A stretch of 64,000 nucleotides of DNA, from contig NZ_JAQNDN010000024.1 of NCBI RefSeq assembly GCF_028369095.1, positions 409,350 through 473,349 on the forward strand, read 5' to 3'. This document shows, piece by piece, positions 1-64,000 of this stretch. The DNA comes from Nannocystis radixulma (lineage in GTDB: Bacteria; Myxococcota_A; Polyangia; Nannocystales; Nannocystaceae). The notes beneath the pieces are model-generated. The model did not search any database and was not told the origin of the DNA. It saw nothing but the letters and a program-made list of their open reading frames with translations. Each line of letters opens with the position of its first letter. The first letter of the stretch is position 1. Made by a program: the position numbers and the translations under genes.

Positions 1-801
1 TGGCGGTGCGACTGCGGCCGCGGCTTGTTGGCATTGCGGGCAGTAATAGGTGGTGCGCCCGAGCGTGCCTTGGCGGCGCACGGCGATCGCGGCGCCGCAG
101 CGCGGGCACGGCTCGCCCGATCGATTGTAGACGCTGGTGTTGGCGCGGCCGATGCCCCAGCGGGTCCTGCGCGGGCCGTCGCCGAGGTTGCGGCGCATCC
201 ACGTGCGTCCGGCTGTCAGCAATCGCCGCAGGGTGGAATCGTCGTAGTCGCTGACCGGCTTGAATGGGTCGAGCCGCTCCATCCATAGCAGCTCGCTCTT
301 GTAGACATTCCCGAGCCCGGCGACGAGGCGTTGATCGAGGAGCGCCTCGCCGAGCGGCCGGTGGGGATCGTCGCGCAGGCGCGCCAATGCGGCGGCGATC
401 GTGTCTTCGGGCTCCTCGGGGCCGAGCAGGTCGGGGCCGAGGCCGGCGAGCGTGGGGTGGTGGCCGACCTCCCAGGCGGTGAGCCACTCGACCACCGGCG
501 CGTAAAAACACACCGCGACGTGCGAGGCGGTGGCGAGCACCACGCGGGCGGCGGCGGCCGGCTTGCGCCACGCGCTGCCCGGGGCGTACAGGTGCCAGCT
601 GCCGGCCATGCGCAGGTGGGTGTAGAGCGCGTGCGTGCCGTCGAACCAGATCAGGAGGTTCTTGCCGCGGGCCTCGACGCCGGTGATCGTGCGGCCGACG
701 AGGTCGAGGTCCTGGAGAATGGATTCGAAGCGGGTGACGGTCTCGCCGACCATCACCCGCAGGCGCGCGGCGACCTTGAACAGGGTGTCGCCCTCGGGCA
801 T
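1..801 (-). CDS. nei: Fpg/Nei-family DNA glycosylase (Nei2-like, endonuclease VIII-like); the C-terminal end runs off the window start
   Basis: Minus-strand translation from the ATG at 801 gives MPEGDTLFKV..., an H2TH-like middle region and a C-terminal zinc finger CPRCGAAIAVRRQGTLGRTTYYCPQCQ. The start codon lies 4 nt downstream of the lhr stop. Confidence 0.8.
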   Translation of the reverse strand, partial: MPEGDTLFKVAARLRVMVGETVTRFESILQDLDLVGRTITGVEARGKNLLIWFDGTHALYTHLRMAGSWHLYAPGSAWRKPAAAARVVLATASHVAVCFYAPVVEWLTAWEVGHHPTLAGLGPDLLGPEEPEDTIAAALARLRDDPHRPLGEALLDQRLVAGLGNVYKSELLWMERLDPFKPVSDYDDSTLRRLLTAGRTWMRRNLGDGPRRTRWGIGRANTSVYNRSGEPCPRCGAAIAVRRQGTLGRTTYYCPQCQQAAAAVAPP

Positions 802-804
802 GGC

Positions 805-5274
<4,470 letters not shown>

Positions 5275-5388
5275 GCCATGTGATGGTCGAATTCGCTGCA
5301 CGTGCAAGCATCGCCGGCGGACTCGGGCGTGAGTCGGGTCGTGTGCGCAGGGGCGGCGCGCATGGCGCGATATGAGCGACGCTTGACA

Positions 5389-5406
5389 AGCAACCAAAAG
5401 GTTGCA
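5389..5406. promoter_or_regulatory. Inverted repeat GCAACC-AAAA-GGTTGC directly after a TTGACA hexamer, upstream of arsR; putative ArsR/SmtB autoregulatory operator overlapping the promoter
   Basis: Perfect 6-4-6 palindrome at 5390-5405 next to TTGACA (5383-5388), 18 bp upstream of the arsR start codon. Confidence 0.5.
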
Positions 5407-5422
5407 TGATAGGACAACCCGC

Positions 5423-5758
5423 ATGGACGAGGTGTTCAAGGCGCTGGCCGACGCGACGCGCCGGCAATTGCTCGACCGGCTGTTCTGTGACAACGGCCAG
5501 ACGTTGCACGCGCTGTGCGAGCACCTCGACATGACGCGCCAGGCGGTCGCCAAGCACCTCGCGGTGCTCGAGGCGGCCGGCCTGGTGGTCGTGGTCCGCA
5601 GCGGGCGGGAGAAGCTGCATTACCTCAACCCGGTGCCGATCCACGACATCTACGCCCGCTGGATCGGCAAGTACCAGCACCACCACCTGGCGGCCCTGCA
5701 CGCCCTCAAGACGAGCCTCGAGGAGAACCACGATCATGACGACGACGACCACGGATAA
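5423..5758 (+). CDS. ArsR/SmtB-family winged-helix transcriptional regulator
   Basis: MDEVFKALADATRRQLLDRLF...TRQAVAKHLAVLEAAGLV is a canonical ArsR HTH. Start chosen at the second ATG, downstream of the operator. Confidence 0.85.
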   Translation: MDEVFKALADATRRQLLDRLFCDNGQTLHALCEHLDMTRQAVAKHLAVLEAAGLVVVVRSGREKLHYLNPVPIHDIYARWIGKYQHHHLAALHALKTSLEENHDHDDDDHG

Positions 5759-6209
5759 GCCGAGCTTTGTGTATGTCCTCTACATCGCCACCACGGCGGA
5801 GAAGCTGTGGGAGGCGCTGACTCAGGGCGATTTTACCGAGAAGTACTGGGGCGGGCGCCGGGTCGAATCGACGTGGCAGCCGGGCGCGCCGATCGTGTAC
5901 CGCTACGACGAGGGCCGCAAGACCGACATCACCGGCGAGGTGCTGCGCTGCGAGGCGCCGACGCTGCTCTCGTACACCTTCGGCGTCGACCACGGCGAGG
6001 CGACCGAGCCGGCCTCGCGGGTGACGTTCGAGCTCAAGCCGCTCGGGGCGATGGTCCGGCTGACGCTGACGCACGACCAGTTCCCGGAGGGCAGCAAGGT
6101 GCTGCAGGGCGTGTCGCGCGGGTGGCCGGGCATCCTGTCGAACCTCAAGAGCTACCTCGAGCTCGGCAAGCCGATGCCGTTCGGCAACTGGGACAGGGCC
6201 ACCGCGTGA
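5736..6209 (+). CDS. SRPBCC/Aha1-domain (activator of Hsp90 ATPase-like, START-fold) protein, the usual partner of ArsR regulators
   Basis: 157 aa of non-repetitive composition; an ArsR-SRPBCC pair is a common arrangement. Confidence 0.7.
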   Translation: MTTTTTDKPSFVYVLYIATTAEKLWEALTQGDFTEKYWGGRRVESTWQPGAPIVYRYDEGRKTDITGEVLRCEAPTLLSYTFGVDHGEATEPASRVTFELKPLGAMVRLTLTHDQFPEGSKVLQGVSRGWPGILSNLKSYLELGKPMPFGNWDRATA

Positions 6210-6477
6210 GCCTCGCGCGGGCCGAGAACGGGCGTGGCATCACGCGCGGTCCTCGGGCCCCAGATCGCCGGCGAGCTCATGCTTGCTGCTGCCGATGAGC
6301 GCGCGACCCTGCGACGCGAGCGGTTCGCTGGCGCTCGCGTGCGCGCCGAGGGTTCATGCAATCCCTGTCGCACGCATCATGCATGGACCCTTTCGCGTAT
6401 ACGCATTCACCCCTCTCGCGCGCGGCGGAGATTCGCTATATCCCCGGCGCATGATTGCCAACCTTTCGACATACCTG

Positions 6478-7968
6478 ATGCCGCGCCTTTCGGCCGGCGC
6501 ACTATTCGCATTCAGCGCGGCGACGCTGGTCGCCTGCGGCGACGACGGCAGTGATTCCACCGCGAGCGAGACCGACACCGACAGCGAGACCGGCACCGAC
6601 ACGATCGATCCGACCGCCACGACCGGCCCGGGCACCACCAGCACCACCGACCCGACCACCACCGGCGTCCCGACCACCACCGACGACGGCACGGTCACCG
6701 ATCCCACGAGCCCGACGACGACGACGACGACGGCGACCGACACCGACGCGATCACCAGCACGACGACGACGGGGACCGACACGGGTCCGGACACGACGAC
6801 CGGCGACACGACGACCGGCGACACGACGACCGGCGACACGACGACCGAGGGCGACACGAGCACCTCGACGAGCACCGGCGTCGACACGGACACCTCCAGC
6901 ACGGGCGATACCGACACGGGCGGGCCGGTGAAGCCCGACGACTGCGTCGACCTGTCGCTCGCGGACGTCGAGTTGCTCAGTCAGCAGCAGCACCAGTTCG
7001 ACAGCGCGTGGATGGTGCCGCTGGTGCGCTCGCCGGAGTCGCTGGCGAGCCTGACCGGCGACGAGGCGCTGTCCGACCTGCTGCGGATCCTCTTCTCCGG
7101 CGACATCACGGTCGGCGTCCACGCGCTCGACCCCGATCCCAACCACGCGTTCCCCGACTACGTGACGAACTTCGTCACCACCAGCAACGCGGCGGTGACC
7201 CTGCAGGAGGACCTGGTCGACCAGGCCTACACCAAGGTGTTCACGGCCGTGGCGGGCGAGCTCGAGATCTTCGAGCTGGTGTCGTCGCACCAGACCCGCG
7301 GCGTGGTGCGCCACGTCGAGCTGCGGGAGATGGCGCCGAACCCCGACACCGAGGCGCTCGAGCCGGTCGAGGGCGGCGCCTGCTACTGGATCGCGGAGGC
7401 CGAGTACGACGTGCGGCGCGTGAATGGCTGCACGCCGTACACGGACGACGCCTGCCCCGAGGGACAGTTCTGCATGCCGACCAACGCGATCGGCTCCGAC
7501 GGCGAGTGCGTCACCGGCGGGACGAAGCTCGAGGGCGAGGCCTGCGTCCGCCCCGACCCCGAGCTGTGGGACTCCGACTGCGAGCTCGGCCTGCGCTGCC
7601 TCAACCCCGGCGACGGCCCCACGTGCATGAAGGTCTGCGACGTGCTGTCCGACGCGCCCGGCTGCGCCGAGGGGACCCACTGCGGCGGTGGCTACAACCT
7701 GTGCCTCGACGAGGCGGAGCTGCAGAACAGCGGGATCGATCCCGCGCCCGTCGGCGAGCCCTGCGCCGACAACCCGGAGGCCCTCTACTGCGGCGGCGCC
7801 GGCCGGCCGGGGACCTGCTGGGACGACGACGGCAACGGCCCGATGCCGTCGAGCTGCCGGCCCTTCGTGTCGGCGCCCTCGCAGTGCGTCGCGCCGCAGA
7901 CGGCCGGGCACATCGCCTACAAGGACACGATCGACCGCTCGACGCTGTGGTGCTTCGAGCTGCCGTGA
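6478..7968 (+). CDS. Secreted lipoprotein with a Thr/Asp/Gly-rich linker and a cysteine-rich C-terminal domain
   Basis: MPRLSAGALFAFSAATLVACGDDGS lipobox, about 140 aa of T/D/G low complexity, then a Cys-rich globular C-terminus. Confidence 0.7.
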   Translation: MPRLSAGALFAFSAATLVACGDDGSDSTASETDTDSETGTDTIDPTATTGPGTTSTTDPTTTGVPTTTDDGTVTDPTSPTTTTTTATDTDAITSTTTTGTDTGPDTTTGDTTTGDTTTGDTTTEGDTSTSTSTGVDTDTSSTGDTDTGGPVKPDDCVDLSLADVELLSQQQHQFDSAWMVPLVRSPESLASLTGDEALSDLLRILFSGDITVGVHALDPDPNHAFPDYVTNFVTTSNAAVTLQEDLVDQAYTKVFTAVAGELEIFELVSSHQTRGVVRHVELREMAPNPDTEALEPVEGGACYWIAEAEYDVRRVNGCTPYTDDACPEGQFCMPTNAIGSDGECVTGGTKLEGEACVRPDPELWDSDCELGLRCLNPGDGPTCMKVCDVLSDAPGCAEGTHCGGGYNLCLDEAELQNSGIDPAPVGEPCADNPEALYCGGAGRPGTCWDDDGNGPMPSSCRPFVSAPSQCVAPQTAGHIAYKDTIDRSTLWCFELP

Positions 7969-7993
7969 GCGGCCCGCGGTGAGACTTCCCCTT

Positions 7994-8033
7994 GGGACGT
8001 GCTTTTAAGGGCATGTCCCAGGGGGCAGGGATC
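7994..8033. repeat. 14-bp-period palindromic repeat array (about 3 units: gggaCGTGct / gggCATGTccc / ggCAGGGatc) between convergent genes
   Basis: Core spacing is 14 and 14 bp; located between the stop codons at 7968 and 8032. Confidence 0.6.
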
Positions 8034-8265
8034 ACCGGGTGTACTCGACCTCCCACTGCGAGCCGTCGGTGGTCGTGTACGCGATCACGATGCGCGTCTC
8101 CTCGACGCGGACGCGGCCGCTGCCGGGCTCCCAGTCGGGGCGATCGGTGAGGATCTCGTAGCTCGGCGCCGGATCGTCCTCCTCGCAGGGCGGCTGGCAG
8201 CCCGGGGTGAGCGGCGCGGACGCCCCGAGGTGCACGGCGCCGACGAACACGACGGTGCGGTTCAT
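8032..8265 (-). CDS. Small secreted protein (77 aa)
   Basis: MNRTVVFVGAVHLGASA signal-like N-terminus; the ATGA overlap with the upstream gene indicates translational coupling. Confidence 0.5.
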   Translation of the reverse strand: MNRTVVFVGAVHLGASAPLTPGCQPPCEEDDPAPSYEILTDRPDWEPGSGRVRVEETRIVIAYTTTDGSQWEVEYTR

Positions 8266-8582
8266 GGCGCGGCCTCCGGGGCGAGGTCGAGGTCGAACGG
8301 CGGGTGCGCCGGGTCGAACACGGCGTCGAAGACCCCGAGCTTGTTCGTGCGCAGGGAGAGCTCGATGTTGCTGCGCCAGTACGCCTGCGACTCGATGTCC
8401 CCGGTCCCGGAGATCCGGCGGACCTCGACGAAATCGCCGCCCAGGATGCCGTCGTCGGGGCACTCGAGACTCGACGCGTGGGCGCGCGACTCGCTGGCGC
8501 GCAGGCCGGCGCCGAGCACGATGCCGGCGACGGTGAGGCCGAGGAGGGCGATCCGGTGGTTTCTGGCGGGTGTGTCGGTCAT
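8262..8582 (-). CDS. Small membrane-anchored or secreted protein (106 aa)
   Basis: MTDTPARNHRIALLGLTVAGIVLGAG TM/signal segment; real start inside the longer ORF 8262..9356. Confidence 0.5.
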   Translation of the reverse strand: MTDTPARNHRIALLGLTVAGIVLGAGLRASESRAHASSLECPDDGILGGDFVEVRRISGTGDIESQAYWRSNIELSLRTNKLGVFDAVFDPAHPPFDLDLAPEAAP

Positions 8583-8608
8583 GGCGGCGGCTCCGGGTGC
8601 AGGGGAGA

Positions 8609-9106
8609 TCAGGACCACGGCTCGAAGGTGCGGAACGACACCGTGAAGGACGTGTCGCCGCGCAGGGCGTCGAGCTCGAAGCTGTAGGCCTCGCCCTCGT
8701 GCTCGCCCTCGTTGAGGCTGATGACGAACTCGAACTCCTCGCCAGGCGCCACGACGATGTCCGCCTCGACGCCGAAGCTCGCGGCCACGAAGGTCACCGG
8801 CTCGGCGCAGGTGTTGGTGCCGAAGAGGATCGGATCGACGCAGCCGCCCTCGCCGGTCTCGAGGTGGCGGTCCCCGTCGGAGACCTCGATCTCGAGGCAC
8901 TCGGTGGCGGGCGCGAGGGTGGCGTCGGAGCTGCTGGTCCACGGGCAACCGCCGCATCCGGTGGCGAGCAGCGGGGCGGCGACGATCGGCGCGGCCGCGA
9001 ACGGGCCGAGGGCGGCCACGCGGGCGAGGACGGTGAGACCGCCGAGGGCGGCGAGCAGCCGCAGCTTGACGGTCGGACGGACGGGGGCAGGGCGAAGCGA
9101 GGACAT
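8609..9106 (-). CDS. Small lipoprotein (165 aa)
   Basis: MSSLRPAPV...LLATGCGGC lipobox-like sequence and acidic C-terminus; tail of the artefactual ORF 8609..10279. Confidence 0.55.
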   Translation of the reverse strand: MSSLRPAPVRPTVKLRLLAALGGLTVLARVAALGPFAAAPIVAAPLLATGCGGCPWTSSSDATLAPATECLEIEVSDGDRHLETGEGGCVDPILFGTNTCAEPVTFVAASFGVEADIVVAPGEEFEFVISLNEGEHEGEAYSFELDALRGDTSFTVSFRTFEPWS

Positions 9107-9316
9107 GACGGCTCTCTCTCGAACGGCGCGGGGCGGCGGGTCGCCCGGGTGAGGGCTCGCCGTGGGCCGTTCGAGCGTGAAGTCGCCGCGGCGGTCGGGA
9201 AAATTGCGCGGCCGCGAATTTTTCTTCGGCGAGCGGCAGGGGGCGGGAATTCGCCGGCATGGGGCAATTCGGCGCCGAGGACGCACGTGGGGTCCGCGAG
9301 CGGCGCCGTCCGGGCA

Positions 9317-9390
9317 TGAGGATGATATGTCCAAAAGGACATGCGCAAAAAGACATGCATCCGCGCAGGGCGACCCGCGGGGATGCATGT
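9317..9390. repeat. 14-bp-period palindromic repeat array (about 6 units, several degenerate), upstream of the 8609..9106 lipoprotein gene
   Basis: ATG centres at 9317, 9331, 9345 and 9373 with degenerate units at 9359 and 9387; units are gatATGTcc, ggACATGCgc, agACATGCat. Confidence 0.6.
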
Positions 9391-9411
9391 CTCGGGGGGC
9401 CGCGGGCGAGC

Positions 9412-10392
9412 TCACTCGCACTGGACGCGGACGTCGACGACCTCGCCCGAGCGCTCCTGGCCCATGCTGCGGTAGACGAAGCGGGCGCGCTCGAGGCCGC
9501 AGTTGCCGCGGTCGTCGCACTCGCGGCGGGTGGTGTAGCCGAGGTCGATCTCGACGATCTCGAAGCTGGCCAGCGGCAGCGTCTCCCAGCCGGTCGAGCG
9601 CCGGTCGCCGTCGTGGTCGGCCCACAGCACGAGCTCGCCCCAGCGCGCGTCGGCGGCGGTGAGCTTGCCGTCGCGGTCGCTGTCGAGCTCGGCGAGGGCG
9701 TCGAAGCCGTTGTGGGGACCTGTCCCCGAGGACATGCGGGTGGCGCTGCCGAACAGCTCGCGGCCGCCGTCGATGCTGCCGTTGCCGTCGCGGTCGAGGG
9801 CGAGCCACGGCGTGGCGGCGCCCGGCCAGTCGGCGCGGGCGCAGCTGCCGGCGCCGCCGTGGATGTCGAAATCGGCCGCGGCCACGGCGGCCGGCGTGAA
9901 CTCGATCGGCTCGCCGAAGCTGAGGACCAGCGGGGTGTTGCAGTCCTCCTGGTTCCACACGCCGCGGCCGTTCTCGTCGGCGACGCAGCCCATGTCGATG
10001 CCGTCGTCCCAACCGCACGACTTGCTCTCGCCCGGCGTGCACTCGTCCTCCTCGACGCAGGCTCCCCAGCGCTTCTCGACGCGGTTGCGCTCGGCCTCGT
10101 AGCTCACGCAGTGCTGGATCCCCTCCTCGCACGGGCGCGTCTCGCCCTCCTCCTCGCAGGTCTCGGTGAGGCAGGCGGTCCAGACGTAGGTGACCTGCTC
10201 GGGCGAATACACGCAGAACTCGACACCCGCGACGCTGTCGAGCTGACAGCCAGCCGGCGCCTCGTCCGAGGCGCACCATTCACCTTCGCGGCCGAAGTCC
10301 TCCAGCTGCGATGCGTGGTCGCCGGGGAGGATCTGGGCGTCGCAGGCGGGGAGGACGAGGAATAGCGTGGATAGGGCGAGCAGGCGGGACAT
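9412..10392 (-). CDS. Secreted lipoprotein with EF-hand-like calcium-binding loops and many paired cysteines
   Basis: MSRLLALSTLFLVLPACDAQ lipobox; DRDGNGSIDGGRELF and DSDRDGKLTAADA are DxDxDG loops. Confidence 0.65.
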   Translation of the reverse strand: MSRLLALSTLFLVLPACDAQILPGDHASQLEDFGREGEWCASDEAPAGCQLDSVAGVEFCVYSPEQVTYVWTACLTETCEEEGETRPCEEGIQHCVSYEAERNRVEKRWGACVEEDECTPGESKSCGWDDGIDMGCVADENGRGVWNQEDCNTPLVLSFGEPIEFTPAAVAAADFDIHGGAGSCARADWPGAATPWLALDRDGNGSIDGGRELFGSATRMSSGTGPHNGFDALAELDSDRDGKLTAADARWGELVLWADHDGDRRSTGWETLPLASFEIVEIDLGYTTRRECDDRGNCGLERARFVYRSMGQERSGEVVDVRVQCE

Positions 10393-10558
10393 GCGAGTGC
10401 CGGTTAGCAACCCCTGTGCCAGCCGCGTACGGGCCGTTCCGCGGGCGCAGGCGGGCTCGCGGCGCGGGATGAGGACATGTCCCTCGGGCGCGCGCGTCGG
10501 GGGCCAGGCGCCGGGTGCGACGGACGCGTCATGCGATCGGTCGCGCGAGGTCGCCGCG

Positions 10559-11266
10559 TCAGTAGCGCGAGCGCGGCTGCGACTCGACCTCGCCGACCAT
10601 CGGCACGAAGCGCACCGGCAGGACGGTCTCGAGGTGGAGGTCGCCGCTCGGGCGCTTCTCGAGCACCTGCAGGTCCTGGACGAACTCGCCAACGGGGATC
10701 ACGAGGCGGCCGCCGACGGCGAGCTGCTCGGTGAGCGGGCGCGGGATCGTCGGCGCGGCGGCGGCGACGATGATGGCGGCGAACGGGGCGGCCTCCGGCC
10801 AGCCGCGGTAGCCGTCGCCGGCGCGCACGTGGACGTTGTCGTAGTCGAGCTCCTCCAACAATGAGGCGGCCTGCTCGGCCAGCTCGGTCACGACCTCGAT
10901 GCTGTAGACCTCGGCGCCCATCTCGGCGAGCACGGCGGCCTGGTAGCCGGAGCCGGTGCCGACGTCGAGCACGCGGTCGCCGGGCTGCACGCGCGCGAGC
11001 TGGGTCATGAGCGCGACGATGTACGGCTGGCTGATGGTGGCGCCGTGGCCGATCGGCAGCGGGTGATCGCCGTAGGCGAAGCGCTGATCCTCGGGCGGGA
11101 CGAACCGCTCGCGCGGGACCCGGCGCATGGCCGAAAGGACATGCTCGTCGGTGATGTCGCGGCCGGCCAGCTGTTGCTCGACCATGCGGCTGCGGGCTTG
11201 AGTGGGTTCGTCCATGGCGGCGGCGCAGGCGACGACCGTGCACAGGAGTAGGCTCGATCGGCGCAT
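10559..11266 (-). CDS. pcm: Protein-L-isoaspartate(D-aspartate) O-methyltransferase with an N-terminal signal peptide
   Basis: GHGATISQPYIVALMTQL, LDVGTGSGYQAAVLAEMG and a C-terminus VRFVPM... are PIMT hallmarks; N-terminus MRRSSLLLCTVVACAAA. Confidence 0.85.
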   Translation of the reverse strand: MRRSSLLLCTVVACAAAMDEPTQARSRMVEQQLAGRDITDEHVLSAMRRVPRERFVPPEDQRFAYGDHPLPIGHGATISQPYIVALMTQLARVQPGDRVLDVGTGSGYQAAVLAEMGAEVYSIEVVTELAEQAASLLEELDYDNVHVRAGDGYRGWPEAAPFAAIIVAAAAPTIPRPLTEQLAVGGRLVIPVGEFVQDLQVLEKRPSGDLHLETVLPVRFVPMVGEVESQPRSRY

Positions 11267-11334
11267 GACGGCAGCATAGCGCGCGCCTGGCCGGGCGCCC
11301 GCGCAGGCGCTGCGGCGGGCTCGGCCTTGGGATG

Positions 11335-11588
11335 GGAGATGTCCGAAGGAACAGATCGATTCGAATGGCGGGCTCGGCCGGGTGATGGGCGGCGGACGGG
11401 TGGCTGTCCGAAGAGACATACGTCGAGCCCGGTCCCGCGAACGGCCTGGCCCGAGAGACATGTGATACGACACCGGGCCCGGCGGGGCGGAACGTTCGGG
11501 TGAGGATGGTCGCCGCGAGCGCGGGGAGCCGGCGGGCTGAGGCGCGGCGGATCTGTCTCGCAGGACATGTCCATGCGGACACGTCCCG
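11335..11588. repeat. Three separate 14-bp-period palindromic repeat arrays in the pcm-nadE intergenic region (11335-11370, 11400-11466, 11561-11588)
   Basis: Units include gagATGTCCgaagg, ggCTGTCCgaagagACATACgt...gagACATGTgat and caGGACATGTCCatgcGGACACGTCCcg. Phase is kept within each array but not between them. Confidence 0.6.
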
Positions 11589-11596
11589 CGACGAGC

Positions 11597-13579
11597 TCAG
11601 CCGTCGTCGCGCTTGACGAAGGCCTCGAGCTCGGCGAGCTCGTGCGTGAAGCCGCCCGAGAGGATCGGGAAGCGGCACCACGTCTTGGGGTCGAGGTTCT
11701 CGTCGTCGAGGTGGAAGCTCGGGGCGTAGCGCTCGCGCTTCCACTGGTTCTGGCTCCACAGGCGGAAGAAGCGCTTGACCCACAGCAGCATCTGGTCGCG
11801 GGAGTGCTGCGGGAAGCGGCTGGCCAGCACCCGGTAGACCTCCTTCGGCGCCAGCTTGTCGCGGATCGCCGCGCGCTCGATGGCGTCGAGGATCGGGTAG
11901 GGCATCAGGTCGTCCTCGTCGGTCTGATGGGCGCCCGAGGGCCGCAGCTCGGCGGTCGGGGCCTGGACGTTGACGGCGCGCAGCGCGGGCATGGGGCCGA
12001 CGCCCGCGGGGCCCTCGGTCTCGACCCACCGCAGCCACTGGCGCAGGAAGGCCTTGTCGATGCCGGCGATCGGCGACAGGCCGCCGCAGGTGTCGCCGTC
12101 CATGGTGGCGTAGCCGACGGCGGCCTCGCTGCGGTTGCTGGTGGCGAGCAGGAGGGCGCCGCGCAGGTTGGCCAGCAGCCACACGCCGGGGGCGCGGGCG
12201 CGGGCCTGGATGTTCTGCAGGGCGATGTCGTCGCGCTGCCACGACAGCTCGCGGCCGATCGCGGCCTCGACGTTGCTCACGTAGGTGCGCACCAGCGGGT
12301 CGACGTCGAACTCGATGAACTCGGCGCCGACGGCCTCGGCGACCGCGGCGGCGGCGTTGCGCGTGGTGGCGGAGCTGTTGGCGGTCGACTGATAGACGCA
12401 GGTGAGGAGCGAGCGGACGATCGCGCGCGGGGTGGTGCACACGCCCTCGGGCAGGCCCAGGCGGGCGCAGGTGGCCTCGACGCCGAGCTCCTGGACCGCG
12501 AGCGTGACCATGAGGTGCACGAGGTAGGCGACGGCGGCCGAGTCGGCGCCGCCGCTGAGCGAGACGACGAAGCCGCGCGACCGGCTCTTGCGCAGGTAGT
12601 CGAACAGGCCGAGCGCGACGGCCCGCGAGAACTCCTCGCGCTTGTCGTTGCGCTGCTCGTCGTCGGGGTCGACGGTGTGCGGCGGCAGGTCGGCGGCCGG
12701 GAGCTTCATGTCGAAGCGGGTGATCCGGCGGACGTTGTCGTCGACGGTGGGCGCGTAGGTGGTGCGGGCGTGGAGCATGCGCGCGAGGTCGACGTCGACC
12801 ACGGCGCTGGTGAGGTAGACGTCGTCGTAGCCGAGCCGCGGGCCCTCGGCGATCAGGTGACCGATCGAGGCGATCATGCACTCGCCGTCGTAGATGACGC
12901 GGCCGGACTCGTTGCCGATGAAGTTGGAGTAGACGTAGGTGGCGCGGAAGCTGCGCGAGGCGTTGAGGACGATCTGCTTGCGCACCTCGTGCTTGCCGAA
13001 CGCGAAGTGGCTGGCGCTCGGGTTGCAGATGAAGTCGACGCCCTGGCTGGCGAGCTCGACGCCGGGGCGGTTCGGGACCCACGCGTCCTCGCAGATCTCG
13101 AAGCCGATCCGCAGGCCGCCGACCTCGAAGATCTGGTCGCCGAGCGGGTAGCTGTGGCCGTCGTGCTCCCACTGCACGAACTTGCCGGCCGGCCAGCCCT
13201 TGAACCACCGCGGCTCGTAGTGGATGCCGTCGCCGGCGAGGAAGCGCTTGCCGACCAGGCCGACGATCTGGCCGTCGGCGACCAGGCAGACCGCGTTGTA
13301 GTTGGCGGCGCGGTGCATGATCGGCAGGCCGAGCGCGACGACGATGCCCTGCGTCTCCGGCAGCAGCTCCTGCAGCACGCGCCACGACTCGAGGATCGTG
13401 CCGCGGCCGAAGAACGCGTCCTCGCAGCCGTAGCCGGGGATGCACAGCTCGGGCAGGCACAGGACGGCCACGCCCTGCTGGCGGGCCAGGCGGATCGCCT
13501 CGAGGATCCGGGCCTGGTTGCCGTCCCAGTCGAGCGGCGTCTGGTTGAGGGCGGCGGCGGCGACGCGGACGAGGTGCAT
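11597..13579 (-). CDS. nadE: Glutamine-dependent NAD+ synthetase (N-terminal nitrilase/CN-hydrolase domain plus C-terminal NAD synthetase domain)
   Basis: 660 aa; the CN-hydrolase catalytic region (FEICED...) and the PP-loop SLSGGADSA are present. Confidence 0.85.
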   Translation of the reverse strand: MHLVRVAAAALNQTPLDWDGNQARILEAIRLARQQGVAVLCLPELCIPGYGCEDAFFGRGTILESWRVLQELLPETQGIVVALGLPIMHRAANYNAVCLVADGQIVGLVGKRFLAGDGIHYEPRWFKGWPAGKFVQWEHDGHSYPLGDQIFEVGGLRIGFEICEDAWVPNRPGVELASQGVDFICNPSASHFAFGKHEVRKQIVLNASRSFRATYVYSNFIGNESGRVIYDGECMIASIGHLIAEGPRLGYDDVYLTSAVVDVDLARMLHARTTYAPTVDDNVRRITRFDMKLPAADLPPHTVDPDDEQRNDKREEFSRAVALGLFDYLRKSRSRGFVVSLSGGADSAAVAYLVHLMVTLAVQELGVEATCARLGLPEGVCTTPRAIVRSLLTCVYQSTANSSATTRNAAAAVAEAVGAEFIEFDVDPLVRTYVSNVEAAIGRELSWQRDDIALQNIQARARAPGVWLLANLRGALLLATSNRSEAAVGYATMDGDTCGGLSPIAGIDKAFLRQWLRWVETEGPAGVGPMPALRAVNVQAPTAELRPSGAHQTDEDDLMPYPILDAIERAAIRDKLAPKEVYRVLASRFPQHSRDQMLLWVKRFFRLWSQNQWKRERYAPSFHLDDENLDPKTWCRFPILSGGFTHELAELEAFVKRDDG

Positions 13580-13601
13580 TCAATGTCTCCGGGGACAGGG
13601 T

Positions 13602-13616
<15 letters not shown>
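13578..13616. repeat. 14-bp-period palindromic repeat array (3 units) spanning the nadE start codon, the 22-bp intergenic gap and the last codons of prs
   Basis: Centres at 13582, 13596 and 13610: caATGTCTcc / ggACAGGGtc / aGGACATGTCCtg. The prs C-terminus ...LAGHVL is encoded by GGACATGTCC. Confidence 0.65.
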
Positions 13617-14545
<929 letters not shown>

Positions 14546-14549
<4 letters not shown>

Positions 14550-16345
14550 GCGGCCGGGGAAGAGTACCCGGCGGCGAGCGCGTTGGCGACCTCGGTATAG
14601 GCGTAATCGCTGACGCGCTCGTCGATGCGCATGGCGAGCAGCGCCTTGCTGCGGCAGGTGGCCGCGCCGAAGAACGCGCGATCGTCGGCGCACGCGCGCG
14701 CGAGCGCCGGCTCGGTCGACCAGCGCTCGAGGTGATGCTGGAAGATCCGCCGCACCTCCGGCCACAGCTGCGCCGGGTCGGGGCCGCCGGCGTCGTCGAT
14801 CCAGCCGATCACCGCCGCGAGGTGAGCGTGCACCAGCGTGTGCATCAGCTTGCCCTGGGCCTCGGCGAGCTCGTGCGTGATCACGAACGAGTCGGCCGCC
14901 AGCGCAGGGGTGTGACCGCCGGCGGCGAGGCGGCCGCGGTGGAGCCGCACGCCGCCGAGATCGCGGACGAGGAAGCCGCGCGGACGGCCGCCTGCGTGCA
15001 CCAGCAGGGTGTTCTGCAGGTGGGCCTCGAGGGCGACGCCGTGGGCGGTGAGGAGGCGCAGGAGCGGCGGGACCAGCTGGTCGAGGTAGTCGGCGAAGAA
15101 GGCGGCGAGGCGAGCGCGCTGGTCGCCCGGGTAGGCGGCCGCGAGCTCGCGCAGCAGCAGGTCGCCGCCGGGCCGGCGCTCGCCGAGGGCGGCGCAGACG
15201 ATGACCTCAGGGACATGTTCTACGGGAAATGTTTTGAGGGACATGTCGTTCGGGGCATGTCCCAGAGGAGGAGCGGGATCGCGGGCGACCTCGCGAGCGA
15301 GCGGGGCGAGGTCGGGGCGGACGACCACGCCGAGCTGGCCGGCGACGGCGCCGTGGCGCGGGTCGAGGCCGGCAGCGGCGAGGTCGGGCTGGACCCGCAG
15401 GCCGCGGCGGGTGTGCGGATCGGCGGCCTGGATCTGGCGCAGCAGCGCGGCGATCGGCGGGCCGTTGTGGACGGAGGCGGGCGAGACCTGCCGCCGCGCG
15501 CTGGTGGTGTGGATGTCGACGGCGAGCTTGAGGTGCAGCGCAGGCGCGGCGAGGGCGACGGTGCGCAGGCTGAGCAGGGCCCGCGCCGGCAGCGGCGCGA
15601 CGGCGACGGGCCGCACGCGGTCGCCCCACAGCGGGCCGAGCAGGCGCGGCAGCCGGCGCAGCTGGAGGGCGTGGACCGGCAGGCGGACGTACCCGGGCGC
15701 GGGGGCGGGGAACAGCTCGCGCGAGATGTCGGCAAAGACAGCCTCGGCGGCGAGCAGGGCGTCGCCGCGGGCGAGGTCGACGGCGTGGACGGGCGCCTGG
15801 GCCAGCTGATCGGGGCCGTGGCGCAGGTTCTCCCACGCGCGCAGGCCGAGCCGCGTCTTGCTCATGGGGTGCCAGGGGTGGCCGTCGACGACCAGGTTCT
15901 CGGGGTCGAGCGGGCCGCGCCAGGGATGACCCTTGGCGCATGTCCGTTCGCGCAGGTCGGCGGCGACGCGGGCGAGCGCGAGGTTCCAGCGGCTGTCGCC
16001 GAGCTCGCGGGCGAGGCGGGCGCGCACCGGCGGGGCGAGGGCGGGGAGCAGGCGCGGGAGCAGCTCGGCGAGCTCGGGCAGGTCGCTGGCGTCGAGGTCG
16101 GCGGCGTGCAACTCGAAGGCCCGCAGGCGCCGCAGGGGGAGGCTCAAGGAGCATGTCTGAAGGGACATGTCTCGAAGCTCGCTCGTGACGAGCCGCTCGC
16201 GCGCGCAGGCGAGGACGAGCCGGGCGCCGATCGCCTGGCCGGCGCGGCGCCAGTGAGCGAGGAGCGCGGCGGAGTCGAGGCCGGCGCCGAACGCGGCGGG
16301 GACGGCCCGCCCGGCGAAGGCGAGGAAGCGCTCGAGCTCGGTCAC
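14546..16345 (-). CDS. IucA/IucC-family synthetase (NRPS-independent siderophore synthetase-like ATP-dependent amide ligase) with a FhuF-like C-terminal region
   Basis: Family motifs [38 protein letters not shown] and [10 protein letters not shown]...FLVRDLGG. The length (599 aa) and motif spacing match AcsD/DesD-type enzymes. Two repeat arrays lie in-frame inside this CDS. Confidence 0.75.
15196..15262. repeat. 14-bp-period palindromic repeat array (5 phased units) inside the IucA/IucC CDS, read in-frame
   Basis: ATG centres at 15200, 15214, 15228, 15242 and 15256. The stretch encodes ...[20 protein letters not shown]... on the minus strand. Confidence 0.65.
16149..16173. repeat. Two tandem palindromic units (gagCATGTCTgaag-ggACATGTCTcg) inside the N-terminal coding region of the IucA/IucC gene
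   Basis: Centres at 16153 and 16167; the stretch encodes ...[12 protein letters not shown]... Confidence 0.6.
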
Positions 16346-16418
16346 GCCGCGAAAGGTAGCGCGCGGACCCGGGCGACGAAAGTTCGCCGCGCGCCGTCCG
16401 GCTGCCGAAGATCGGGTC

Positions 16419-17126
16419 TCAGCCGGCGCGGTAGAGGGCCACGCCCAGCTCGCCGAGCATGAGGGCGGCGGAGAGCAGGAGGATCCAGGCGATCCAGCGG
16501 CGCAGGCTGGCCTCGTCGAGGCGGCCGGTGCGGCGGGCGCCGAGGTTGGCGCCGAGCAGGGTGAGCGGGGTGACGATCGCGAAGGCGCCGAAGTGGACCT
16601 GTCCTTCGAGGAAGGTGGCGACGCCCGCCGACAGCCCGGTGACGGCGCCGATCGCCATGTTGGTGCCGACGGCCACGGGCGGCGGGACGCGGGCGTAGCG
16701 GATCATCGCCGGCAGGCGCAGGCTGCCGAGGAGGAGGCCGACGAGGCCCGAGATCGCGCCGAGAGCGGCGCCGACGACCATCTCGGCGGCGACGGCGAAG
16801 CTGCGTGAAGAGACATGTTCCGAAGAACCAGTGGGCTCGGGCCGGCGCCGCAGCATGCTGACGCCGGTCAGCAGCAGGACGAGGGCGATCGCGGCCTTGA
16901 GCACGCGGGCGTCGACGCTGCCGGCCCAGCGCGCGCTGAGGAAGGCGGCCAATGCCGAGGGCGCGCCGACGGTGGCGAGCAGCCACGGGCTGACGCGGCC
17001 CTCGCGGGCGTGCCGCAGGGTGCCGGTGAGGGTGCCCGCGGTCGAGATGGCGAGGCTGGTGGCGGCGCCGATCACCGGGCTGCCGAGGACGTAGACGAGG
17101 AGGGCCACCCGCAGCTGACCGAGCAC
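16419..17126 (-). CDS. TSUP/TauE/SafE-family membrane transporter (4+4 TM sulfite-exporter family)
   Basis: 235 aa, hydrophobic and Gly/Ala-rich TM helices with a central basic loop; repeat units lie in the central loop (...SSEHVSS...). Confidence 0.65.
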   Translation of the reverse strand: MLGQLRVALLVYVLGSPVIGAATSLAISTAGTLTGTLRHAREGRVSPWLLATVGAPSALAAFLSARWAGSVDARVLKAAIALVLLLTGVSMLRRRPEPTGSSEHVSSRSFAVAAEMVVGAALGAISGLVGLLLGSLRLPAMIRYARVPPPVAVGTNMAIGAVTGLSAGVATFLEGQVHFGAFAIVTPLTLLGANLGARRTGRLDEASLRRWIAWILLLSAALMLGELGVALYRAG

Positions 17127-17425
17127 GAGCCCGACGGTGGCGCCGATGTAACTGAGGCCGAAGGAGACCAGCGCGATGAGCGCCAGCGCGAGGATCTCGG
17201 TGGAGCGCAGGCGGCGACGCTAGCACGCGGCCGAGCAGGCAGGCGAGGCAGGGCGCGGGAAGTGGGCGAGCGCGATGCGGCTGCTGCCGTCGGCGGGCTC
17301 GCGGCGCCGGCGTGCGCATGCGAAGTGGCGACGCGCGATGAATTCGCCTTCAGGCGGCGAGCGGCGGCGCGGACAGAAGTTCGCGGTGATGCACCCGCGC
17401 ACCATGGGCGGCTGTCCGGGCGGAC

Positions 17426-18286
17426 ATGGTGTCGGCGACGAAAGGCGCGGGCGGCTTGACAGGCGGCGGCGCGGAGGCGGACGCTCGCGGCGGCGTGACG
17501 GATCGCGGGGATACGGCGGCTGCGGCGGAGGAGCTCGCCACGGCGCCTGCAGGGCCGTCTCGGCCGCGCTGGGTGGTGATCCACTGGACGCCGGAGGCGC
17601 TGGGGTTGGTGCGGGCGATCGCGGCCGCGGAGCCGCGCCCGGCGCTGACGCTGATCGGGCCGGCGCCGGCGGACGAGGTCGCGGCGGCGCTGGCGAGCTT
17701 GCCCGAAGGACATGTCGAAAAGTACTGGCAGGGATCGGCGAGCGGCGGGGTCGAGGCGCTGGCGCGCTTCTTCGCCGACACGGCTCACTTGCCGACGGCC
17801 GACGCGATCGTGGTGCTGCCGCTGCGCGGGCACGGTGAGACCGACGCGTTCTCGCGCCTGGTGTGCACGGCCATCCAGCGGGCGTGCAAAGGCCGGCCGC
17901 CGCACGTGGTGGTGGCGGTCGAGGACCCGGAGGCGACCCACGAGTTCGAGGGGCTCGGGGTGGCGACGATCTTCTACCCGGGCTTTTTGCGCGCGGCCCT
18001 GCTGGCCCACGCGTGCGTCGACCTCGGGGCGTTCCGCTTCATGCTGGCGCTGCTCGGCGGCCGCCTGCGCGTCGAGACCTGGCCGGTGCCGCCGGAGTTG
18101 CGCGCGGGGACGTTCCGCGAGGCCTGCATCGAGATCGAGGTCGACCGCCGCGGCCGCCCGGTGACGCTGATCGGGCTGTTCGCGCCCGGCGAGGGCGCGG
18201 AGCCGGCGATGCTGCTGAGCCCGGCCCCGGGCCGACCGCTGCGCGACGCCAGCGCGCTGCTGGTGCTGACGGGAGAGGCCGAGTGA
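17426..18286 (+). CDS. RCK (TrkA-N/TrkA-C-like) regulatory domain protein, a putative gating subunit for the downstream channel
   Basis: Rossmann-like segment RWVVIHWTPEALGLVRAI...AIVVLPL plus a TrkA-C-like C-terminus (...CIEIEVDRRGRPVTLIGLF...ASALLVLTGEA). The start is uncertain. Confidence 0.45.
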   Translation: MVSATKGAGGLTGGGAEADARGGVTDRGDTAAAAEELATAPAGPSRPRWVVIHWTPEALGLVRAIAAAEPRPALTLIGPAPADEVAAALASLPEGHVEKYWQGSASGGVEALARFFADTAHLPTADAIVVLPLRGHGETDAFSRLVCTAIQRACKGRPPHVVVAVEDPEATHEFEGLGVATIFYPGFLRAALLAHACVDLGAFRFMLALLGGRLRVETWPVPPELRAGTFREACIEIEVDRRGRPVTLIGLFAPGEGAEPAMLLSPAPGRPLRDASALLVLTGEAE

Positions 18287-18306
18287 CGGCGCGCGCGGGG
18301 AGGGCT

Positions 18307-18373
18307 CGGCCTGTGCGCCGGGGCATGTTTAAATGGACATGGCTGATCGGGCCTGTCCTCGTGGGCATGTTCA
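18307..18373. repeat. 14-bp-period palindromic repeat array (5-6 units) covering the start codon and the whole signal-peptide coding region of the channel gene
   Basis: Centres at 18311, 18325 (the ATG start), 18339, 18353, 18367 and a degenerate unit at 18381. The array encodes MFKWTWLIGPVLVGMFIQSG. Confidence 0.65.
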
Positions 18374-20652
18374 TCCAGTCAGGCAGCGCGCGGGCCGGTG
18401 AGGCGATCGAGGTCCGCTTCGGCTCGGGCTCGAAGGGCGGGGGCTTCGACGCGATGGCGCACGCGCTGGCCGAGGCGGTCCGCGGCGAGGGCCGCGTGAC
18501 GGTGGCGCCGGAGACGACCAAGGGGTCGTGCGAGAATGTGCACAAGCTGCTGTCGGGTGAGCTCGACGCGGCCCTGGTGCAGTACGACGTGGCCGCCGAG
18601 GCGTACGCGGCCGGGCAGGCCGACGCCGACGCGGGCGCCAGCGCGACGCCGAAGGGCGGGTGGATGTGCAAGCTGTCGCCGGAGGAGGCCGACAAGGCCG
18701 AGCTGCGGGTGGTGGCGGCGGTCACCGACGCGGCGGTCCACGTGCTGGTGCGCCGGCCGGTCCGGCTCGACGACTTCACCGACATCGGCCGCGAGGCGCT
18801 GTTCATGGGCAAGGACGGCTCGGGCAGCTACGAGACGGCGAAGGTGATCCTCGGCGCGGCCGGGCACACGGCCGAGTCGCTGCCGCTGTTCATGGGCAGC
18901 GCCGAGGAGGCGCTGACAGCGATGAGCCGGCGCGAGGTGCTGACGATGTTGCGCACCACCGAGCGCGGACACGCGGAGATCCGCGACGTGCTGGCGTCGG
19001 GGCTGGCGACGCTGAACCCGCTGCCCGAGGCGGTGCTGAACCGGCTGATCGACGGCTACCCGTACTACCGGATCTGCCCGATCGAGACCGGGACCTATCC
19101 GGGCCTCGAGTTCAGCCTGCCGACGGTGTGCGTGAGCTCGGTGGTGCTGGTGGCGACGCCGCGCGAGCGGCTGGCGGACGAGGCGTTCCTGGCCGACCGC
19201 CGGCTGGCCGTGGAGGCGATGATCCACGGGCTGCGCAAGCTCGAGCGCGACAAGCAGCACGCGAGCCTCGGGGTGAATGTCGAGTGGCGCGGGTTCGCCG
19301 AGCGCGAGCCGATCCCGCTCCACCCGGTGGCGGAGATCCACGAGACCAGCGAGCGCCGGACGGCGTGGCTGCAGGCGGGGGCGTCGGCGGCGGCGATCGG
19401 GCTGGCGCTGTACCTGATCCGCCGGGCGCTGCGCCGCCGCCGAGTCCCGGGCGCCGGGCTCGAGAGCCAGCTGTCGAACCCGCTGGTGCCGTTCGCGGCG
19501 TTCGCCTGCGTGGTGACGCTGTCGACGTTCATCGTCTGGTCGCTGGAACATGACTCGAACGCCAGGTTGCGAACGCTGAACGACTCGTTCTGGGAGATGA
19601 ACACGTTCGCCACCGGCAACTTCACCACCGACACGCTGAAGACGCCGACGGCGCGGCTGGTCGGGGCGGCGGCGACGATCCTCGGGCTCGGCCTGCTCGC
19701 GTGGTTCACGGCGACGCTGACCAACATCTTCGCGCAGGAGCAGACGCGGCTGTGGCGGCGGCTGAAGCACCACCTGGTGGTGCTCAACTTCCGCGAGGAC
19801 ATGCTGCCGCTGATCCGCCTGCTGCGCAGCCCGGGGCCGACGCGCACGCGGGCGCTGCACGTGGTGGTCTCCGACGCGCTGCCGCGGCGCGTGCGGCTGC
19901 AGCTGGCGCGGGTCAAGGCGCTGACGATCCACCACTCGAACCCCGAGGTGCCTGAGGACCTGGCCGGCCTGCGGCTGCCGCGGGCGGCGCGGGTGATCGT
20001 GCTCGGCGACGGCGACGCGGGCGGCGAGGGCTACGACCCGCTGCGGATCGCCCGCGCGGTCCACCAGGCGTGCGCGCGCGACCCTCTCGGCGGGGGCCAG
20101 CGTGCGCGCACGCTGGGCGTGGCGGCGACGTCGGTCGAGATTGCCCGCACTGCGCCGGCGCTGCCAGTGACGCTGGTGGAGACGTCCGACGCGGAGCGCG
20201 AGGAGGTGTTCTCGCCGTTCGCGGGCTGGCTGGTGCCGGTCGACTGCCAGGCGCTGGCGCACCGCTGGCTGGTGATGGCCTGCCGCGACCGCGCGTTCGC
20301 GGAGCTGTTCAACCGGGTGGTCGCGTTCGCCGACGACAACGCCGAGGTGTACACGGCGCCGGCGCCCACCTGGCTGATCGGACAGCCGTGGCGCAAGGCC
20401 CGGCGCGCGCTGCTCGAGGTGCAGGGGCGCGGGGGCGCGGTGCCCCTGGGGCTGTACCGCGCGGCCGATCCGGGCGGGAAGGTGCCGGCGGGCGGGTCGT
20501 CGCACGCGGAGCTGCGCCGGCGCCTCATCGTCAATCCGCGGCCCGACGAGGCGGTGGCGCCGGGCGACCTCATCGTCGCGCTGTGCGAGGACGAGGCCGA
20601 CCTGGTGCGGATCGTCGCCGAGAGCCGCAAGGCCGTGCCTGCGCCGGGTTGA
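18325..20652 (+). CDS. Fusion protein: signal peptide, TAXI-type (TRAP-associated) periplasmic solute-binding domain, 2-TM pore-loop cation-channel core and tandem cytoplasmic RCK domains; a putative ligand-gated ion channel
   Basis: After SARA|GEAIEVRFGSGSKGGGFDAMAHALAEAV comes a TAXI-like fold. TM helices are AWLQAGASAAAIGLALYLIRRALRRRR and VPFAAFACVVTLSTFIVWSL. A pore-helix/filter-like segment FWEMNTFATGNFTTD is followed by the inner helix LVGAAATILGLGLLAWFTATL. Then come HHLVVLNFRED... and ...RVIVLGDGDAGGEGYDPLRIA, which are Rossmann-like RCK segments. Confidence 0.6.
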   Translation: MFKWTWLIGPVLVGMFIQSGSARAGEAIEVRFGSGSKGGGFDAMAHALAEAVRGEGRVTVAPETTKGSCENVHKLLSGELDAALVQYDVAAEAYAAGQADADAGASATPKGGWMCKLSPEEADKAELRVVAAVTDAAVHVLVRRPVRLDDFTDIGREALFMGKDGSGSYETAKVILGAAGHTAESLPLFMGSAEEALTAMSRREVLTMLRTTERGHAEIRDVLASGLATLNPLPEAVLNRLIDGYPYYRICPIETGTYPGLEFSLPTVCVSSVVLVATPRERLADEAFLADRRLAVEAMIHGLRKLERDKQHASLGVNVEWRGFAEREPIPLHPVAEIHETSERRTAWLQAGASAAAIGLALYLIRRALRRRRVPGAGLESQLSNPLVPFAAFACVVTLSTFIVWSLEHDSNARLRTLNDSFWEMNTFATGNFTTDTLKTPTARLVGAAATILGLGLLAWFTATLTNIFAQEQTRLWRRLKHHLVVLNFREDMLPLIRLLRSPGPTRTRALHVVVSDALPRRVRLQLARVKALTIHHSNPEVPEDLAGLRLPRAARVIVLGDGDAGGEGYDPLRIARAVHQACARDPLGGGQRARTLGVAATSVEIARTAPALPVTLVETSDAEREEVFSPFAGWLVPVDCQALAHRWLVMACRDRAFAELFNRVVAFADDNAEVYTAPAPTWLIGQPWRKARRALLEVQGRGGAVPLGLYRAADPGGKVPAGGSSHAELRRRLIVNPRPDEAVAPGDLIVALCEDEADLVRIVAESRKAVPAPG

Positions 20653-20683
20653 CGGGCGGAGCGGCCGGTCGTATTCGGGCGAG

Positions 20684-21838
20684 ATGTCGCCGTCTCGTCG
20701 TGTCGATCGTCGCGCCGCCGTCGCGTTCGGGTCCGCGCTCGCCGTGAGCTGCTACCGCGGATCGGGGATGGCCGAAAGTACAGATTCGACGGCGACGGTG
20801 GCGAGCGAGGCGACGACGGCGAGCGAGACGGGCGCGGCGAGCGGGCCGACGACGACGGCGACGACGAGCACGGGCGACGCGCCGACCACGGCGGGGCCGA
20901 CCGTGACGAGCCTGCCGGAGCCGACCGGTACGGGGCCGGACGAGACGTCGACGTCGACGGGGCCGATCGACACCGGGCCGCCGGACAGCACGGGCACGGC
21001 GGGCGAGACCATGGGCGAGCCGGTCGACCCGGTCGCGGCGGTGTGCGAGCGCTGGGCGGCGGACCGAACGGACATGTCTGAAGGGACATGGAGCGGGGCG
21101 GTCGCGGGCTGCATGGCCGGCGACACCGGGGCACCCGGCCGCGACAACGCGCTGCGGCTGGTCAACCTGTACCGCTGGCTGGCCGGGCTGCCGCCGGTCG
21201 GCCACGACGCCGCGCTCAACGCGAAGGCGCAGCAGTGCGCGCTGATGATGCACGCCGAGGGGGCGCTGTCGCACGACCCCGACATGATGTGGGCCTGCTA
21301 CACGGCCGACGGGGCGCAGGCGGCGATGAACAGCAATATCTCGTCGACGCCCGGGGTGGTCGCGGTCGACCTCTACATGGTCGACCCGGGCAACGCGACG
21401 ACCTTCGGCCACCGGCGGTGGATCCTCTCGAGCGCGCTGGGGCCGATCGGGCTCGGCTCGACGTCGGTCAACTCGTGCATGTGGGTGATCGGCGGCCAGG
21501 GCGGCGGGGGCGCCGAATGGACGGCGTGGCCGCCCCCGGGGGTCGTGCCGCTGGCGGCCATCCACGTGCCCGAGGTGCCGTGGGCCAACGTCGACGAGAC
21601 GGGGTGGACGATCCAGAGCAACGACATCGACGTGGGCGCGGCGCAGGTGACGATCCGCGAGAACGGGGTCGACAAGCCGGTCAAGCTGACGACCCTGCAG
21701 GGCGGGTTCGGCTCGAACAGCGCGATCGCCATGACGCCGCAGGGATGGGTCAGCGAGGCCGGCAAGACCTACACGGTGCAGGTGAACGGGGTGCCCCAGC
21801 CGTTCAGCTACGACGTGCAGGTGGTGGCTTGCCCTTGA
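20684..21838 (+). CDS. Secreted lipoprotein with a Thr/Ser-rich linker and a C-terminal CAP/SCP/PR-1-like domain
   Basis: LAVSC lipobox; LVNLYRWLAGLPPV...GHRRWILSS resembles the CAP-domain signature. Confidence 0.65.
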   Translation: MSPSRRVDRRAAVAFGSALAVSCYRGSGMAESTDSTATVASEATTASETGAASGPTTTATTSTGDAPTTAGPTVTSLPEPTGTGPDETSTSTGPIDTGPPDSTGTAGETMGEPVDPVAAVCERWAADRTDMSEGTWSGAVAGCMAGDTGAPGRDNALRLVNLYRWLAGLPPVGHDAALNAKAQQCALMMHAEGALSHDPDMMWACYTADGAQAAMNSNISSTPGVVAVDLYMVDPGNATTFGHRRWILSSALGPIGLGSTSVNSCMWVIGGQGGGGAEWTAWPPPGVVPLAAIHVPEVPWANVDETGWTIQSNDIDVGAAQVTIRENGVDKPVKLTTLQGGFGSNSAIAMTPQGWVSEAGKTYTVQVNGVPQPFSYDVQVVACP

Positions 21839-21890
21839 GGCATGTTTGAGAGGGCATGTCCGTTCGGGCATGCCCTTCAGGGCCTGGTCG
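21838..21890. repeat. 14-bp-period palindromic repeat array (4-5 units) filling the whole convergent intergenic gap
   Basis: Centres at 21842, 21856, 21870 and 21884: gaggCATGTTtg / agggCATGTCcg / cgggCATGCCct / agggCCTGGTcg, with degenerate flanking units overlapping both stop codons. Confidence 0.7.
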
Positions 21891-21891
21891 A

Positions 21892-22347
21892 TCAGGCAGC
21901 CGCGGTCGCGCGGGTGAGGCGGACCTCGATCGCGCGGTCCTCGTCGCCGTTGGGGTGGATGTTGGTGGCCTCGAGCACGAGGAGGTCGCCGTCGCGGCGG
22001 AAGGCGGTGCGCCAGCCCCAGCGCTCGGGGCCGGCGCGGTAGCTGCCGAGGACCGAGATGGCGGGGCCCGCGGGCCCGGTCGACCACAGGGCGGAGGCGC
22101 CGGTGTGGAAGGTGTCGATCCAGTACAGGGTGTGCTCGTGGTCGTCGACCCCGAGGGTCATCTCGCCGTGGTGCGGTTTGCCGGCGCACACGCCGTCGTA
22201 GCGGAGGCGCGCGTAGCGGCCGTCGAGCAGCGACTCGATCTCGACGCGCCAGGTGCTGACCTCGGGGTCGGGGCCGAGCCAGGTGCGCGCGGGGCCAGTC
22301 CATGAGCCAGTGAGTTCGGTGAGGGGGTGCGGCATGGCACCTGTCAT
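21892..22347 (-). CDS. Hypothetical protein, possibly DUF1579-like (lipocalin-like fold)
   Basis: 151-aa ORF with balanced composition and no competing gene; the family call is weak. Confidence 0.45.
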   Translation of the reverse strand: MTGAMPHPLTELTGSWTGPARTWLGPDPEVSTWRVEIESLLDGRYARLRYDGVCAGKPHHGEMTLGVDDHEHTLYWIDTFHTGASALWSTGPAGPAISVLGSYRAGPERWGWRTAFRRDGDLLVLEATNIHPNGDEDRAIEVRLTRATAAA

Positions 22348-22395
22348 AGGCCATCGGCGGCGCGCGATCTACCGGCGATCCGCGGCCGTGGTGCT

Positions 22396-23526
22396 ATGGT
22401 GATCCGGATGCGAGCGAGCCGACGGGTCCTCGGGGTGGTGTGGCTCGGACTGTGCGCGTGTCCGACGCCGACCGCGAGCGACGAGGCCGCGACGGCGAGC
22501 GAGTCGAGCGGCACGAGCAGCACGAGTTCGACGGGCGGGTCCACGACCACGACGTCGATCACGGGAGAGAGCCCGGAGCCGGTGACCACCACGGGGGTGG
22601 CGCCCGGCGGCGGCGGCGGAGGTTGTGGTCACGACACGCCGGAGGCGTTGATGGGGTGCGTCGAGGCGAGGCGCTGGAGCGAGGACGTGGCGCTCATCGC
22701 TCACTCGCGTCCGCCTGATTCGCCGCACTGGCAGGTGGTGCAGGACCGCTGCGCGGCGGCGCTCGAGCAGGCGGGGTTCACGGTGCAGCGGCAGGCGTAT
22801 GTCAGCGGGGTCAACGTGATCGGGACGCTGCCGGGGACGACGACGCCCGACGAGGTGGTGCTGCTGGCGGCGCACTACGATCACATCGCCGGGTGCGCGG
22901 GCGCGGACGACAATGCGAGCGGGGTGGCGGGCGCGCTCGAGGTGGCCCGCGTGCTCGGCCAGGCGGCGCTGCCACGCACGGTGATCGTGGCCTGCTGGGA
23001 CGAGGAGGAGCTCGGCCTCCGCGGGTCGCGGGCGTTCGCGCAGGGGCTCACGGGGCCGATGCCGGTGGTCGCGTTCAACTTCGACATGATCGGGGTGGCG
23101 AGCGAGGTGGACAATTCACAGGTGTTCCCGGGGCCGCTGGCGGAGCGCTTCCCCGAGCTGCAGGCGGAGCTGCTGGCCAACCACGGGCGCGCCAACTTCA
23201 TCGCGGTGGTCGCCGACGCGCCGGCGGAGGCGTTCGCGCGCGAGCTCGAGGCGCAGGCGGAGAGCCTCGGCCGACTGACGGGAGTGATGGCGCTGACGGC
23301 CGCGGAGAAGCTCGACGACGATTTCGAGGTGCTGACGATGTCGGACCACCGCAGCTTCTGGGAGCGCGACATCCCGGCGCTGCACGTGTTCGACACCGGA
23401 GTGTTCCGCTACCCGGGTTATCATTGCACGAGCGGGCTCGACACGGTCGACAGGCTCGACGTGGCGTTCGCCACCGATGTGATGAAGGCGACGACGGCGG
23501 CGATGGCGTCCGCGGCGGGGCTGTAG
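22396..23526 (+). CDS. M28-family Zn aminopeptidase, secreted lipoprotein
   Basis: LGLCAC lipobox, Thr/Ser linker, and HYDHIAGCAGADDNASGVAG (M28 metal-binding motif) with downstream Asp/Glu ligands. Confidence 0.8.
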   Translation: MVIRMRASRRVLGVVWLGLCACPTPTASDEAATASESSGTSSTSSTGGSTTTTSITGESPEPVTTTGVAPGGGGGGCGHDTPEALMGCVEARRWSEDVALIAHSRPPDSPHWQVVQDRCAAALEQAGFTVQRQAYVSGVNVIGTLPGTTTPDEVVLLAAHYDHIAGCAGADDNASGVAGALEVARVLGQAALPRTVIVACWDEEELGLRGSRAFAQGLTGPMPVVAFNFDMIGVASEVDNSQVFPGPLAERFPELQAELLANHGRANFIAVVADAPAEAFARELEAQAESLGRLTGVMALTAAEKLDDDFEVLTMSDHRSFWERDIPALHVFDTGVFRYPGYHCTSGLDTVDRLDVAFATDVMKATTAAMASAAGL

Positions 23527-23548
23527 CGGTCGCTCAGTCCCTGTCGTC

Positions 23549-24505
23549 TCAACCCCACTGCAGGTCGAGGACGAAGCGCCGCCACTCGCGCTCGAAGCGG
23601 GGCATGTCGCGGTGGCCGAGGATCTTTTGTAATGTGGTGTAGCCGCCCGGGTCGAGGTCGGCGCCGGCGACGAAGGCGTGGTAGTAGTCGCGCAGGCGAT
23701 CGTGCTCCTGTAAATAATAGCAGAGGTAGCGGGCCTGGGCGTAATTGGTGCCGGACCGGGCGCCGTAGAACTCGTCGGAGGTGGTGGCGCACAGCTCGGC
23801 GAAGGAGCGCAGGCGCCTGGCCTCGATCACGGCCTGCAGGCCCGGCAGGCGCCAATTGGGGTAGCCGACGATCCGGCCGTCGTGCTCGCCGCACTGCTCG
23901 TAGAGCGAGGCGAGGCCTTCGTTGAACCAGGCCGGGCAGGCGGGGAAGTTGGCGGCCATGAAAGGGTGCACGATCTCGTGGACGAGGGTGCCGCCGCCCG
24001 TGCCGATGTTCATGATCAGGGCGGCGTGCCGCGGCGAGTAATAGCCGTAGGGGGTGTCCGGCTCCTCGCCGAACAGCTCGCGGGTGTTGCGGCCGTAGCT
24101 GTCGCTATCGGCGAACAGATAGACGTCGATGATCTGCTGCGGGTCGCGGCTGAAGTAGTCCTGCTTGAGGCGCAGGACCGACCAGTGGATCGTGCGGTCG
24201 CAGCGGCGCTGCAGCTGCTCGGGCGATTCGTCGCCGACGACGACGAACGGCGGCTCGACGAGGACGGTGAAGCCGCGGCCGTCGTGACGCCGGCGCAGCT
24301 CGTCGGCGCGGGTCTCGAGCGCGGCGCCGGTGATCGTGGCGGCGATGGTGTCGGCGGCGGCGGGAGGCGGGGGCCCGGGGGCCGGGAGCGGCGGCTCGGG
24401 CTCGGGCGCGAGCGAGCGCGGGGGCGGCGGGGCAGCGGCGAGGCGATCGCCGCAGGCCGAGAGTCCGGCGGCGGCGAGCCCGAGGGCGAATCTCCGGCGG
24501 TGCAT
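23549..24505 (-). CDS. Lipoprotein with an HExxH zinc-metalloprotease motif
   Basis: MHRRRFALGLAAAGLSACGD lipobox; LVHEIVHPFMAANFP followed by NEGLASLYEQ (a third Zn ligand or Glu-helix-like element). Confidence 0.6.
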   Translation of the reverse strand: MHRRRFALGLAAAGLSACGDRLAAAPPPPRSLAPEPEPPLPAPGPPPPAAADTIAATITGAALETRADELRRRHDGRGFTVLVEPPFVVVGDESPEQLQRRCDRTIHWSVLRLKQDYFSRDPQQIIDVYLFADSDSYGRNTRELFGEEPDTPYGYYSPRHAALIMNIGTGGGTLVHEIVHPFMAANFPACPAWFNEGLASLYEQCGEHDGRIVGYPNWRLPGLQAVIEARRLRSFAELCATTSDEFYGARSGTNYAQARYLCYYLQEHDRLRDYYHAFVAGADLDPGGYTTLQKILGHRDMPRFEREWRRFVLDLQWG

Positions 24506-24690
24506 TCGAGGTGGAGACGCGCGGGGGCGGGGGCCGGGTCTGCCGCTTCTTTCCCCGAACCCCCACTTCCACGCCCCGGACAACCAACCAGAGGAACCAA
24601 CGTTACGACCACCGACGCGGGCGAGCCCGCGCAGACGCTGCGCCACGTGGCGCATCGACGCCGCCGGGGCGAGTTTGTTAGGATTGAACA

Positions 24691-25077
24691 ATGCGACGGT
24701 TCGCCCTCGCCCTGGCCCTAGCGACCGGGTGCACGCCGATCCCCGCCGGGACATGGACACCGCACGAACCAAGGGCCAGCGCCCTGGCGGCCCGCACGAA
24801 TATCCATACCAATTGTGAAGCCATCCTTGGGGTTCGTCCGTGCCTCCCCGCCGAGGTGCGCGACGGAAGGCCCATCGACTCGGATCCCGACGAGGTTGCG
24901 CCACGGTACTCCGCCGCGGCGTCGAGCAGCGCCGCCGCGACTTCTTCAGCCGGCCGCGCCGCGGCGAAGTCCCCAGCCGCTCGGAGCGGCCCCGCGCCCC
25001 TGGGCACCCAGTTCTGGGGCAAGGTGCTCGAGTCCACCCTGTCGTCGCTTCTCAGGCCATTCAGCAGCTCCCGATGA
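24691..25077 (+). CDS. Possible small lipoprotein (128 aa), low complexity
   Basis: MRRFALALALATGCTPIPAG lipobox-like N-terminus in an otherwise empty 660-bp gap; the rest is Ala/Ser/Arg-rich, so this could be spurious. Confidence 0.3.
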   Translation: MRRFALALALATGCTPIPAGTWTPHEPRASALAARTNIHTNCEAILGVRPCLPAEVRDGRPIDSDPDEVAPRYSAAASSSAAATSSAGRAAAKSPAARSGPAPLGTQFWGKVLESTLSSLLRPFSSSR

Positions 25078-25106
25078 CAGGCCTGAAAGCGGGCCGCGCG
25101 GACACC

Positions 25107-25168
25107 GAGGATGTCCCGCGGGACATGTCGTCCGTGGTGTGGACGACATGTCCTCGGGGACAGATCGA
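25107..25168. repeat. Palindromic repeat array (about 4 units, one spacing irregular) between convergent gene ends
   Basis: gaggATGTCCcgcg, GGACATGTCGtccg, ggACGACATGTCCtcg, ggACAGATCgat; centres at 25111, 25125, 25148 and 25162. Confidence 0.6.
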
Positions 25169-27268
25169 TCAGCCGGGCTCGATCGAGCAGTAGCCGCCGA
25201 TGCAGGTGCCTTCGCCCTCGCAGCAGGCGGCGTCGACCTCGCACGAGTCGCCGATGTGCGAGCAGGTGTCGGGGACGTCGGAGCACACGGCGGGGTCGCC
25301 GTAGCAGAAGCCGTCACAGCAGTCGAAGCCGGCGTTGCAGCCCTGGCCGACCTGCTTGCACGGCGACAGCGCCCACTCGCCGCGCATGTTGGAGTTGTTC
25401 AGCTCCTGGCCCGGGAGCCAGAACGCGGGGTGGCTGGGGTCGGTGCCGGGGGTGATGTTGCCGTCGATGGCGGTCACCCACAGCTGCTTGCGCCGGGTGT
25501 TGGGGTTGGTGTCGGTCAGCGTGTTGCCGTACTTGCGCTCGGAGCCGATGATGAGCCACGAGTAGCCGCCGACCGAGACCGGCAGGAAGGTCGGCTCGTA
25601 GGTGGTCTGGTCCTGGCCGGGCTCGACGATGCCGAAGCCGTTGGCCTTGTCGAGGCGGACCACCGAGGAGCCGTCGAGGTTGGTCAGCCAGACCTCGGTG
25701 ACGGCGGCGCGGGTGCGGGCCTGGTTGAGGCGGTTGAACGCGATCCACTGCGAGTCGGGCGCGAAGGTCGGGAAGGTGGTGGTGGTGAGCCCGGGGATCT
25801 TGTCGACGATCTGGTGGGCGTTGGCGAACGAGTTGGTCATCAGATCGACGTCGACCAGCCACAGCTCGCTGTTGTTGAAGTCGAGCCAGTTGCCGTCGGT
25901 CTTGCGGGCGAACGCGAGCTTGGTGCCGTCGCCCGACCAAACCGGGTGCTGCGGCTTGCCGCCGGGCACGGTGAGCTGCGCCAGCGGGGTCGCGTTGTCG
26001 AAGGTGGTGAGCTTGAGCGCGCCGGTCTCGTCGGACTGGCCCCACACCACGTGCGAGCCGTTGGGCGCGATCGCCTGGAAGCCGGAGGCGAGGTCGGGGA
26101 AGTAGAGCACCTGGCCGGAGGCGGCGTCGATGGTGCTCCACGGGCTGTAGCCGCCGTGGAAGCTGGCGGCGATCCGCGAGCCGTCCTTCGACACGCTGTG
26201 ACAGGCGACGCAGGCCACGCCCGGGGGCTTCTGAATGAACGGCTCGGGCGCGGTGGCGCCGATGTTGAGGCGGACGACGTTGCCGTTGTTGACCTCCCAG
26301 TAATAGACGGTGCCGGTGAGGTTGGCCGGGGCGATCGTCCAGGTCTGGGTCTTGGCGAGGTAGGCCTTCTGGCCGTCGTAGCGGGCGATGTCGAGGTGGA
26401 CGTCGCCCTCGGTCGAGGCGGTCAGCTTGAGCCAGATGTCGGTCGGCAGCGCCGGGAAGTCGAAGCGCGAGGGCGGCGGGACGTTGTGGTAGCCCTTGTA
26501 CTCGAAGAAGTCGCTGTAGGCGTGGACGTAATAGAGGTCGTTGGCGCCGCCGCCGTCCCATTGAATGGTGGGACCGATGAGGCCGCGCGGGAACACGGTC
26601 TTGTCGTATGGATAGAGCAGGACCATCGACGGGTCGGGGTCGACCGCCATCGGGAACAGGTCCTTGGTCTCGGGCGGGACCGGCACCGGCTCGGCGTTGA
26701 ACACCAGCTTGACGGTGGCGTTGGTGGTCGCCGCGGGCAGCTCGCCGGTGCCCTCGAAGGTGACGGTGCCGATGCCGCCGGCGAAGCCCGTGGCCGTGAG
26801 CATGCCGGACAGGTCGCCGATGCCGGCGAGGTCGAGCTTGTCGTACGACCAGGTGCCGGTGACCGGGACCTTGATGCCCTTGTCGGTGATGCCGGTGGCG
26901 GTGTACTGGGTCGCCGCTGGGATGTTGCCGTCGACGACGGTGATGATCGCGTCGAGCGGATCGATCTCGATCGAGACGACCATGCCCGGGTCGTCGCCGG
27001 TGGTCGCGGTGGTCGCCGGATCGACGGTGGTGCCGGTCGAGGTGCCCGTGGGCGGGTTCTCGGTCGGATCGCCGACGGTGCCGGTGCCCTGCGGCTCGGT
27101 GGTCGTCGGCGTCGACGTGGCGGTGGTGTCGGTGCCGGCGGTGGCGTCAGTGGCGGTGACGGTGGTGGAGGCGGAGATGACGGAGCTGTCGGTCTCGGCG
27201 GGGCGATTGGGGTCGCCGCAAGCGAGCAGGCCCGCGGCCGAGAGGAGCGACACAAAATTCCAACGCAT
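25169..27268 (-). CDS. Large secreted lipoprotein: Thr-rich linker, TolB/WD40-like beta-propeller region and a Cys-rich C-terminal knot
   Basis: MRWNFVSLLSAAGLLACGD lipobox; the C-terminus CKQVGQGCNAGFDCCDGFCYGDPAVCSDVPDTCSHIGDSCEVDAACCEGEGTCIGGYC. Confidence 0.7.
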   Translation of the reverse strand: MRWNFVSLLSAAGLLACGDPNRPAETDSSVISASTTVTATDATAGTDTTATSTPTTTEPQGTGTVGDPTENPPTGTSTGTTVDPATTATTGDDPGMVVSIEIDPLDAIITVVDGNIPAATQYTATGITDKGIKVPVTGTWSYDKLDLAGIGDLSGMLTATGFAGGIGTVTFEGTGELPAATTNATVKLVFNAEPVPVPPETKDLFPMAVDPDPSMVLLYPYDKTVFPRGLIGPTIQWDGGGANDLYYVHAYSDFFEYKGYHNVPPPSRFDFPALPTDIWLKLTASTEGDVHLDIARYDGQKAYLAKTQTWTIAPANLTGTVYYWEVNNGNVVRLNIGATAPEPFIQKPPGVACVACHSVSKDGSRIAASFHGGYSPWSTIDAASGQVLYFPDLASGFQAIAPNGSHVVWGQSDETGALKLTTFDNATPLAQLTVPGGKPQHPVWSGDGTKLAFARKTDGNWLDFNNSELWLVDVDLMTNSFANAHQIVDKIPGLTTTTFPTFAPDSQWIAFNRLNQARTRAAVTEVWLTNLDGSSVVRLDKANGFGIVEPGQDQTTYEPTFLPVSVGGYSWLIIGSERKYGNTLTDTNPNTRRKQLWVTAIDGNITPGTDPSHPAFWLPGQELNNSNMRGEWALSPCKQVGQGCNAGFDCCDGFCYGDPAVCSDVPDTCSHIGDSCEVDAACCEGEGTCIGGYCSIEPG

Positions 27269-27379
27269 GCGCCGATTACAGCGAAGATCGGCGGCACCGG
27301 CTAGACGGAGATCCCCGGTGCGAGGCGGCCCCACGCCGGGCCCGCGGGCCGGAACGGTCCGCAGGCGCGAGCCTTTGGC

Positions 27380-28246
27380 TCAGGAGTTCAGCGGCTCGCG
27401 CGCGTCGACGATGTCGCGCGCGAGGCCGACGAGGGCGAGGGCGCGGATCATGAGGTAGGTCGGGTCGACCTCGAACCACCGCCGGCCGTGCGCCGCGGCG
27501 CGCTGGTGGGCGTGGTGATTGTTGTGCCAGCCCTCGCCGAAGGTCAGAAGGGCCACCCACCAATTGTTGCGCGAGTCGTCGCGGGTCTCGTAGTTGCGGT
27601 AACCCCAGCGATGCGCGGCCGAGTTGACGAGCCAGGTCGCGTGATACGTGAATACGAGGCGGACCGGGACGCCCCACACGACCCAGCTCCAGCCCTGGCC
27701 GAGCCACGCCTCGCCGACGACGTAGAGGAGGACGGCGAGCACGAACTGCGGGATGTAGTGCCAGCGGTCGAACCACCGCATGACCGGGTCGCGCAGGAGG
27801 TCGCGGGCGAACGCGCGCTCGGCGTCCTCGTCGGCGCGCATGAAGACCCACAACATGTGGGCCCACAACAGGCCGCGCCGCGGCGAGTGCGGGTCGTGCT
27901 CCTGATCGGACCAGCGGTGATGCAGGCGGTGCTTGCCGACCCACAGCACCGGGCTGCCCTGCCAGCTCAGGGTGCCGAACAGGACGATGAGACGGGCGAG
28001 CCACGGCGAGACGCGGAAGCTGCGGTGGCACAGCAGGCGGTGATAGCCGAGGCAGATGCCGACGCCGCCGGCGAGCCACCAGAGGAAGAGCGCGACCCCG
28101 AGGCCGCTCCACGAGAAAGTGAACGGGGCCGCGACGCACGCCAGGTGCATGAGGCCGGCGCCGATCACGTGACTCCACATGAGGCCGCCGACGGCGGGTG
28201 AGTCAGTGGCCGGCGGAGGGAGGGTATCTTCGACTGCCGTGGTCAA
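27380..28246 (-). CDS. Membrane fatty-acid desaturase (acyl-CoA/acyl-lipid delta-9 desaturase family)
   Basis: Three His boxes (HRLLCH, HRLHH, HNNHH) and four TM helices. The start may be the internal M at 28180. Confidence 0.8.
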   Translation of the reverse strand: MTTAVEDTLPPPATDSPAVGGLMWSHVIGAGLMHLACVAAPFTFSWSGLGVALFLWWLAGGVGICLGYHRLLCHRSFRVSPWLARLIVLFGTLSWQGSPVLWVGKHRLHHRWSDQEHDPHSPRRGLLWAHMLWVFMRADEDAERAFARDLLRDPVMRWFDRWHYIPQFVLAVLLYVVGEAWLGQGWSWVVWGVPVRLVFTYHATWLVNSAAHRWGYRNYETRDDSRNNWWVALLTFGEGWHNNHHAHQRAAAHGRRWFEVDPTYLMIRALALVGLARDIVDAREPLNS

Positions 28247-28432
28247 GGCGACCGCAGGCTACCAGCGGCGAGCACGAGTCCGGGCGGGGCGGCAGATCCG
28301 GGCGGCGCGCGTCGACGCACGTCGGGTCCGCCGCCCGTGCGCGCCGTCCGAGGTCGGAGGCGATGAGAGACCTCCCGTGCGACCGGCGCCGATGGTGCCG
28401 CATGCAGGCGTCGGCGGGTTATTCTGCCGTCC

Positions 28433-29626
<1,194 letters not shown>

Positions 29627-29633
29627 GCCGGCG

Positions 29634-30275
29634 ATGACGGACGCGAAGCAGCGAGCGGCGACGGCGGCGCTGGCTCACGTGTCCGAAGGGACAGTCATCG
29701 GGGTGGGCACCGGCTCGACGGTGGCCCAATTCATCGACGCGCTGGCGGCCGCGCGGGTCGCCGGCGCGGTCGCCAGCTCCGAGCAGACGGCCGCCCGGCT
29801 GCGCGCGCGCGGGATCGCGGTGCTCGACCTCAACGCGACCGGGCCGCTGCCGCTGTACGTCGACGGCGCCGACGCGTGCGACCCACGCCGCCGCCTGGTC
29901 AAGGGCGGCGGCGCAGCGCTGACCCGCGAGAAGATCGTGGCCGCGGCGTCGGAGCGGTTCGTGTGCATCGTCGACCCGAGCAAGCGCGTCGAGCGACTGG
30001 GACGGTTCCCGCTGCCGGTCGAGGTGATCCCGATGGCGCGCGAGCTGGTGGCCCGCACAATCGCCCGCATGACCGGCGGCACTCCCGTGTGGCGCGAGGG
30101 CGTGGTGACCGACAACGGCGGGTGGATCCTCGACGTCCACGGGCTCGTGATCGACGAGCCGGAGGCGCTCGAGTCGGCGATCGACCAGATCGCCGGTGTG
30201 GTGAGCGTGGGGCTGTTCGCGCGCCGCCCGGCCGATGTGGTGATCGTCGGCGACGACCCACCGTGGTCGTGGTGA
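29634..30275 (+). CDS. rpiA: Ribose-5-phosphate isomerase A
   Basis: [17 protein letters not shown] and [11 protein letters not shown] are RpiA motifs; 213 aa. Confidence 0.9.
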
Positions 30276-30312
30276 GCGGATCGTCAGCGAGAATGGTGAG
30301 AGTCGCGCTGCG

Positions 30313-32403
30313 TTAAAAATCGGGGCAGGCGGTGAGGCTGGAGATCCAGGCGTCGATCAGCGCCACACCGGCCTCGTCGACGACGGCGGAGCCGACGGCG
30401 GGCATGCGGGTGCTGCCGAGGCTGTGCATGCGGGCGGAGAGGATCGAGCGCGCGGGATCGCCGGGGGTGAGCAGGGCGGCATCGGCGAGGTCGAGGTCGC
30501 CGGAGCGGGGCGGGGCGTCGCACAGGCCCATATTCCCGACCGGGACACCGGCGCGCAGGTCGATGCGGGCGCGGCCGCTGGGGGCGTCGGGGCGGTGACA
30601 CTGCGAGCAATTGGCGTGGAGGTAGGCGCGGGCGCGATCGGCGAGCGGGGCGTCGCCGTCGATCGCGGGCAGCGGCGCGACGTCGGGCGGCGCGGGCAGG
30701 ACCCCTTGCGCGCCGAGCAGGAACAGCTGATCGACCGGCTCGCCGGCCTCGTCGGGGACGTCGCGGGCGAGCTGCGCCAGCTCGAGGCCGAGCGTGCGGC
30801 CGGCGGCGCGCGAATGGCAGTACATGCAATCGGCGCGGTCGGGGAAGATCCACGTCTGCTCGCCGACGACGCGCGTCTCGCCGCCCTCGAGCAGGCGCGC
30901 GTCGCTGCCGTCCTGCTCCCACGCGTAGCTGTAGCCGGCCCAGTCGCCGTCGCCGTGGTGGACGAACAGGCGCGTCTCGACCGGGGCGCCGGCCAGCTCG
31001 AAGGTCTTGACGACGACGCTGCCGGTCGGCAATGCGAGGTCGTCGTCGTCGCCGACGGTGGCGACACGGCCGGGCGGCAGGAACATCCAGCGCGTCTTGT
31101 CGGCGCCGTCGGACCAGAACGGGACGTTGATCTCGTAGGCGACGGCGCCGGCGGGCGGGCGCCGCGGGTCGGCGACATCGAGGCAACCTGTCTCCGAGAG
31201 CATGTCCGGAAGGCCCGGTCCGGTCGGCGGAGAGGCGGCGCGCAGGCGGTAGATCCCGCCGTCGTAGGCGAGGGCGTACAGCTCGCCGGCCTGGTCCTCG
31301 GCGAAGGCGACGGTGCCGCGCACGCCGGCCTCGCCGAGCACCACCGGCGCCTCGCCGTCGCGGACGCCCCACAGGGTCTGGCCGTAGAAATCGGTGTAGA
31401 CGAACAGGCCGGCGAGGTCGGGCAATTCGGCGCCGCGGTAGACGAAGCCGGCGATCACGGAGGCGCCGCCGGTGTTGCGGTACTGGGCGACGGGATCGAC
31501 GAGGCCGGCGCCGGCGCACGTGTCCTGGCCGAAGCAGTCGCGGCCCTCCTTGATGTTCCAGCCGTAGTTGCCGCCGAGGACGATCCGGTCGACCTCCTCC
31601 CACACGTTCTGGCCGACGTCGCCGGCCCACAGGTCGCCGGTGGCGCGATCGAAGCTGAAGCGCCACGGGTTGCGCAGGCCGAGCGCGAAGATCTCGGGGC
31701 GACCGCCGCCGCCCGCGTAGGGGTTGTCGGGCGGGATGGCGTACGGTTCGCCGCCGCCTGTGTCGAGGCGGAGGATCTTGCCGAGCAGGCTGTCGGGGTT
31801 CTGGGCGTGGCCTTGCGGGTCGCCGCCCGAGCCGCCGTCGCCGAGGCTGAAGTAGAGGTAGCCGTCGCGGTCGAAACCGAGGCCGCCGCCGTTGTGGTTG
31901 GTGTAGGGCTGATCGACGACGAGGATCGGCTCCTCGCTGGCGAGGTCGAGGGTGAGGCCGTCGTCGCCGGCGAGGAAGCGAGACACGCGCGACTCGAACA
32001 CGGGCCCGCCGGGGCCGGTGTACGACAGGAAAACCTCGCGGTTGTCGGCGTAATCTGGATGAAAGGCCATGCCCAAAAGGCCAGCCTCGCCGCCGACGAC
32101 GATCTGGTCGGACAGGTCGGCGAACACGGTCGGGGCGGGCGGGTCGGCGACGTTGGGGAAGGTGTAGATCCGTCCGGCCTGGGTGGCGACATACCAGCGA
32201 TCGCCGGTCGGGGCGAGCTGCAGGTCGACGCCGCCGTCGACGGCGACGGAGGGGAACACGCGCGCGAGCTCGACGACGTCGCGGGACGGCGGGCGCGGGA
32301 GGTTCAGGCACTCCGGACCGCCGGCATCGCCCGAGCTGCAGGCGCCCGCGAGCGAGGCGACGAGCGCGGCCGGTCCGAACCTACGCGTAAGTTTAAAGAG
32401 CAT
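30313..32403 (-). CDS. PQQ-dependent soluble sugar (glucose/sorbosone) dehydrogenase beta-propeller fused to a C-terminal di-haem cytochrome c region; lipoprotein
   Basis: GGNYGWN and HNGGGLGFD are SGL/sGDH-family motifs; the CxxCH motifs are CMYCH and CSQCH; N-terminus LAGACSS. Confidence 0.75.
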   Translation of the reverse strand: MLFKLTRRFGPAALVASLAGACSSGDAGGPECLNLPRPPSRDVVELARVFPSVAVDGGVDLQLAPTGDRWYVATQAGRIYTFPNVADPPAPTVFADLSDQIVVGGEAGLLGMAFHPDYADNREVFLSYTGPGGPVFESRVSRFLAGDDGLTLDLASEEPILVVDQPYTNHNGGGLGFDRDGYLYFSLGDGGSGGDPQGHAQNPDSLLGKILRLDTGGGEPYAIPPDNPYAGGGGRPEIFALGLRNPWRFSFDRATGDLWAGDVGQNVWEEVDRIVLGGNYGWNIKEGRDCFGQDTCAGAGLVDPVAQYRNTGGASVIAGFVYRGAELPDLAGLFVYTDFYGQTLWGVRDGEAPVVLGEAGVRGTVAFAEDQAGELYALAYDGGIYRLRAASPPTGPGLPDMLSETGCLDVADPRRPPAGAVAYEINVPFWSDGADKTRWMFLPPGRVATVGDDDDLALPTGSVVVKTFELAGAPVETRLFVHHGDGDWAGYSYAWEQDGSDARLLEGGETRVVGEQTWIFPDRADCMYCHSRAAGRTLGLELAQLARDVPDEAGEPVDQLFLLGAQGVLPAPPDVAPLPAIDGDAPLADRARAYLHANCSQCHRPDAPSGRARIDLRAGVPVGNMGLCDAPPRSGDLDLADAALLTPGDPARSILSARMHSLGSTRMPAVGSAVVDEAGVALIDAWISSLTACPDF

Positions 32404-32420
32404 GGTTCAGGATACGCCGG

Positions 32421-33137
32421 TTGCGGGCAGTGGCACAGTCGAGAGCGTGTATTGCGCGGCTGGAAAAGCAGGCCCTGTTTTCCTATGTTCCGCGCCGCGT
32501 GACCCTCCGTGACCTGTACCCCCCGATCATCGCTCTGGCCGCGTGCCTGGGCCTGGCCTGCTCCGACGACAAGGACCCGCTCGACTCCGCGACCAATGTG
32601 ACGGCGGCGTCGGCCAACCCGACGGCCTCGTCCAACGGCAGCAACGCCAGCAACTCCGGCAACGCCAGCAACGACACCAACGACACCAACAACGACACCA
32701 CCGCGACCGACGACAGCGGCCCCGCGACCGACACGAGCGGCGCGACCGAAGGCGACGGCACCGACGGCACCGACGCCGCGCCGACGTCGGGCGAGCCGAC
32801 GCTCGGCACGACGATGGGCGCCGACACGACCAGCACGGCGACGACCGAGCCGGCGCCGACCGACGGTCCGGGCGTGCTGCCGGGCGAGGACGGCATGGAC
32901 GCGTTCTGCCGCCGCTACAAGGAGTGCGGCGGGACCTACTACGGCGACCAGCAGGAGTGCCTGCAGGCGACCTACGACTACTGGGGCGACTGTCCGTCGC
33001 GCAAGGCCGCGCTCGACGGGTTCGGCGAGTGCATGTCGGAGCTCGACTGTTCCGAATGGAACCCCGACGCCTACAACCCGGGCAGCACGCCGTGCGCCCA
33101 GCAGTGGGGCGAGGTCGAGTCGTCCGACCCGTGTTGA
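32421..33137 (+). CDS. Small secreted Cys-rich lipoprotein with an Asn/Thr/Asp-rich linker
   Basis: IIALAACLGLACSDD lipobox and a C-terminal Cys-rich module. The true start is probably a GTG near 32499, because the upstream gene ends at 32403. Confidence 0.55.
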   Translation: MRAVAQSRACIARLEKQALFSYVPRRVTLRDLYPPIIALAACLGLACSDDKDPLDSATNVTAASANPTASSNGSNASNSGNASNDTNDTNNDTTATDDSGPATDTSGATEGDGTDGTDAAPTSGEPTLGTTMGADTTSTATTEPAPTDGPGVLPGEDGMDAFCRRYKECGGTYYGDQQECLQATYDYWGDCPSRKAALDGFGECMSELDCSEWNPDAYNPGSTPCAQQWGEVESSDPC

Positions 33138-33210
33138 GTGGCTGAAGGGACATGCCCCTGAGAGCCTGTGCTCAGGGGCATGGCTCCGAGGACATGTCCG
33201 AATCGCCACC
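33132..33210. repeat. 14-bp-period palindromic repeat array (5-6 units) between convergent genes, overlapping the last 8 codons of the methyltransferase gene
   Basis: Centres at 33150, 33164, 33178 and 33192 exactly 14 bp apart; units are ggacatgccc, gagcctgtgc, gggcatggct and a perfect ggacatgtcc. Confidence 0.7.
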
Positions 33211-34446
33211 CTCGGCGCGGAAGTAGCGGAAGCCGCCGCCGCCGCGCCAGCCGACCACCGCGGTGACGCCGCTGGGGTCGCGCCCGTCGACGACGGCGCG
33301 CAGGCGGGCTGCCACCAGGCCGTCGCAGTGGTCGCCGCGCTCGACGAGGATCCACCGCCGCCGCAGCTTGTGGGCGACGGCGCCGGTGGTGCCCGAGCCG
33401 GCGTAGACGTCGAGGACCCAGTCGCCGGGGCGGGTCGACAGCTCGAGCACGCGCTTCAGCAGGGCCTCGGGCTTCTTGCCCTTGGGGAAGGCGACGCCGC
33501 CCTCGTTGTGCAGGTTGTTGGACAGCAGGTCGTCCCAGATGGTGGTGAGCGGCTCGCCGGCGACCCGCTCGCCGTCGATGTGCTTGAGCTTGGCGGCGTA
33601 GAAGAGGATCCGCTCGCCGCGGACGAAGTAGAAGTCGTCGTGGTCGTCGCGCTCCAGCCGGAGCACCTGCCCCGGCGCGGCCTTCGAGCGGTCGATCATG
33701 GCCCGCGCGGCGGCGCTGACGGCGTTGTAGTCGGGCCGCGCGAGGCGGACGACGGCGTCGGCGTGGTCGAGGACGAAGCGGTCGAGCCGCGCCGGCTCGT
33801 CGCGCGCGAGCTGCCGGGCGGCGCGCTCAGCCAGGCCCTCGGCGTCGGCGAAGGCGCGCAGCAGGGTGACGATCCGCCACGCCTCGTGCGGCTCGCCGCG
33901 GTTGACGATGAACTGGGCGTAACGTGGGTCGCGCTCGCGGGCGGTGAACAGCCGCGGCGGGTTCCAGCGCGCGCGGTCCTTCGCGTAGACGAGGACGAAG
34001 TTGGAGGTGGTGACGCAGCCGGGGTTGATCGCCTTGTGGCCGGTCGGCGCGCCCTGCTTGAAGGTGACGACCGAGGCCCGGTTGGCGCGCCCGAACACCT
34101 CGTCGAGCAGGACGATGAGGTAGCCGAGCTCGTTGTCGTCGATGTGCACGAACAGGGTGCCGTCAGCGGCGAGCAGGCGGCGCAACACCTCGAGTCGCGC
34201 GCGGATGTCGGCGAGCCAGCGCGCGTGCTCGACCCCGTCGTCATAGTGGGCGAAGGCGCGGCCGGTGTTGTACGGTGGATCGATGTAGACGCAGCGGATC
34301 TTGCCGGCGAACTCGGACTCGAGCGCGAGCAGGGCGGGCAGGTTGTCGCCGCGGATCAGGCGGTTGTCGTACAGCTCGCCGTCGACCTCGGGGCCGCCGG
34401 CGCGGTACGATCGCGCGAGATCTTCGATCAGGGGACGCGGGTCCAC
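33172..34446 (-). CDS. Beta-class (motif IV before motif I) N6-adenine/N4-cytosine DNA methyltransferase, Mod-like, with no restriction partner
   Basis: IDPPYNTG (motif IV) near the N-terminus and LDVYAGSGTTG (motif I) near the C-terminus with about 300 aa between them, a putative target-recognition domain. No res or helicase gene is adjacent. Confidence 0.75.
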   Translation of the reverse strand: MDPRPLIEDLARSYRAGGPEVDGELYDNRLIRGDNLPALLALESEFAGKIRCVYIDPPYNTGRAFAHYDDGVEHARWLADIRARLEVLRRLLAADGTLFVHIDDNELGYLIVLLDEVFGRANRASVVTFKQGAPTGHKAINPGCVTTSNFVLVYAKDRARWNPPRLFTARERDPRYAQFIVNRGEPHEAWRIVTLLRAFADAEGLAERAARQLARDEPARLDRFVLDHADAVVRLARPDYNAVSAAARAMIDRSKAAPGQVLRLERDDHDDFYFVRGERILFYAAKLKHIDGERVAGEPLTTIWDDLLSNNLHNEGGVAFPKGKKPEALLKRVLELSTRPGDWVLDVYAGSGTTGAVAHKLRRRWILVERGDHCDGLVAARLRAVVDGRDPSGVTAVVGWRGGGGFRYFRAEGGDSDMSSEPCP

Positions 34447-34586
34447 GACGAGACGCTAGGGCAGCGGGGCTGAAAACGCCAGAAGGTCGGAGCCGATGAC
34501 GCCGAGCGCCGACAGGCCGCCGAACCGCGGCGGGAAACGTCGGGCGTTCGCACGTCCACCGATTCGCGGCCGCACGGGCGTATGGT

Positions 34587-37073
34587 ATGTTGGTGCGCGT
34601 GGTACATCCTGCTCGCTTCTCACGCGCGTTCACCGATCGCGCGACCCTCACCTTGTTGACCGGGCACCTCGGGTTTGCGGCTTGCGGCGACGATACCAGT
34701 CAAGGACAGACGGACTCGGCGAGCTCGACGACCACCAGCGGCGCGAGCACGTCCGACACGAGCGCCGGCGATCCGCCGACACAGGGCTCCGCGAGCCTGT
34801 CGGGCACGACGGGCGACCCCACCGCGGCGCCCACGACGACGCGGCCCGATGACACGACCGATACGACCGACACGACCGCGACGAGCGGCGTCGACCCGAC
34901 GGCCGCGTCCACCACCGGCACGACGGGCACCGACACGACGGGCACCGACACCGACGATACGGGCGAGCCGCCGCTGCAGGGTGTGCTCGATTTCGACGCC
35001 ATCAAGACCTACTCGAAGGGCTACTTCGGCGGCCACGAATACGTGGTCGCCGACCTCGACGGGGACGGCCGCACCGACGCGGTCACGCTCGACGACGTCG
35101 ACAACCAGGTGGTCGTGGTGCTCGCCGGCGCCGACGGGTATTACACCCCGGGCGAGGCCCACGCCGTGCCGCAGGTGTGGCGCCTCGCGCTCGGCGACGT
35201 GAACGGCGACGCGCGATTCGACATCCTCGTCACCACCAGCAGCGACATCGGCGCGCGGCTGCTGCTCGGCAACGGCGACGGCACGTTCCAGGCGCCGGTG
35301 GCTCTCCCCGCGGTGAAGCAGCGCACAGGCCCGACGTTCGCCGACATCGACGATGACGGCGACCTCGACCTGATGCTGGCGAAAGATCCGACGAACGTGG
35401 CCGTCCACCTCGGCGACGGCGCCGGCGGCTTCGGCCCGGAGTCCTCGTTCCTGGCCAACGTCAACACCAAGTGGCTCGGGAGCGGCGACATCGACGGCGA
35501 CGGCCTCGCCGATCTGGTGCTCCTGAACGACTCCAGCGACCCCAAGGTGCAGATCGGGCTGTCTCTCGGCGACGGCGGCTTTGCGCTGCAGCCGGTCGTC
35601 GACGTCCCGCCGATGGGGGGTATTGCCGTCGAGTTCACCACTCAGGTCGTCGTCGCCGACGTCGACGCCGACGGGCACGCCGACGTCCTGGCCGTCGATC
35701 GCGAGGGCATCGGCGTTCTCCTCGGTGGACCCGACGGCGCGCTCGATTACGTCGCGCGCTACCGCACGGGCAAAGAGGGCGCGCACGCGGCTGTCGGCGA
35801 CTGGGACGGCGACGGCGTCCTCGATCTCGCCAGCACCAGCGGCGACGACACGCTGCTCTACGTCCGCTACGGCGCCGGTGACGGTACATTCTCCGAGCCG
35901 CCGGTGCTGTACGACTCTGCCCGCTGCAATCGGGTCGAGGCCGGTGATGTCGACGCCGACGGGGTCGCCGACCTGATGCTCGGCTGCGCCGGTCTCGGCG
36001 TGGCCAAGAATCGCGGTGACGGCCGCTTCACCGCCGCCCCGGCGCTGATCGGCGGGCTGCGTCCGTCCGAGTCGGTGATCGCCGATTTCGACGAGGACGG
36101 GCACGCCGATGTCGTCGCCGGGTTCGAGGACTCGGAGGAGATCGTCGTGTTTCGCGGCAACGGCGACCTCACCTTCGCGGACCCGATCGAGCCGTCGTTG
36201 CCGGTGACGGCCGAGCCGCGCGACCTCATCGCCGCCGACATCGACGAGGACGGTCACCTGGACTTGCTCGCGTCGATCCACGGCCTCGGCCCCGACAAGA
36301 CGCTGGTGATCCACTTCGGTGACGGCACCGGTCACTTCGAGGCGCCGGCGTCGTATCCCGGCCCGTGGCGGCTGGCGGTGGCCGACCTCGACGAGGATGG
36401 CCACCTCGACGTGCTCACCGCCGGCTATGACTTCCTCTTGCCGATGCTCGGCGACGGCAGCGGGGTGCTCACCCCGGGGGCGCAAATCCCCGCGGGTCAG
36501 GGCCTGTACAACATCGCGGTGGCCGACCTCGACGGAGACGGCGATCTCGACGCCGCCGCGCCCAGCTATCAAACAAAGGAGATCGTGCTGTTCCGGGGCG
36601 AGGGCGATGGTAGCTTCAGCCCGCAGGTCTCGACGATCTCCAGCGCGCTGACCCCGTGGCGCGTCGAAGCCGGCGACTTCACCGACGACGGGATCGTCGA
36701 CCTGATGCTGGCGGTGTTCTCGCAGCAGGTCATGCCTGGCCTGGCGATCCATCCCGGCCTCGGCGACGGCAGCTTCGGGCCGCCCGTCGACGTCCCCGAG
36801 AGCTTCTTCCTCGGCGAGTCGACCATGGTCGTCGCCGACTTCAACAAGGACCAGCGGCCGGATGTGTTCTACGCGCCGACGAACGGCCAGGTGGTGGCCA
36901 GGGCCGGGCTCGCCGGCGGCGGCTTCGGCGAGCCGCTCATCTATCAGCTGTTTCTCCCGCGCTCGTTCGCCGTCGGAGACGTCGATCACGACGAGCTCCC
37001 CGATGTCGTGCTCGGCAGCCAGGGCGGCCAGACGCGCACCCACTTCTCGCTGTTCCGCAACGCTTCGTACTGA
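34587..37073 (+). CDS. Large lipoprotein with multiple FG-GAP/VCBS repeats (integrin-alpha-like beta-propeller)
   Basis: GFAACGDD lipobox, Thr-rich linker and repeated ...ADLDGDGxxDL/GDVNGDG... motifs. Confidence 0.75.
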   Translation: MLVRVVHPARFSRAFTDRATLTLLTGHLGFAACGDDTSQGQTDSASSTTTSGASTSDTSAGDPPTQGSASLSGTTGDPTAAPTTTRPDDTTDTTDTTATSGVDPTAASTTGTTGTDTTGTDTDDTGEPPLQGVLDFDAIKTYSKGYFGGHEYVVADLDGDGRTDAVTLDDVDNQVVVVLAGADGYYTPGEAHAVPQVWRLALGDVNGDARFDILVTTSSDIGARLLLGNGDGTFQAPVALPAVKQRTGPTFADIDDDGDLDLMLAKDPTNVAVHLGDGAGGFGPESSFLANVNTKWLGSGDIDGDGLADLVLLNDSSDPKVQIGLSLGDGGFALQPVVDVPPMGGIAVEFTTQVVVADVDADGHADVLAVDREGIGVLLGGPDGALDYVARYRTGKEGAHAAVGDWDGDGVLDLASTSGDDTLLYVRYGAGDGTFSEPPVLYDSARCNRVEAGDVDADGVADLMLGCAGLGVAKNRGDGRFTAAPALIGGLRPSESVIADFDEDGHADVVAGFEDSEEIVVFRGNGDLTFADPIEPSLPVTAEPRDLIAADIDEDGHLDLLASIHGLGPDKTLVIHFGDGTGHFEAPASYPGPWRLAVADLDEDGHLDVLTAGYDFLLPMLGDGSGVLTPGAQIPAGQGLYNIAVADLDGDGDLDAAAPSYQTKEIVLFRGEGDGSFSPQVSTISSALTPWRVEAGDFTDDGIVDLMLAVFSQQVMPGLAIHPGLGDGSFGPPVDVPESFFLGESTMVVADFNKDQRPDVFYAPTNGQVVARAGLAGGGFGEPLIYQLFLPRSFAVGDVDHDELPDVVLGSQGGQTRTHFSLFRNASY

Positions 37074-37087
37074 GCGACGAGCGTGGC

Positions 37088-37126
37088 CGCAAGCTGTCCC
37101 ACGAGACAGGTCACGGAACAGGCACC
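37088..37126. repeat. Short palindromic repeat array (about 2-3 units) in the 37-bp convergent gap
   Basis: gCTGTCCcacgagACAGGTCacggaACAGGCACCTGg; centres 37094 and 37108. Confidence 0.45.
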
Positions 37127-37632
37127 TGGGCGGACGCGCCGCGGCAGATCGGTTCGCACCCGGGGCCGTTGGGCTGCGATTCGACGTAGGTCGGGGTGAG
37201 CTCGCCGGCCCACAGCTGCTGGCCGTCGCGGCGGATCGCCAGCTCGAGCTTGGCCGGGCTGCTCGGCACCAGGATGTCCGCGAAGCCATGTTGCTCGGGC
37301 GGCAAGGCGCAGCCGGATTCGCCGATCTGCACGCGCTCCGGGACGTCGCAGGTGAGCGAGGGGCCCGCGTCGCAGGGGCGCAGCGGCAGCGAGCCGGTGC
37401 AGGTGACGGGCGCGCCGTCGAGCGCGAAGCTGAACGTGTACTCGCCCGGGGCCCAGCCGCTGGTCGCCTTGAGTTCGATGCGCAGGCCGCCGATGCAGCC
37501 GATCTCGGTGCACATCTTGCCACCGCCGCCGGGGTCGGTCGGCTCGACCTGGCCCTTGGAGCATGCGCAAAAGAACAGGCAGGCGGACAGCACGACGGCG
37601 GCGCGGGGACGGGGCATGCCCGAGCTTGGCAC
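37111..37632 (-). CDS. Small secreted lipoprotein (about 170 aa)
   Basis: AAVVLSACLFFCACSKGQ lipobox. Its signal-peptide coding region (37563-37620) is itself built from phased palindromic units. The first ATG overlaps the predicted start of the divergent sterol reductase, so one of the two starts is wrong. Confidence 0.55.
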   Translation of the reverse strand: MPSSGMPRPRAAVVLSACLFFCACSKGQVEPTDPGGGGKMCTEIGCIGGLRIELKATSGWAPGEYTFSFALDGAPVTCTGSLPLRPCDAGPSLTCDVPERVQIGESGCALPPEQHGFADILVPSSPAKLELAIRRDGQQLWAGELTPTYVESQPNGPGCEPICRGASAQVPVP

Positions 37633-38767
37633 GGGCCGGACCGGAGCGCACGCGCGGAGGCTTTACAGGCGCGGCCGCGGTCTCGTAGCCTGGGCCGTGT
37701 CGCCCGCATTCGCGCTGATCGCCCTCTACGGGCTGGTGTTCGTGCTCCACCTGATCGTGCCGGGCCGCCGCGTGACCGGCTACGTGCGCGACGAGGCCAG
37801 CGGGGCGCCGCTGCGCTACCGGCTCAACGGGCTGAGGGTGATGGCGCTGACGGTGGCGCTGTACTTCGTCGCCGGGGCGACGGGGCTGGTGCCGTGGGAC
37901 TGGCTGTACGTGCACCGCGAGGCGACGCTGGCGACGGCGTGCGGGCTGGGGCTGCTGTTCACGCTGGCGATCGTGCTGCCGGCGGCACCGCGGCGCGGCT
38001 TTTTGGCCGACCTGTACCTCGGCCGCCTGACCAATCCGCAGTGGATCGACGGCCACGTCGACGCCAAGATGTTTTTGTATCTGATCGGGGCGGTGATGCT
38101 GCAGCTGAACCTGCTGTCGTTCGCGGCCCATCACTTGCTGCTCTACCCGGGCGACCCGTCGCCCGGCGTGCTGCTGCACGTGGCACTGTTCTCGTTCTTC
38201 CTGTGGGAGTACCTCAATTTCGAGGAGGTGCACCTGTACACCTACGACTTCGTGGCCGAGCGCGTCGGCTTCAAGCTCGGCTGGGGCTGCCTGACGTTCT
38301 ACCCGTTCTTCTACGCGGTGGGCCTGTGGACGACCGCCGAACTGCCCAATCCGCACACGCCGGCGCCGCTGCTGGGGCTGTGCGCGGCGCTCTTCTTCGC
38401 CGGGTGGATGCTGGCGCGCGGGGCCAACATGCAGAAATTCTGGTTCAAGACGCAGCCGGAGAAATTGGCGTTCGGGTCGATCGCGCCGGAGGTGTTGACC
38501 GACGGTGAGAAGAAGATCTTGGTGGGCGGCTTCTGGGGGCTGTCGCGGCACATCAACTATCTGGGCGAGATGACGATGGCGACCGCCCTGGCGCTGTCGC
38601 TCGGCTACCCGGGCGAGCTGGGGCCGTGGCTGTATCCGCTGTACTACGTGGTGCTGCTGGTGCCGCGGCAGATCGACGACGACCGGCGCTGCCGCGCCAA
38701 GTACGGGGCGCTGTGGCAGCAGTACGAGCGGCGCGTGCGCTGGCGGATCATCCCCGGGGTGTATTGA
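37616..38767 (+). CDS. ERG4/ERG24-family sterol reductase (7-dehydrocholesterol/delta14-sterol reductase-like)
   Basis: The C-terminal signature ...LVGGFWGLSRHINYLGEMTMA..., multiple TM helices and ...YGALWQQYERRVRWRIIPGVY. The start is uncertain: ATG 37616 or an in-frame GTG near 37697. Confidence 0.8.
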   Translation: MPELGTGRTGAHARRLYRRGRGLVAWAVSPAFALIALYGLVFVLHLIVPGRRVTGYVRDEASGAPLRYRLNGLRVMALTVALYFVAGATGLVPWDWLYVHREATLATACGLGLLFTLAIVLPAAPRRGFLADLYLGRLTNPQWIDGHVDAKMFLYLIGAVMLQLNLLSFAAHHLLLYPGDPSPGVLLHVALFSFFLWEYLNFEEVHLYTYDFVAERVGFKLGWGCLTFYPFFYAVGLWTTAELPNPHTPAPLLGLCAALFFAGWMLARGANMQKFWFKTQPEKLAFGSIAPEVLTDGEKKILVGGFWGLSRHINYLGEMTMATALALSLGYPGELGPWLYPLYYVVLLVPRQIDDDRRCRAKYGALWQQYERRVRWRIIPGVY

Positions 38768-38790
38768 CTCCGGGCGCGGCGACGGTCGGG

Positions 38791-38815
38791 CCGAGAGCTG
38801 TCTCTTCGGCCATGT
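38791..38815. repeat. Two palindromic units (gagaGCTGTCTCttcg-GCCATGTGTaat) in the convergent gap between the sterol reductase and the SDR gene
   Basis: Centres about 14 bp apart between the stops at 38767 and 38834. Confidence 0.45.
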
Positions 38816-38833
38816 GTAATGAATCGCCGCCGC

Positions 38834-39643
38834 TCAGGTCGAGGGCTTGCTCAGGCGGGCGGTCTGCGAGCCCATGAGGGCGACGGCGCCGCTGCGTGGG
38901 AACAGGCGGTTGAGCAGGAACGCGGCGAACCGGTTGAGGCGGCCGGGCACGGCGCTGGGCGGGCCACCGAGGGCGTGCAGGGCCTCGGCGACGACGGCGT
39001 CGGGGGTCATGGCGCGCGGGCCGTCGGGGCCGCTCGAGCGCTCGAAGCCAGGGGTGCGGGTGGCGCCGGCGCAGCACACGAGCACGTCGACGCCGCGCGG
39101 ACCGAGCTCGTACCAGAGGGCCTCGCCGAGCGACAGGTTGAACGCCTTGGTGGCGCCGTAGGTGGCGACCAGCGGCGAGCCCCAGAAGGCGGTGAGCGAG
39201 GACATGAGCAGGAGACCGCCGCGGCCGCGGCTGACCAACCGCTCGCCGAACACGTGGGCGGCGAGCAAGGGGCCGCGGCAATTGACGTCGACGATCTTCA
39301 GCTTGTCGGCGAGCGGGACGTCGAGGAAGGGGCCGATCCGCGACAGCGCGGCGTTGTAGACGCAGAGGCCGACGTCGAGGTCGCGGGTCAGGTCGTCGAG
39401 GCGCGCGGCCAGGTCGGGGTCGCCGAGATCGAGGGCAGCCGTGCGCACCTCGACGCGGGCGCGCAGCGGGGCGGCGACCGACTCGAGCACGTCGGCCCGC
39501 CGCGCGAGCAGCAGGAGGTTGAGGCCGCGATCGGCGAGGGCCCGGGCGAAGGCGGCCCCGAGGCCCTCGGAGGCGCCGGCGACGACGGCCCAGGGGCCGT
39601 ACTTGTGGGCGAAGGCGGTGGTCTCGGTGGCGGGGCTCGGCAC
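38834..39643 (-). CDS. Short-chain dehydrogenase/reductase (SDR)
   Basis: VVAGASEGLGAAFARALA (a Gly-rich NAD(P)-binding variant) and a Y...K catalytic region (YGATKAF). Confidence 0.75.
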   Translation of the reverse strand: MPSPATETTAFAHKYGPWAVVAGASEGLGAAFARALADRGLNLLLLARRADVLESVAAPLRARVEVRTAALDLGDPDLAARLDDLTRDLDVGLCVYNAALSRIGPFLDVPLADKLKIVDVNCRGPLLAAHVFGERLVSRGRGGLLLMSSLTAFWGSPLVATYGATKAFNLSLGEALWYELGPRGVDVLVCCAGATRTPGFERSSGPDGPRAMTPDAVVAEALHALGGPPSAVPGRLNRFAAFLLNRLFPRSGAVALMGSQTARLSKPST

Positions 39644-39794
39644 GACGCCGGCGAGGAGAGCACGAGCCCGCCGCGGCCGGCAAGAGAGGGTCTGTCGGGG
39701 GCGCTGACGCGCAGCACGTGGAGCAGGATCCTCGCCGGGAATGCCCCGAGCGCGCGGCGCGTGCTACACGTCGCCGCACCACGTGGAGCGAACG

Positions 39795-40175
39795 ATGCAC
39801 AAGGGATCCTGCCTCTGTGGAGCCGTGAATTTCGAGATCACCGGCGAACTGCACCCGCCCGATGCCTGCCACTGCTCGATGTGCCGCAAGCAGTCGGGGC
39901 ATTACTGGGCGTCCACCGACATCCCCCGCGCCGCCCTGACGATCCACGGCGCCGAGCACCTCACGTGGTTCCGCTCGTCGGCGAAGGTGCGGCGAGGGTT
40001 TTGTTCGACGTGCGGGTCCTTCCTGTTCTGGGACCCGATCGAGCGCGACTCGATCGCCGTCGCCATGGGCGCGTTCGACGGGCCCACCGGGATCGGGCTG
40101 GGGATGCACATCCACGTGGCGGGGAAGGGCGATTACTACGACATCGCCGACGGGCTGCCGCAGAAAGAGCACTGA
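39795..40175 (+). CDS. GFA-family (CENP-V/glutathione-dependent formaldehyde-activating-like) zinc protein
   Basis: MHKGSCLCGAVNFEI...CHCSMCRK...CSTCGS cysteine pattern. Confidence 0.75.
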   Translation: MHKGSCLCGAVNFEITGELHPPDACHCSMCRKQSGHYWASTDIPRAALTIHGAEHLTWFRSSAKVRRGFCSTCGSFLFWDPIERDSIAVAMGAFDGPTGIGLGMHIHVAGKGDYYDIADGLPQKEH

Positions 40176-40181
40176 CTGCCA

Positions 40182-40258
40182 GGATATGCATGAACGAACA
40201 TGTCGAGAAAGGCATGTCAAAGAAGACATGTCTATGAGGACATGACCGAACAGTCTCC
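40182..40258. repeat. 14-bp-period palindromic repeat array (5-6 units) downstream of the GFA gene; a second irregular cluster lies at 40413-40468
   Basis: ATG centres at 40186, 40200, 40214, 40228 and 40242: atATGCATga / gaACATGTCg / agGCATGTCa / agACATGTCt / agGACATGAcc. Confidence 0.7.
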
Positions 40259-40560
40259 TCATACGGACAACGCCGCGGAGAGACAGGGACGTCCACCCGG
40301 CGACGAGCGGGGCCCGAGACGGTCGTCGCAGGCGGGCGCGGGGCGGCGGATTTGGGACGCCGGTGGGACGGAGACGCGGTTCAGCGCGCGCAGGCGCACA
40401 GTCCTCCGCGCGCGCCATGCTCCTGTCCGAAAGGCCATCCTGTCCGAAGAGACAGCGCCGAGCACGTGAACCGGTAGGGGCCCGCCGAGCGAGGACCCAA
40501 GTCCGCCGCCCCGCGCCCGCCGTCACCCGGTTCTTCCGGGCCCCGCGCCTCCGGACAGCC

Positions 40561-41988
40561 TCAGGCCGACTTCACGATGAGCACGAACATCTGCTCGGTC
40601 ACGCCGCCCTGGCCGTCGTCGACGCTGAGGACGACCGGGTGCTCGCCGATGTCCTCGCTCGTCACGGACCAGGACAGCACGTTGTTGTTCGGATCGAGGA
40701 CCATGTCGGGCGGGCCGGAGACCAGCGCGTAGGTCAGCGGGTCGCCGTCGGGGTCGGTGGCGACGAGCTGGTAGAACCACGCCACGGGAGGGTCGCCCGC
40801 GAGCACCGTGCCGGAGATGGCGAGGCCGAACGGGCCGAACAGGCCCGGGTCGTTGCTGGAGGTCAGCGGCTGGCCGTCGGGCGCGAACTTGAAGATGTCG
40901 GCGGGGAGCGTGCCCTGGCCGTTCTCGTAGTCCGAGGTGTAGATGTTGCCCTCGTTGTCGACGCGCAGCGGCACCGGGAACGCGTCGTTGGGCTGGTCGA
41001 ACGTGCCGAGCTTGGTGGCGGAGAGCACGTCGTAGCGCACGAGGTCGCCGGCGGCCGCGACCAATTCGCCGTTGGCGTTGAACTGCAGGCCCTCGAAGTT
41101 GCCGGGGTTGCCGGCGCCGCTGAGCGTCGCCACCCACGGGAACTGCTCGAAGTCCATGAAGTCGGCGACGTGGATGGTGTTGTCGGTCTGGCTGGCGAGG
41201 TAGAGGCGGCCCTTGCCGTCGAACGTGATGCCCGTCAGCTGACCCGCGCCGGCGGGCAGCGGGATCTGCTGCTCGAACGCGTAGGCCTCGGCGTCGTACT
41301 GGTTGAGCTTGTCGGTGCCGCCGGTGGCCGTGGTGGTGTAGAGGTTGCCGCGCGGGTCGAAGATGACGTTCTCGGTCGCCTCGGCGGCGATCTTCGGGTA
41401 GGTCGCGTACTCGATGCCGTAGTCGCTGAACTCGACGAAGGTGTCGTAGCCGGCGACGACGAGGTTGCCGCGCGAGTTGAAGGCCGCGCCGTTCGGGCCG
41501 TAGGTGTAGAGATCCGAGGCGACCGTGCTGAACGCCGGGTGGGTGAAGGCCTGCACGAACGCGAGGCTGTTGCCGTCGTACACCCGGACCTCGTCGGTGC
41601 GCGACGACGAGATGAAGATCTGCCCGGGCTCGAAGTTCGACTGGAACAGCTCCTCGATCACGATCTCGGTGGTCGGCTCGGAGTCCCACACCGGCGGTTG
41701 ATTGGGCTCCACCGCGGTGGTCGAGGTCGCGTCGGTGGCGGTGGCGGCGTCGGTGGTGGTGCCGGGGACGTCGGTGGTGCCGGTCATCGACTCGGTGCCG
41801 GTGCCGGTCGGCGCGGTCGTGGTCGGCTCGTCGGTGACGCCGGTGGTGGTCGTCGTCGGGCCGGTCATCGTCGTCGTCGTCGCCATCGTCGCGGTCCCGC
41901 TCTCGCTGGTGCGCCCGCCGTCGTCACCGCAGCCGCCGAGCGACACGCCCACGCTCATCCACAACACGCCGATGCCTCGCCTCACCAT
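40561..41988 (-). CDS. Secreted lipoprotein: Thr-rich linker, NHL/beta-propeller-like repeats and a C-terminal Ig/cadherin-like domain
   Basis: VSLGGCGDDGG lipobox; repeated ...GNLYTT.../...GRLYLA... blades. Confidence 0.65.
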   Translation of the reverse strand: MVRRGIGVLWMSVGVSLGGCGDDGGRTSESGTATMATTTTMTGPTTTTTGVTDEPTTTAPTGTGTESMTGTTDVPGTTTDAATATDATSTTAVEPNQPPVWDSEPTTEIVIEELFQSNFEPGQIFISSSRTDEVRVYDGNSLAFVQAFTHPAFSTVASDLYTYGPNGAAFNSRGNLVVAGYDTFVEFSDYGIEYATYPKIAAEATENVIFDPRGNLYTTTATGGTDKLNQYDAEAYAFEQQIPLPAGAGQLTGITFDGKGRLYLASQTDNTIHVADFMDFEQFPWVATLSGAGNPGNFEGLQFNANGELVAAAGDLVRYDVLSATKLGTFDQPNDAFPVPLRVDNEGNIYTSDYENGQGTLPADIFKFAPDGQPLTSSNDPGLFGPFGLAISGTVLAGDPPVAWFYQLVATDPDGDPLTYALVSGPPDMVLDPNNNVLSWSVTSEDIGEHPVVLSVDDGQGGVTEQMFVLIVKSA

Positions 41989-42117
41989 CGCCAGCTCCTC
42001 CGAAGGCGGCGAGGGTACCCGATCACAGCGCCGGGTGGCGCGGCGCGGGTGGAGCGCAGCGGCGATGACGACCTCCGCGAGCGCGGTCCGTGCATCGGCG
42101 AGCACACGACTCCGACT

Positions 42118-42498
42118 TCATACGGGCGGCGAGAGGTCGCCGGTCGGCGCGTTCATCAGCCACTTCTCGATGCAGGCGATCAGCTCGGCGAGGCACTCGG
42201 TGCTGAACGACGCGAGGATGTGGTCCCAGTCCGGATCGAGGAGCACGGCGCGGTAGCCGGTGCGGTAAAAGCCGGCGTCGAGGTGGACCTCGCGCCAGGG
42301 GCTGTCGGGGCCGGGGCGGTACTCGCCGCCGATCGGCGGCAGCTTGACGAGCCACAGCAGGTCCTCGCTGTCGTTGGCGTCGAGGCGGCCGTCGGCGAGG
42401 CGACGGGCGTCGAGGCCGTTGTGGCGCACGCCCCAGCCGCCGGGGATCCGCAGGGGGATGAGCTGCCAGGCGGGGCCGACGAGATCGAGGACGTCCAT
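42118..42498 (-). CDS. Hypothetical protein (126 aa)
   Basis: Balanced composition; divergent from the 42578 gene. Confidence 0.4.
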   Translation of the reverse strand: MDVLDLVGPAWQLIPLRIPGGWGVRHNGLDARRLADGRLDANDSEDLLWLVKLPPIGGEYRPGPDSPWREVHLDAGFYRTGYRAVLLDPDWDHILASFSTECLAELIACIEKWLMNAPTGDLSPPV

Positions 42499-42577
42499 GC
42501 CGGCGATGGTATCGCGGGCGCCCCGCGCGGGGATGCGCGCGGCCGCGGGATGCGCGAGACTACGCGCCGGAGGCTCG

Positions 42578-42931
42578 ATGTCCCTCGTCACCCACGCCTA
42601 CGTGCGCGCGCCCGACGGCGCGACGCAGGAGCTGCCCGCCGAACCACCGCGCAACGACCTCGCCGGGCCCGAGCGCTGGCGCGTGACGGTCTACGGCTCG
42701 GAGGTGGCGCGCGCGCTCGGGCTGACGCTGCTGCCGACGCTGACGGCGCAGGACATCTTCGCCGAGGGTCCGCAGCTCGACGTGCTCGAGCGCGAGGTCC
42801 AGCTGCTGCTGGCCAACACCGGGCGCTGGCCGGCGATCAGCCTCGACGAGCTGCGCTTCCGCCTGCTCAACATCCTCGAGGCGGTCCGCCTGGCGCGGGC
42901 GGCCCCGAACGGCGGGGTGTACCTCGGTTGA
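42578..42931 (+). CDS. Hypothetical protein (117 aa)
   Basis: ATG at 42578 after a short divergent gap; balanced composition. Confidence 0.4.
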   Translation: MSLVTHAYVRAPDGATQELPAEPPRNDLAGPERWRVTVYGSEVARALGLTLLPTLTAQDIFAEGPQLDVLEREVQLLLANTGRWPAISLDELRFRLLNILEAVRLARAAPNGGVYLG

Positions 42932-42933
42932 GC

Positions 42934-43018
42934 GGACAGTGTCCGAGCGGACAGGTCTATCGAGGCATGTCCGATCAGACATTGTCCATTCGGACATGTC
43001 CTTTCATTGTGACAGGAA
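42934..43018. repeat. 14-bp-period palindromic repeat array (6-7 units) between convergent genes
   Basis: gGACAGTGTCCgagcGGACAGGTCtatcgagGCATGTCCgatcaGACATTGTCCattcGGACATGTCCtttCATTGTGACAGG; it overlaps the stop codons at 42931 and 43004. Confidence 0.7.
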
Positions 43019-44725
43019 CCACGAGGTGGCGACGGCGGAGCGGCACTGCCAGTTGAAGCTGCGCATGTGCGGGACCTCGCCGAAGTCGGCCAGGCCCTGG
43101 GCGAGGTCCTCGGCGGTCTGCTTGAGCTCGGGGTCGCTCGATCCGTCGTGGTAGTAGGCGAGGGCGACGACGTAGGCGCTCTCGCCCCAGTGCTCGTCGT
43201 AGTCGTCGACGGCGCCGTTGCCGTCGCCGACGCCCATCCAGTAGAACGGCTTGCCGTCGGCGTCGAGGCCGTCGCGGGCGACGACGCGGCCGAGCTTGAC
43301 GAGCGAGGTGCGGGCGGCGTCGGCCATGGCGCCCTCGGAGTCGCTGGCGAACTGATCGAGGCCGTCGGCCAGGATGGCGCTGAGCCACGGCGAGCAGCCC
43401 CAGAAGCCGAAGTCCTCGTCGGCGGCGGTGTCGGTGTGGGCGAAGCAGCGGGCGTCGGGATCGTCGTAGCCGGGCGGGTAGCTGTCCTGCACGTCGATGT
43501 AGGCGGTGACGGCCGCCTCGGCGAGGCCGCGGAACTGGTCGGCCTGATCGTCGGAGACGTTCATCGCCCACACGTAGGCGAGCAGGCCGAAGCCGGCGTG
43601 GCGCTCGGTCCAGAAGCCGTCGCCGCCGTCGTAGCCGGGGTTCCACAGCGCGTCGTAAGCCTCGGCGACGTCCTCGGCGCTCTCGCGGAAGCGGTCGTCG
43701 CCGGTCATGAGGTAATGGAGCGCCATGTTCTGCGTATAATAGTACTTGGCGTCGCCGGTCTTGCCGGGCACGCCGATCTCGGTGTCGGGGCCCTGGCCGG
43801 ACAGGCCGTTGCGGTAGATCGTGGTCTCGAGATAGGCCGAGCGCAGGGTCCCGAGGTCGCCGCGGCGGGCGTGGCCGCGGTAGAGGATCGTGCCGCGATC
43901 GTACAACCAGACGTCGGCCTGGCCCATGACGCCGAGGAAGGCCTCGTGATCCCATTCGTCATAGTCGCACTTGTCGGCCCACGCCTGCGCGGGCGTGCCC
44001 TGGGCGGCGGTCTCGGTGTCGAGCGGACCGGCGAACCTGCTGGCGGTGAGCCACTCGGCGGGCAGCACGGCCCACACGCGCGGGCCGTTGTCGTCGTCGA
44101 CGAGGGTGTCGGCGACGGGCACGGCGTCGATCGTGCCGGCCGTCGGCGCGGTGTTGAGGTTGACGTCGAGGTCGGTCTCGCCGGCGAGCTCGAGGTCGAC
44201 CTGGATCTGCACGCTGCGCCAGCTGCCGTCGGGGTGACGCGCCAGGCCGCGTAAAGCGGTAGCGACCTCGGCGCCGGCATGGACGACCTGGATCTGGGTG
44301 TCGTCGGCGAGCACGCCGGGCGCCAGCGGAACGGCGAAGTTGACGCGCTGCTGGCCGTTCACGCCCGGCTGCGGGACCAGGTGGACGACGACGGTGGTGG
44401 CCTGCCCGCCGGTGGTGCTGTCGGTGGACGGATCGGTGCCGGCCGTTTCCGTGGTGGTGGTGGTGGCCGTGTCGGTCGTGGTGTCGGGCCCGTCGGTCGG
44501 GTTCGAGGTCGGACCGTCGGTGGTGTCGGGCGGCTCGCCGGTGGTCGACGAGGTCGGTGCAGGCTCGTCGGTGGCCACGCTGGTCGGCGCGGCGCTGGTC
44601 GGGCCGGGCTCGGTGGCGCCGTCGGTGTCGCTGCCGCTGACGGTGGTGTCGCCCGAATCGCCGGGACAGGCGGTGCAGGCCCACAGCGCCGCGACCAACA
44701 TGCTTCGAGATCGCTGAACTTGCAT
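43004..44725 (-). CDS. Secreted lipoprotein with a Thr/Pro-rich linker and a large C-terminal domain of unknown function
   Basis: LWACTACPGDSG lipobox, 120-aa linker and an acidic, Trp/Tyr-rich globular domain. Confidence 0.6.
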   Translation of the reverse strand: MQVQRSRSMLVAALWACTACPGDSGDTTVSGSDTDGATEPGPTSAAPTSVATDEPAPTSSTTGEPPDTTDGPTSNPTDGPDTTTDTATTTTTETAGTDPSTDSTTGGQATTVVVHLVPQPGVNGQQRVNFAVPLAPGVLADDTQIQVVHAGAEVATALRGLARHPDGSWRSVQIQVDLELAGETDLDVNLNTAPTAGTIDAVPVADTLVDDDNGPRVWAVLPAEWLTASRFAGPLDTETAAQGTPAQAWADKCDYDEWDHEAFLGVMGQADVWLYDRGTILYRGHARRGDLGTLRSAYLETTIYRNGLSGQGPDTEIGVPGKTGDAKYYYTQNMALHYLMTGDDRFRESAEDVAEAYDALWNPGYDGGDGFWTERHAGFGLLAYVWAMNVSDDQADQFRGLAEAAVTAYIDVQDSYPPGYDDPDARCFAHTDTAADEDFGFWGCSPWLSAILADGLDQFASDSEGAMADAARTSLVKLGRVVARDGLDADGKPFYWMGVGDGNGAVDDYDEHWGESAYVVALAYYHDGSSDPELKQTAEDLAQGLADFGEVPHMRSFNWQCRSAVATSWFLSQ

Positions 44726-45413
44726 GATTCTTTTTATTAAACTCCGGGCGGTACCGTAGCGGATCGCGTGGTGGCCTGCGCGGGGTTACCGGCCCCCCGC
44801 GGCGCGGGGATGCGCGAGATGGCGAGCACGAGCGCGCGCTAGCGACAGTGCCCTCATCACGGGACGACCGGGGGACCGCGGAGAAGTGAAGCACGAGATC
44901 GAAGGCCTGGGCCGGACTGAGGCGCGCCCAGTGGACGGTCCAGAGCGGCCAGCGGCCGTGCGACGGGCGCTACCCGACGCCGAGCTGGCGGGTCGTGATC
45001 GCCGCCGCGCACGTATGCGTCGAGCTCGGCGAGCCAAATCGTAGGAGGCCTCGAACAGGACGGTGAGCTGTGCGGCCGCAGTTCGTGGACGCCGTGGCCG
45101 CTCTCGGGAGACCGAGGAGCGCAGCGGGCGCGACGGGGTCGCACACGGCGGCCATGGCGGCGATCGTCGTCGGGGACGGCGTCGTCGGCGATCCACGCGG
45201 CGATCTGCCCGCGCGCCGGCTGCCACGGCCGCTCGGCGGCGGTCCACGGCGAGCAGGCGAGCAACAGTGATATGCACGAACAGAGCCGGCGAGACGGCGA
45301 CATTGGGGGGTCGGAGGTACAGCGCGAGCCCGCGATGATTCTCGCGAATGATGTGCGTCGGATCGCAGCGGCGCCGGCTGGTCGGCGAGGCGGCGGCGGT
45401 CTACGGTCGGTCC

Positions 45414-46046
45414 ATGAAGCTCCACGGATTTTGGCGCAGCACGGCGACCTGGCGGGTCCGGATCGCGCTGGCGTACAAGGGCCTCGACCACGAGTACGTC
45501 GCGGTCGATCTGCTGACCGACGGCGGCGCGCAACATTCGCCGGAGCACCGGCGCCTGAACCCGATGGCGCAGGTGCCGGTGCTCGAGGTCGAGGACGGGC
45601 AGCCCTTGACGCAGTCGATAGCGATCCTCGAATACCTGGAGGAGCGCCATCCGTCGCCGCCGCTGCTGCCGACCGATCCGCTGCAGCGGGCGCGGGTGCG
45701 GCAATTGACGGAGGTGATCAATGCGGGGATCCAGCCGCTGCAGAACACGGGGATCCAGCGGCACCTCGATGCGCTGGGGGTCGACTCGGCGGCGTGGATC
45801 CGCCATTTCGTCGGCAAGGGCCTGGTGGCCCTGGAGGCGATGACGCGCCCGCTGGCCGGCCACTTCTCGGTGGGCGACGCGCTGTCGTTCGCCGATCTGA
45901 CGCTGGTGCCCGAATTGGCGTTCGCGCGCCGCTTCGGGGTCGACCTCTCGGAGCTGCCGACGCTGCTGCAGATCGAGGCGAACTGCGCGGAGCTCGAATG
46001 TTTTAAAAGGGGTCACGCAGAGATGCAGCCGGACGCGCCGCGCTGA
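45414..46046 (+). CDS. maiA: Zeta-class glutathione S-transferase / maleylacetoacetate (maleylpyruvate) isomerase
   Basis: MKLHGFWRSTATWRVRIALAYKG...QVPVLEV...SIAILEYLEE is the GST-zeta N-terminal signature. Confidence 0.8.
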   Translation: MKLHGFWRSTATWRVRIALAYKGLDHEYVAVDLLTDGGAQHSPEHRRLNPMAQVPVLEVEDGQPLTQSIAILEYLEERHPSPPLLPTDPLQRARVRQLTEVINAGIQPLQNTGIQRHLDALGVDSAAWIRHFVGKGLVALEAMTRPLAGHFSVGDALSFADLTLVPELAFARRFGVDLSELPTLLQIEANCAELECFKRGHAEMQPDAPR

Positions 46047-46064
46047 TTTTGTGACCGCGACGGG

Positions 46065-46943
46065 TCAAGGCACGGACAGGTGCTCGGCGAGCACGTCGAA
46101 CACCACGCGGATCCGGCGGGCGGTCCGCAGCTCGCGGTGGGTGACCAGCCAGATCGGGAACCGCACGGGGGCCAGCGTTTCGAGCACGCGCACCACTCCT
46201 GGGGTCAGGCGAGCGACGTCGTCCATCATCGCGCCGATGCCGAGCCCCTGGCGTACCAGTTCCCAGGCGGTCACCGTGTTCTCCGAGTACAGCGGGAAGT
46301 GGGCGGTCGTCAGCGGGAGGCCGATGGCGCGGAGGTATTCGAGGTAGCGGCCAGACCGGTCGACGCCGATGAATTCGTGCGCGGCGACCTCGTCGGCGGT
46401 GCGGGGGTGGCCGTGCGCGGCGACCCAGGACTCGGAGGCATAGAAGCTGGCCGTGGTCTCGCGGAGCAGCCGCCCGATCAGATCGGGCTGGTCGGGGTTC
46501 ACGTGGCGAACCGCGATGTCGGACTCGCGCCGGCGAAGATCGCTGAGGGCGTTCGAGGAGACGACCTCGACGACGATCCGGGGGGCGAGCTGACGAATGC
46601 GGTGGATGGCGCGCGGCAGGAGGTAGGCCGCGACGGCGTCGCTCGCCGAGATCGAGACCATGCCCTCGACCGCCTGCGAGCGCCCGGTGGCGACCAGGGC
46701 CAGCTCCTCGGCCGCGCTGCCCATGGTGCGGGCGTGTTCGAGCAATTCCAGGCCCGTGGAGGTCAGCTGCATGGCCTTGCCGACGCGCTCGAACAGGGTC
46801 ACCCCCAGCCGCTGCTCGATGGCGGCCACCTGGCGACTCAGGGTCGGCTGCGTCAGGCCCAACTTGCGCGCGGCGGCCGAGAGCGACCCCGTCTCGGCCG
46901 TCTCGAGGAAGGCGCGCAGCTGGTTCCAGTCGAGGTGATCCAT
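46065..46943 (-). CDS. LysR-family transcriptional regulator
   Basis: DWNQLRAFLETAETGSLSAAARKLGLTQPTLSRQVAAIEQRLG HTH and a LysR substrate-binding domain; divergent from a methyltransferase gene. Confidence 0.85.
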   Translation of the reverse strand: MDHLDWNQLRAFLETAETGSLSAAARKLGLTQPTLSRQVAAIEQRLGVTLFERVGKAMQLTSTGLELLEHARTMGSAAEELALVATGRSQAVEGMVSISASDAVAAYLLPRAIHRIRQLAPRIVVEVVSSNALSDLRRRESDIAVRHVNPDQPDLIGRLLRETTASFYASESWVAAHGHPRTADEVAAHEFIGVDRSGRYLEYLRAIGLPLTTAHFPLYSENTVTAWELVRQGLGIGAMMDDVARLTPGVVRVLETLAPVRFPIWLVTHRELRTARRIRVVFDVLAEHLSVP

Positions 46944-47036
46944 ACGCAGATGCATGAGGGGGCTGCAAAATACCGCACTTTCTCTCGCGCCCTGCATGGG
47001 TAGGATCCCAAGACGCCTCCGCGAGGCGCCTCCACC

Positions 47037-47738
47037 ATGACCTCAGGGACTCGCCACACCCGTGCTTCTTCTTCCCCCACCGCGACGGCCGACCGCCCGG
47101 CGGCAGCCAAGGCCCGCTTCTGGGACAAGATCGCCCGCAAGTACGCCGCCGATCCCGTCACGGACATGGCGGGCTACGAGACGACGCTGGCCCGCGCGCG
47201 GGCGCTGATCGCCCCGACGCACCGGGTGCTCGAGATCGGCTGCGGCACGGGCACGACCGCCCTGCGCCTGGGGCCCTGCTACGGGCACCTCGTGGCCACC
47301 GACGTGTCCGCGGAGATGATCGCCATCGCCCGCGAGAAGCTCGCCGCGGCGCCGCAGCCCAACCTCGAGTTCCAGGTCGTCGACGCCGATGCCCTCGCGT
47401 TCGGTCAGGCCAGCCACGACGTGGTGCTGGCGTTCAACGTGCTGCACCTGGTGTCGGACCTCGACGCGGCTCTGACCTCGGTCGAGAACACCCTCGCGCC
47501 CGGCGGGCTCTTCATCTCCAAGACGCCCTGCATCGCCGACATGAACCCGCTCCTCGGCAAGGTGCTCTTGCCGGTGATGCGCCTGGTCGGCAAGGCGCCG
47601 CCCGTGCTGTGCTTTCGCGCGCCCGACCTGCAAGCGGCCCTGACGCGACACGGGCTGGAGATCGTCGCGGTCGAGTACCACGGCACCAAGGGCAAGGACC
47701 TCCGACCGTTCATCGTGGCGCGCAAGCGGGGCTCATGA
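47037..47738 (+). CDS. Class I SAM-dependent methyltransferase (small-molecule type)
   Basis: VLEIGCGTGTTALRL (motif I), DVVLAFNVLHLV (motif II/III). Confidence 0.8.
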   Translation: MTSGTRHTRASSSPTATADRPAAAKARFWDKIARKYAADPVTDMAGYETTLARARALIAPTHRVLEIGCGTGTTALRLGPCYGHLVATDVSAEMIAIAREKLAAAPQPNLEFQVVDADALAFGQASHDVVLAFNVLHLVSDLDAALTSVENTLAPGGLFISKTPCIADMNPLLGKVLLPVMRLVGKAPPVLCFRAPDLQAALTRHGLEIVAVEYHGTKGKDLRPFIVARKRGS

Positions 47739-47772
47739 AGATGTCCTTGGGGACATGTGTGTACATTGCGCG
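47737..47772. repeat. Palindromic repeat units (2-3) between the convergent methyltransferase and TetR gene ends
   Basis: gaagATGTCCttgg-GGACATGTGTgtACATTGcg; centres at 47741 and 47755. Confidence 0.55.
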
Positions 47773-47787
47773 CCGGCGCGGCCGTGA

Positions 47788-48573
47788 TCACCGCTGCGCG
47801 TGGAGCCGGCGGTCGACGAGGGCGGCGACGCCGTCGAGGACGATCTGCAGGCCGAACTCGAGGCCGTCGTCCTCGCCGGGAGCGGCGAGGCGCCCGGCGA
47901 CGGTGGCCTGCAGGGCGGGGAAGCGGGCCGGGTCGCGCTGGACGAGGGCGGCGGTGGCGGCGGTCCACTGCGGGCCGGTGAGGCACCGGCCACGATCGCC
48001 GGGGACGCTGAACTGGGCGGCGCTGCGCACGTGGCCGAGGACGGCGATGAGGACGCGGTGGCGCTCGGCAGCGGACAGGCCGGTGTCGGCGAGGGCGGCG
48101 AGGGCGACGTCGGCCCACGCGAGCTCGTTGGGGCCCATGACGCGCAGGCGGTTGGTGGCGGCGAGCGACCACGGGTGGCGATGGAAGACGTCCCACAGGG
48201 CGCGCGCCCAGGCGTGCAGGCGCGGGCGCCAGCCGCCGGCGATCGCCGCGAGGGTCGGCGGCGCTCCGAGGCCGGTGTCGATCATGAGGTCGACGAGCTC
48301 GTCCTTGCCGGGGACGTGGCGGTAGAGCGCCATCGGCGTGAAGCCGAACTCGCCGGCGACCCGCTGCATCGACACGGCCGCGAGCCCCTCGACGTCGGCG
48401 ATGGCGATGGCGGCGCGGGCGATGCCCTCGACGCTCAGGCCGGGCCGCGGGCCGCGGCTCGGTCGGGCCCGCTCGCCCCACAGCAGCTCGACGCTGCGCG
48501 CCTGCTCGCCGAACGGGTCGGGCCGCCGGCGCGGCCGGGCGGCGGTCTTGCGGGGACGTGGGTTGACGGCCAT
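47788..48573 (-). CDS. TetR-family transcriptional regulator
   Basis: IARAAIAIADVEGLAAVSMQRVAGEFGFTPMALYRHV HTH. Real start MAVNPRPRK is inside the artefactual long ORF 47788..49653. Confidence 0.8.
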   Translation of the reverse strand: MAVNPRPRKTAARPRRRPDPFGEQARSVELLWGERARPSRGPRPGLSVEGIARAAIAIADVEGLAAVSMQRVAGEFGFTPMALYRHVPGKDELVDLMIDTGLGAPPTLAAIAGGWRPRLHAWARALWDVFHRHPWSLAATNRLRVMGPNELAWADVALAALADTGLSAAERHRVLIAVLGHVRSAAQFSVPGDRGRCLTGPQWTAATAALVQRDPARFPALQATVAGRLAAPGEDDGLEFGLQIVLDGVAALVDRRLHAQR

Positions 48574-48579
48574 ACGGTT

Positions 48580-48621
48580 ACTGTGTATCTCATAAACAAA
48601 ACTGTGTAGGAGATACACAGT
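48580..48621. promoter_or_regulatory. TetR operator: nested palindromes ACTGTGTATCTC...GAGATACACAGT (12-bp arms) and ACTGTGTA-ggaga-TACACAGT
   Basis: Perfect inverted repeats in the locally AT-rich divergent region between the TetR gene (start 48573) and the hydrolase gene (start 48637). Confidence 0.7.
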
Positions 48622-48636
48622 CGAGCGGAGGCACAC

Positions 48637-49968
48637 ATGATCGGGAGCATCCTCGCCGGCGCGGCCGGCGTGACGGCGGCGACGGTGAGCGCGGGGCTGG
48701 TGTGGCGGCGGCAGGCGCAGCGAGAGGTGGCGCGCGGGCTGGCGATCGCGTCGCCGCAGGCGATCGTCGAGGAGCAGTTCGTGCGGATCGGGGGCATCGA
48801 GCAGTGGATCGGGATCCGCGGCGAGGACCGGCGCAACCCGGCGCTGCTGGTGCTGCACGGCGGGCCGGGGGCGCCGTTCTCGATGTTCACGCCGGCGATG
48901 CGGGCGTGGGAGCGCGAATTCACGATCGTGCAGTGGGACCAGCGCGGGGCCGGCAAGACGCTGGGTCGCAACGGCAAGGCCGGGTGCGGACCGCTGAGCT
49001 TCGCGCGCCTGGTGGCCGACGCGATCGAGGTGGCCGAGTGGACGCGCGCGCACCTGCAGCCGGCGCCGCTGGTGCTGCTGGCGGGCTCGATGGGCAACCT
49101 GATCGGGGCGCCGCTGGCCCGCCGCCGGCCCGACCTGTTCGCGGCCTACGTGGCGACCGACTTCGGGGTCGACGGGCGCAACGAGGTGCTGTCGTACGAG
49201 GTGACGCTGCAGCGCCTGCGCGCGGCCGGCGAGGCCCGCGGGGTGCGGGAGCTCGAGGCGATCGGGGCCGACCCGTCGCGCTGGGACCTGCGCGCGTGGC
49301 AGTGCAAGCAGCGGTGGATCCTGCGCACCGATCCGCGCATGCGAGAGGTGGGGCGGTCGCTGCTGATGCGATCGATCCTGACGGCGCCGGGCTACAGCCT
49401 CCGCGACATCCGCGATCTGCAGGCCGGGATGACGTACTCGGCCGAGCAGCTGTTCGCCGAGTTCATGCGTCACGACGCGCGTCGCGAGGGGACGCGCTTC
49501 GAGTTGCCGTTCTTCCTGTTCCAGGGCGACGACGACGTGTTCACGGCGACGGCACCGGCGCAGGAGTTTTTCGCCGACGTGCAGGCGCCGCACAAGGAAT
49601 TCGCGCTGATCCGCGACGCGGGCCACTTCGCGGCGTTCACCCGGTCCGAGCAATTTTTACAGGAGCTGTGCATCCGCGTGCTGCCGCGAGTGACGGGCGC
49701 TCACGGGAGCAGGCGGACGGTCGTGGAGTCGCTGGCGGCGGTCGAGAGCGGTGTGTGCATTCGCCTCGACGACGGCCGGGTACTCGAGGGCGCGATCGTC
49801 GAGGTCGAGGGCGACAGGGTGGTGTTCGAACACAGGCCGAGCCCGTTCCACGCGCAGGCGCGAGGGACCGAGGCGATGGCGCCGCCGCCGGAGTCGATCG
49901 CGATCCGGTCGATCGCGGGGTACGTGGATCCGCAAGGGCGGTGGCGGGCGCTGCCGATCGCCGATTGA
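48637..49968 (+). CDS. Alpha/beta-fold hydrolase (proline iminopeptidase/epoxide hydrolase-like), probably TetR-regulated
   Basis: LVLHGGPGAPF oxyanion region and the nucleophile elbow LAGSMGNLIG. Confidence 0.75.
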   Translation: MIGSILAGAAGVTAATVSAGLVWRRQAQREVARGLAIASPQAIVEEQFVRIGGIEQWIGIRGEDRRNPALLVLHGGPGAPFSMFTPAMRAWEREFTIVQWDQRGAGKTLGRNGKAGCGPLSFARLVADAIEVAEWTRAHLQPAPLVLLAGSMGNLIGAPLARRRPDLFAAYVATDFGVDGRNEVLSYEVTLQRLRAAGEARGVRELEAIGADPSRWDLRAWQCKQRWILRTDPRMREVGRSLLMRSILTAPGYSLRDIRDLQAGMTYSAEQLFAEFMRHDARREGTRFELPFFLFQGDDDVFTATAPAQEFFADVQAPHKEFALIRDAGHFAAFTRSEQFLQELCIRVLPRVTGAHGSRRTVVESLAAVESGVCIRLDDGRVLEGAIVEVEGDRVVFEHRPSPFHAQARGTEAMAPPPESIAIRSIAGYVDPQGRWRALPIAD

Positions 49969-49995
49969 ATGGACGGCGACCGTGCTCGCGGAATT

Positions 49996-50298
49996 CTATG
50001 TGCGGGGCGTGGCCGCGAGCCGGCGAATGCTGGCGATGCCGGCCTCCATGCGTGTGCGCGCGGCGGTGTTGGCGGAGTGGACGGTGATCGCGGGCGGGAC
50101 GAAGCTGCGGGTGGCGACGGCCTCCTCGATCCACAGGACGACGTCGTAGCCGGTGCCGCGCGCGTCGTCGCCGAGGTCGTGGTCGAGGCTGAGATCGGTG
50201 ACCTGGCAGGTCGCCAGCAGAGCGATGACCTCGTCGGGCCAGCGGACCAGGCGCCAGCCGGGCGGGGCAGGGCGTTCGTCGTCGAGGAAGAGCTTCAT
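49996..50298 (-). CDS. Small protein (100 aa) resembling the cREC-REC 'cyclic-phosphate processing receiver' domain family
   Basis: MKLFLDDERPAPPGWRLVRWPDEVIALL...SLDHDLG...VHSANTAAR pattern; the family assignment is from memory and not certain. Confidence 0.45.
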   Translation of the reverse strand: MKLFLDDERPAPPGWRLVRWPDEVIALLATCQVTDLSLDHDLGDDARGTGYDVVLWIEEAVATRSFVPPAITVHSANTAARTRMEAGIASIRRLAATPRT

Positions 50299-50315
50299 CG
50301 CGTCGGGACGAGGTC

Positions 50316-51470
50316 TCAAGGGACGGCGGCGAGGTCGTGGCGGACGCTGAGGTGGATCAGGGTCTCCGACCATGGGACGACCTCGATCTGCTCCGGCGCG
50401 GCGCCGCAGGCGAGCAATGCGTCGCGCAGGGTGAGCGGGGCGCGTTCGTGATCGATGGCGCGGTCGCTGGCGTTGATGGTGAAGACGAGCCCCGGGCGTC
50501 CGAGCAGGCCGGGGCGGCGGAAGGTGCCGCGGACGGTGCGGCACAGTGCTCGCGCGTTCTTCGGGTCGAACGTGCCGTCCCACCGGAGGGGGTTCGTGAG
50601 CGAGTAGCGAACCTGCGGCGTGGTGCCGGCGGCCCGCGCCAGCGCGGCGAGTGGCTGCATGTCGGCGCCGAAACGGGCTCGCACGGCGTCCTCGAGCGGG
50701 CCCTCGGGCAGCGGCAGGCGGTAGATCAGCTCGGCGCTGGAGAGGCTGTCCGGTCGCACGAGGACGACGATCTCGAGCGGGCCTTCGCTGCGCGGCCACA
50801 GCAGCCATTGTCGACAGCGCTCGCCTGGGCCGTCGCAGTAGGGGGCTGCGATCCAGCGGCGCAACGCCTCGGCCCCGGGGCTGACGCGGGCGTAGTCGTC
50901 GGCGCCGGGCTCGATCACCTCGGTGTACGCGGGCGTGCCGACGTTGCGGAGGAGCGGCACGCCGCCGAGCGTGGCCATGCTGAGGGTCACGCGCCCGAAC
51001 AGCTCGAGCAGGGGGAAGCGAGTCTTGAGCTCGAGGACGTAGCGGGGCTCGGCGGCGTGCGCGACGGTGCGGGTCTCCGGCAACGCCTCGCGCGTGCGGC
51101 GCGCGAGCGCGGCGATCGAGGTGTCGACCGGCGCGAGCGGGCGACCGTCGCGTCGCGGCTCGAGCGTCACGCGGTAGTTGGGGAGGGTGACCTGGTGGCT
51201 GTCGTGGATCGCCCGCACGAGCACGACGTCGTCGAGGTCGAGCGGGTTGCCGGGGAGCTGCGCGCGCAGCTCGGCGGCGGGGACGGCCTGGAGGTGGAGC
51301 GCGGGCTCGAGGTCGACGGCGAGCTGCGCCAGCACGGCGCCGCCGTCGAGGTCCCCCTCCCGGACGCCCGCGAAGGCCTCGGGGTAGTGGCGCCCGGCCA
51401 ACAGACGCCGCTGCGACGGGGCGCAGGCACACAGCGCGGCGGCGAACAGCAGCAGGGGGCGACGCATCAA
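50316..51470 (-). CDS. Hypothetical lipoprotein
   Basis: MMRRPLLLFAAALCACAPSQ lipobox and varied composition; preferred over the overlapping plus-strand Arg/Gly-rich ORF. Confidence 0.55.
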   Translation of the reverse strand: MMRRPLLLFAAALCACAPSQRRLLAGRHYPEAFAGVREGDLDGGAVLAQLAVDLEPALHLQAVPAAELRAQLPGNPLDLDDVVLVRAIHDSHQVTLPNYRVTLEPRRDGRPLAPVDTSIAALARRTREALPETRTVAHAAEPRYVLELKTRFPLLELFGRVTLSMATLGGVPLLRNVGTPAYTEVIEPGADDYARVSPGAEALRRWIAAPYCDGPGERCRQWLLWPRSEGPLEIVVLVRPDSLSSAELIYRLPLPEGPLEDAVRARFGADMQPLAALARAAGTTPQVRYSLTNPLRWDGTFDPKNARALCRTVRGTFRRPGLLGRPGLVFTINASDRAIDHERAPLTLRDALLACGAAPEQIEVVPWSETLIHLSVRHDLAAVP

Positions 51471-52204
51471 TAGACCTTCGGCAGGAGGAACCCGAGGTAG
51501 AGGGTGATGTGAATGGTGTGGACCGTGGCGCCGGGGAGGAACAGGGCCTGATAGGCGAGCTCGATGCCGCCGCCGTTCGGGTTGATCTTCTCGACGAGCA
51601 GGCCGGCGCGCAGGCCGAGGGCCCGCTGGCCGCTGTACGAGCCGGCGACGAAGCGCGGCACGACGGCGATGCCGATGCCCCCGTCGCTGCCTCCGAGCCC
51701 GAGGCCGGCGTTGAAGAGGTAACCGCGGGTGTCCCGGGGGCCGGCGCTGAGGCTGAAGCCGAGCTCGGGGAACAGGGTGAAGCGCGGGTGTCGACGCGAG
51801 GCCGGGATCCGGCCGATGGCGAGCACGTCGAGGGCGAAGGCGGCGCGCGCGGGCATGGGCCCGGCGAGGCGTCCGTCGACGCCGACGCCGACGCGCGCGC
51901 CGAGGCGCGGGCGCTCGCGGTGGCTGAGGTAATAGCCCGGCGAACGGCCACGCTCGCGGTGATCCTCGTGCTGCAGCGGCGGCGGCTCGGGCAGCGGCGG
52001 CGGGCCGGGGAGCTGCGTCGATTCCGTCGGCGGCGCCGAGGCGAGGGCGAAGAGGAGCGCGAGCACGGCGGCGGGCGCGACACTAGCATGCCAGGCCGGG
52101 GGGAGGCGACCGGCGTGCTGGTGCGAAGCCGGAGCGTCGTGGTCCGAATGCGCGCGCGCCCGCACTCCCCATGCAAATGGGCTCGCGGCCGCCCGCGTCG
52201 TCAA
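51467..52204 (-). CDS. Hypothetical secreted or outer-membrane protein (Gly-rich, beta-strand-like C-terminus); start uncertain
   Basis: Internal AAVLALLFALASA signal-like segment; 4-nt overlap with the downstream gene. Confidence 0.35.
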   Translation of the reverse strand: MTTRAAASPFAWGVRARAHSDHDAPASHQHAGRLPPAWHASVAPAAVLALLFALASAPPTESTQLPGPPPLPEPPPLQHEDHRERGRSPGYYLSHRERPRLGARVGVGVDGRLAGPMPARAAFALDVLAIGRIPASRRHPRFTLFPELGFSLSAGPRDTRGYLFNAGLGLGGSDGGIGIAVVPRFVAGSYSGQRALGLRAGLLVEKINPNGGGIELAYQALFLPGATVHTIHITLYLGFLLPKVY

Positions 52205-52282
52205 TCAGGGCGATCGGACAGCTTACGCAGGCGGCCGCGAGCGCCGCGGCGCACATGCCCGAACGGACAGGTGCGGCGCGCG

Positions 52283-53245
52283 TCAGCCCGGGATGACGAA
52301 GCACTGGATGCTGGTGTCGATGCGGAAGTTCGACTGGGTGGTGTGGCGCTCGGCGTGGAAGATGTCCATCGGGTAGGTGCCGCCGAGCTGGATGCCGAAG
52401 AAGCCGGCGTTGGCGTCGAGGTCGATCGAGTCGCTGAGGGCGCCGTGGACGCCGCCGAGGTCGATGGCGAGCTTGCCGTTGATGAACAGCCACAGGTCGT
52501 CGTCACCGGTGAATGTGAACACCTCGCCGCCCGAATAGGTGAACTCGGTGTGGATCTCGGTGGTGAAGTGGAAGTTGTGATCCTCGCCCTGGTTGCCCCA
52601 GCCCTGGTCGTCGATCGGGAAGAAGTTGTTGTTCTGGTAGGTGTATTGACCGGGCATGACCTCGGTCAACATGATCTCGATCTCGAACGATTGGTTGACG
52701 TCGGGGACGTCGTTGTACCACTGGGCGAACTCGGCCGGGCCCGTGGTGACCGAGGTGCCGCCGGCGTGGGCGTAGACCGGCTTCTTGTCGGGGCCGAGCT
52801 GCGACTGGACGATGCCGTCGAGGGTGCCACCGTAGCTCTCGAAGTCGGGGTGGCTGTTCTTGAAGTCGCGCACGACGGCCTTGAGCACCGAGGTGCACTC
52901 GGGCGGCGGGTCGCCGGTGGTGGTGGTATTCGTGGTGGTGGTCGTCGTCTCGGTGGTGGTGGTCGTGGTGGTGGTCGTGTCGGGCCCGGTGGTGGTCGTG
53001 GTGGTGCCCGGGTCGACGGGGCCGGTGGTGGACGTGCCAGTGGTCGGCGCGTCGGTGGTGGCGTCGGTGCCGGTCGGGTCGACCTCGGTGGTGGTGCCGG
53101 GCTCGGTGCTCGCGGTGCCGGGCGTGACGGTGATGTTCGTCAGGCTGCCGGCGCTGTCGCTGGTGCCCTGGACGTAACCGGAGTCGCCGCAGGCGAGCAG
53201 GACGAGGGCCGAGAAGGGGAAGCTGTATTTGAAGACATGTCGCAT
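52283..53245 (-). CDS. Secreted lipoprotein with a poly-Thr linker and a C-terminal fibro-slime/PA14-like domain
   Basis: MRHVFKYSFPFSALVLLACGDSG lipobox. The start codon region ATGCGACATGTCTTC is itself one palindromic unit. The domain shows DFKNSHPDFE and GDDDLWLFINGKLAIDLGGVHG. Confidence 0.7.
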   Translation of the reverse strand: MRHVFKYSFPFSALVLLACGDSGYVQGTSDSAGSLTNITVTPGTASTEPGTTTEVDPTGTDATTDAPTTGTSTTGPVDPGTTTTTTGPDTTTTTTTTTETTTTTTNTTTTGDPPPECTSVLKAVVRDFKNSHPDFESYGGTLDGIVQSQLGPDKKPVYAHAGGTSVTTGPAEFAQWYNDVPDVNQSFEIEIMLTEVMPGQYTYQNNNFFPIDDQGWGNQGEDHNFHFTTEIHTEFTYSGGEVFTFTGDDDLWLFINGKLAIDLGGVHGALSDSIDLDANAGFFGIQLGGTYPMDIFHAERHTTQSNFRIDTSIQCFVIPG

Positions 53246-53516
53246 GGGACGCTCACGCGGGACGGGCGCTCGACGATCCGCCTCATACCACGCCCGCGCC
53301 CCCGACTGCGTCGGGGGATGTCCGGGTGAGGCTCGCCTGCGAACGGCGCGGCGATGGCGGGCGTCGGCGCGCGGCGGTCTCGTGCGTGTTGCCGGCGGCC
53401 CACGCGCGGTCGGGAGCGCGTGGAGTCGACCGTCGGGCTCGCTGTCGACAAGGAGGACGCGTGGGGACGCGCACGAATTCGAGTTCCGCGCTTCCGGCTG
53501 CTCGCGCCGGGGACAG

Positions 53517-54332
53517 TCAGTTCCCCGACACGGTCTGCTGGTAGACGTGACCACACACGTCTGCGGGACAGCTCGGTTCGGCCGGATTGCCGTTCGTGCC
53601 GAATAGGATGTTCACATAGTAGGTCGTGTTCGGCTCGAGGTGGCAGTAATTGGGGACCGTGTTCGAACCGATCTCCCAGCCGAGGCTGCCCACCGCACCT
53701 CCCGCCGCATGGCAGGCGTCCATGGTCGACGAAAAGTCGCCCGGGCAGCGACTGATCGACCAGTAGGACCACGCGGACGCGAGCGCCGCATCGGCCTCAC
53801 GAAACAGCTGCCCGATCTGCGCCTGATCGGCGGTGGTTTCGAATGCGAGTGCGACGTATTGTCCGCTGTAGACGCCGAGCGCGAAGCCGGCCAACGCGCC
53901 CCATTGGGTCGACCGGTTGTCTCCGGTCTGCGCGTTGTGTGCCTCCCAGATCCCGGCGTACCGGGTCACGTCGACGTTGTCGAGGTACGCGTTGGTGCGC
54001 ACCTGCGCCACGGTTTGACGGACAGGGCCGGCAATCGTCACCCCGCTGCAATCGACCGGCACGCTGCCGTCTCCGCTGTCTCCGCTGCTCGCGTCGGACC
54101 CGTCGCCGCTGCTGGTCGGGGCTTCGCCCGAGGAGCTGGTGGACGTGCCGGATCCCGAAGCGTCGGAGGCGTCGCCGCTGCTGGTCGGGGCTTCGCCCGA
54201 GGAGCTGCTGGACATGGCGGTGCCGGAGCTACTGGTCGAGGTCGAGGGCCCGGGATCGGTGTCGGACGATGATTCCACGGAGCTGCCGCATGCTGCCATG
54301 CACATCATCACGGCCCAAGGAGCGATTCGCAT
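53517..54332 (-). CDS. Secreted lipoprotein with a Ser-rich linker and a Cys-containing C-terminal domain
   Basis: MRIAPWAVMMCMAACGSS lipobox and a long Ser/Gly/Asp linker. Confidence 0.6.
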   Translation of the reverse strand: MRIAPWAVMMCMAACGSSVESSSDTDPGPSTSTSSSGTAMSSSSSGEAPTSSGDASDASGSGTSTSSSGEAPTSSGDGSDASSGDSGDGSVPVDCSGVTIAGPVRQTVAQVRTNAYLDNVDVTRYAGIWEAHNAQTGDNRSTQWGALAGFALGVYSGQYVALAFETTADQAQIGQLFREADAALASAWSYWSISRCPGDFSSTMDACHAAGGAVGSLGWEIGSNTVPNYCHLEPNTTYYVNILFGTNGNPAEPSCPADVCGHVYQQTVSGN

Positions 54333-54472
54333 GCTGGTGATCATAGCGATTAATAGGTCCATCCATACCGCAAATTCCTGATCGGGTCCAGGCTCGGACC
54401 TGCGCGTGGGCGCTGGTCCGCCTGGACGGATGACCGCGATCCGCAGCGCGGACCCGAGCGCCGGAGGGCGGC

Positions 54473-55780
54473 TTGACGAGGGACGGTTCGATGATATTTA
54501 AAAGTCTCATGCGAGATCAACAAGTATCACACATCGTCGTGTTCTTCGCCTGCGTCGCGCCTGCCGCGTGCAGCGAGCCCGAGGGGACGGACGTCCCGGA
54601 CTACGCCCGGAGCGTCGCCCCGCTGCTCGAGCAGCACTGCGTCGGCTGCCACTCTGCCGGCATGGTCGCTCCCTTCGCGCTCGAGACCTACGCCGACGCC
54701 CGCGACTTCGGCCCCGCGCTGGTCGCCGCCGTGCAGGCGCGGACGATGCCGCCGTGGAACCCCGACAACTCGGGCACGTGCCAGAGCTACAGCAACGCGC
54801 GGTGGATGACCGACGAGGAGATCGCGACCCTCGCGGCGTGGGTCGACGCCGGCATGCCCGAAGGAGAGCCCCGGGGCCCGCTCGTCGCGCCGGCGGCCGA
54901 GCCGCTGGCGCTGACCGTCGAGCTCGGCATGACCGAGCCCTACACGCCGGCGGGCACGCCCGAGCACCCCATGGACGACTACCGCTGCTTCGTCGTGCCG
55001 GGGTTCGCCGCGCCGACCTTCGTCACGGGCTATCAGCTGTCCCCGGGGCAGCTCGCGCAGGTGCATCACGTCATCGGCTACGCCGTCGCCGATCCCGCCA
55101 CGGAGGCGAGCCTCGCCGAGCGCGACGCGGCGGCGCCGGGGCCCGGCTTCCCGTGCTTCGGTGGGCTGGCCGACGATGTCCTCGGCGTGTTCGGGTGGGC
55201 CCCCGGCTCGCTGGGCGAGCGTTACCCCGCCGGCGTCGGCGTCGAGGTCCCGGCCGCGGGCAGCCTGGTGCTCGAGGTCCACTACAACCTCGCGGCCGGC
55301 ACCCGGCCCGACCTCACGCGCGTGGCGTTCGAGGTCGCGCCGCAGGTCGAGTGGCCCGTGCTGCTGTTCGCGTACGACGACCTGGCGCTGCGGCTCGACC
55401 CGGGCCTCGCCGCGGCGAAGCACGAGCACAGCTTCCGGTTCACCGACTTCGGCCTGGACGAGCCGATGCTGGCCTTCGGCGTCGCGCCGCACATGCACAC
55501 GCGGGGGCGCACGCAGCGGCTGGTCGCCGAGCGCCCGGACGGCGCGTCGACATGTCTCATGGACGTCCCGCGCTGGGACTTCCACTGGCAGGACGTGGGC
55601 CTGTACACTGAGCCCGTGCCGCTAGGCCCCGACGACCTGCTCCGCACGACCTGCACCTACGACACGCGCGGCGACCAGGCGCCGATCGCGTGGGGCGAGG
55701 ACACCGACGACGAGATGTGCCTGTCGACGCTCCTCGTCGCCCGCGCGAACGGCCGCCCGTGGGCGGAGCTGCTGGAATGA
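54473..55780 (+). CDS. PHM/DBH-like type II copper monooxygenase with an N-terminal c-type haem motif; secreted
   Basis: CVGCH (CxxCH) near the N-terminus; a CuH-like site HHVIGY...HYN and a CuM-like site HMHTRG...DEMC. Confidence 0.6.
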   Translation: MTRDGSMIFKSLMRDQQVSHIVVFFACVAPAACSEPEGTDVPDYARSVAPLLEQHCVGCHSAGMVAPFALETYADARDFGPALVAAVQARTMPPWNPDNSGTCQSYSNARWMTDEEIATLAAWVDAGMPEGEPRGPLVAPAAEPLALTVELGMTEPYTPAGTPEHPMDDYRCFVVPGFAAPTFVTGYQLSPGQLAQVHHVIGYAVADPATEASLAERDAAAPGPGFPCFGGLADDVLGVFGWAPGSLGERYPAGVGVEVPAAGSLVLEVHYNLAAGTRPDLTRVAFEVAPQVEWPVLLFAYDDLALRLDPGLAAAKHEHSFRFTDFGLDEPMLAFGVAPHMHTRGRTQRLVAERPDGASTCLMDVPRWDFHWQDVGLYTEPVPLGPDDLLRTTCTYDTRGDQAPIAWGEDTDDEMCLSTLLVARANGRPWAELLE

Positions 55781-56424
55781 CCCAATCGGCGAAGCCGCCG
55801 CTGCGACCCTCCGCGCGCGAGGCGATCCTCGAGGCCGCGATCGACGTGCTCGCCGCGAACCCCGGCGCGGGGTTGGACGTCATCGTGCAGCGCGCGGGCG
55901 TCGGGCGGGCGACGCTGTTTCGCCACTTCGCCACGCGCACCGATCTGCTGCGCGCCGCCGGCCTCCTCGCGCTGGCCGAGCTCCGCGCGCGGCTCGGCCA
56001 GCCCGAGCTCGTCCGCGGTCCGATCCGCGCGCGCCTGGAGCACCTGTTCAAGATCCTCGTCGAGGCCGGGAACCGGGCGCACTTCCTGCTCGTCGCCGCC
56101 GAGCTGTTCGACGATCCCGAGCTGACGCGCGCCTCGAACGAGATCGAGGCCCGCGTCACCCCGGTGCTCGACGAGGCGGTCCGCGAGGGCGTCATCCGCG
56201 GCGACGTCCCGGGCGCGTTCTTTCGGGACGTCTTCGAATCGATGCTGTACGGCGCCTGGACCAGCGTCGCTCACCAGCGCATCACCGCCGCGGACGCGCA
56301 GAGGTGGCTGCTCGAGACGTTCCTGCACGGCTTCGGGTCGGCGGGGCGCAGCGAGGCGCCGCGGCCGGCCGCTCGCGCGCGCAAGGCCGGGCGCGCGGCT
56401 CCGGGCCGCGGCTCGCGGAATTGA
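55777..56424 (+). CDS. TetR-family transcriptional regulator
   Basis: ILEAAIDVLAANPGAGLDVIVQRAGVGRATLFRHF HTH; ATGA overlap with the upstream monooxygenase stop. Confidence 0.8.
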   Translation: MTQSAKPPLRPSAREAILEAAIDVLAANPGAGLDVIVQRAGVGRATLFRHFATRTDLLRAAGLLALAELRARLGQPELVRGPIRARLEHLFKILVEAGNRAHFLLVAAELFDDPELTRASNEIEARVTPVLDEAVREGVIRGDVPGAFFRDVFESMLYGAWTSVAHQRITAADAQRWLLETFLHGFGSAGRSEAPRPAARARKAGRAAPGRGSRN

Positions 56425-56641
56425 GAGGGCGCCGACCGCCGTCGGTGCGATGTGGCGCGGGCATCGCCTCGGCGAGAACCCACTTGCGAACCACGTGCGT
56501 GGGGACGCGAGGCTCGAACGCGTGGCGATGGTTCGCGGCGGCGAATGCGTGTAGGCGGGGAGACCTCCCGAATTGACGGCGGTGGTCCAGGACGCAGGCT
56601 CGGCGTGGAGGTGCGCCGGCGCGGTCGCGGGTGCGATGAAA

Positions 56642-56666
56642 TCAGATGTCCTTCGAGACATCCGCA
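56642..56666. repeat. Two palindromic units (cagATGTCCttcg-agACATCCgc) upstream of the 56719 gene
   Basis: Centres at 56646 and 56660, 14 bp apart. Confidence 0.45.
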
Positions 56667-56718
56667 CTCGCGCGCCGCGGTGGACACGGAGCGGCCGGGG
56701 CACTAGCCTTCGCAGCCG

Positions 56719-57705
56719 ATGCCCGCCCGCGCACTCCGACTCGTGTCCCTCGCGCTGCTCGTGACGGCAGCGCCCGCCTGCGTGAAGCACTCGTCGACGC
56801 CGATGACGGGCAAGGTCGAGGTGCCGCTGTCCGACCGGCGGATCGGGCAGTACATCTCGTCGGGCTGGTCGTTCGACACGTCGAGCTTCTGGATCGAGGG
56901 GCCCGAGGGGGTGGTGGTGATCGATGTGCAGTTCCTGCCCTCGGTGGCGGCGGAGGTCATCGCGGCGGCCGAGCGAGTGACGCGCAAGAAGGTGGTGGCG
57001 GCGATCGTGCTGCACGCCAACCCCGACAAGTTCAACGGGACGGCGACGTTCCAGGCCCGCGGGATCGAGGTGTGGACGGCAGAGCAGGTGCTGGCGCTGA
57101 TCCCCGAGGTGTTCGCCCGCCGCACCGAGGCGTTCGCCGAGCGCTACGCGCCCGATTGGCCGACGGCGGTGCCGCAGCCCAAGAGCTTCGGGGCGGCGAC
57201 GACGACGCTGAAGCTGGCCGGCCTCGAGCTGAAGGCGCACGTGCTCGGACCCGGCTGCAGCGCGGCGCACGTGGTGATCGAATGGGAAGACCACGTGTTC
57301 GTCGGCGACCTGGTGGCCAACCAGGCCCACGCGTGGCTCGAGATCGGCGAGACGGACGCGTGGCTGCAGCGGCTGTCCGAGATCGAGGCGATGACGCCGC
57401 GCCACGTGCACCCGGGCCGGGGTCGCTCGGCGGGGCCGGAGCTGCTGACGGCCCAGCGCGAGTACCTGCAGACGGTGATCGACCTGGTGAAGGCGGAGAA
57501 GCCGACGACGCCGCCCGAGCCGGCGGCGGTGCTGCGGGTGCGCGCGGAGCTCGAGCGCAAGTACGAGGGCTACCGCTTCCCGGTGTTCCTCGAGATCGGG
57601 CTGCCCGCAGTGTGGCGCCGGTTGGCGCAGGCGAACCCACCGGCGAGCGCGAGCGCGAACGAGGGCGATCAGCCCGCCGGGTCGAACCCGACGTCGCAGC
57701 CGTAG
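56719..57705 (+). CDS. Lipoprotein, possibly a divergent MBL-fold metallo-hydrolase
   Basis: LLVTAAPACVK lipobox; His/Asp-rich segments (LHANPDKFNG, HVVIEWEDH); fold assignment tentative. Confidence 0.45.
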   Translation: MPARALRLVSLALLVTAAPACVKHSSTPMTGKVEVPLSDRRIGQYISSGWSFDTSSFWIEGPEGVVVIDVQFLPSVAAEVIAAAERVTRKKVVAAIVLHANPDKFNGTATFQARGIEVWTAEQVLALIPEVFARRTEAFAERYAPDWPTAVPQPKSFGAATTTLKLAGLELKAHVLGPGCSAAHVVIEWEDHVFVGDLVANQAHAWLEIGETDAWLQRLSEIEAMTPRHVHPGRGRSAGPELLTAQREYLQTVIDLVKAEKPTTPPEPAAVLRVRAELERKYEGYRFPVFLEIGLPAVWRRLAQANPPASASANEGDQPAGSNPTSQP

Positions 57706-58946
57706 CGGACGTCGAGCTTGGCGGCCTGGTCGGCCTGGACCTCGGCGCAGGCGTCGGGGCACAGAACGACGGTGGCGTTCTCGATGTAGAAGGCGTCGGG
57801 CTCGCAACTGGCGAGGTCGACGACCTGGTGGAACGGCTTGGGCGGGGCCATCCCGCCGACCTGGTAGTCGATCTCGATCGTGTTCGGATCGATCTCACCC
57901 ATCGGCGGCTCGGGGATCGGGAACGAACAGGCGATCGGGGTGCTCTCGACGACGTCCTTGGCGATCTCCTGGAAGAGGACGCCGAAGGCGCCGGTCTGCG
58001 ACAGCGGGAAGCGCCAGCCGCCGCTGAGCACGCTGACGCGCTGGATCGAGTCGCCGTTGCCCTGCATCGGATCGCCCGGCAACCACGGGGCGTCCGGCGG
58101 GTTGTTGGGGCTCATGTCGATGATGGTGTGGAAGACGTAGTCGCGCGCGCCGGGGGTGCCGAAGTGCGGCGGGTTCAAGGCCAGCAGGGCGGCGTCGAAG
58201 GCGTCACCGTCGGCGTCGGTGTCCGAGGCGCTGCTGCCGTCGGTCATGGCGAGGAAGACCTTGCGCGTGCCGTCGCGCAGGAAATCCTTGTAGCCGCCCG
58301 GGGCGAGGCCGTGGACGTCCGGGGCGCTGTACCAGGCGAGGATGTTGGCGAGGAAGGCGCCCGAGCCGGTGGCGGCGTCGTAGTGCTTGTAACGCTCGGT
58401 GACGGCAGGGACGGGCGGAGGCGCGTTGCAGTCGGTGCCCGACAGCGGCGAGCTGATGCAGATCGAGAGCTGATCGCCGGGCGGGTAGTCGCCGAGCACG
58501 ATGACGCGGTAGTCGATGTTGCTGGCGGCGAGGATGGCGGCAAAATCGACGTTGATGCTGGCCTCGACGGCGGCGATGGCGGCCTGCATCGAGTTGGAGG
58601 TGTCGACGACGACGATGACGTCGACGGGGATCGACTGCACCTGCGGCTCGAGCATCTGCGCGGCACACTCGCCGGTGGTCATGTCGCCCTGGTCCGGCTG
58701 GACGCCGAGGTCGAGCTTGGGAGTGCCCGAGGTCGAGACGGTGGTGGAGGTCGGCTCGTCGACGGTGGTGGTGCCGTCGGTGGTGGTGGCCTCGGTCGGG
58801 CCGAGGGTGGTCGGGCCAGGGCTGGTGGTGGTCTGCGTGGCGCCGTTCGCGGTGTCCTGAGGGCGGCCGTCGTCGCCGCAGGCGAGGAGCAGCAAGGCGC
58901 ACAAGAGAAGCGAATGAGTGCGAGACATGGCGCGATGGTACTGCAT
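57669..58946 (-). CDS. Secreted lipoprotein with a von Willebrand factor type A (vWA) domain
   Basis: LLLLACGDDG lipobox, Thr linker and a MIDAS-like VIVVVDTSNSM. Confidence 0.7.
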   Translation of the reverse strand: MQYHRAMSRTHSLLLCALLLLACGDDGRPQDTANGATQTTTSPGPTTLGPTEATTTDGTTTVDEPTSTTVSTSGTPKLDLGVQPDQGDMTTGECAAQMLEPQVQSIPVDVIVVVDTSNSMQAAIAAVEASINVDFAAILAASNIDYRVIVLGDYPPGDQLSICISSPLSGTDCNAPPPVPAVTERYKHYDAATGSGAFLANILAWYSAPDVHGLAPGGYKDFLRDGTRKVFLAMTDGSSASDTDADGDAFDAALLALNPPHFGTPGARDYVFHTIIDMSPNNPPDAPWLPGDPMQGNGDSIQRVSVLSGGWRFPLSQTGAFGVLFQEIAKDVVESTPIACSFPIPEPPMGEIDPNTIEIDYQVGGMAPPKPFHQVVDLASCEPDAFYIENATVVLCPDACAEVQADQAAKLDVRYGCDVGFDPAG

Positions 58947-59090
58947 GGCGAGGCTGAACGGGGCGCGAAGGTGGGCGCGCGGGGCCGGCGATCGTGGATC
59001 GGCGGGGGCCTGATGAGCTGGTCGATGGGACAGGTGGCGATCGGGGCGCGATGAGCAGTTCGCCGCGCGGAGGGAGTGGCGTGGGGGCTT

Positions 59091-59345
59091 CGCTGATTGC
59101 CGGATGCGCCTCGCGGGGGGTCCGGGGATGGCTCGGCCGCCAGTTCAGCGTGCCGATGACCCCGACTTCGTCGTGGTCATCTCGCCCTCGTATTGGCGGC
59201 CGAGCCATCCCCGGACCCCATGCACGGCTCACCCGTGAGAAGCCGGCCCGCCGTGGTGGGCTTCGATGAGGGATGTCTCTTGGGGCAGGTCGTCGGCGCC
59301 TGTTCGACGGCCTGGTCGGCCGCCGAACAGACGCTTTCTCGCGGA
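59091..59345 (+). repeat. Copy A of a ~255-bp structured element with a perfect 25-bp-stem hairpin (59119-59143 pairs with 59197-59221, 53-nt loop); MITE-like or a structured ncRNA
   Basis: About 90% identical to the inverted copy at 61751-62000. The stem is ggggtccggggatggctcggccgcc ... ggcggccgagccatccccggacccc. Confidence 0.7.
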
Positions 59346-59402
59346 CATGCCGGCGGGCCTCGTGGCGCGGCGAATTCCCGCGACGAGCGGGACGACTGCG
59401 CT

Positions 59403-60284
59403 TCATCCGCCGATGAGGCACACACACATCGGGTAGCCGTCCGCATTGCCGCACACGTCTCGTTTTTTGACGCCCAGTGCGTCCAGCGCCTCGTGAACGC
59501 TCTCTTCGGAGAGGAAGTGGTTGTGGCGAATGGTCGCTATTTGCAGCGGCGAAGAGGCGCCGTTCGCGGCCAGGGCGTCGAGGATCTCCGCCGTCACGAG
59601 CGCCTCGTTGCCCTCCAGCGTGAGCCGTTCGATCGTCGTGAGAGCGGCGAACCCGGCCAGGTCGGCGAGGGCGAGGTTGTTCGCCGCCGGCAGCGTGTCG
59701 GCGCAGAAGCCGATCCGCATCCAGACCAGGGTCTCGAGCGAATCGAAGCGAATCGCCTCGGCGGCTGGATTGCCGTAGAACGTGAAGCCCACGGTCGAGC
59801 GAAGCCGGTCGAAACCGATGGCCGTCCTGAGATTGGTATTGTCGACGATCAGGATCGACTGGACGTTCTGGAGGTTCTCGAGCCCCTCGGTGGACTCGAG
59901 CCGGGTGGTGCCACGAATGTCCAGCGAGCCGTCGATCGTATGGAGGCACTTCAGGAAGGACAGGTCCCGCTGATCGTCATCGCCGAGGAGGATGCGGAGA
60001 TCGCCGCGGACGAGTCCGATGTCTTCCAGGCTCGCCAGATTGGGTCCCGGCCAGACCACGAGATCGCCGTCGTGGACGCGGCCGCAGGGCTCGGGCTCGC
60101 CGGTCGTCGGTTCGCTCGTCGTCGCGGCGCTCGTGGTCTCGTGCTCCGTCGAGCTGCCGCCGGCGTCGTCCTGGGAAGGCTCGTCTCCGCATGCGGCGAC
60201 GAGCAGGTGGAGCGCGAGGAGCGATGACTCGAGGCGAGCCAGGGCCCATGCGCCGCCGCGCAGGAGCGAGCGAGAGCGAGACAT
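59403..60284 (-). CDS. Secreted lipoprotein with leucine-rich-repeat/receptor-L-domain-like repeats
   Basis: LLVAACGDEPSQ lipobox and repeated L-x-x-L-x-x-N/L motifs. Confidence 0.55.
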   Translation of the reverse strand: MSRSRSLLRGGAWALARLESSLLALHLLVAACGDEPSQDDAGGSSTEHETTSAATTSEPTTGEPEPCGRVHDGDLVVWPGPNLASLEDIGLVRGDLRILLGDDDQRDLSFLKCLHTIDGSLDIRGTTRLESTEGLENLQNVQSILIVDNTNLRTAIGFDRLRSTVGFTFYGNPAAEAIRFDSLETLVWMRIGFCADTLPAANNLALADLAGFAALTTIERLTLEGNEALVTAEILDALAANGASSPLQIATIRHNHFLSEESVHEALDALGVKKRDVCGNADGYPMCVCLIGG

Positions 60285-60310
60285 TGTTCGATGGTAGCCG
60301 GTCGCGAACG

Positions 60311-60349
60311 TCTCAGGGCTTCGAGGACATGTCGGCGATGTCGCGCAGG
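60311..60349. repeat. Palindromic repeat units (about 3) in the promoter region of the 59403..60284 gene
   Basis: tctCAGGGCttcgagGACATGTCggcgATGTCGCgc; centres at 60315 and 60329. Confidence 0.5.
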
Positions 60350-61575
60350 ACGTCGTCCGGCGTGCTCGGGTAGGCGGTCTGGCGGCGGAACCACTGCTCG
60401 AGCGCCTCGGCGAGCGGGAGGCCGTTGTCGGCGGCGTAGCGGCGCCAGAACGCGCCCCACCAGCCGGGAGGCTCGCGCTTGCCGGCGCCGCCGTCGTCCC
60501 ACTCGGTGACGCGGCCGGTCTCGCCGGCGTCGACGAGGGAGCCGACGGCGGTCGCGTCGGCGAGCACGCGCTCGAGCTGGGCGCCGATGTCGACCAGGAC
60601 GTCCTCGTCGAGCTGGCCGTCGCTGGTGGCCTTGTAGAACTGCACGGTGACGCGGATCGGGAAGCGTTCGTCGCGGACGATCGGCAGGTCGTCGATCTCG
60701 GTGAACGGGCCCTCGACGTCGCCGTGGCCGATGATGGCGGGCTCGACGACGGAGATCCCGCGCTCCTGCTCCATGACCATCCAGTCCAGGGTCGGCCCGA
60801 ATTGACGCAGCGGGACCTGGATCAGCAGCACCGCGCTCGCGGCGGCCGGGCTGTTACAGGCTGTCTCCGAGGATATGTGTTCGCTCGCACGGGTGGCGGT
60901 GAACGGGGCCCGCTGTCCGGCCTGGTTGAACAGCAGGCGCTGACCCAGGGCGCCGGCGACGGCGAAGGCGTCGCGGTGGTTGTCGACGACGGTGGCGCTG
61001 GTGCCCTCGCGCGTGGCGAGGATCGCCAGCACGGCGGGGTCGCGGCGGCGCGATTGATAATTGAAGATCACCGGGGTGAAGGTGGCGAGGCCGGCGCGCG
61101 GGACCGGGAGCAGACACGCCTGCGGGCTGACGAGGACGTGGGTGTCGCGCGGAGCGAGCAGGGAGCCGACATCGCCCGCCCAGCCGTCCGGACGGGTGAG
61201 GTGGGCGCGCAGGTCGGTGAGGTACTCGCGCAGGCCGATCGTCCGCAGCGGCTCGCCGCGCTCGTTGCCGACGTGCAGGCGCACGACGTCGATCGGCAGG
61301 TCGCCGGTGCGGTCGGCGAAATTTGGAAAACGGATCACCGGCATGCACGTCAGCCAGGGCCGCCCGCGGCTGCGACTCTGCACCTGGATCGTCATGTCGC
61401 TGATGTTCGGGCCGACCATGGAGCCCTTGTAGCGCGCGGTGTCCTCCCAGGTGACGTGCAGGAGGTGGAGGCCGAGCACGTCGAGCTGCGCCCGCGTGGC
61501 GACGTCGATCCGCGGGCGGGCGACCGCCTGCACGACCTCGTGATAGGCCTCGTCCGGATCCTGCGCGGAGCTCAT
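60313..61575 (-). CDS. Hypothetical protein (420 aa) of unknown function
   Basis: Start MSSAQDPDEAYHEVV; balanced composition. Two palindromic units lie in-frame inside it (...SEHISSETAC...). Confidence 0.5.
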   Translation of the reverse strand: MSSAQDPDEAYHEVVQAVARPRIDVATRAQLDVLGLHLLHVTWEDTARYKGSMVGPNISDMTIQVQSRSRGRPWLTCMPVIRFPNFADRTGDLPIDVVRLHVGNERGEPLRTIGLREYLTDLRAHLTRPDGWAGDVGSLLAPRDTHVLVSPQACLLPVPRAGLATFTPVIFNYQSRRRDPAVLAILATREGTSATVVDNHRDAFAVAGALGQRLLFNQAGQRAPFTATRASEHISSETACNSPAAASAVLLIQVPLRQFGPTLDWMVMEQERGISVVEPAIIGHGDVEGPFTEIDDLPIVRDERFPIRVTVQFYKATSDGQLDEDVLVDIGAQLERVLADATAVGSLVDAGETGRVTEWDDGGAGKREPPGWWGAFWRRYAADNGLPLAEALEQWFRRQTAYPSTPDDVLRDIADMSSKP

Positions 61576-61750
61576 GACGTCGGCCAGCGTACCAGCTCGC
61601 GCGGCGCTACAGGATGCTGCGCCGCGCGGGCGTCGTCGCGCTTGCGAATGGCCGGACGGACGACTGGCCATTCGCATATCGCCGCTCGGACTCGACCTGC
61701 GTGCGCGAACGCGAGTGTCGCCGCTTCGCCACGGGAGATGACCCGCCGTT

Positions 61751-62000
61751 TGGGACGCCAGAAAGCGTCTGCTCGGCGGCCGACCAGGCCGACGAGCAGG
61801 CGCAGCCGATCTGCGCCGCAGGATGTCCAGCATCGAAGCCCCCGTCGGCGGGTCGGCTTCTCACGGGTGAGCCGTGCCAGGGGTCCGGGGATGCCTCGGT
61901 CGCCAATACGAGGGCAAGATGACCACGACGAAGTCGGGGTCATCGGCACGCTGAACTGGCGGCCGAGGCATCCCCGGACCCCCCGCGAGGCGCATCCGGC
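61751..62000 (-). repeat. Copy B (inverted orientation) of the ~255-bp hairpin element
   Basis: Reverse complement aligns with 59091-59340 at about 90% identity. The hairpin is preserved, with one compensatory pair (G-C to C-G) and one G.T wobble. Confidence 0.7.
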
Positions 62001-62029
62001 AATCAGCGAAGCGACTGCAGCCGGTCTCC

Positions 62030-62122
62030 GGGTCTCGAAACGTCTCCATGTCTTGGAGGACATGCCCTATCGAGCATGCTTCATTAAGCATGTCGAATCG
62101 AACATGCTCGATGCGACATCAG
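62030..62122. repeat. 14-bp-period palindromic repeat array (6-7 units) immediately downstream of the permease gene and next to hairpin-element copy B
   Basis: ATG centres at 62048, 62062, 62076, 62090 and 62104, exactly 14 bp apart: tCCATGTCtt / gGACATGCCc / gaGCATGCTt / aaGCATGTCg / gaACATGCTc. Confidence 0.7.
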
Positions 62123-62610
62123 GCGCGCCCGAGGCGGACGAGGGCCTGGGCGGTGTAGCCGGCGGCGAAGGGGAGCAGGCAGGAGGCGACGATGCGGAGG
62201 GCGGCGAGGCGGCCGCCGTAGATGCCGATCTCCATCGGGACGCGGAGGAGCGGCAGGAGGGCCATGCTGGTGAGGTAGGTGACGAGGACGCCGACGCCGG
62301 CGCCGGCCTTGAGGAGGCCGGCCGCGAGCGGCATGCCGAGGAGGCCGCCGCCGGGGGTCAGGGCGCCGGCGAACCAGGCGACGAGGTGGCCGCGCGGGCC
62401 GGCGGCGTCGCTGAGCCAGCGCTCGACGAAGCCGGCGGGCAACAGGGCCTCGGCCATGCCGGCGAGCAAGAACGCGACCACGAGGATCGGCATCATCGCC
62501 AGGAAGGTGCGGCCCGAGCGCTGGAGGCCGTCGACGAACACGCCCTGCATGGCCGCGAGCGCGCCGAGGACGAGCAGCGTGGCGCCGAGCAGGATGAGGG
62601 CGATCTTCAT
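62119..62610 (-). CDS. Small integral membrane protein, putative permease
   Basis: 163 aa, about 5 hydrophobic helices. Confidence 0.5.
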   Translation of the reverse strand: MKIALILLGATLLVLGALAAMQGVFVDGLQRSGRTFLAMMPILVVAFLLAGMAEALLPAGFVERWLSDAAGPRGHLVAWFAGALTPGGGLLGMPLAAGLLKAGAGVGVLVTYLTSMALLPLLRVPMEIGIYGGRLAALRIVASCLLPFAAGYTAQALVRLGRA

Positions 62611-62619
62611 GGCCTTGTC

Positions 62620-62686
62620 TCCGTGGAGATGCTGAATGTGTTTGAATGGACAGGTCCAGAAGGACCTGGTGCAGAGGCCATGTCAG
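62620..62686. repeat. 14-bp-period palindromic repeat array (about 5 units) in the 5' region of the permease gene
   Basis: Centres at 62624, 62638, 62652, 62666 and 62680: CCGTGGAG / AATGTGTT / GGACAGGTCC / GGACCTGGT / GGCCATGTCA. Confidence 0.55.
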
Positions 62687-62716
62687 CGCGGCCGTGGGTG
62701 ACGGGTGCAGCGGCGT

Positions 62717-64000
62717 TCATGGGGCGTCCTCCGCGAGCACTTCGACGATGCCGCGGCTGCCGTCGACGCGCAGGCGCTGGCCGGACTTGAGGCGGCGGGT
62801 GCCGTCGCCGACGCCGACGACGGCGGGGATGCCGTACTCGCGGGCGATGACGGAGCCGTGGGTCATCATGCCGCCGACGTCGCACACGAGGCCGGCGGCG
62901 TGGACGAACAGGGGGGTCCAGCCGGGATCGGTGTAGGGGGCGACGAGGATCTCGCCGGCGCGCAGGACCTGGGCGGCGGGGTCGAGGACGACGTGGGCGA
63001 TGCCCTCGACGACGCCGGCGCTGGCGCCGAGGCCGGCGAGGGCGCCGGGCGGCAGGTCCTTCGGGACAGGTCGCTCGGGGATCTCGCCCTCGCTGGTGAC
63101 GAGCAGCGGAGGGTTGGTGTGGCGGGCGTGTTCGAGGTCGGCGCGACGGGCCGCGATCGTCGGGCGCGGGTCGAGGGCCCGCGGATCGTCGGCGAGGGCG
63201 ATGAGCTCGTCGTAGGTCAGGAACCACACGTCGTCGACGGCGTCGAGCCGGCCGGCGCGTACCAGCGATTCGGCGGCGGCGCGCACGGTGGCGCGCACGT
63301 GCTCGAAGCACTGCACGAACAAATACTTGGGATGCTCGCGCACGCCGAGGCAGTGGCGCACGCACTGGACCTGACGGCGCACCCACCAGCGCGCCGGGCC
63401 CGGCGTCGTGGCGGTGACGAGGCGCTGCGCGGCGGCCTCGCCCTCGGCCTGGAGGACGGCGAAGTGCTCGCGGTGCTTGCCGGGGGCGTCGCCGTGGCTG
63501 GCCATGCCGCGGATGCTGGTGAGCAGCAGGGTGGGGTCGTCGGCCCAGCGCGGGCGGCCGATGTCGATCTCGGCCTGACCGCGCATGCCGAAGCGGGCGA
63601 GGAAGGCGGTGAAGGCGTCGACGAAGGCGGGACCGCCGGAGAGGTCGCGGAGGGCCCGGAGGTCGCCATTGCGGACGTGGGCGAGGGCGGCGAGCAGCTC
63701 GGGGTGCGGGCGCACGAGGTCGGCGAGGTCGCCGACGCGGAGGTCCATCTCGGTGGTGACGTTGCCGACGAGGCCGCGCTGCAGGGCCTCGACGTCGCCG
63801 GCGCGCGCGGTGCCGGCGAAGCGACGACGCAGGCGGCCGAGGCTGAGCATGCCGCTGACGAGGCGCGGGGCGATCTTCGGCATGACGGTGAAGACCGTGG
63901 TCAGCTCGTGCCGGGCGGCGCGCAGGCGGGCGGCGCCGGGCGGCTGGGCGGCGACGGCGGTGCGGAAGGCGGCGACGCGATCGGCGATCAGGCGATCGGC
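62717..64000 (-). CDS. PEP-utilising enzyme (PEP synthase / rifampicin-phosphotransferase-like family); C-terminal part with the mobile His domain, the N-terminal part lies beyond the window end
   Basis: GGMMTHGSVIAREYGIPAVVG is the PEP-utilisers mobile-domain signature. The reading frame stays open past position 64000. Confidence 0.7.
   Translation of the reverse strand, partial: ADRLIADRVAAFRTAVAAQPPGAARLRAARHELTTVFTVMPKIAPRLVSGMLSLGRLRRRFAGTARAGDVEALQRGLVGNVTTEMDLRVGDLADLVRPHPELLAALAHVRNGDLRALRDLSGGPAFVDAFTAFLARFGMRGQAEIDIGRPRWADDPTLLLTSIRGMASHGDAPGKHREHFAVLQAEGEAAAQRLVTATTPGPARWWVRRQVQCVRHCLGVREHPKYLFVQCFEHVRATVRAAAESLVRAGRLDAVDDVWFLTYDELIALADDPRALDPRPTIAARRADLEHARHTNPPLLVTSEGEIPERPVPKDLPPGALAGLGASAGVVEGIAHVVLDPAAQVLRAGEILVAPYTDPGWTPLFVHAAGLVCDVGGMMTHGSVIAREYGIPAVVGVGDGTRRLKSGQRLRVDGSRGIVEVLAEDAP

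Follow-up and report, generated by a model that had tools for sequence, protein, structure and literature searches.

A clade-restricted family of 14-base palindromic repeat arrays at gene 3' ends in Nannocystis

The window analyzed here, i.e., the whole stretch of 64,000 nucleotides taken from a chromosome of the myxobacterium Nannocystis (phylum Myxococcota), carries short palindromes chained in tandem at many places. What kind of element are these arrays, and why are they found where they are? An earlier note had described a dispersed family with a 14-bp period, whose neighboring units can pair and which falls outside the described REP, BIME, MITE and CRISPR families. The present analysis adds the link with gene 3' ends, the exclusion from divergent gaps, the in-frame copies, the restriction to the Nannocystis clade and the conservation of CATG and spacing. 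The family is a high-copy repeat; a search of Rfam gave no match and no description was found in the searchable literature, in line with what the note had claimed. It is REP/BIME-like in its genomic behavior though outside the described REP families and of a different build.

Unit anatomy and 14-bp phasing

The 14-bp unit consists of RRRCATGYYY plus 4 free bases and is built around the palindrome GGACATGTCC. An equivalent reading is the inverted repeat CATGTCC-N4-GGACATG, whose spacer is strictly 4 nt long. Both arms of this module end in CATG, which is its own complement, so that consecutive modules have an arm in common and line up head to tail, yielding an RRRCATGYYY palindrome every 14 bp. 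The perfect 10-mer GGACATGTCC occurs 5 times in the window vs 0.02 expected (starts at 10473, 11563, 13607, 33190 and 42992), the number counted previously, although three of the coordinates then given deviate by 1-10 nt. For GACATGTC, 15 copies were counted where 1.1 are expected, far above chance but below the "16 or more" announced. Matches with at most two mismatches from GGACATGTCC amount to 77, vs 36 in Markov shuffles. The excess of the 10-mer over expectation is more than 100-fold, with copies both within and between genes, and the motif is enriched about 5-fold in intergenic DNA.

When matches with up to three mismatches from GGACATGTCC were paired, spacings of 14, 28 and 42 bp were found 27, 10 and 6 times, respectively, and any other spacing 0-5 times. 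With CATG as the sole anchor, distances peaked only at 14 (16 pairs), 28 (9) and 42 bp (8), the mean elsewhere being about 1. Arrays of period 14 with at least two units numbered 25 in the window, vs 1.0 in second-order Markov shuffles, and the same procedure applied to control periods (10-13 and 15-20) returned 1-8 arrays. The non-random, phased family proposed earlier is hence confirmed, as is its extent, from a first array at 7995-8018 to a last one at 62648-62685. Fourteen arrays hold 2 units, five hold 3, three hold 4 and three hold 5. The "2-7 units" of the earlier note was slightly generous since strictly phased arrays do not exceed 5 units, and 42935-43001 reaches 5-6 only with a 1-nt slip.

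The spacer is rigid in length: TGTCC-N4-GGACA (at most one mismatch) was found 33 times vs 1.8 expected, whereas spacers of 3, 5 and 6 nt gave 2, 0 and 2 occurrences. The GAAG spacer reported previously is, with TCGG, one of the two commonest, but the remaining spacers are near random. Adjacent units have unrelated spacers (1.22 of 4 positions identical vs 1.06 by chance), which means that the array cores are not just recent duplicates of one another. As read directly from the sequence, none of the six frames of the unit core contains a stop codon.

Placement of the arrays relative to genes

Seventeen of the 25 arrays are intergenic, though intergenic DNA represents 13% of the window, and they lie about 0-50 nt from a stop codon (Table 1). 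Clear arrays occur in 6 of the 13 convergent gaps (0.86 kb in total), which are essentially made up of them, and degenerate modules in two more convergent gaps and one tandem gap. In 5 of 6 long tandem gaps, the array adjoins the upstream stop, away from the next start. By contrast, none of the 13 divergent gaps of the window (3.1 kb) contains a phased pair. The arrays are thus tied to gene 3' ends and missing from promoter regions and divergent gaps.

Table 1. Arrays and related modules, in window coordinates (folding energies are predictions)
Feature	Position	Setting	Remarks
2-unit array	7995..8018	Convergent gap, stops 7966-7968 (+) and 8032-8034 (-)	16-bp stem, -28.1 kcal/mol, z -7.2
3-unit array, AAAA spacers	9323..9360	51 nt past stop of minus-strand gene 9412-10392	
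2-unit array	9716..9739	Intragenic	Weaker
Lone perfect unit	10473..10482	Tandem gap, 76 nt past PCMT gene stop	
Further array	11123-11146	Intragenic	Weak
2-unit array	11335..11358	NadE-PCMT gap	
Extra TGTCC-N4-rGACA module	11405-11418	Near 11335..11358	
3-unit array	11549..11586	10 nt past NadE stop (11597)	N. bainbridge ortholog: 5 units, 28-bp higher-order period
Array	13593..13616	Spans PRPP-synthetase gene stop (13602) and NadE ribosome-binding region	Conserved in all Nannocystis loci
5-unit in-frame array	15197..15262	IucA/IucC-FhuF gene, between its two Pfam domains	
Further array	15922-15959	Intragenic	Weak
2-unit in-frame array	16149..16172	Same IucA/IucC gene, near N-terminus	10-residue peptide
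5-unit array	18307..18372	Junction of two plus-strand genes, 20 nt past stop 18284-18286	Orthologous in 5 species
2-unit array	21070..21093	Within CAP-family gene 20798-21838	Conserved across species
4-unit array	21838..21889	Fills convergent gap, stops 21836 (+) and 21892 (-)	Used in five-species comparison
Two 2-unit arrays	25107..25167	1 nt past stop at 25169	One long hairpin, -43 kcal/mol
Degenerate 2-unit module	29675..29698	Tandem gap	Perfect TGTCC-GAAG-GGACA
Further array	31184-31221	Intragenic	Weak
4-unit array	33148..33199	Convergent gap	Overlaps DNA methylase gene 33172-34446 (final 28 nt and stop)
Degenerate 2-unit module	37090..37113	37-bp convergent gap	CTGTCC-CACG-AGACAG
Degenerate 2-unit module	38795..38818	66-bp convergent gap	
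5-unit array, A-rich spacers	40182..40247	6 nt past stop 40173-40175	Adjoins MITE-like element
5-6 units, 1-nt register slip	42935..43001	Fills convergent gap, stops 42929 (+) and 43004 (-)	One nested hairpin, -41 kcal/mol, z -6.9
2-unit array	47737..47760	Convergent gap	Overlaps stop 47736-47738
2-unit array	52251..52274	8 nt past stop at 52283	
2-unit array	62044..62067	51 nt past stop at 62119	
3-unit array with CAGG/CCTG unit pair	62648..62685	31 nt past stop at 62717	
Further array	63050-63073	Intragenic	Weak

The other 8 arrays of the window are intragenic, as are 30 of 57 in related loci (independent gene calls); some of the weak ones in Table 1 may be chance. A minority of arrays lies in frame within genes. 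Translation of 15197..15262 gives a 19-residue peptide, which is missing in outgroup homologues of the IucA/IucC-FhuF protein and variable in length within Nannocystis, and another lineage carries an independent "DMSL"-encoding insert close to its position. Intragenic copies go with inserted residues rather than with substitutions.

Conservation and folding

Five Nannocystis genomes show the family strongly and two relatives weakly, whereas other Myxococcota loci lack it; it is confined to the Nannocystis clade. Arrays occupy the same gene ends in 5 of 5 Nannocystis species with differing unit numbers (e.g., 3 vs 5 after NadE), and higher-order repeats of 28 bp and 60 bp occur in loci L001 and L085. 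Conservation was assessed mainly on one clearly non-coding array, 21838..21889 (4 units in 5 species); the other array compared (18307) may overlap a coding start. Across the five species, the place and register of 21838..21889 are kept, with no indel breaking the 14-bp register. Pairwise identity is 0.95-1.0 for CATG, 0.65-0.93 for the outer core positions, where changes are only purine-to-purine or pyrimidine-to-pyrimidine, and 0.40-0.62 for the spacers.

Adjacent units are predicted to form stable hairpins with a 10-bp stem and a 4-nt loop, down to -43 kcal/mol (z from -2 to -7), but many degenerate arrays fold poorly (-7 to -8 kcal/mol). Real arrays fold better than unit-swapped ones (z=-3), a difference confounded by array quality. 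No compensatory covariation was seen in the five-species alignment, nor at the variable R/Y positions of 121 adjacent unit pairs (C-G 3 vs 3.3 expected, G-C 10 vs 9.3), and complementarity is no higher between adjacent units than between units of different arrays (6.31 vs 6.19, p=0.24). In the sense RNA of single-direction arrays, A.C mismatches are commoner than G.U wobbles; this asymmetry (G.T vs A.C) tracks the local GC skew and not the transcribed strand, and sense-RNA folding is therefore not what is optimized. Canonical hairpin and U-tract terminators show no excess in the window (4 vs 2.9 in shuffles), and no U-tract lies 3' of the arrays. Hence, sequence (CATG) and 4-nt spacing are conserved rather than base pairing, so that neighboring units can indeed pair, as stated in the earlier note, but the hairpin reading it implied is weakened.

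Known systems and possible explanations

Like the REP/BIME/REPIN elements of Enterobacteria and Pseudomonas, the Nannocystis repeats are short imperfect palindromes that are lineage-specific, very numerous and often clustered, and they lie past genes and between convergent genes and not in promoter regions; the two-unit module (24 nt; 10-bp arms, 4-nt loop) is REP-sized. In contrast, they have no GTAG/CTAC signature, no RAYT gene was seen, a sizeable minority is intragenic and in frame, and CATG and spacing are conserved without covariation. Their arms are themselves palindromic, hence shared in a chain whose period is fixed at 14 bp; in BIMEs, REPs of two types alternate and the linkers are longer. 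Rickettsia palindromic elements, single elements of 100-150 bp, also occur both between genes and in frame within them, where they add peptide segments, but they are not chains of 14-bp units and have no special link with stop codons. Ribbon-helix-helix operators, i.e., the MetJ met boxes (AGACGTCT x2-5) and the omega-repressor heptads, likewise consist of 2-5 or more contiguous, degenerate, palindromic or alternating short units of fixed period, bound cooperatively by one dimer per unit. Inserting AT into the met-box core (GACGTC) gives GACATGTC, but the parallel with these operators is one of working principle only. Those operators control promoters at a handful of loci, whereas the Nannocystis arrays would represent thousands of loci past genes, none in divergent promoter gaps, with no known cognate protein. 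Dispersed tandem heptamers (GGGAATC in Xanthomonas; GGGGA(C/T)T and STRR in Nostoc/Anabaena) are mostly intergenic, with a mean distance of 28 nt to the preceding ORF; they often lie less than 50 bp from a stop codon or overlap it, and are under-represented between divergent ORFs. They are near-perfect, non-palindromic, G-rich direct repeats for which G-quadruplexes were proposed (PMC4692102). They share short tandem units at many loci with the Nannocystis family, whose unit can be taken for a pair of oppositely oriented heptads (14 = 2 x 7). This unit is, however, a palindrome, degenerate and followed by 4 free nucleotides, and similarity between units is no higher for neighbors than for distant pairs.

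Several explanations could account for these features. Arrays transcribed at mRNA ends could act as RNA-level, REP-like elements, unit i folding with unit i+1 into hairpins that attenuate read-through, possibly with Rho, and shield the preceding mRNA from 3' exonucleases; being built of palindromic units, such hairpins would act both ways between convergent genes. The position just past stops, in convergent gaps and beside the upstream stop of tandem gaps, the empty divergent gaps and the predicted stabilities fit this proposal, and since canonical terminators do not exceed shuffles, another kind of 3' signal is required. In 3' UTRs of E. coli, REPs are reported to serve as dual terminator-stabilizers (bioRxiv 10.64898/2026.03.23.713779). 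We nevertheless consider it rather unlikely, given that covariation is missing in orthologous arrays and adjacent units alike, that the best-conserved bases (CATG) form the stem part farthest from the loop, and that hairpin function alone does not require a rigid 4-nt loop; the mismatch asymmetry, the missing U-tract and the poor folding of many arrays also argue against it. The anatomy itself (10-bp arms, 4-nt loop) is equally expected of an RNA or a single-stranded-DNA hairpin element.

The arrays could instead be a selfish or mutational by-product without host function, also a somewhat improbable reading. They would be spread by a single-strand HUH enzyme (RAYT or IS200/IS605-like) recognizing a TGTCC-N4-GGACA hairpin flanked by CATG, or simply by slippage between direct repeats, to which palindromic arms give rise; copies would survive only where harmless, past stop codons and in protein loops that tolerate them. 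Clade restriction, high copy number, varying unit numbers, the 28-bp and 60-bp repeats, the inserts missing in outgroup proteins, the independent "DMSL" insert, the stop-free core and the REP-like exclusion from promoter regions agree with this. Moreover, the strict loop and conserved flanking tetranucleotide resemble HUH-transposase substrates as exemplified by IS608 and RAYT. However, the near-complete retention of CATG in a non-coding orthologous array with spacers near saturation, together with unrelated adjacent spacers, favors purifying selection over recent copying, and all five species carry arrays at the same gene ends. Besides the absent GTAG/CTAC signature, no transposase was found in the window and no RAYT-like ORF in the clade DNA examined (about 195 kb), the latter a weak test. 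Finally, the 10-mer could be a DNA uptake signal enriched through biased uptake and recombination during natural transformation, like the DUS of Neisseria and the USS of Pasteurellaceae. These, like cyanobacterial HIP1, are single short words hugely over-represented throughout the genome, in coding and non-coding DNA, and USS pairs form hairpins past genes, also as terminators (PMC5217627). The more than 100-fold excess of the 10-mer and its presence in and between genes speak for this reading. It is nevertheless very improbable, as the strict 14-bp phasing, which those systems lack, and the strict 4-nt spacer would be left unexplained, intragenic copies go with inserted residues and the motif is enriched in intergenic DNA.

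Our best guess, held tentatively, is a sequence-specific dimeric factor bound side by side on DNA at gene ends. The anatomy, phasing, clade restriction, 3'-end placement, in-frame insert and conservation of sequence without covariation are shown, whereas the existence of the factor and its effect are inferred. The dimeric-factor reading is suggested because CATG is kept while spacers have diverged, covariation is missing, the 4-nt spacer is strict, adjacent spacers are unrelated and the mismatch asymmetry follows GC skew, and because arrays cluster past stops, at the same gene ends in five species, and avoid divergent gaps; the constraint on 21838..21889 is symmetric and exerted at the sequence level. 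On the other hand, none of the window's genes suggests a candidate binding protein, we know of little precedent for genome-wide protein arrays past genes, MetJ and omega-type arrays being promoter operators, and the intragenic arrays count against a roadblock, which would be harmful inside a gene. The hairpin-compatible anatomy and the better folding of real than of unit-swapped arrays, confounded though it is, also speak against this reading, as does the fact that the conservation data come mainly from one array. As to origin, which is partly shown, arrays grow and shrink through local duplication in steps of 14, 28 or 60 bp, and new copies have also arisen within genes, only in-frame ones surviving. 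Under the dimeric-factor reading, units would be maintained by the factor, probably a dimer reading double-stranded DNA and lining up along the array as in MetJ met boxes or omega-repressor heptads. The outcome would be a protein-DNA block directly past stop codons, which may serve Nannocystis as a boundary between neighboring transcription units, be it a roadblock, an insulator or a topological site.

Period and architecture of the repeat unit

The earlier note had described dispersed tandem arrays of a 10-bp palindrome around CATG, followed by four free bases and repeated every 14 bp. The family proved to be real and non-random. Indeed, a seed-and-extend search of the window retrieved 25 period-14 arrays of two to five units vs 1.0 in second-order Markov shuffles, and the same search at control periods of 10–13 and 15–20 bp returned 1–8 arrays each. 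Among 10-mer matches with at most three mismatches, pair distances in the window peaked at 14 bp (n = 27), 28 bp (n = 10) and 42 bp (n = 6), each remaining distance up to 60 bp being seen at most five times. When CATG alone served as anchor, distances of 14, 28 and 42 bp occurred 16, 9 and 8 times, vs about once for other distances, and the flanks of these phased CATGs, recovered without bias, read GG[A/G]CATG[T/C]C[C/T], then four poorly conserved bases. In the window, the perfect 10-mer GGACATGTCC was present in five copies for 0.02 expected, and GACATGTC in 15 copies for 1.1 expected. The earlier description of the unit was retained, apart from three coordinates, which were off by 1–10 nt. 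Patterns loose enough to recover real arrays gave 0–11 matches per 190 kb, a rate at which metagenome or viral collections would yield hundreds to thousands of matches by chance.

Enrichment exceeding that of the 10-mer register was obtained for the two-unit inverted repeat TGTCC-N4-GGACA, which was found 33 times within one mismatch (10 of them perfect) vs 1.8 expected, and carried a flanking CA...TG extension in about 60% of its occurrences. The four-base spacer is strict, as versions with N3, N5 or N6 were at background in all loci examined. Summed over adjacent unit pairs, the spacer-facing halves matched the consensus in 72.6% of cases vs 58.5% for the outer halves. The array module is CATGTCC-N4-GGACATG, whose self-complementary CATG ends allow modules to share arms and to chain. 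This accounts for a 14-bp period that matches no helical repeat and is not divisible by 3. Two neighbouring units make up a 24-nt inverted repeat, with predicted hairpin z-scores of −2 to −7, and the cores are free of stop codons in all six frames.

Position of the arrays relative to genes

A gene map was drawn from codon usage and about 50 genes were compared with Pfam, according to which they are ordinary chromosomal genes. Intergenic DNA, representing 13% of the window, or gene ends held 17 of the 25 arrays, the other eight lying inside genes. These intergenic and gene-end arrays began 0–50 nt past a verified stop codon, and several overlapped it (Table, where the positions given for these are those of the stop codons). 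Clear arrays were present in six of the 13 convergent gaps; degenerate two-unit modules were seen in two further convergent gaps and in one tandem gap, and the remaining convergent gaps were merely 18–37 bp long. Divergent gaps (13 gaps, 3.1 kb altogether) were devoid of phased pairs, and one isolated inverted-repeat module was located within divergent-gap DNA. In long tandem gaps, the array hugged the upstream stop codon. When independent gene calls were used for related loci (57 arrays), 20 arrays followed stop codons (mostly at −14 to +31 nt), seven lay at operon junctions and 30 were intragenic, some of the latter being weak. Hairpins followed by a U-tract were at chance level in a scan of the window (4 sites vs 2.9 in shuffles, none at arrays), and no T-run followed the array hairpins.

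Besides, GC skew was strongly and uniformly positive on the + strand over positions 1–64000 (about +0.1), with a monotonic rise of the cumulative skew. However, the − strand carries 34 of the 54 predicted genes, so that most coding strands are C-rich. One array encloses the last 28 nt and the stop codon of a DNA methyltransferase gene (Pfam N6_N4_Mtase) with weak similarity to CcrM-type adenine methylases, and no restriction-enzyme domain was detected in the genes neighbouring it. Beside an array, one convergent gap contains a MITE-like element (about 250 bp) in which inverted repeats are nested, its 37-nt arms showing 84% complementarity and its outer arms measuring 15 nt. This element holds two TGTCC-GAAr-rGACA modules 17 bp apart and has no Rfam match; it was found twice in N. 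bainbridge, in opposite orientations and at non-syntenic positions, with 73% identity. A tandem duplication of 69 bp, with 1.9 copies at 91% identity, is unrelated to the 14-bp family, as are low-complexity coding repeats of CGACAC, ACGAGC and GGT runs with periods of 3–33 bp, all multiples of 3, which look typical of the Asp/Thr/Pro/Gly-rich linkers of secreted proteins.

Concerning the copies inside genes, a five-unit array was found in frame in an intact IucA/IucC-FhuF open reading frame, between the two Pfam domains, where it encodes a 19-residue segment. In an alignment of 14 proteins, this segment was present and length-variable in Nannocystis and close relatives, and missing from four homologues of more distant Nannocystaceae/Myxococcales (P0063, P0072, P0087 and P0091), with a separate “DMSL”-type insert a few residues off in two proteins of another lineage. 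The same gene carries three array-derived segments, all in regions that are length-variable among homologues, a density far above the window average. The lack of a stop codon in any frame of the core helps explain the tolerance of in-frame copies. The Rickettsia palindromic elements (RPE) offer the nearest parallel, as they too lie in frame in intact reading frames and are missing from homologues outside the lineage; their size and sequence are unrelated to those of the arrays, which makes this an analogy and not a membership.

Table. Coordinates of arrays, modules and neighbouring features.
Feature	Sequence	Position	Detail
Array overlapping stop codon	window	13602	
Array overlapping stop codon	window	21836	
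Array overlapping stop codon	window	33172	
Array overlapping stop codon	window	47736	
Degenerate two-unit module	window	37090	convergent gap
Degenerate two-unit module	window	38795	convergent gap
Degenerate two-unit module	window	29675	tandem gap
Isolated inverted-repeat module	window	17413	divergent-gap DNA
Array in long tandem gap	window	25169	position of the upstream stop, 1 nt from the array
Array in long tandem gap	window	52283	position of the upstream stop, 8 nt from the array
Array in long tandem gap	window	11597	position of the upstream stop, 10 nt from the array
DNA methyltransferase gene	window	33172-34446	− strand
Array at methyltransferase gene end	window	33148-33199	
IucA/IucC-FhuF gene	window	14546-16345	− strand
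Array-derived segment in IucA/IucC-FhuF	window	16149-16172	
Array-derived segment in IucA/IucC-FhuF	window	15922-15959	
Array-derived segment in IucA/IucC-FhuF	window	15197-15262	five-unit array
MITE-like element	window	40302-40551	
Array beside MITE-like element	window	40182	
MITE-like element	N. bainbridge (L001)	14072-14328	
MITE-like element	N. bainbridge (L001)	15191-15444	
Tandem duplication	window	54091-54220	
Low-complexity coding repeat	window	6565-6847	
Low-complexity coding repeat	window	28652-28832	
Low-complexity coding repeat	window	32633-32863	
Low-complexity coding repeat	window	34851-34956	
Low-complexity coding repeat	window	52916-53095	
Post-NadE array	N. bainbridge (L001)	~11980-12050	28-bp higher-order repeat
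Array	N. punicea (L085)	1607-1704	60-bp higher-order period
Compensatory-looking CAGG/CCTG	window	62648	
Compensatory-looking CAGG/CCTG	L084	16444	
Compensatory-looking CAGG/CCTG	N. punicea (L085)	1621/1681	
Compensatory-looking CAGG/CCTG	L081	14751	nested
Compensatory-looking CAGG/CCTG	L086	3793	nested

Distribution, turnover and conservation

An exact look-up of the window's NadE protein found no record of it; the protein shares 89% identity with its Nannocystis bainbridge counterpart, and the IucA/IucC protein of the window shares 97% with the one from Nannocystis sp. SCPEA4. The family was found in all syntenic 22-kb loci of N. bainbridge, N. exedens, N. pusilla and N. punicea, each with 17–27 phased 14-bp pairs (at most three mismatches) and 12–19 inverted-repeat modules. 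It was weak in two further relatives, a JGI contig (IucA 63% identical) and the MAG GCA_964268365 (58%), in which CATG was often changed to CCTG or CAGG and TGTCC-N4-GGACA was retained. It was absent from one Nannocystaceae MAG, one Enhygromyxa MAG, another Myxococcales MAG and about 75 loci drawn from other Myxococcota and from further phyla, and no analogous repeat with a different consensus was seen in the other Myxococcota loci scanned. A weak excess of modules was observed in the Myxococcales MAG HK-STAS-MYXO-17 (NadE 65% identical to that of the window), with four TGTCC-N4-GGACA vs 0.3 expected and three phased pairs, suggesting that the family may reach slightly beyond the sampled lineages. 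At the density of about 0.4–0.6 arrays per kb recorded in the loci examined, the 11–13-Mb genomes should hold thousands of arrays, a figure extrapolated from local density and not counted.

Orthologous arrays kept their position and varied in unit number. This is illustrated by the array after NadE, with three units in the window vs five in N. bainbridge, where spacers alternate between CCGG and TCGA and build a higher-order repeat. Similarly, a three-unit block is repeated in N. punicea. These higher-order repeats are direct evidence that arrays grow by local (block) duplication. In general, the resemblance between neighbouring units, in core as in spacer, did not exceed that between units of separate arrays. 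The DUF1579 and CAP genes enclose a non-coding convergent gap whose array was in register from the stop codon in five species, with zero indels, and pairwise identity was 0.9–1.0 for CATG, 0.38–1.0 for the outer core and 0.40–0.62 for the spacers. At the sequence level, this indicates that core and phase are under constraint and not recently copied.

Whether pairing or sequence is conserved was then addressed. In the five-species alignment, 75–80% of cells paired under either of two alternative pairing schemes, and double-sided changes were not above those of shuffles. Over 121 adjacent unit pairs, variable purine/pyrimidine positions combined as under independence, and adjacent units were no more complementary than random unit pairs. 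Hairpin co-adaptation was rejected on these grounds, complementarity, adjacent-unit identity, R/Y tables and five-species pair counts all being negative. The sole positive test was that real arrays fold better than unit-shuffled ones (MFE z = −3), a result discounted because the shuffle mixes good and poor arrays; the strong predicted hairpins follow from the shared palindromic consensus. CAGG and CCTG were also rejected as compensatory pairs, since most such units adjoin CATG or the same variant, a few cases looking compensatory (Table). The best conserved element, CATG, lies at the loop-distal end of the putative stem. On the + strand, T was depleted right before GG and spacers were 62% purine. 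G.T-type mismatches exceeded A.C-type ones on the G-rich strand whatever the gene direction, so that the sense RNA often bears a destabilising mismatch, and this bias was reversed in syntenic loci of opposite skew. An oriented element or strand-specific spacer signal was rejected as well, because the asymmetry flips with negative skew irrespective of gene direction, and it was attributed to mutational skew. The lack of covariation, the mismatches tracking skew and the position of CATG far from the loop together suggest that sequence and spacing are read directly, and not that an RNA fold is under selection.

Known repeat classes and possible role of the arrays

In genomic behaviour, the arrays are a REP/BIME-like family, being lineage-specific, high-copy and palindromic, with a two-unit repeat in the size range of REP palindromes (about 20–40 nt). 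They are frequent after genes and avoid promoter regions, but eight of 25 arrays in the window and 30 of 57 in related loci are intragenic. They differ by their consensus, RRRCATGYYY plus four free bases, which lacks the GTAG/CTAC foot that defines the REP hairpin. No transposase domain was found among the approximately 50 window genes compared with Pfam, and six-frame open reading frames of about 195 kb of clade DNA gave no phmmer match to RAYT, the Y1 HUH transposase whose gene REPs usually flank, a weak test made with an approximate RayT probe. MITEs (50–500 bp, terminal inverted repeats) were rejected in view of the 14-bp unit, the unrelated flanking 4-mers and the absence of target-site duplication at array borders, and CRISPR (23–47-bp repeats) in view of the 10-bp cores, 4-nt spacers, 2–6 copies, more than 25 loci and no cas domains. 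An intrinsic terminator was dismissed as the array hairpin is devoid of a U-tract, and a Shine-Dalgarno/start reading of GAAGG...ATG because of the wrong spacing (1–2 nt or 16 nt). The window gave zero Rfam matches at the gathering score and no tRNA genes. RRRCATGYYY coincides with the consensus half-site of animal p53, to which all literature matches of the 10-mer referred, and no description of Nannocystis repeats or of this family was found in the literature searched. Two traits of the arrays, a location no more than about 50 bp from stop codons and the avoidance of divergent gaps, are shared by the heptamer repeats dispersed in Xanthomonas and Nostoc (PMC4692102). The architecture matches that of MetJ or omega-type tandem boxes, the arrays displaying the fixed period, symmetric conserved core and free spacers of tandem operators, on which dimeric proteins bind cooperatively. 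The new features are the arm-sharing chained design, the fixed 14-bp phase and the maintenance of CATG without covariation.

The reading ranked best, which we favour only tentatively, is that a putative sequence-specific dimeric factor may bind the units as double-stranded DNA at the ends of genes, where adjacent dimers would occupy successive units of an array. It owes its rank to the symmetry of the conserved sequence, the unconstrained spacers, the rigid phase and the absence of covariation. A role as hairpins at RNA 3′ ends would explain why the arrays lie so close to stop codons and finds a precedent in E. coli REP, but it receives no support from the covariation and asymmetry tests and appears rather unlikely. 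The arrays could also be selfish, being copied through slippage or by an HUH enzyme using CATG and a small hairpin; in-frame inserts and unit turnover would then be accounted for, but not the slow evolution of cores beside saturated spacers, and we consider this origin equally unlikely. Over-representation of the motif would suit a DNA uptake signal, and post-gene placement is common to the arrays and to USS pairs (PMC5217627); we nevertheless consider such a function highly improbable.

Beyond the dimeric factor itself, it is conceivable, with low probability, that a dedicated lineage-specific DNA-binding protein acts on rows of sites at Nannocystis gene ends, the arrays being bidirectional roadblock terminators or insulators that replace intrinsic termination in this genome of 72% G+C, devoid of hairpins followed by a U-tract as terminators. 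Intragenic in-frame copies would be by-products of array spread. If this were true, Reb1/TTF-I-type roadblock termination would have its counterpart in bacteria. The function of REP-like repeats has been debated for decades. Here, one word in a fixed 14-bp phase recurs in convergent gaps and at many gene ends, constant across species with the inter-unit bases scrambled, and bears on the question of how very GC-rich bacteria close transcription units without canonical terminators. The array peptides represent a second case, after Rickettsia, of palindromic repeats adding protein segments. Finally, the family can serve as a practical marker and help annotation in Nannocystis genomes, a target of natural-product mining.

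Follow-up and report, generated by a model that had tools for sequence, protein, structure and literature searches.

Why does one short palindromic repeat recur in phase inside the coding sequence of a siderophore synthetase gene? The window, the whole stretch of DNA analysed here, comprises 64,000 nt of Nannocystis radixulma (contig NZ_JAQNDN010000024.1, positions 409,350 to 473,349), and a first-pass annotation of its sequence had noticed the in-frame copies and compared their tolerance in loops and linkers with that of the Rickettsia palindromic elements (RPEs). We found the repeat to be far more widespread than this one gene. The best explanation, to which we give a probability of roughly 0.55, is a REP/BIME-like family of 3'-end hairpins with a role at the level of RNA or transcription, whose intragenic copies are kept as a nucleic-acid motif.

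The synthetase gene hosts three array sites, as follows.

14546..16345, minus strand: CDS of an IucA/IucC-family siderophore synthetase, 599 aa
15197..15262: array of five GGACATGTCC-like units, translated from the minus strand as 20 aa, in the inter-domain linker
15936..15945: weak unit GCGCATGTCC, read R-T-C, with an ACA codon kept in all species
16149..16172: array of two units (3 and 1 mismatches), peptide RDMSLQTCS, at the N-terminus

The long open reading frames were confirmed as true genes: the GC3 frame of the synthetase ORF is unbroken on either side of the linker array, and the protein matches Pfam IucA_IucC (aa 149-350) and FhuF (aa 415-577). A look-up of its exact sequence gave no entry, and it shares 97% identity with a protein of Nannocystis sp. 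SCPEA4. All array peptides quoted in the first-pass annotation, the 20-aa linker peptide included, were verified as translations of the DNA. The five linker units start at 15197, 15211, 15225, 15239 and 15253 (4, 1, 3, 1 and 1 mismatches to GGACATGTCC), and their exact 14-bp spacing, as claimed, lies far beyond what shuffled sequence gives.

GGACATGTCC is a 10-bp palindrome which, together with a variable 4-nt spacer, forms a unit that recurs at exactly 14 bp. We found 25 core matches with at most one mismatch in the 64-kb window, relative to 2.2 expected, and 0 of 100 shuffles reached 25. Doublets of units spaced by 14 bp (mismatches of at most 1 and 3) numbered 14 in the window and about zero in shuffles, and with the same mismatch limit spacings of 11-13 and 15-17 gave none. 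Units lie 14, 28 or 42 bp apart, no pair being spaced by 13 or 15, and among near-perfect units a spacing of 42 is commoner than one of 28 (24 vs 19). The word is over-represented ~11-fold on both strands, the density of near-perfect units is ~0.4-0.5 per kb, and arrays range from 1 to 10 units of 14 bp without fixed ends. The spacers, which were also searched for special tetraloops (UUCG, GNRA), have no dominant sequence.

When 185,579 species genomes were searched, 88 of 91 perfect doublets came from Nannocystis, Nannocystaceae or Myxococcales MAGs; the three non-myxobacterial matches were rejected as chance, their loci holding no other unit or just one. Viral contigs yielded a single doublet, and hence there is no phage link. 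Across the whole window Rfam gave no match at gathering thresholds, and our literature search found no publication on this repeat or on similar repeats of Nannocystis or other myxobacteria; the one published identity of GGACATGTCC, a p53 response-element half-site, was set aside. The repeat is a DNA family specific to Nannocystis and close relatives.

We determined the genomic context of the arrays with a GC3-based gene caller made for this analysis, at loci totalling ~0.9 Mb and picked for carrying a perfect doublet, and found 205 intergenic arrays and 95 within CDS, though 82% of the sequence is coding. Arrays per kb were 4.4 in convergent gaps, 1.2 in tandem gaps, 0.63 in divergent gaps and 0.16 in CDS, and arrays lay at a median of 18 nt from the nearest stop codon, relative to ~310 nt from the nearest start. 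Taken by itself, the window is 14.5% intergenic and has 11 of its 21 arrays in that fraction (p=5e-5), 7 of 12 convergent gaps carry arrays, and the divergent gaps hold no unit with two or fewer mismatches. The non-coding arrays of the window are the following.

7995..8018: two-unit array within a 63-nt convergent gap
9323..9358: array with AAAA spacers, intergenic, on the 3' side of gene 9412..10392 (minus strand)
11549..11586: three-unit array, intergenic, ~10 nt 3' of the NAD synthetase stop (30 nt to its midpoint), with a 15-bp hairpin
13593..13616: array that covers the stop codon of a PRPP-synthetase-like gene and the 22 nt separating this gene from the NAD synthetase gene; another weak unit, read from the sequence, reaches towards the NAD synthetase start, and the array is kept in exedens, punicea and pusilla
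18321..18372: four-unit intercistronic array, from the stop of a hypothetical gene to the start of an NMT1_3 gene, conserved in position in three other species
21838..21889: four-unit array filling a 53-nt convergent gap
25107..25167: two adjoining doublets that differ in their 14-bp register; the midpoint of the nearer doublet is 14 nt 3' of the 25169..27253 (minus strand) stop
33148..33199: four-unit array across a convergent gap and a stop codon, with a nested hairpin of -41.5 kcal/mol
40182..40247: five-unit A/T-rich array in a convergent gap, 6 nt past a stop codon
42949..43001: array that takes up a 72-nt convergent gap, its register slipping once by 1 nt
62648..62685: three-unit array, intergenic, 3' of 62717..64000 (minus strand)

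Hence, given the ~10-fold intergenic enrichment and the closeness to stop codons, the family is primarily an extragenic 3'-end element, with the intragenic copies in the minority.

Since every unit is its own reverse complement, any neighbouring pair can form the same hairpin on both strands, the 24-nt doublet giving a stem of 10-12 bp and a 4-nt loop. Folded arrays reached z-scores of -2.3 to -4.6, with one array strand at just -1.6. The flanks directly outside doublets covary (175 Watson-Crick pairs vs 128 expected), whereas the loop does not. We found no covariation inside a unit, as a self-hairpin, and no compensatory change at the stem centre, where CCTG variants are seldom paired with CAGG in the partner unit. 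Pairing alone does not account for the retention of this particular word. On the sense strand G-U outnumbered A-C in tandem gaps (72 vs 40) and not in CDS (82 vs 86), and the unoriented convergent control deviates too (136 vs 180), so the G-U excess is weak evidence.

TTTT occurs within 14 nt downstream in none of 46 tandem-context arrays, where the T fraction is 0.16. Hence, the arrays have the G+C-rich hairpin of a canonical intrinsic terminator but not its U tract, and they are not terminators of that kind; those in short intercistronic gaps (13593-13616 and 18321-18372) would also be awkward as full terminators. Clusters of hairpins near stop codons have been reported to terminate transcription without poly-U (PMC8355165). 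Such hairpin-cluster or I-shaped terminators, and SPRITE-type repeats, resemble our arrays in placing one or more G+C-rich hairpins within ~80 nt past the stop, in needing no poly-U (PMC8355165) and in working from both strands between convergent genes. Ordinary terminators, unlike the arrays, share no common sequence genome-wide and have no conserved recurrence in coding regions.

The placement after stop codons and in convergent gaps, together with 10-12 bp hairpins that have no U tract, makes the genomic distribution REP/BIME-like. As with the REP/BIME (REPIN) families of Enterobacteria and Pseudomonas, these are short palindromic repeats whose copies number in the hundreds to thousands. 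They keep mainly to extragenic DNA that is transcribed, either downstream of genes or between the genes of an operon, seldom occur in divergent promoter gaps, group into arrays, and can fold into hairpins at mRNA 3' ends. The 24-nt hairpin-forming doublet falls within the ~20-40 nt of the imperfect REP/BIME palindrome. However, our unit measures just 10+4 bp, and because it is a perfect palindrome in its own right, a tandem arrangement of units is also an inverted one. Its spacing is exactly 14 bp with free spacer sequence, the GTAG/CTAC foot of the REP/BIME hairpin adjoins just 4 of 253 arrays, and conserved, translated intragenic copies are common, all in contrast to REP/BIME.

Judging from position and foldability, the hairpins would act as end-of-transcript elements, by U-tract-free termination or by 3'-end protection. 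A sequence-specific factor that binds or propagates the units would follow from how exactly the core word and the 14-bp register are conserved. Expansion would most simply occur by slippage between self-complementary units, followed by a reading-frame filter. Within genes, the property under selection would probably be the nucleic-acid motif and not the peptide.

The intragenic copies outside the synthetase gene are as follows.

16811..16820: single unit AGACATGTTC, read EHV, in the central loop of a TauE-family protein, ORF 16419..17126 (minus strand)
17708..17717: single unit, read GHV, in hypothetical protein 17573..18286 (plus strand), with perfect GGACATGTCC in three other species
21070..21093: two-unit array (1 and 3 mismatches), read DMSEGTW, upstream of the CAP domain in 20798..21838 (plus strand)
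31184..31207: two-unit array (4 and 2 mismatches) in 30313..32403 (minus strand), between the GSDH domain (aa 63-349) and the cytochrome c region

The further in-frame arrays proposed in the first-pass annotation held up in part. The two-unit arrays at 16149-16173 and 21070-21094 are real, and the DNA of the latter is almost invariant in four species. The array at 31184-31208 is probably real, its mismatch class having roughly 10% background. At 16811-16835 a unit is present, but it is effectively single (2 mismatches, its neighbour 5), with a CAT codon conserved in four species. The TauE gene is not ORF 16342..17319, which is without a Pfam match; GC3 favours the frame 16419..17126 on the minus strand, and orthologues of that protein carry PF01925. 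The array placed at 60857-60881 is not supported: its best matches (3 and 4 mismatches) lie 12 nt apart instead of 14, and that class is within background. A frameshift in the CAP gene of N. pusilla is no evidence of slippage, since it lies ~20 nt upstream of the array, not inside, and since that assembly has several split genes.

We found that the intragenic units are read in all three frames, with a 14-aa period DMS..T(F/C)P..(G/E)H(V/A)P; DMS, GHV and TCP are indeed the three reading frames of the GGACATGTCC core. Arrays of at least three units inside high-GC3 ORFs numbered 20. In-frame arrays lie mainly within linkers and disordered loops, and in further genes with Pfam matches six of seven arrays of at least three units fall outside the domain envelopes.

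The linker array of the synthetase illustrates one origin of such copies. In an AlphaFold2 model, pLDDT falls below 50 only at aa 359-376, which is the array peptide. The first-pass annotation had judged that the array adds no noticeable length; locally this is wrong. Compared with Nannocystaceae homologues that lack the array, the linker has ~20-25 extra residues, and it exceeds the linkers of AcsD and AsbB by 18 aa and 31 aa, respectively; the segment is missing from distant homologues. Copy number does vary, from ~4 to 7 linker units by species. The view that codon triplets place no constraint on it holds only in part, as the visible duplication unit is a 42-bp (3-unit) block, with a CATTCCC variant common to units 2 and 5. 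N. pusilla reads the same linker units in a shifted frame, and a sister clade has a separate insertion, containing a perfect core, ~10 aa downstream of the linker array site. These results support the view that the linker array was added, in this lineage, to a disordered loop between the domains.

Other copies changed no length. The N-terminal site of the synthetase (16149..16172) is length-neutral and lies in a predicted beta-hairpin (pLDDT 94), so the structure mapping, which places the linker array in a disordered loop, does not do so for every array. In MurE, lineages at 70-100% identity carry two or three units at one shared site and in one register, at 64% identity there are none, and the site is equally long in all homologues. 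The orthologue comparison thus gave both outcomes, addition in the synthetase linker and length-neutral replacement in MurE and the synthetase N-terminus. Hence, gene-internal copies arise by two routes: loop expansion, and length-neutral replacement of ~24-40 bp in structured segments.

We also found conservation at the level of the DNA. Third-codon A/T bases were retained in orthologues in 35 of 44 comparisons (80%) in units, relative to 59 of 182 (32%) outside (p=1.5e-8), against a GC3 of ~0.95-0.98. At 16149..16172 four species have kept the rare codons CTT, ACA, TGT and TTG, and units are conserved in position in 4-6 genomes. Hence, the DNA or RNA sequence is constrained and not merely tolerated, contrary to the first-pass reading.

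These conserved codons also suit a different explanation, that the units are double-stranded DNA sites for a lineage-specific dimeric protein and that the intragenic sites are selected as true binding sites. The protein could be, for instance, a nucleoid-associated factor or one that handles DNA topology at places where supercoils build up from convergent transcription; a 14-bp spacing would rotate successive dimers by ~120 degrees, and three units (42 bp) would make four helical turns. The perfect 10-bp palindrome in a strict 14-bp register with free spacers is what such a protein might read, and the excess of spacing 42 over 28, like the lack of covariation within units and at the stem centre, points the same way. 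Single intragenic units, which are unable to form the hairpin, are conserved at the nucleotide level as well, and for these double-stranded DNA recognition fits better. A precedent is the cyanobacterial HIP1, an iterated palindrome that is conserved and for which a part in chromosome structure has been proposed (PMC5861425). However, the closeness to stop codons is predicted by a transcript-end role and not by a simple DNA-site model, and the flanks of doublets covary as stems would. We regard this as a candidate explanation, albeit an unlikely one.

A bolder reading, speculative and in our judgement decidedly improbable, is that the palindrome is a genome-wide "address" read and written by machinery specific to the Nannocystaceae, a new motif-propagating system and not a REP-like relic. 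Templated conversion or hairpin-primed copying may overwrite short tracts, coding and non-coding, in the fixed 14-bp register, and the length-neutral arrays in essential genes such as murE would thereby be explained. Since all units are mutually complementary, copies could pair within or between transcripts, tying gene-internal sites to the 3'-end arrays.

Molecular drive without local function is less probable again. Here the word would be an uptake sequence, like DUS/USS, or else what an orphan methyltransferase or a repair bias acts on, an idea put forward for HIP1; copies would build up by substitution wherever the protein can bear them, and past the ends of genes they would also serve as hairpins. 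DUS and USS of the Neisseriaceae and Pasteurellaceae are likewise lineage-specific 9-12 bp words, strongly over-represented, and are often paired in inverted orientation, so that they serve as terminator hairpins downstream of genes too. They lie in coding regions where the protein tolerates them, and uptake sequences have intragenic placement biases (PMC2346458). The conserved sites inside ORFs here, and the length-neutral, in-situ appearance in MurE and the synthetase N-terminus, would also suit a drive. DUS and USS are, however, non-palindromic and not tandem-phased, most USS are intragenic, and their link to competence is established.

HIP1, GCGATCGC in cyanobacteria, is likewise a short palindrome many-fold over-represented in one lineage, lies within and between ORFs, and is conserved across genomes beyond expectation at its sites; both the over-representation and the conservation at orthologous sites were found for our repeat. 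The function of HIP1 is still open (PMC5861425, PMC4390886), and it has been linked to methylases and transformation efficiency (PMC4390886; bioRxiv 10.1101/2024.09.10.611283). In contrast to our arrays, HIP1 occurs as single sites with kb-scale periodicity, is not concentrated past stop codons, and has known cognate methyltransferases. Drive would account for the ~11-fold over-representation on both strands and for the restriction to one family, but DUS, USS and HIP1 have neither exact 14-bp tandem phasing nor a 10-fold intergenic bias, and just one viral contig has a doublet.

That the arrays are selfish, RPE- or MITE-like mobile palindromes, surviving in genes where an extra peptide is harmless, is a reading that takes up the comparison made in the first-pass annotation, and we consider it very improbable. 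RPEs are in-frame palindromic repeats in unrelated protein-coding genes and add peptide segments at places compatible with the fold (PMC10969869), a precedent that the lineage-specific linker addition, the second, independent insertion point in the sister clade, and the location of six of seven larger intragenic arrays outside Pfam domains all recall. However, RPEs are discrete elements of ~100-150 bp with one conserved peptide and one frame each, whereas we found 14-bp units in three frames, varying in copy number, many of them length-neutral replacements; the family is mostly extragenic, and its host is free-living with a genome of ~11-13 Mb. In the arrays we found neither an element of ~100-150 bp nor any discrete element with defined ends, and target-site duplication was not evident, the excess of duplicated 4-mers being slight (43 vs 30) and explicable by degenerate units. 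Spacers differ between units, so the arrays did not come from recent copying of a single master, and the GTAG motif is all but missing. In-frame peptide gain was seen in the synthetase linker and not in MurE or the synthetase N-terminus, and cross-species nucleotide conservation is unexpected for junk. The comparison with RPEs is only partly apt: in-frame addition describes the linker, and several other arrays are length-neutral, in structured segments or segments of conserved length.

Finally, chance convergence of codon usage, or selection for a DMS/TCP/GHV peptide motif instead of a DNA repeat, is refuted, for although the short one- and two-unit sites encode residues conserved among Nannocystis orthologues, no shuffle attains the observed counts, other spacings give none, identical units dominate non-coding gaps, all three frames are used and shift between orthologues, and the arrays use rare A/T-ending codons.

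If the 3'-end hairpin reading holds, the understudied Nannocystis carries thousands of copies of one 10-bp palindrome in a rigid 14-bp register. One sequence that lies at gene ends and, translated and conserved, inside genes is a natural experiment in two-level constraint; since nearly all conserved A/T-ending codons in the genes examined are in or beside a unit, the nucleic-acid constraint is unusually readable. The repeats can extend protein linkers by 14-residue steps. They are a cheap sequence marker of Nannocystaceae in metagenomes and potential spots for assembly error and slippage, and because GC3 falls inside arrays, gene callers may misplace start sites there. A factor that reads or spreads the word would bear on the same question that cyanobacterial HIP1 has posed for decades.

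Five units of the repeat lie at 15197-15262 of the window (GACGATGACC, GGACATGTTC, GGAAATGTTT, GGACATGTCG and GGGCATGTCC), each resembling a 10-bp palindromic core (GGACATGTCC) with a 4-nt spacer in between, and their starts are exactly 14 bp apart. With at most one mismatch, we found the core 25 times in the whole window compared to a mean of 2.2 in shuffled sequence, and 0 of 100 shuffles reached 25. Core-like sites in the window were separated by 14 (10 times), 28 (4 times) or 42 bp (3 times) and never by 13 or 15, and doublets (two neighbouring units) with at most (1,3) mismatches numbered 14 at spacing 14 and 0 at spacings 11-13 and 15-17. Hence, given the excess over shuffles and the specificity for spacing 14, the repeat and its phase are real.

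The first-pass annotation had placed this array in frame within an IucA/IucC synthetase gene, and we found that it lies in ORF 14546..16345(-), in a third-position G+C (GC3) frame that runs unbroken on either side; the translation quoted for 15197-15262 is also correct. In the encoded protein, IucA_IucC covers aa 149-350 and FhuF aa 415-577. Further in-frame sites stand as two-unit arrays at 16149-16172, 21070-21093 and, probably, 31184-31207; the site at 16811-16820, in gene 16419..17126(-), is effectively one unit rather than an array, and that at 60857-60881 is off the 14-bp register and within background.

To place the family as a whole, we compiled 314 arrays from the window and 88 Nannocystis-type loci, with genes called by a simple position-specific G+C model; the 88 loci were selected for carrying a doublet, and the window is the unselected control. 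Although coding sequence makes up 82% of this DNA, 205 arrays were intergenic vs. 95 in coding sequence. Array density per kb was 4.4 in convergent gaps, 1.2 in same-direction gaps, 0.63 in divergent gaps and 0.16 in coding sequence, and arrays lay at a median of 18 nt from the nearest stop and ~310 nt from the nearest start codon. The unselected window agreed, with 11 of 21 arrays intergenic vs. an intergenic fraction of 14.5% (p=5e-5) and 3 further arrays touching a stop codon. Arrays were present in 7 of its 12 convergent gaps, those lacking them all being <40 nt, and no unit with ≤2 mismatches was found in its divergent gaps. Hence, the intragenic arrays noted at first represent the less common setting of a family that belongs chiefly to the 3' ends of genes.

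When one genome per species was scanned (185,579 in all), the perfect doublet GGACATGTCC-N4-GGACATGTCC appeared in 91 stretches, 88 of them in Nannocystis, Nannocystaceae or Myxococcales assemblies; the other 3 have 0 or 1 further unit each and look like chance. Near-perfect units occur in Nannocystis DNA at 0.4-0.5 per kb, ~11x expectation. Among viral contigs there was a single perfect doublet, at 8925-8948 of L098 (IMG/VR UViG_3300005675_000065); this contig has 66% G+C and 3 near-perfect units in 9 kb, and may come from a phage or prophage whose host is related. No Rfam family matched the repeat, and text searches of the literature found nothing on such repeats in myxobacteria. Since the core is the exact consensus p53 response-element half-site (RRRCATGYYY), all literature matches to the word were p53 papers; this match is a sequence coincidence and does not imply a bacterial p53. 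Hence, the family is real, lineage-specific and apparently undescribed.

The core is well defined, and the spacer varies in sequence at fixed length. Because the core is its own reverse complement, neighbouring units are simultaneously direct and inverted repeats, and two adjacent units fold on either strand into a hairpin, with 10 bp in the stem and 4 nt in the loop. The position immediately outside the doublet pairs in 175 cases vs. 128 expected, with no excess at loop positions, which supports selection for the hairpin. Overall, the evidence on pairing is mixed: there was no covariation within the unit or at the stem centre and no U tract downstream of arrays. In same-direction gaps, G-U mismatches exceed A-C mismatches when the sense strand is read (72 vs. 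40), which is not so in coding arrays (82 vs. 86); this is weak evidence, as the unoriented control deviates too. Arrays lacked GTAG and a convincing target-site duplication.

Like REP/BIME elements, the arrays are extragenic yet transcribed, tight to stop codons, frequent in convergent gaps and rare in promoter-only gaps, and their distribution also matches that of reported hairpin-cluster terminators without poly-U (PMC8355165). By these likenesses, the extragenic arrays would most likely act as a transcript-end hairpin usable from both strands. One array lies at a gene junction:

13580-13616, array covering the end of the PRPP-synthetase-like gene (last codons and stop) together with the 22-nt gap before the NAD synthetase gene

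This array is kept in three other species and, as read from the sequence, also takes in the likely NAD synthetase ribosome-binding site and ATG. A putative hairpin here could link translation of the NAD synthetase gene to that of its upstream neighbour, or gate it, much like the intercistronic MIRU repeats of mycobacteria. The PRPP-synthetase-like gene, downstream of IucA/C, shares 4 nt with it (14546-14549 and 16342-16345 are the positions noted), and the TauE, IucA/C, PRPP-synthetase-like and NAD synthetase block is syntenic in Nannocystis and relatives, a partnership that is unusual for a siderophore-synthetase family enzyme.

At the protein level, the window's IucA/C shares 97% identity with a Nannocystis sp. 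SCPEA4 protein and 75-80% with its counterparts in N. exedens, N. punicea and N. pusilla. Aligning 29 homologues, we found that the linker array is a lineage-specific addition of variable length: all aligned Nannocystis proteins carry DMS, T(F/C)P and H(A/V)P-type peptides in the inter-domain linker, relatives at 63-67% identity have one 14-residue period, and distant Nannocystaceae homologues have no such peptides and a linker ~20-25 residues shorter. The window linker is 31 residues longer than that of AsbB and 18 longer than that of AcsD, both solved structures. The window array has 5 units, that of N. exedens 6, N. punicea 7, N. pusilla 6-7 and the relative at 63% identity ~4. A 42-bp three-unit block, marked by a common CATTCCC variant, is duplicated in three species, and in N. 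pusilla the reading frame shifts over the same units and returns to the original further downstream. Hence, the inherited entity is the DNA unit and not the peptide, and the triplet code leaves its mark in two ways, as steps of 42 bp and as small indels that compensate one another. At L066 6596-6731 (N. bainbridge), perfect doublets with unrelated 14-nt filler recur at least 3 times with a 42-bp period, so growth by 42-bp steps is possible outside genes too. A clade at ~50% identity has a separate insertion ~10 residues downstream, its DNA containing a perfect GGACATGTCC; in L096 (MAG GCA_964268365.1), from a relative at ~50% identity, a motif-bearing insertion of its own (SSDMSLSPALHVREDRSL) lies at 11190-11260, at a different linker point. 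This MAG has perfect cores elsewhere in genes and few arrays after genes, so motif habitat may differ between genera.

An AlphaFold2 model from the same alignment is of high overall confidence (mean pLDDT 90.9) and drops below 50 in a single segment, residues 359-376, corresponding to the array peptide; the N-terminal site of IucA/C instead falls in a predicted beta-hairpin (pLDDT 94), with length the same as or shorter than in outgroups. Within long ORFs there are 20 arrays of at least 3 units, flanked on each side by GC3 of 0.85-1.0. Of the 7 in Pfam-domain proteins, 6 are outside domain envelopes, including one in a sigma-54 activator, between its AAA lid and its HTH_8 domain, and the seventh is inside the MurE middle domain. 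The MurE site has identical length in 19/19 aligned homologues, and its DNA has 2-3 units in a single register in lineages of 70-100% identity and none at 64%. Hence, some arrays are not insertions and arise by length-neutral replacement, as in MurE and the IucA/C N-terminus. Separate from the 14-bp family are a 69-bp tandem repeat at 54091-54220 (1.9 copies, 91% matches) and long low-complexity tandem repeats at 6565-6847, 28652-28832 and 52916-53095 (periods 3 to 33 nt; ACGAGC, GGT, GACACGACGACCGGC etc.), which probably encode Thr/Asp/Gly/Ser-rich linkers as a repeat class of their own.

Arrays are co-positioned in N. exedens, N. punicea and N. pusilla across a syntenic block (PCMT, NAD synthetase, PRPP-synthetase-like, IucA/C, TauE, hypothetical protein, NMT1_3 and CAP). 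In the N. pusilla locus (L095), the CAP, NMT1_3 and PRPP synthetase-like genes (1996-3151, 3409-5690 and 11905-12848) are split, the CAP break being a 2-nt gap ~20 nt upstream of an array; the splits probably reflect indels in the assembly rather than biology. Where orthologues share the same amino acid (2,707 alignment columns), GC3 averaged 0.977 outside units and 0.58 inside, and conserved A/T-ending codons occupied 11/28 columns inside units vs. 29/2,679 outside, many of the 29 being spacers adjoining units. As this test is partly circular, we also defined units from the window alone: its A/T-ending codons keep A/T in the orthologue in 35/44 comparisons inside units vs. 59/182 outside (p=1.5e-8), a large effect even though comparisons between species are not independent. 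The CAP array is nearly invariant across 24 nt including the spacer, and in three species a single unit within the hypothetical protein matches GGACATGTCC perfectly, so lone units are kept too. Hence, from these codon comparisons, intragenic copies are constrained as nucleic acid.

The mechanism that we infer for the family needs more than pairing, which is insufficient to explain one word and one register at thousands of sites and the conservation of lone intragenic units. These features imply a sequence-specific factor or a copying process. They leave real room for two alternatives, in which the units are putative binding sites on double-stranded DNA or are spread by a HIP1- or uptake-sequence-like drive (PMC5861425, PMC4390886, PMC2346458). 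The analogy drawn at first with Rickettsia palindromic elements (PMC10969869) captures the in-frame, loop-tolerated side of the IucA/C linker array and does not extend to the whole family. The family is best filed with the small dispersed palindromic repeats as a new variant, unusual in that its unit is itself a palindrome, its 14-bp phase is exact, each of the three frames is translated and its nucleotides are conserved within genes.

Follow-up and report, generated by a model that had tools for sequence, protein, structure and literature searches.

What is a tandem array of short palindromic repeats doing on the start codon and signal peptide of a protein-coding gene? The question is raised by the DNA near position 18,300 of a 64,000-nucleotide stretch from Nannocystis radixulma, hereafter called the window. 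The original prediction offered two answers, namely that such arrays are being recruited as 5' coding or leader sequence, or that they are regulatory sites placed deliberately on translation-initiation regions. The array at this locus is a captured member of a repeat family that is anchored at stop codons, not a purpose-built initiation device. The account as a whole, in which a stop-anchored repeat was captured by the gene and its units are candidate phased sites for a dimeric factor, seems to us a reasonably probable one.

A repeat array that encodes a signal peptide

The locus comprises the following features:
17426..18286 (+): co-directional gene upstream of the TAXI gene, start uncertain
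18319..18374: the array in question, four units CGGGGCATGTTTAA / ATGGACATGGCTGA / TCGGGCCTGTCCTC / GTGGGCATGTTCAT, from motif scores and exact phase
18325..18396 (+): MFKWTWLIGPVLVGMFIQSGSARA, the Sec-type signal peptide of the TAXI-fusion gene, with the start codon; cleavage context ARA|GE, from translation and homologues
18325..20652 (+): TAXI-family solute-binding domain gene (PF16868), from translation and Pfam

An array had been claimed at 18311-18381, and four in-phase units were indeed found at 18319-18374. They begin at 18319, 18333, 18347 and 18361 and score 12.2, 13.0, 8.8 and 14.1 bits with a motif matrix derived from the 64-kb window itself, and the phase positions flanking them score -0.2 and -8.3 bits. 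Chains of three or more units never arose in 200 shuffles of the window, in which two-unit chains had a mean of 0.005. The stop codon of the upstream gene (18284-18286) lies 32 nt ahead of the array, and the ATG at 18325 belongs to the CATG core of unit 1.

The array encodes the TAXI start codon and most of the predicted signal peptide, with its units covering codons 1-17 of 24. Judged by inspection, the peptide has Sec signal features (MFK / WTWLIGPVLVGMFI / QSGSARA|GE): a lysine in the n-region, then a hydrophobic core, then ARA at the cleavage site. In 120 of 120 TAXI homologues, a signal peptide some 20-30 residues long precedes the conserved E-P-x-x-RFG-x-GSKGGGF. The array is conserved in N. 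exedens, L136 and P0005, and partly in P0009. A comparison of orthologous 5' ends, which had been proposed as a check, found array-shaped homologous signal peptides such as MFLRTWPIAPVLLGMFLQ and MMKRTWLFVHVLAAMF retained across Nannocystis lineages, and the first of the two original answers, recruitment as 5' coding sequence, is supported at this gene. Third-position GC content is 0.79 in the signal-peptide segment vs 0.97 in the remainder of the gene, and the segment includes the rare codons TTT, AAA, ACA and CCT.

An in-frame GTG at 18313 was considered as another possible TAXI start and is disfavoured, having no counterpart in the orthologue sequences examined. Because the N. exedens and L136 sequences have no alternative in-frame start just upstream of the ATG, the start at 18325 is favoured. 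The C-terminal part of the predicted product looks membrane-spanning. Its closest homologue is called 'RCK N-terminal' by one source.

A strictly phased family confined to Nannocystis

The repeat unit is 14 bp long and consists of a palindromic 10-bp core, RRRCATGYYY, and four unconstrained spacer bases. Units occur singly or in head-to-tail arrays of two to six with a period of exactly 14 bp; the arrays have abrupt edges and a maximum of six units. Spacings between units are 14 (n=333), 28 (n=53) or 42 nt (n=10), with others almost nil. A profile over 648 units contains RRRCATGYYY only, with near-random flanks, and separate arrays have the 10-bp core in common, their spacers being unrelated. 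A CRISPR array, with repeats of about 23-55 bp and unique spacers of similar length, is excluded by the 14-bp period, the 4-nt spacers and the limit of six units.

The string GGRCATGT occurs 28 times vs 2.65 expected, and motif matches of at least 12 bits number 41 vs 2.3 expected. Phased chains in the window include three of four units, one of three and five of two. Strong units have a density of 0.64 per kb in the window, and extrapolation to Nannocystis genomes of 11-13 Mb suggests thousands of copies per genome.

When 185,579 species genomes were searched for the four-unit pattern, the matches were overwhelmingly from Nannocystis, and the family is restricted to this genus. A 23-kb locus of Plesiocystis had no intergenic units and no arrays. 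An apparent enrichment of units there (5 matches vs 0.7 expected) was set aside, all of them lying within genes and none being phased. Most of the Plesiocystis matches are ordinary codon strings, such as GAC-ATG-TTC, and some single units within the genes of the window are probably of the same kind. In viral contigs, the four-unit pattern matched nothing but perfect 14-bp minisatellites of the ordinary sort, and the contigs concerned were unrelated and low in GC. A search of the window with Rfam at gathering thresholds, together with a tRNA scan, returned no known RNA gene. The literature on myxobacterial 14-bp repeats, on Nannocystis repeats and terminators, and on the decamer yielded no description of the family, only unrelated papers and papers on p53. 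A very abundant and strictly phased family, apparently undescribed so far, has been brought to light in a genus with large genomes.

Arrays track stop codons rather than starts

Location was counted at loci chosen for an array of at least four units, with genes called by codon usage. In this array-selected sample, arrays of at least three units (n=151) were convergent in 70 cases, tandem in 50, divergent in 3, and coding or other in 28; the 94 divergent intergenic regions together had just those 3 arrays. Arrays lie a median of 17 nt from the flanking stop codon, and 111 of 215 such distances fall within -15 to +20; the distance to the flanking start has a broad spread around a median of 145 nt. 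Typically, the family occupies the first ~25 nt past a stop codon. In a hand tally of the window, an unbiased sample, arrays of at least two units occurred in 5 of 12 convergent gaps and in 0 of about 12 divergent gaps. ATG starts show no enrichment in units: 9.5% of them lie within unit cores vs 16.5% of all ATGs in an array-enriched sample. About one-sixth of the ATGs in this array-enriched sample fall in units, so that in Nannocystis the calling of start codons, and of ORFs close to arrays, is easily misled.

Arrays of the window that lie near gene ends are the following:
9321..9362: three-unit array, 49 nt past the stop of 9412..10392 (-)
21836..21877: three-unit array between convergent genes, from the TGA of 20798..21838 (+), followed by a weak fourth unit at 21878; also in L136
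25105..25155: units at 25105 (weak), 25119 and 25142, 13 nt past the stop of 25169..27253 (-)
33146..33201: array of four positions (15.7, 4.6, 8.1, 16.6) that fills the gap separating the convergent genes 32499..33137 (+) and 33172..34446 (-)
40194..40249: four-unit array in a convergent gap, 18 nt past the stop of 39825..40175 (+)
42947..43003: three in-phase units and a strong unit 1 nt off phase, filling the convergent gap 42931/43004
47735..47762: two-unit array in a convergent gap, overlapping the stop of 47037..47738 (+)
62056..62111: four-unit array with its end 7 nt from the stop of 62119..62610 (-); weak fifth unit at 62042

In N. pusilla (L022), the gap orthologous to 42931/43004 holds different units, and in strain RBIL2 the gap orthologous to 25105..25155 holds a five-unit array at another place.

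Capture of repeats by coding sequence

A route by which a repeat of gene ends could reach a gene start is visible in the orthologues. At most orthologous loci, the upstream gene ends in an ATGA overlap with the TAXI start, and the TGA of this overlap is where a unit sets in; the orthologous loci show ATGA plus TGAGACATGTCCTG and one, two, three or four units. The ancestral upstream gene and the TAXI gene stood in the same stop/start overlap, which put a post-stop unit inside the first TAXI codons. From there the array expanded from one to four units in different lineages. Since 14 cannot be divided evenly by 3, consecutive units are read in three frames by turns, here yielding M-F-K, W-T-W, G-P-V-L and G-M-F, and this frame-shifted reading happens to give a workable Sec signal peptide. 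The locus thereby offers a clean, datable case of noncoding repeat DNA turned into a functional protein part, with related lineages at one, two, three or four units and a working signal peptide as the outcome.

Linkers and C-termini of proteins capture arrays in the same way. Of the 151 arrays of at least three units, 13 lie in open frames flanked on either side by coding signal, and several cases in the window bear on the matter:
13591..13618: pair spanning the prs stop (13602-13604), one strong and one weak unit in phase
15209..15264: four-unit array translated in frame (19 residues) within gene 14546..16345 (-), in the linker that joins its IucA_IucC and FhuF domains
16147..16174: two-unit array translated (10 residues) near the IucA/IucC N-terminus, same gene
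21068..21095: strong unit (21068-21081) with an unscored second CATG exactly 14 nt on (...GGACATGTCTGAAGGGACATGG...)
37557..37623: claimed lipobox array, rejected; two weak out-of-phase matches
53231..53244: single unit in codons 2-5 of a lipoprotein-like PA14 gene (MRHVFKY...LLAC), 15 bits, Pfam

The IucA/IucC linker insert is found in Nannocystis orthologues only, where it consists of four to six units, the frame being kept with four or six. Its third-position GC content is 0.48, and array segments within genes make use of rare codons. Recruitment as coding sequence is therefore not a matter of gene starts alone, and is more general than the original prediction proposed.

The other gene starts that had been cited fared unevenly. 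A three-unit array at 13578-13616 was said to hold both the prs stop and the nadE start. Units do run across the prs stop, with the one at 13605-13618 (15.4 bits) encoding the prs C-terminus, ...AGHVL*, and the one at 13591-13604 scoring 5.9 bits; the phase position 13577-13590, within which the nadE ATG (13577-13579) lies, scores -4.6 bits and is not significant. The start of the fibro-slime lipoprotein does consist of a single unit, a 15-bit match within ATG CGA CAT GTC TTC (MRHVF). A general theme of MRHV N-termini was considered and dropped, ATGCGNCATGT occurring only 4 times in 680 kb with 2 true starts. The array said to encode a lipobox at 37563-37620 dissolved into two 9-bit matches that are 53 nt apart and out of phase, and the lipoprotein ORF itself (37111..37632) is doubtful because an ORF of the ERG4/ERG24 family occupies the opposite strand. 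The ATG at 21074, within the strong unit listed above, matches the start called for a CAP-domain gene in the close relative L136.

Probable sequence constraint and predicted folding

Comparison with a genome of 95-96% identity points to constraint on the family at the sequence level. Changes were found at 2 of 120 positions of the CATG core, 12 of 180 positions of the R/Y flanks and 20 of 120 spacer positions, figures subject to an ascertainment bias that is lowered, not removed, by taking the union of units from either genome. Other intergenic DNA of the same genome pair has diverged by 10.4%. Within the half-sites, R and Y positions vary independently of one another.

Arrays are also predicted to fold strongly as RNA. 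The mean z is -4.2 vs -0.2 for controls, and 80% of arrays fall below -2; four-unit arrays have a mean minimum free energy of -27 kcal/mol vs -15.5 for shuffles. A single unit provides a palindrome of only 10 bp, and two neighbouring units can form a hairpin of ~24-28 nt. The sense strand is richer in G and U (p = 0.007), and its folds are ~2 kcal/mol more stable (p = 0.11). Compensatory covariation was weak or absent among adjacent units, nested units and TAXI orthologues. An impression of hairpin covariation gained from hand-picked perfect dyads was lost on systematic counting.

As canonical intrinsic terminators, the arrays have the GC-rich hairpin but not the U-tract. No U-tract was found 3' of arrays: read in sense orientation, the 12 nt that follow are 15.6% T, and only 3 of 101 arrays are followed by at least five T within the first 10 nt. 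The window shows no enrichment of canonical terminators (6 vs 3.5 expected).

What the family might do

Most likely, the units would act singly, as phased recognition sites for a putative dimeric, sequence-specific factor at gene ends. Unit-by-unit recognition is suggested because compensatory covariation is missing and the R and Y half-sites vary independently. Acting in both directions, such a factor might mark or insulate transcription units at their 3' ends. Arrays that lie within ORFs sit uneasily with any strong termination or roadblock activity. The hairpin capacity of neighbouring palindromes would probably make a contribution at the RNA level, because the arrays fold far better than controls and the sense strand has an excess of G and U. 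Since Nannocystis has no obvious classical terminators, the family may reveal how gene ends are marked in these GC-rich bacteria.

The sense-strand G/U bias and the post-stop position suit a pure RNA hairpin element equally well. In that case, adjacent units would pair in the transcript as a ~10-bp stem with a 4-nt loop and no dedicated factor, and would serve as bidirectional terminators lacking a U-tract or as barriers to 3' exonucleases, like REP stabilisers. The enrichment in convergent gaps, the strength and sense-strand preference of the predicted folds and the unenriched canonical terminators all fit such an element. Against it, compensatory covariation is lacking under either pairing scheme, the CATG core is conserved far beyond the needs of a stem, and loop length is invariant. 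The sole tolerated core variants, CCTG and CAGG, break pairing, wobble-compatible transitions are essentially absent, and some arrays consist entirely of CCTG units unable to pair among themselves. Together with the lack of a U-tract, this makes a purely RNA-based explanation rather unlikely.

A bolder form of the factor-binding account takes the arrays as landing pads for the putative protein, one dimer per RRRCATGYYY unit, that end or insulate transcription units bidirectionally. If true, a filament of up to six dimers (84 bp, ~8 helical turns) would form right behind stop codons, the system would replace classical intrinsic terminators in Nannocystis, and the repeated absorption of sites into proteins as signal peptides and linkers would be a by-product. 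This stronger reading is a speculative one that we think unlikely.

The units could instead be a selfish or drive-maintained repeat that is functionless at individual loci, spread by a transposase, by biased gene conversion or by an uptake bias (as with DNA uptake sequences), and surviving only at harmless sites such as 3' gaps, linkers and signal peptides. Confinement to one genus and the turnover of array content between species in orthologous gaps are in keeping with this, as are the two linker positions at which IucA/IucC was independently invaded and the near absence of arrays from promoter-bearing divergent gaps. Duplications are visible: 32 adjacent unit pairs are near-identical where 10 would be expected, and N. 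punicea has a 42-nt duplication. However, the 14-bp phase is strictly held despite substitution-saturated spacers, array size is limited to six units, arrays sit close against stops rather than being scattered through the 3' gap, and their positions are stable between 95%-identical genomes. A repeat maintained by drive and nothing else thus appears quite improbable.

The second of the original answers, that arrays are regulatory sites on translation-initiation regions, such as a hairpin sequestering the AUG or a protein footprint, is very improbable: although the predicted fold of 18300-18390 pairs the AUG in a stem of units 1 and 4 (-41.2 kcal/mol) and a few further starts lie within units, arrays follow stops and avoid divergent gaps, ATG starts are underrepresented in units, the hairpin over the AUG at 18325 is marginal (z = -1.9; an alignment-fold covariation term of +1.8, which is no support), and L136 has the same array on its TAXI start with a differing upstream gap, as fits plain coding inheritance.

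Comparison with known repeat systems

Several known systems resemble the Nannocystis arrays in part. A REP is an imperfect palindrome, 20-40 bp in length and headed by GTAG or CGTC; REPs are variably arranged and associated with RAYT transposases. REP/BIME elements and the Nannocystis family are both high-copy, lineage-specific, palindromic, hairpin-capable and often clustered, and both are concentrated after genes or between convergent genes, the arrays being mostly extragenic. In the Nannocystis family, by contrast, the palindrome measures 10 bp and is repeated directly in strict 14-bp phase, six times at most. Roles proposed for REPs include, in one account, termination, mRNA stabilisation and protein binding (PMC3733652). 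The profile of 648 Nannocystis units has no GTAG or CGTC end tetranucleotide, and no RAYT (IS200/IS605-like) gene was noticed among the subset of window ORFs scanned against Pfam.

Rickettsia palindromic elements are inserted in frame into coding genes and translated as an extra peptide at tolerant sites. The IucA/IucC insert is similar in being in frame, translated and missing from orthologues outside Nannocystis, and other arrays likewise lie in coding frames. The Rickettsia elements are, however, single elements of ~100-150 bp that are not anchored at stop codons, whereas the Nannocystis arrays are made of 14-bp units and contain no element of that length with its own consensus.

The DNA uptake sequences of Neisseria (DUS) and uptake signal sequences of Pasteurellaceae (USS) are often paired at terminators after genes and also occupy tolerant ORF positions, and their core is kept by drive, not by function at each locus. 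They share with the Nannocystis units a conserved core of ~10 nt, genus specificity and roughly one copy per kb, a resemblance that is distributional only; they are nonpalindromic and form no phased tandem arrays. The mycobacterial MIRUs resemble the arrays as tandem repeats in within-operon gaps, with ends that overlap the upstream stop and the downstream start, but MIRU units are 46-101 bp long, nonpalindromic and differently distributed in the genome.

The metboxes bound by MetJ are tandem 8-bp palindromes that each take one dimer, with cooperative binding. Like the Nannocystis arrays, they are contiguous tandem copies (two to five) of a short palindrome, with strict phase and degenerate units. 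Metboxes lie in the promoters of one regulon, a handful per genome, whereas the Nannocystis arrays lie at gene ends. By analogy, they offer a precedent for reading each Nannocystis unit as the possible site of a single dimer.

Phased units are far more frequent than expected by chance

The 14-bp units of the window are real and occur far above chance. The DNA has a G+C content of ~72%. GGRCATGT is present in 28 copies compared to 2.65 expected, and the distance from one CATG to the next is exactly 14 bp in 16 cases. The motif matrix derived from these units is dyad-symmetric (w-n-G-G-A-C-A-T-G-T-C-C-n-w) and finds 41 matches of at least 12 bits in the window, against an expected 2.3. When units of at least 8.5 bits are chained in phase, three four-unit, one three-unit, and five two-unit chains emerge, whereas 200 shuffled windows yield a mean of 0.005 two-unit chains and none that are longer.

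A scan for four phased units in one genome per species (185,579 species) returns matches that are overwhelmingly from Nannocystis (RBIL2, bainbridge, exedens, pusilla, punicea, and a MAG), with 83-96% identity to the window. Across 680 kb, made up of 77 Nannocystis loci and the window, unit-to-unit spacing is 14 (333 times), 28 (53 times), or 42 (10 times), and almost never another value. Arrays comprise one to six units (45 with three, 41 with four, 41 with five, and 24 with six), their edges are abrupt, and their diverse spacers reveal no relatedness from array to array. No array in the window or loci L001-L106 exceeds six units, which is 84 bp or about eight helical turns, and a 23-kb Plesiocystis locus carries neither intergenic units nor arrays.

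Transition variants of the core (CGTG, CACG, TATG, CATA) are essentially absent. The non-palindromic variants CCTG and CAGG do occur, occasionally throughout whole arrays in a single orientation, at the following sites:
L072 (Nannocystis locus), 1937-1992
L060 (Nannocystis locus), 5516-5585
L051 (Nannocystis locus), 7331-7414
Window, 18347, 16593, and 29477

The core RCATGY is identical to the specificity of NspI-type restriction enzymes, and the decamer RRRCATGYYY matches the p53 half-site consensus; both are probably coincidences. A DNA methylase gene (33172..34446, minus strand) adjoins the array at 33146-33201. Separate from the 14-bp family is a 69-bp tandem repeat at 54091-54220 (1.9 copies, 91% matches). 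Runs of tandem repeats with short units (periods 3-36 bp; for example GGT or CGACGA-type) that appear to be in frame are present at 6565-6847, 28652-28832, 32633-32863, 34851-34956, and 52916-53095, and resemble low-complexity protein linkers.

Arrays are associated with gene ends

By our own codon-usage gene calls, in loci chosen for carrying an array, arrays of at least three units number 70 in convergent, 50 in tandem, and 3 in divergent intergenic regions, from a sample of 98, 281, and 94 such regions, respectively. The flanking stop codon lies at a median distance of 17 nt (111 of 215 within -15 to +20), and the flanking start at a median of 145 nt with a broad distribution. In the unbiased window, a hand tally places arrays of at least two units in 5 of 12 convergent gaps and 0 of ~12 divergent gaps. 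Furthermore, unit cores contain 9.5% of ATG starts versus 16.5% of ATGs overall. Because arrays track stops, are rare in divergent gaps, and hold ATG starts in their unit cores less often than ATGs overall, the repeat family is a gene-end element rather than an initiation-region element, which was one of the two alternatives in the original prediction.

The TAXI start codon and signal peptide are array-encoded

The features at this site are:
18319-18374, four 14-bp units CGGGGCATGTTTAA, ATGGACATGGCTGA, TCGGGCCTGTCCTC, and GTGGGCATGTTCAT, from sequence and matrix scoring
18325..20652, plus strand, ORF with a TAXI-type solute-binding domain (PF16868) and an apparently membrane-spanning C-terminal part, judged from sequence

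At this particular gene, the proposal that an array encodes both the start codon and the signal peptide is borne out: the core of unit 1 supplies ATG 18325, and orthologues keep the peptide and the phased units. An N-terminal signal peptide of ~20-30 residues precedes the conserved E-P-x-x-RFG-x-GSKGGGF in 120 of 120 homologues. Homologous peptides are found in the orthologues from N. exedens (MFLRTWPIAPVLLGMFLQ), P0005 (MMKRTWLFVHVLAAMF), and P0009 (MRRTWRWGHVLLAMAL), with the phase of units kept in their DNA. Several codons of the array segment are otherwise rare locally (ACA, 1.8% of Thr; CCT, 2.4% of Pro; TTT, 3.2% of Phe; AAA, 3.4% of Lys), and the GC3 of this segment is 0.79 versus 0.97 for the remainder of the gene. 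The protein (18325-20652) is 775 aa with a periplasmic solute-binding domain, and its closest homologue is named 'RCK N-terminal' in one source; its length is conserved through Nannocystaceae, with some relatives ~300 residues longer.

In most orthologous loci, the TGA of the upstream gene overlaps the TAXI ATG (ATGA), and a unit starts exactly there (TGAGACATGTCCTG). One unit follows the overlap in orthologues P0021 and P0009, two in P0017, and three in P0036; four units are found at the TAXI start in P0005, exedens, the close relative L136, and the window. In a more distant Nannocystis-like clade (P0016-P0034 and L110-L112), all orthologues start MRHVLK (ATG AGA CAT GTC CTG), which is a single unit immediately 3' of the overlap. 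Later insertions parted the stop from the start (38 nt in the window, 181 nt in L136), and the array remained with the TAXI coding sequence.

Other translated units

A four-unit array (15209-15264) is read in frame in the linker that joins the IucA_IucC domain to the FhuF domain in the gene at 14546..16345 (minus strand). This linker insert is confined to Nannocystis orthologues, where it has four to six units; the six units of N. punicea include a 42-nt duplication that preserves the frame. A separate clade carries an array that was inserted independently, at a second position in the linker of this gene. Overall, 13 of 151 arrays are in open frames flanked on both sides by coding signal, and translation of these 13 yields peptides that follow the pattern xHV(P)..DMS..T(G/C/F).

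The remaining sites of the original prediction fared unevenly. The unit at 53231 within MRHVFKY is real. The supposed three-unit array at prs/nadE retains one strong and one weak unit, with its third phase position non-significant, and the 37563-37620 segment said to encode a lipobox is not an array. An ORF of the ERG4/ERG24 sterol-reductase family (37250-38767, plus strand) overlaps the minus-strand 'lipoprotein' ORF (37111..37632), so only one of these calls can be correct within 37500-37632. At 21068-21095, a strong unit is followed 14 nt on by a second CATG copy; ATG 21074 at this site corresponds to the CAP-domain gene start called in L136, and our caller places the start at 20798.

Constraint and possible mechanisms

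Array positions are conserved between the window and L136, an N. pusilla genome that is 95-96% identical.

Changes between the window and L136
CATG core: 2/120
R/Y flanks: 12/180
Spacers: 20/120
Other intergenic DNA: 10.4%
Third codon positions: 6.0%

The 14-bp phase is held between these 95%-identical genomes although spacer divergence (~16%) exceeds that of other intergenic DNA (~10%). In orthologous gaps at 83-92% identity, arrays are still present and their units are different. Gene content also differs: L136 has 2.35 kb (three genes) in place of 71 nt at 16347-16417, and lacks window segments 23527-27360 (3.8 kb) and 30281-32419 (2.1 kb).

We favor unit-by-unit recognition by a putative dimeric factor, in strict phase and at gene ends, with RNA structure contributing. 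A serious rival is a pure RNA hairpin element, which would agree with the strong folding of arrays (mean z -4.2 versus -0.2 for controls). In co-directional gaps, G and U are overrepresented on the sense strand (p = 0.007). However, compensatory covariation is absent for both adjacent and nested pairing, loop length is invariant, CCTG and CAGG, the sole tolerated core variants, disrupt pairing with wobble-compatible transitions essentially absent, and there is no U-tract. For these reasons, recognition by a dimeric factor is preferred over a plain hairpin. A selfish repeat maintained by drive is likewise a serious rival.

Comparison with known repeat families

Rfam and literature searches found no prior description of the family, nor of its geometry, a 10-bp palindrome with a 14-bp phase, in up to six units, just after stops. 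The family is like REP/BIME elements and DNA uptake sequences in its distribution and like Rickettsia palindromic elements in its capture into ORFs, and it lacks defining features of each.

What the first reader, a model, noticed from the sequence alone, without database searches (positions are those of the whole stretch)
21828..21900. Arrays occupy most convergent gene junctions, consistent with bidirectional hairpin terminators
Of about 14 convergent gene junctions in the window, 10 carry an array: 7994, 21838, 25107, 33132, 37088, 38791, 40182, 42934, 47737, and weakly 49969. The remaining four (23526/23549, 30275/30313, 46046/46065, 57669/57705) have gaps of about 37 bp or less, or overlapping gene ends. 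In several cases, such as 21839-21891, the whole intergenic gap is array and both stop codons are embedded in degenerate end units. A palindromic unit pair forms the same hairpin on both strands, which would suit a factor-independent bidirectional terminator or mRNA 3'-end stabiliser in a genome that lacks U-tracts. Arrays also occur in promoter-proximal positions of tandem genes (9317, 11335-11588, 60311, 62620). Termination therefore cannot be the only role; operator-like binding of an oligomerising regulator is an alternative.
Basis: partly seen in the sequence, partly recalled or inferred. Interest (0 to 1): 0.7.

Follow-up and report, generated by a model that had tools for sequence, protein, structure and literature searches.

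The report
Phased palindromic repeat arrays at gene ends
In this Nannocystis (myxobacterial) genome, short arrays of a 14-base palindromic repeat sit just after stop codons, above all where two genes point at each other, and never between diverging genes; they look like an undescribed REP-like family that probably marks or protects mRNA 3' ends in a genome with no classical terminators.

Summary
The unit is GGACATGTCC plus 4 variable bases, repeated 2-7 times with a strict 14-nt period. The window has about 27 arrays, against about 0.4 in shuffles. Arrays sit at 7 of 13 convergent, 9 of 27 co-directional and 0 of 13 divergent junctions. In about 590 kb from other Nannocystis genomes the pattern is the same. 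With database gene calls it is 10/25, 15/68 and 0/24.

Arrays lie next to stop codons, even inside long convergent gaps. The "promoter-proximal" arrays are also stop-proximal, so no second role is needed.

Adjacent units fold into 10-12 bp hairpins on both strands. They co-vary in the pairing geometry, and no U-tract follows them. Arrays occupy the same junctions in five species: units and spacing are kept while spacers are scrambled. Spacing is exactly 14 nt in 99% of adjacent strong units, which implies a factor that reads both sequence and phase. About 20% of arrays lie in frame inside ORFs.

Best reading: a REP/BIME-like 3'-end element that acts through hairpins and works in both directions. 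Termination is untested. A DNA-bound protein lattice and selfish DNA remain rivals. I found no published description.

The parts
21837..21890 (.). The array of the finding. It has three strong units plus one degenerate unit and fills the 53-nt convergent gap.
   Evidence: Folds at -36.4 (+) and -31.3 (-) kcal/mol. The orthologous junction carries an array in N. exedens, N. punicea and N. pusilla.
20684..21838 (+). CAP-domain protein gene whose stop abuts the array. The start is uncertain (20684 or 20798).
   Evidence: Pfam PF00188; syntenic.
21892..22347 (-). DUF1579 gene converging on the array.
   Evidence: Pfam PF07617; syntenic.
7994..8019 (.). 2-unit array in convergent gap 7968+|8032-.
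33147..33200 (.). 4-unit array at convergent junction 33137+|33172-. It overlaps the last 9 codons of the N6/N4 DNA methylase gene.
   Evidence: The same overlap is seen in N. bainbridge and N. punicea.
38793..38818 (.). Weak 2-unit array in convergent gap 38767+|38834-.
   Evidence: It was not found at the corresponding junctions of three other species.
40181..40248 (.). 5-unit array, 5 nt after the stop of the GFA gene, in convergent gap 40175+|40561-.
42948..43002 (.). 4-5-unit array filling convergent gap 42931+|43004-. It folds as one long hairpin.
   Evidence: -38.2 and -36.1 kcal/mol, z about -6. Conserved in three species.
47736..47761 (.). 2-unit array overlapping the stop at 47738, in convergent gap 47738+|47788-.
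   Evidence: The TetR-side convergent junctions in N. pusilla and N. punicea also carry arrays.
37089..37126 (.). Sub-threshold degenerate units at convergent junction 37073+|37111-.
25106..25168 (.). Two 2-unit arrays forming a 15-bp perfect hairpin, ending immediately upstream (no intervening base) of the stop at 25169-25171 of gene 25169-27268(-). The junction is probably co-directional.
   Evidence: The orthologous site in L105 has a different, non-motif hairpin.
9322..9361 (.). 3-unit array, 50 nt after the stop of 9412-10392(-), in a co-directional gap.
11548..11587 (.). 3-unit array, 9 nt after the stop of the NAD synthase gene 11597-13579(-). A second 2-unit array lies at 11334-11359.
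   Evidence: Conserved in three species.
13592..13617 (.). 2-unit array overlapping the stop of the PRPP synthetase gene 13602-14549(-).
   Evidence: Conserved in three species.
15210..15263 (.). 4-unit array in frame inside the IucA/IucC-type siderophore synthetase gene 14546-16345(-), between its two Pfam domains.
   Evidence: The insert length varies among orthologues and is absent from distant homologues.
16148..16173 (.). 2-unit array in the N-terminal coding part of the same gene (peptide DMSL..TC).
18320..18373 (.). 4-unit array, 33 nt after the stop at 18286 and at or just before the start of the NMT1_3 gene.
   Evidence: Conserved in three species.
52250..52275 (.). 2-unit array, 7 nt after the stop of 52283-53245(-).
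62043..62110 (.). 5-unit array, 8 nt after the stop of 62119-62610(-).
62647..62686 (.). 3-unit array, 30 nt after the stop of 62717-64000(-).

Best explanation
The arrays belong to a family of strictly phased palindromic repeats found across Nannocystis and related Nannocystaceae. Each unit is GGACATGTCC plus 4 variable bases, with a 14-nt period and 2-7 copies. If the window is typical, a genome holds a few thousand arrays.

Shown: the arrays lie in the first bases after stop codons, so they are transcribed into 3' UTRs. Because the unit is its own reverse complement, any two neighbouring units pair into a 10-12 bp stem with a 2-4 nt loop. The same hairpin forms on either strand.

Inferred, most likely role: the arrays act like REP/BIME elements. 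They form stable 3'-terminal stem-loops that stop 3'-to-5' exonucleases, and so define the mature 3' end after factor-dependent termination. They may also attenuate read-through without a U-tract. At convergent junctions one array would serve both transcripts.

Inferred: the conserved unit sequence and the invariant spacing imply a partner that reads sequence and phase. It has not been identified. Array size changes by slippage, and some arrays persist in frame inside ORFs.
For: The repeat is real and periodic.

Position:
- Window: convergent 7/13, co-directional 9/27, divergent 0/13.
- 74 Nannocystis loci with my gene calls: 60%, 22% and 20%. After removing the junctions that caused each locus to be fetched: 35%, 13% and 15%.
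- Six loci chosen by orthology, with database gene calls: 10/25, 15/68 and 0/24, p = 6e-4.
- 39% of the first 60 nt after stops carry an array, against 4% of the 60 nt before starts.
- In co-directional gaps arrays lie a median 39 nt from the stop and 184 nt from the next start.
- In convergent gaps of 150 nt or more, where there is no promoter to avoid, arrays still lie next to a stop: median 24 nt against 63 nt under uniform placement, p = 0.001. Long gaps often hold one array per stop.
- Convergent arrays are larger: 3.5 against 2.7 units, p = 0.002.

Structure:
- Hairpins form on both strands, z from -3 to -6.7.
- The variable R/Y positions do not co-vary within a unit (odds ratio 0.87). 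They do co-vary between adjacent units in the pairing geometry (odds ratios 1.9 and 2.75, p = 0.006 and 5e-5).
- Units almost never occur singly: 136 against 1 in convergent gaps.
- At one orthologous site a non-motif hairpin replaces the array.
- Array-free 3' ends are also somewhat more structured than 5' regions.

No alternative terminator: there is no U-tract after arrays, and canonical terminators occur at chance level.

Conservation: the same junctions carry arrays in five species, with units and spacing kept and spacers scrambled.

Precedent: in E. coli, REPs are about 60% convergent, 40% tandem and 1% divergent, and act as both terminators and stabilisers.
Against: - There are no RNA data, so termination and stabilisation are inferred only.
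- Sense and antisense strands fold equally well, and G.U pairs are not favoured over A.C on the sense strand. Nothing therefore shows that the pairing is selected in RNA rather than in DNA.
- Spacers add nothing to folding energy.
- A hairpin alone does not explain why spacing is exactly 14 nt in 219 of 222 adjacent strong units.
- A hairpin alone also does not explain why one stem sequence is kept at every locus while spacers are random.
- By established knowledge, hairpins without U-tracts generally do not terminate bacterial RNA polymerase on their own.
- 40-65% of convergent junctions lack an array.
- About 20% of arrays are inside ORFs.
- Most statistics rest on my own codon-based gene caller. 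The scoring matrix was trained on the window.
Confidence: 0.5

Rival explanations
1. The arrays act as double-stranded DNA. A dimeric DNA-binding protein coats them cooperatively, one dimer per 14 bp (three per four helical turns). The lattice at gene ends would block RNA polymerase from either side, act as an insulator, or recruit gyrase or a nucleoid protein where convergent transcription builds up positive supercoils.
For: - The phase is exact, 99% at 14 nt, even though spacers are random and orthologous arrays show no indels. This fits a protein ruler better than a hairpin loop.
- The unit sequence is conserved at every locus and in every species.
- The arrays show complete strand symmetry.
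- Units need a neighbour, as expected for cooperative or dyad binding.
- Two adjacent units create ATGT-N8-ACAT, the PadR-family dyad.
- In unrelated bacteria the two-unit version occurs as single promoter sites. In Mycolicibacterium it lies between a padR gene and its neighbour.
- Convergent junctions carry more units.
- From my own knowledge, MetJ metbox arrays (2-5 tandem 8-bp palindromes) and REP-gyrase binding are precedents.
Against: - Co-variation of the outer pair (position 1 of one unit with position 6 of the next, odds ratio 1.9) is expected for a stem. It is not expected for independent half-sites, because these two positions belong to different dyads.
- About 20% of arrays sit inside ORFs and persist across species. 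That would be costly for a roadblock.
- A topological or nucleoid role does not predict arrays within about 25 nt of stop codons.
- No candidate protein was identified, and there is no PadR gene in the window.
Confidence: 0.22
2. The arrays are selfish or mutation-driven repeats with no host function. They are seeded by a mobile process and grown by replication slippage at hairpins. They survive where they do least harm, which is beyond stop codons and away from promoters.
For: - The same convergent > tandem >> divergent bias is seen for REPs, MITEs and other small repeats.
- In-frame copies occur in ORFs, as with Rickettsia palindromic elements. The units contain no stop codon in any of the six frames (sequence).
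- Copy number varies between orthologues, and higher-order 60-nt duplications occur in N. punicea.
Against: - Arrays occupy the same junctions in five species while spacers have diverged to near randomness. The units and the phase are nevertheless kept, which indicates purifying selection.
- There is no master copy: nearly all 26-mers are unique. This argues against recent replicative spread.
- In long convergent gaps, which have no promoters to avoid, arrays still lie next to stops.
- No transposase is present in the window.
Confidence: 0.15
3. The arrays are operators in promoter regions, bound by an oligomerising regulator that controls initiation of the downstream gene.
For: - Tandem palindromic units with strict spacing resemble operator arrays.
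- A few arrays lie nearer a start than a stop (23 of 84).
Against: - Arrays occur at 0 of 13 divergent junctions in the window and 0 of 24 with database gene calls.
- Only 4% of start-proximal 60-nt windows carry an array, against 39% of stop-proximal ones.
- Flanking genes are unrelated in function.
- The extrapolated number of sites is in the thousands.
Confidence: 0.03

Closest known systems
REP / BIME elements of Enterobacteria and Pseudomonas
   Same: - Both are short GC-rich palindromes present in very many copies and often clustered in arrays.
- Both lie in 3' UTRs. E. coli REPs are about 60% convergent, 40% tandem and 1% divergent, and occupy about 30% of convergent gaps.
- Both form hairpins on both strands.
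- REPs have a documented dual role as partial terminators and mRNA stabilisers, and they also bind gyrase and IHF.
   Different: - The unit here is a 10-nt perfect palindrome in a strict 14-nt lattice, not a 20-40-nt imperfect palindrome with alternating orientation and defined linkers.
- There is no GTAG head.
- There is no sign of master copies or recent spread.
- About 20% of copies are inside ORFs, whereas E. coli REPs are all extragenic.
- A link to a RAYT transposase was not tested.
Hairpin-only ('I-shaped') terminators proposed for high-GC bacteria, and bidirectional terminators between convergent genes
   Same: - A GC-rich stem-loop lies right after the stop.
- There is no U-tract.
- The element is symmetric, so it can act in both directions.
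   Different: - Those hairpins have unique sequences. Here one motif with a fixed phase is reused at every locus.
- Whether hairpins without a U-tract terminate at all is disputed (my own knowledge).
Rickettsia palindromic elements (RPE)
   Same: Palindromic repeats that persist in frame inside protein-coding genes (cites Ogata 2000).
   Different: - RPEs are 100-150 bp single elements, not arrays of 14-nt units.
- RPEs have no marked preference for the region after stop codons.
DNA uptake sequences (DUS/USS) as inverted pairs downstream of genes in Neisseria and Haemophilus
   Same: A short conserved motif is kept genome-wide by a trans-acting system. Pairs of it form terminator-like hairpins at 3' ends (my own knowledge).
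   Different: - DUS/USS are not self-palindromic.
- They do not form phased tandem arrays.
- An uptake function for the Nannocystis motif is unknown.
Operator arrays of tandem palindromes (MetJ metboxes; PadR dyad ATGT-N8-ACAT)
   Same: - Palindromic units occur in 2-5 tandem copies with exact spacing.
- Adjacent Nannocystis units spell the PadR dyad.
   Different: - Operators sit in promoters in a handful of copies.
- These arrays avoid promoter-only gaps and occur at a large share of gene ends.

Membership tests
REP/BIME | Short palindromic units able to form stem-loops | tested here: met
   Folds on both strands; inter-unit co-variation.
REP/BIME | High copy number with convergent/tandem >> divergent placement in 3' regions | tested here: met
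   Compare the E. coli figures.
REP/BIME | Strictly extragenic | tested here: not met
   About 57 of 277 arrays lie in solid ORFs. The IucC-like gene carries two in-frame arrays.
REP/BIME | Conserved 5' GTAG tetranucleotide and an imperfect 20-40-nt palindrome | tested here: not met
   The unit consensus is GGACATGTCC plus N4, with no GTAG.
REP/BIME | Cognate RAYT (Y1 transposase) gene flanked by the repeats | not tested
   There is no transposase among the window's proteins.
Canonical intrinsic terminator | GC-rich hairpin followed by a U-tract | tested here: not met
   The hairpin is present, but T makes up only 7-31% of the 20 nt downstream. Consensus terminators occur at chance level.
Transcription-factor operator array (PadR- or MetJ-like) | Dyad or tandem palindromes with fixed spacing | tested here: met
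   ATGT-N8-ACAT is formed by adjacent units. Spacing is 14 nt in 219 of 222 adjacent strong units.
Transcription-factor operator array (PadR- or MetJ-like) | Located in promoter regions of regulated genes | tested here: not met
   0/13 and 0/24 divergent junctions carry an array. 4% of start-proximal windows carry one, against 39% of stop-proximal windows.
CRISPR | Repeats separated by unique spacers of about 26-72 nt, with cas genes nearby | tested here: not met
   Spacers are 4 nt. Arrays have 2-7 units. There are no Cas domains in the window.
Rickettsia palindromic elements | In-frame insertion in ORFs of a 100-150-bp palindromic element | tested here: inconclusive
   The in-frame location is met for a minority of arrays. 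Element size and architecture differ.
Known RNA families (Rfam) | Match to a curated covariance model | tested here: not met
   No hit at gathering score in the whole window.

The most novel reading that the evidence does not exclude
Nannocystis uses a dedicated factor that reads both sequence and phase. It recognises the GGACATGTCC lattice, either as double-stranded DNA or as the hairpin, to end transcription from both directions without a U-tract. This would be a protein-dependent, motif-coded terminator system in a bacterium. It would be comparable in logic to the mTERF or Reb1/TTF-I roadblock terminators of organelles and eukaryotes. The arrays would then be its genome-wide punctuation marks.
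Probability: 0.15. Interest if true: 0.9.

Novelty: new variant of a known kind. Interest (0 to 1): 0.66.

Why it matters
How very GC-rich bacteria end their transcripts without U-tract terminators is a long-standing open question. Here a single, easily recognised motif marks about 40% of the gene ends that have room for it. It occupies roughly half of convergent junctions and is conserved across a genus with 11-13 Mb genomes.

This gives hundreds of natural test cases, with 2 to 7 units, in both orientations and even inside ORFs, for 3'-end mapping and reporter assays.

The contrast between scrambled spacers and invariant units and phase also points to an unidentified trans-acting factor that could be fished out with an array as bait.

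In practice, the arrays are useful markers for annotating gene ends and operon boundaries in Nannocystis. They are also candidate compact bidirectional insulators for engineering myxobacteria.

Tried and rejected
- An exact-sequence look-up of a window protein found nothing. The organism was identified instead from the pattern scan and from a 97%-identical protein of Nannocystis sp. SCPEA4.
- Rfam gave no hit.
- Eight literature searches found no description of these arrays.
- Shuffling spacers changed folding energy by only -0.38 kcal/mol, p = 0.15. I therefore rejected long nested hairpins held together by complementary spacers as the general rule, although 42932-43006 and 33138-33205 do fold that way.
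- Strand-specific RNA selection gave no signal. This covers unit composition by gene direction, sense against antisense energy, and G.U against A.C pairs (136 against 130).
- A first partner-shuffle test of unit complementarity was confounded by array quality. I replaced it with the position-specific contingency test.
- My first GC3 gene caller mis-called shadow ORFs and was replaced. The replacement still mis-assigned 37111-37632; orthologue annotation corrected this.
- Apparent arrays in a 41%-GC MAG (L008) are artefacts of scoring AT-rich DNA with a GC-calibrated matrix.
- The non-Nannocystis hits of the pattern scan are single operator-like sites, not arrays.
- CRISPR and MITE readings do not fit the anatomy.
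Full report
WHAT IS THERE

The window is 72% G+C. Its proteins are 97% identical to those of Nannocystis sp. SCPEA4 and 75-80% identical to those of N. exedens, N. punicea and N. pusilla. At 21828-21900 a CAP-domain gene (+) and a DUF1579 gene (-) converge (Pfam). The 53-nt gap between their stops is filled by GAGGCATGTTTGAG AGGGCATGTCCGTT CGGGCATGCCCTTC AGGGCCTGGTCGAT.

The repeat unit is the 10-nt palindrome GGACATGTCC followed by 4 variable bases.
- GACATGTC with up to one mismatch occurs 57 times, against 24 +/- 5 expected.
- Distances between core hits pile up at 14 (28 pairs), 28 (12) and 42 (5), against 1-3 elsewhere.
- A position-weight caller finds 25 arrays, against 0.4 in shuffles. 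After merging two versions of the matrix there are 27.

WHERE THE FAMILY OCCURS

75 of them came from Nannocystis or Nannocystaceae genomes. The other hits are single operator-like sites, TTGACATGTCA-N4-TGACATGTCA, in unrelated bacteria. Rfam has no match. Eight literature searches found no description of the arrays.

CHECKING THE OBSERVATION

I built a codon-usage gene caller. I checked most junction-flanking genes with Pfam and with the annotation of orthologous loci.

The window has 13 convergent junctions.
- Seven carry significant arrays: 7994, 21837, 33147, 38793, 40181, 42948 and 47736.
- Six do not. These have gaps of 37 nt or less, or overlapping gene ends.
- None of 13 divergent junctions has an array. 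Nine of 27 co-directional junctions do.

- 37088 is truly convergent. The gene 37111-37632(-) is annotated in three species and has coding score +53.7. It holds only sub-threshold units.
- 25107 is a real array and a perfect 15-bp hairpin. The small '+' ORF needed to make the junction convergent scores -20.5 and is not conserved.
- 49969 has no array.

GENERALISATION ACROSS THE GENUS

In 74 Nannocystis 8-kb loci, arrays occupy 52 of 86 convergent, 58 of 267 co-directional and 14 of 69 divergent junctions. After removing the junctions that hold the exact pair which caused each locus to be fetched, the figures are 35%, 13% and 15%. Convergent against co-directional gives p = 3e-4.

In six loci fetched only by orthology to window genes, and using the database's own gene calls, the counts are 10/25, 15/68 and 0/24 (convergent against divergent, p = 6e-4).

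Array density per kb is 5.7 in convergent gaps, 1.4 in co-directional gaps, 0.65 in divergent gaps and 0.16 in coding sequence.

ARRAYS FOLLOW STOP CODONS

- In co-directional gaps the median distance to the upstream stop is 39 nt. The median distance to the next start is 184 nt. 61 arrays are closer to the stop and 23 closer to the start.
- 39% of the first 60 nt after stops hold an array, against 4% of the 60 nt before starts.
- In convergent gaps of 150 nt or more there is no promoter to avoid. Arrays still lie a median 24 nt from a stop, against 63 nt under uniform placement (p = 0.001). Long gaps often hold one array per stop.
A single 3'-end role therefore covers all of them.
- Convergent arrays are longer, 3.5 against 2.7 units (p = 0.002).

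STRUCTURE

- RNA folds of the arrays are strong on both strands. For 21828-21900 the energies are -36.4 and -31.3 kcal/mol (z -3.5 and -4.1). For 42932-43006 they are -38.2 and -36.1 (z about -6).
- The stems come from the units. Shuffling spacers changes the energy by only -0.38 kcal/mol (p = 0.15).
- The clearest evidence that pairing matters comes from the most variable positions, R at position 1 and Y at position 6. Within a unit they do not co-vary (odds ratio 0.87). Between adjacent units, in the geometry of a hairpin, they do (odds ratios 1.9 and 2.75; p = 0.006 and 5e-5). Same-position similarity is weaker.
- Units hardly ever occur alone. 370 of 429 strong units have an in-phase neighbour. 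In convergent gaps the count is 136 against 1.
- No U-tract follows the arrays. Canonical terminators occur only at chance level: 7 against 4.3 +/- 2.0, and 4 against 4.4 +/- 2.3.
- Nothing distinguishes RNA from DNA pairing. Sense and antisense energies are equal. G.U pairs do not exceed A.C pairs on the sense strand, 136 against 130.

EVOLUTION

Two syntenic regions were recovered from N. exedens, N. punicea, N. pusilla and N. bainbridge.
- Arrays sit at the same junctions in all species. These include the DUF1579/CAP junction of the finding, the Mtase/209-aa junction (which overlaps the last 9 codons of the methylase in each species), the junction orthologous to 42948, and several co-directional junctions.
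- Arrays are absent from the same divergent junctions in all species.
- The four orthologous arrays of the finding align over 64 columns without a single gap. Unit cores are conserved and every spacer differs.
- Across the pooled data, adjacent strong units are exactly 14 nt apart in 219 of 222 cases. Yet 463 spacers fall into 232 distinct hexamers, and almost every 26-mer is unique.
- Unit sequence and phase are therefore under constraint while spacers are free. A hairpin by itself does not require this. The pattern implies a trans-acting reader of sequence and spacing (inference).
- Copy number changes between species. N. punicea shows 60-nt higher-order duplications.

ARRAYS INSIDE GENES

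The 4-unit array at 15210-15263 lies in frame between the IucA_IucC and FhuF domains of a siderophore synthetase gene. Orthologues carry array-encoded peptides (..HA..DMSL.TFP.EHV..) of different lengths at that site. Distant homologues lack the insert. About 57 of 277 arrays in the pooled loci lie in solid ORFs. The unit has no stop codon in any frame (read directly from the sequence). This resembles Rickettsia palindromic elements. It is easier to reconcile with an RNA hairpin, which ribosomes can melt, than with a tight DNA roadblock.

INTERPRETATION

The closest known system is REP/BIME. E. coli REPs are about 60% convergent, 40% tandem and 1% divergent. They occupy about 30% of convergent gaps and act as partly Rho-dependent terminators and as mRNA stabilisers.

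I therefore favour a REP-like 3'-end element that works through inter-unit hairpins and in both directions at convergent junctions (confidence 0.5).

It is not a member of the REP family as that family is defined. It has no GTAG head, it has a different architecture, it is not strictly extragenic, and a RAYT link is untested.

The main rival (0.22) is a protein lattice on double-stranded DNA. The exact phase, the strand symmetry and the fact that adjacent units spell the PadR dyad ATGT-N8-ACAT speak for it. The outer-pair co-variation, the arrays inside ORFs and the closeness to stop codons speak against it.

Purely selfish DNA (0.15) is disfavoured by conservation across species without master copies. 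Promoter operators (0.03) are disfavoured by 0 of 37 divergent junctions carrying an array.

CAVEATS

- The gene calls in the large sample are my own.
- The scoring matrix was trained on the window.
- The 74 loci were fetched because each contains a perfect pair of units.
- Orthologous junctions in different species are not independent observations.
- No transcript data exist here, so every functional step is inferred.

Noticed in passing
window 59078-59374 and 61725-62012 (inverted copy); L079 3366-3663; L037 623-917: Two inverted copies of a conserved non-coding element of about 290 nt, also present in N. exedens and N. pusilla at 72-77% identity. Its core is a long hairpin of about 165 nt (MFE -158.9 kcal/mol, z -7.8). 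The stem shows compensatory changes between species (ATGGCTC/GAGCCAT against AAGGGCC/GGCCCTT). It has no Rfam match. It could be a structured RNA or a MITE-like element, and each copy lies next to a 14-nt array.
   Followed up: partly
window 15210-15263 and 16148-16173, inside gene 14546-16345(-): Repeat arrays are translated in frame inside an IucA/IucC-type siderophore synthetase. The insert length varies among Nannocystis orthologues and is absent from distant homologues. About 20% of arrays in the pooled loci lie inside ORFs.
   Followed up: yes
L111 1526-1751 (N. punicea); also L010 3667-4118 and L004 3766-4617: Higher-order tandem duplications of about 60 nt. Each carries a 2-unit array. 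In L111 each also carries about 40 nt of the 3' end of the CAP gene, and the duplications fill the convergent gap.
   Followed up: partly
L047 2235 (Mycolicibacterium); L024, L034, L054, L087 (other actinobacteria); L032, L050, L082 (Pseudomonas); L043, L055, L076, L081, L084, L091 (roseobacters): Single sites TTGACATGTCA-N4-TGACATGTCA, with the same 14-bp spacing, recur in promoter-like positions in unrelated bacteria. In Mycolicibacterium the site lies between a padR gene and an RPE65-type oxygenase gene. This fits the PadR dyad ATGT-N8-ACAT.
   Followed up: partly
window 25106-25168 compared with L105 500-560: At the orthologous 3' end of the PD40 beta-propeller gene, a related Nannocystis MAG has a different hairpin (GATGACCCCCGGGACC...GGCCCGAGGGTCATC) in place of the motif array. 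This suggests that the hairpin, not the motif, is what is kept at this site.
   Followed up: partly
window 33172-34446(-) and its orthologues in L114 and L115: An N6/N4 DNA methylase gene ends inside a 4-unit array in every species examined. Its last 9 codons are array sequence. No link between the methylase and the CATG-containing motif was tested.
   Followed up: no
window 24691-25077(+): This ORF begins MRRFALALALATGC, which looks like a lipoprotein signal peptide. Its coding score is negative (-20.5) and it is not conserved in L105. It is probably not a gene, but it decides whether the 25107 junction is convergent.
   Followed up: partly
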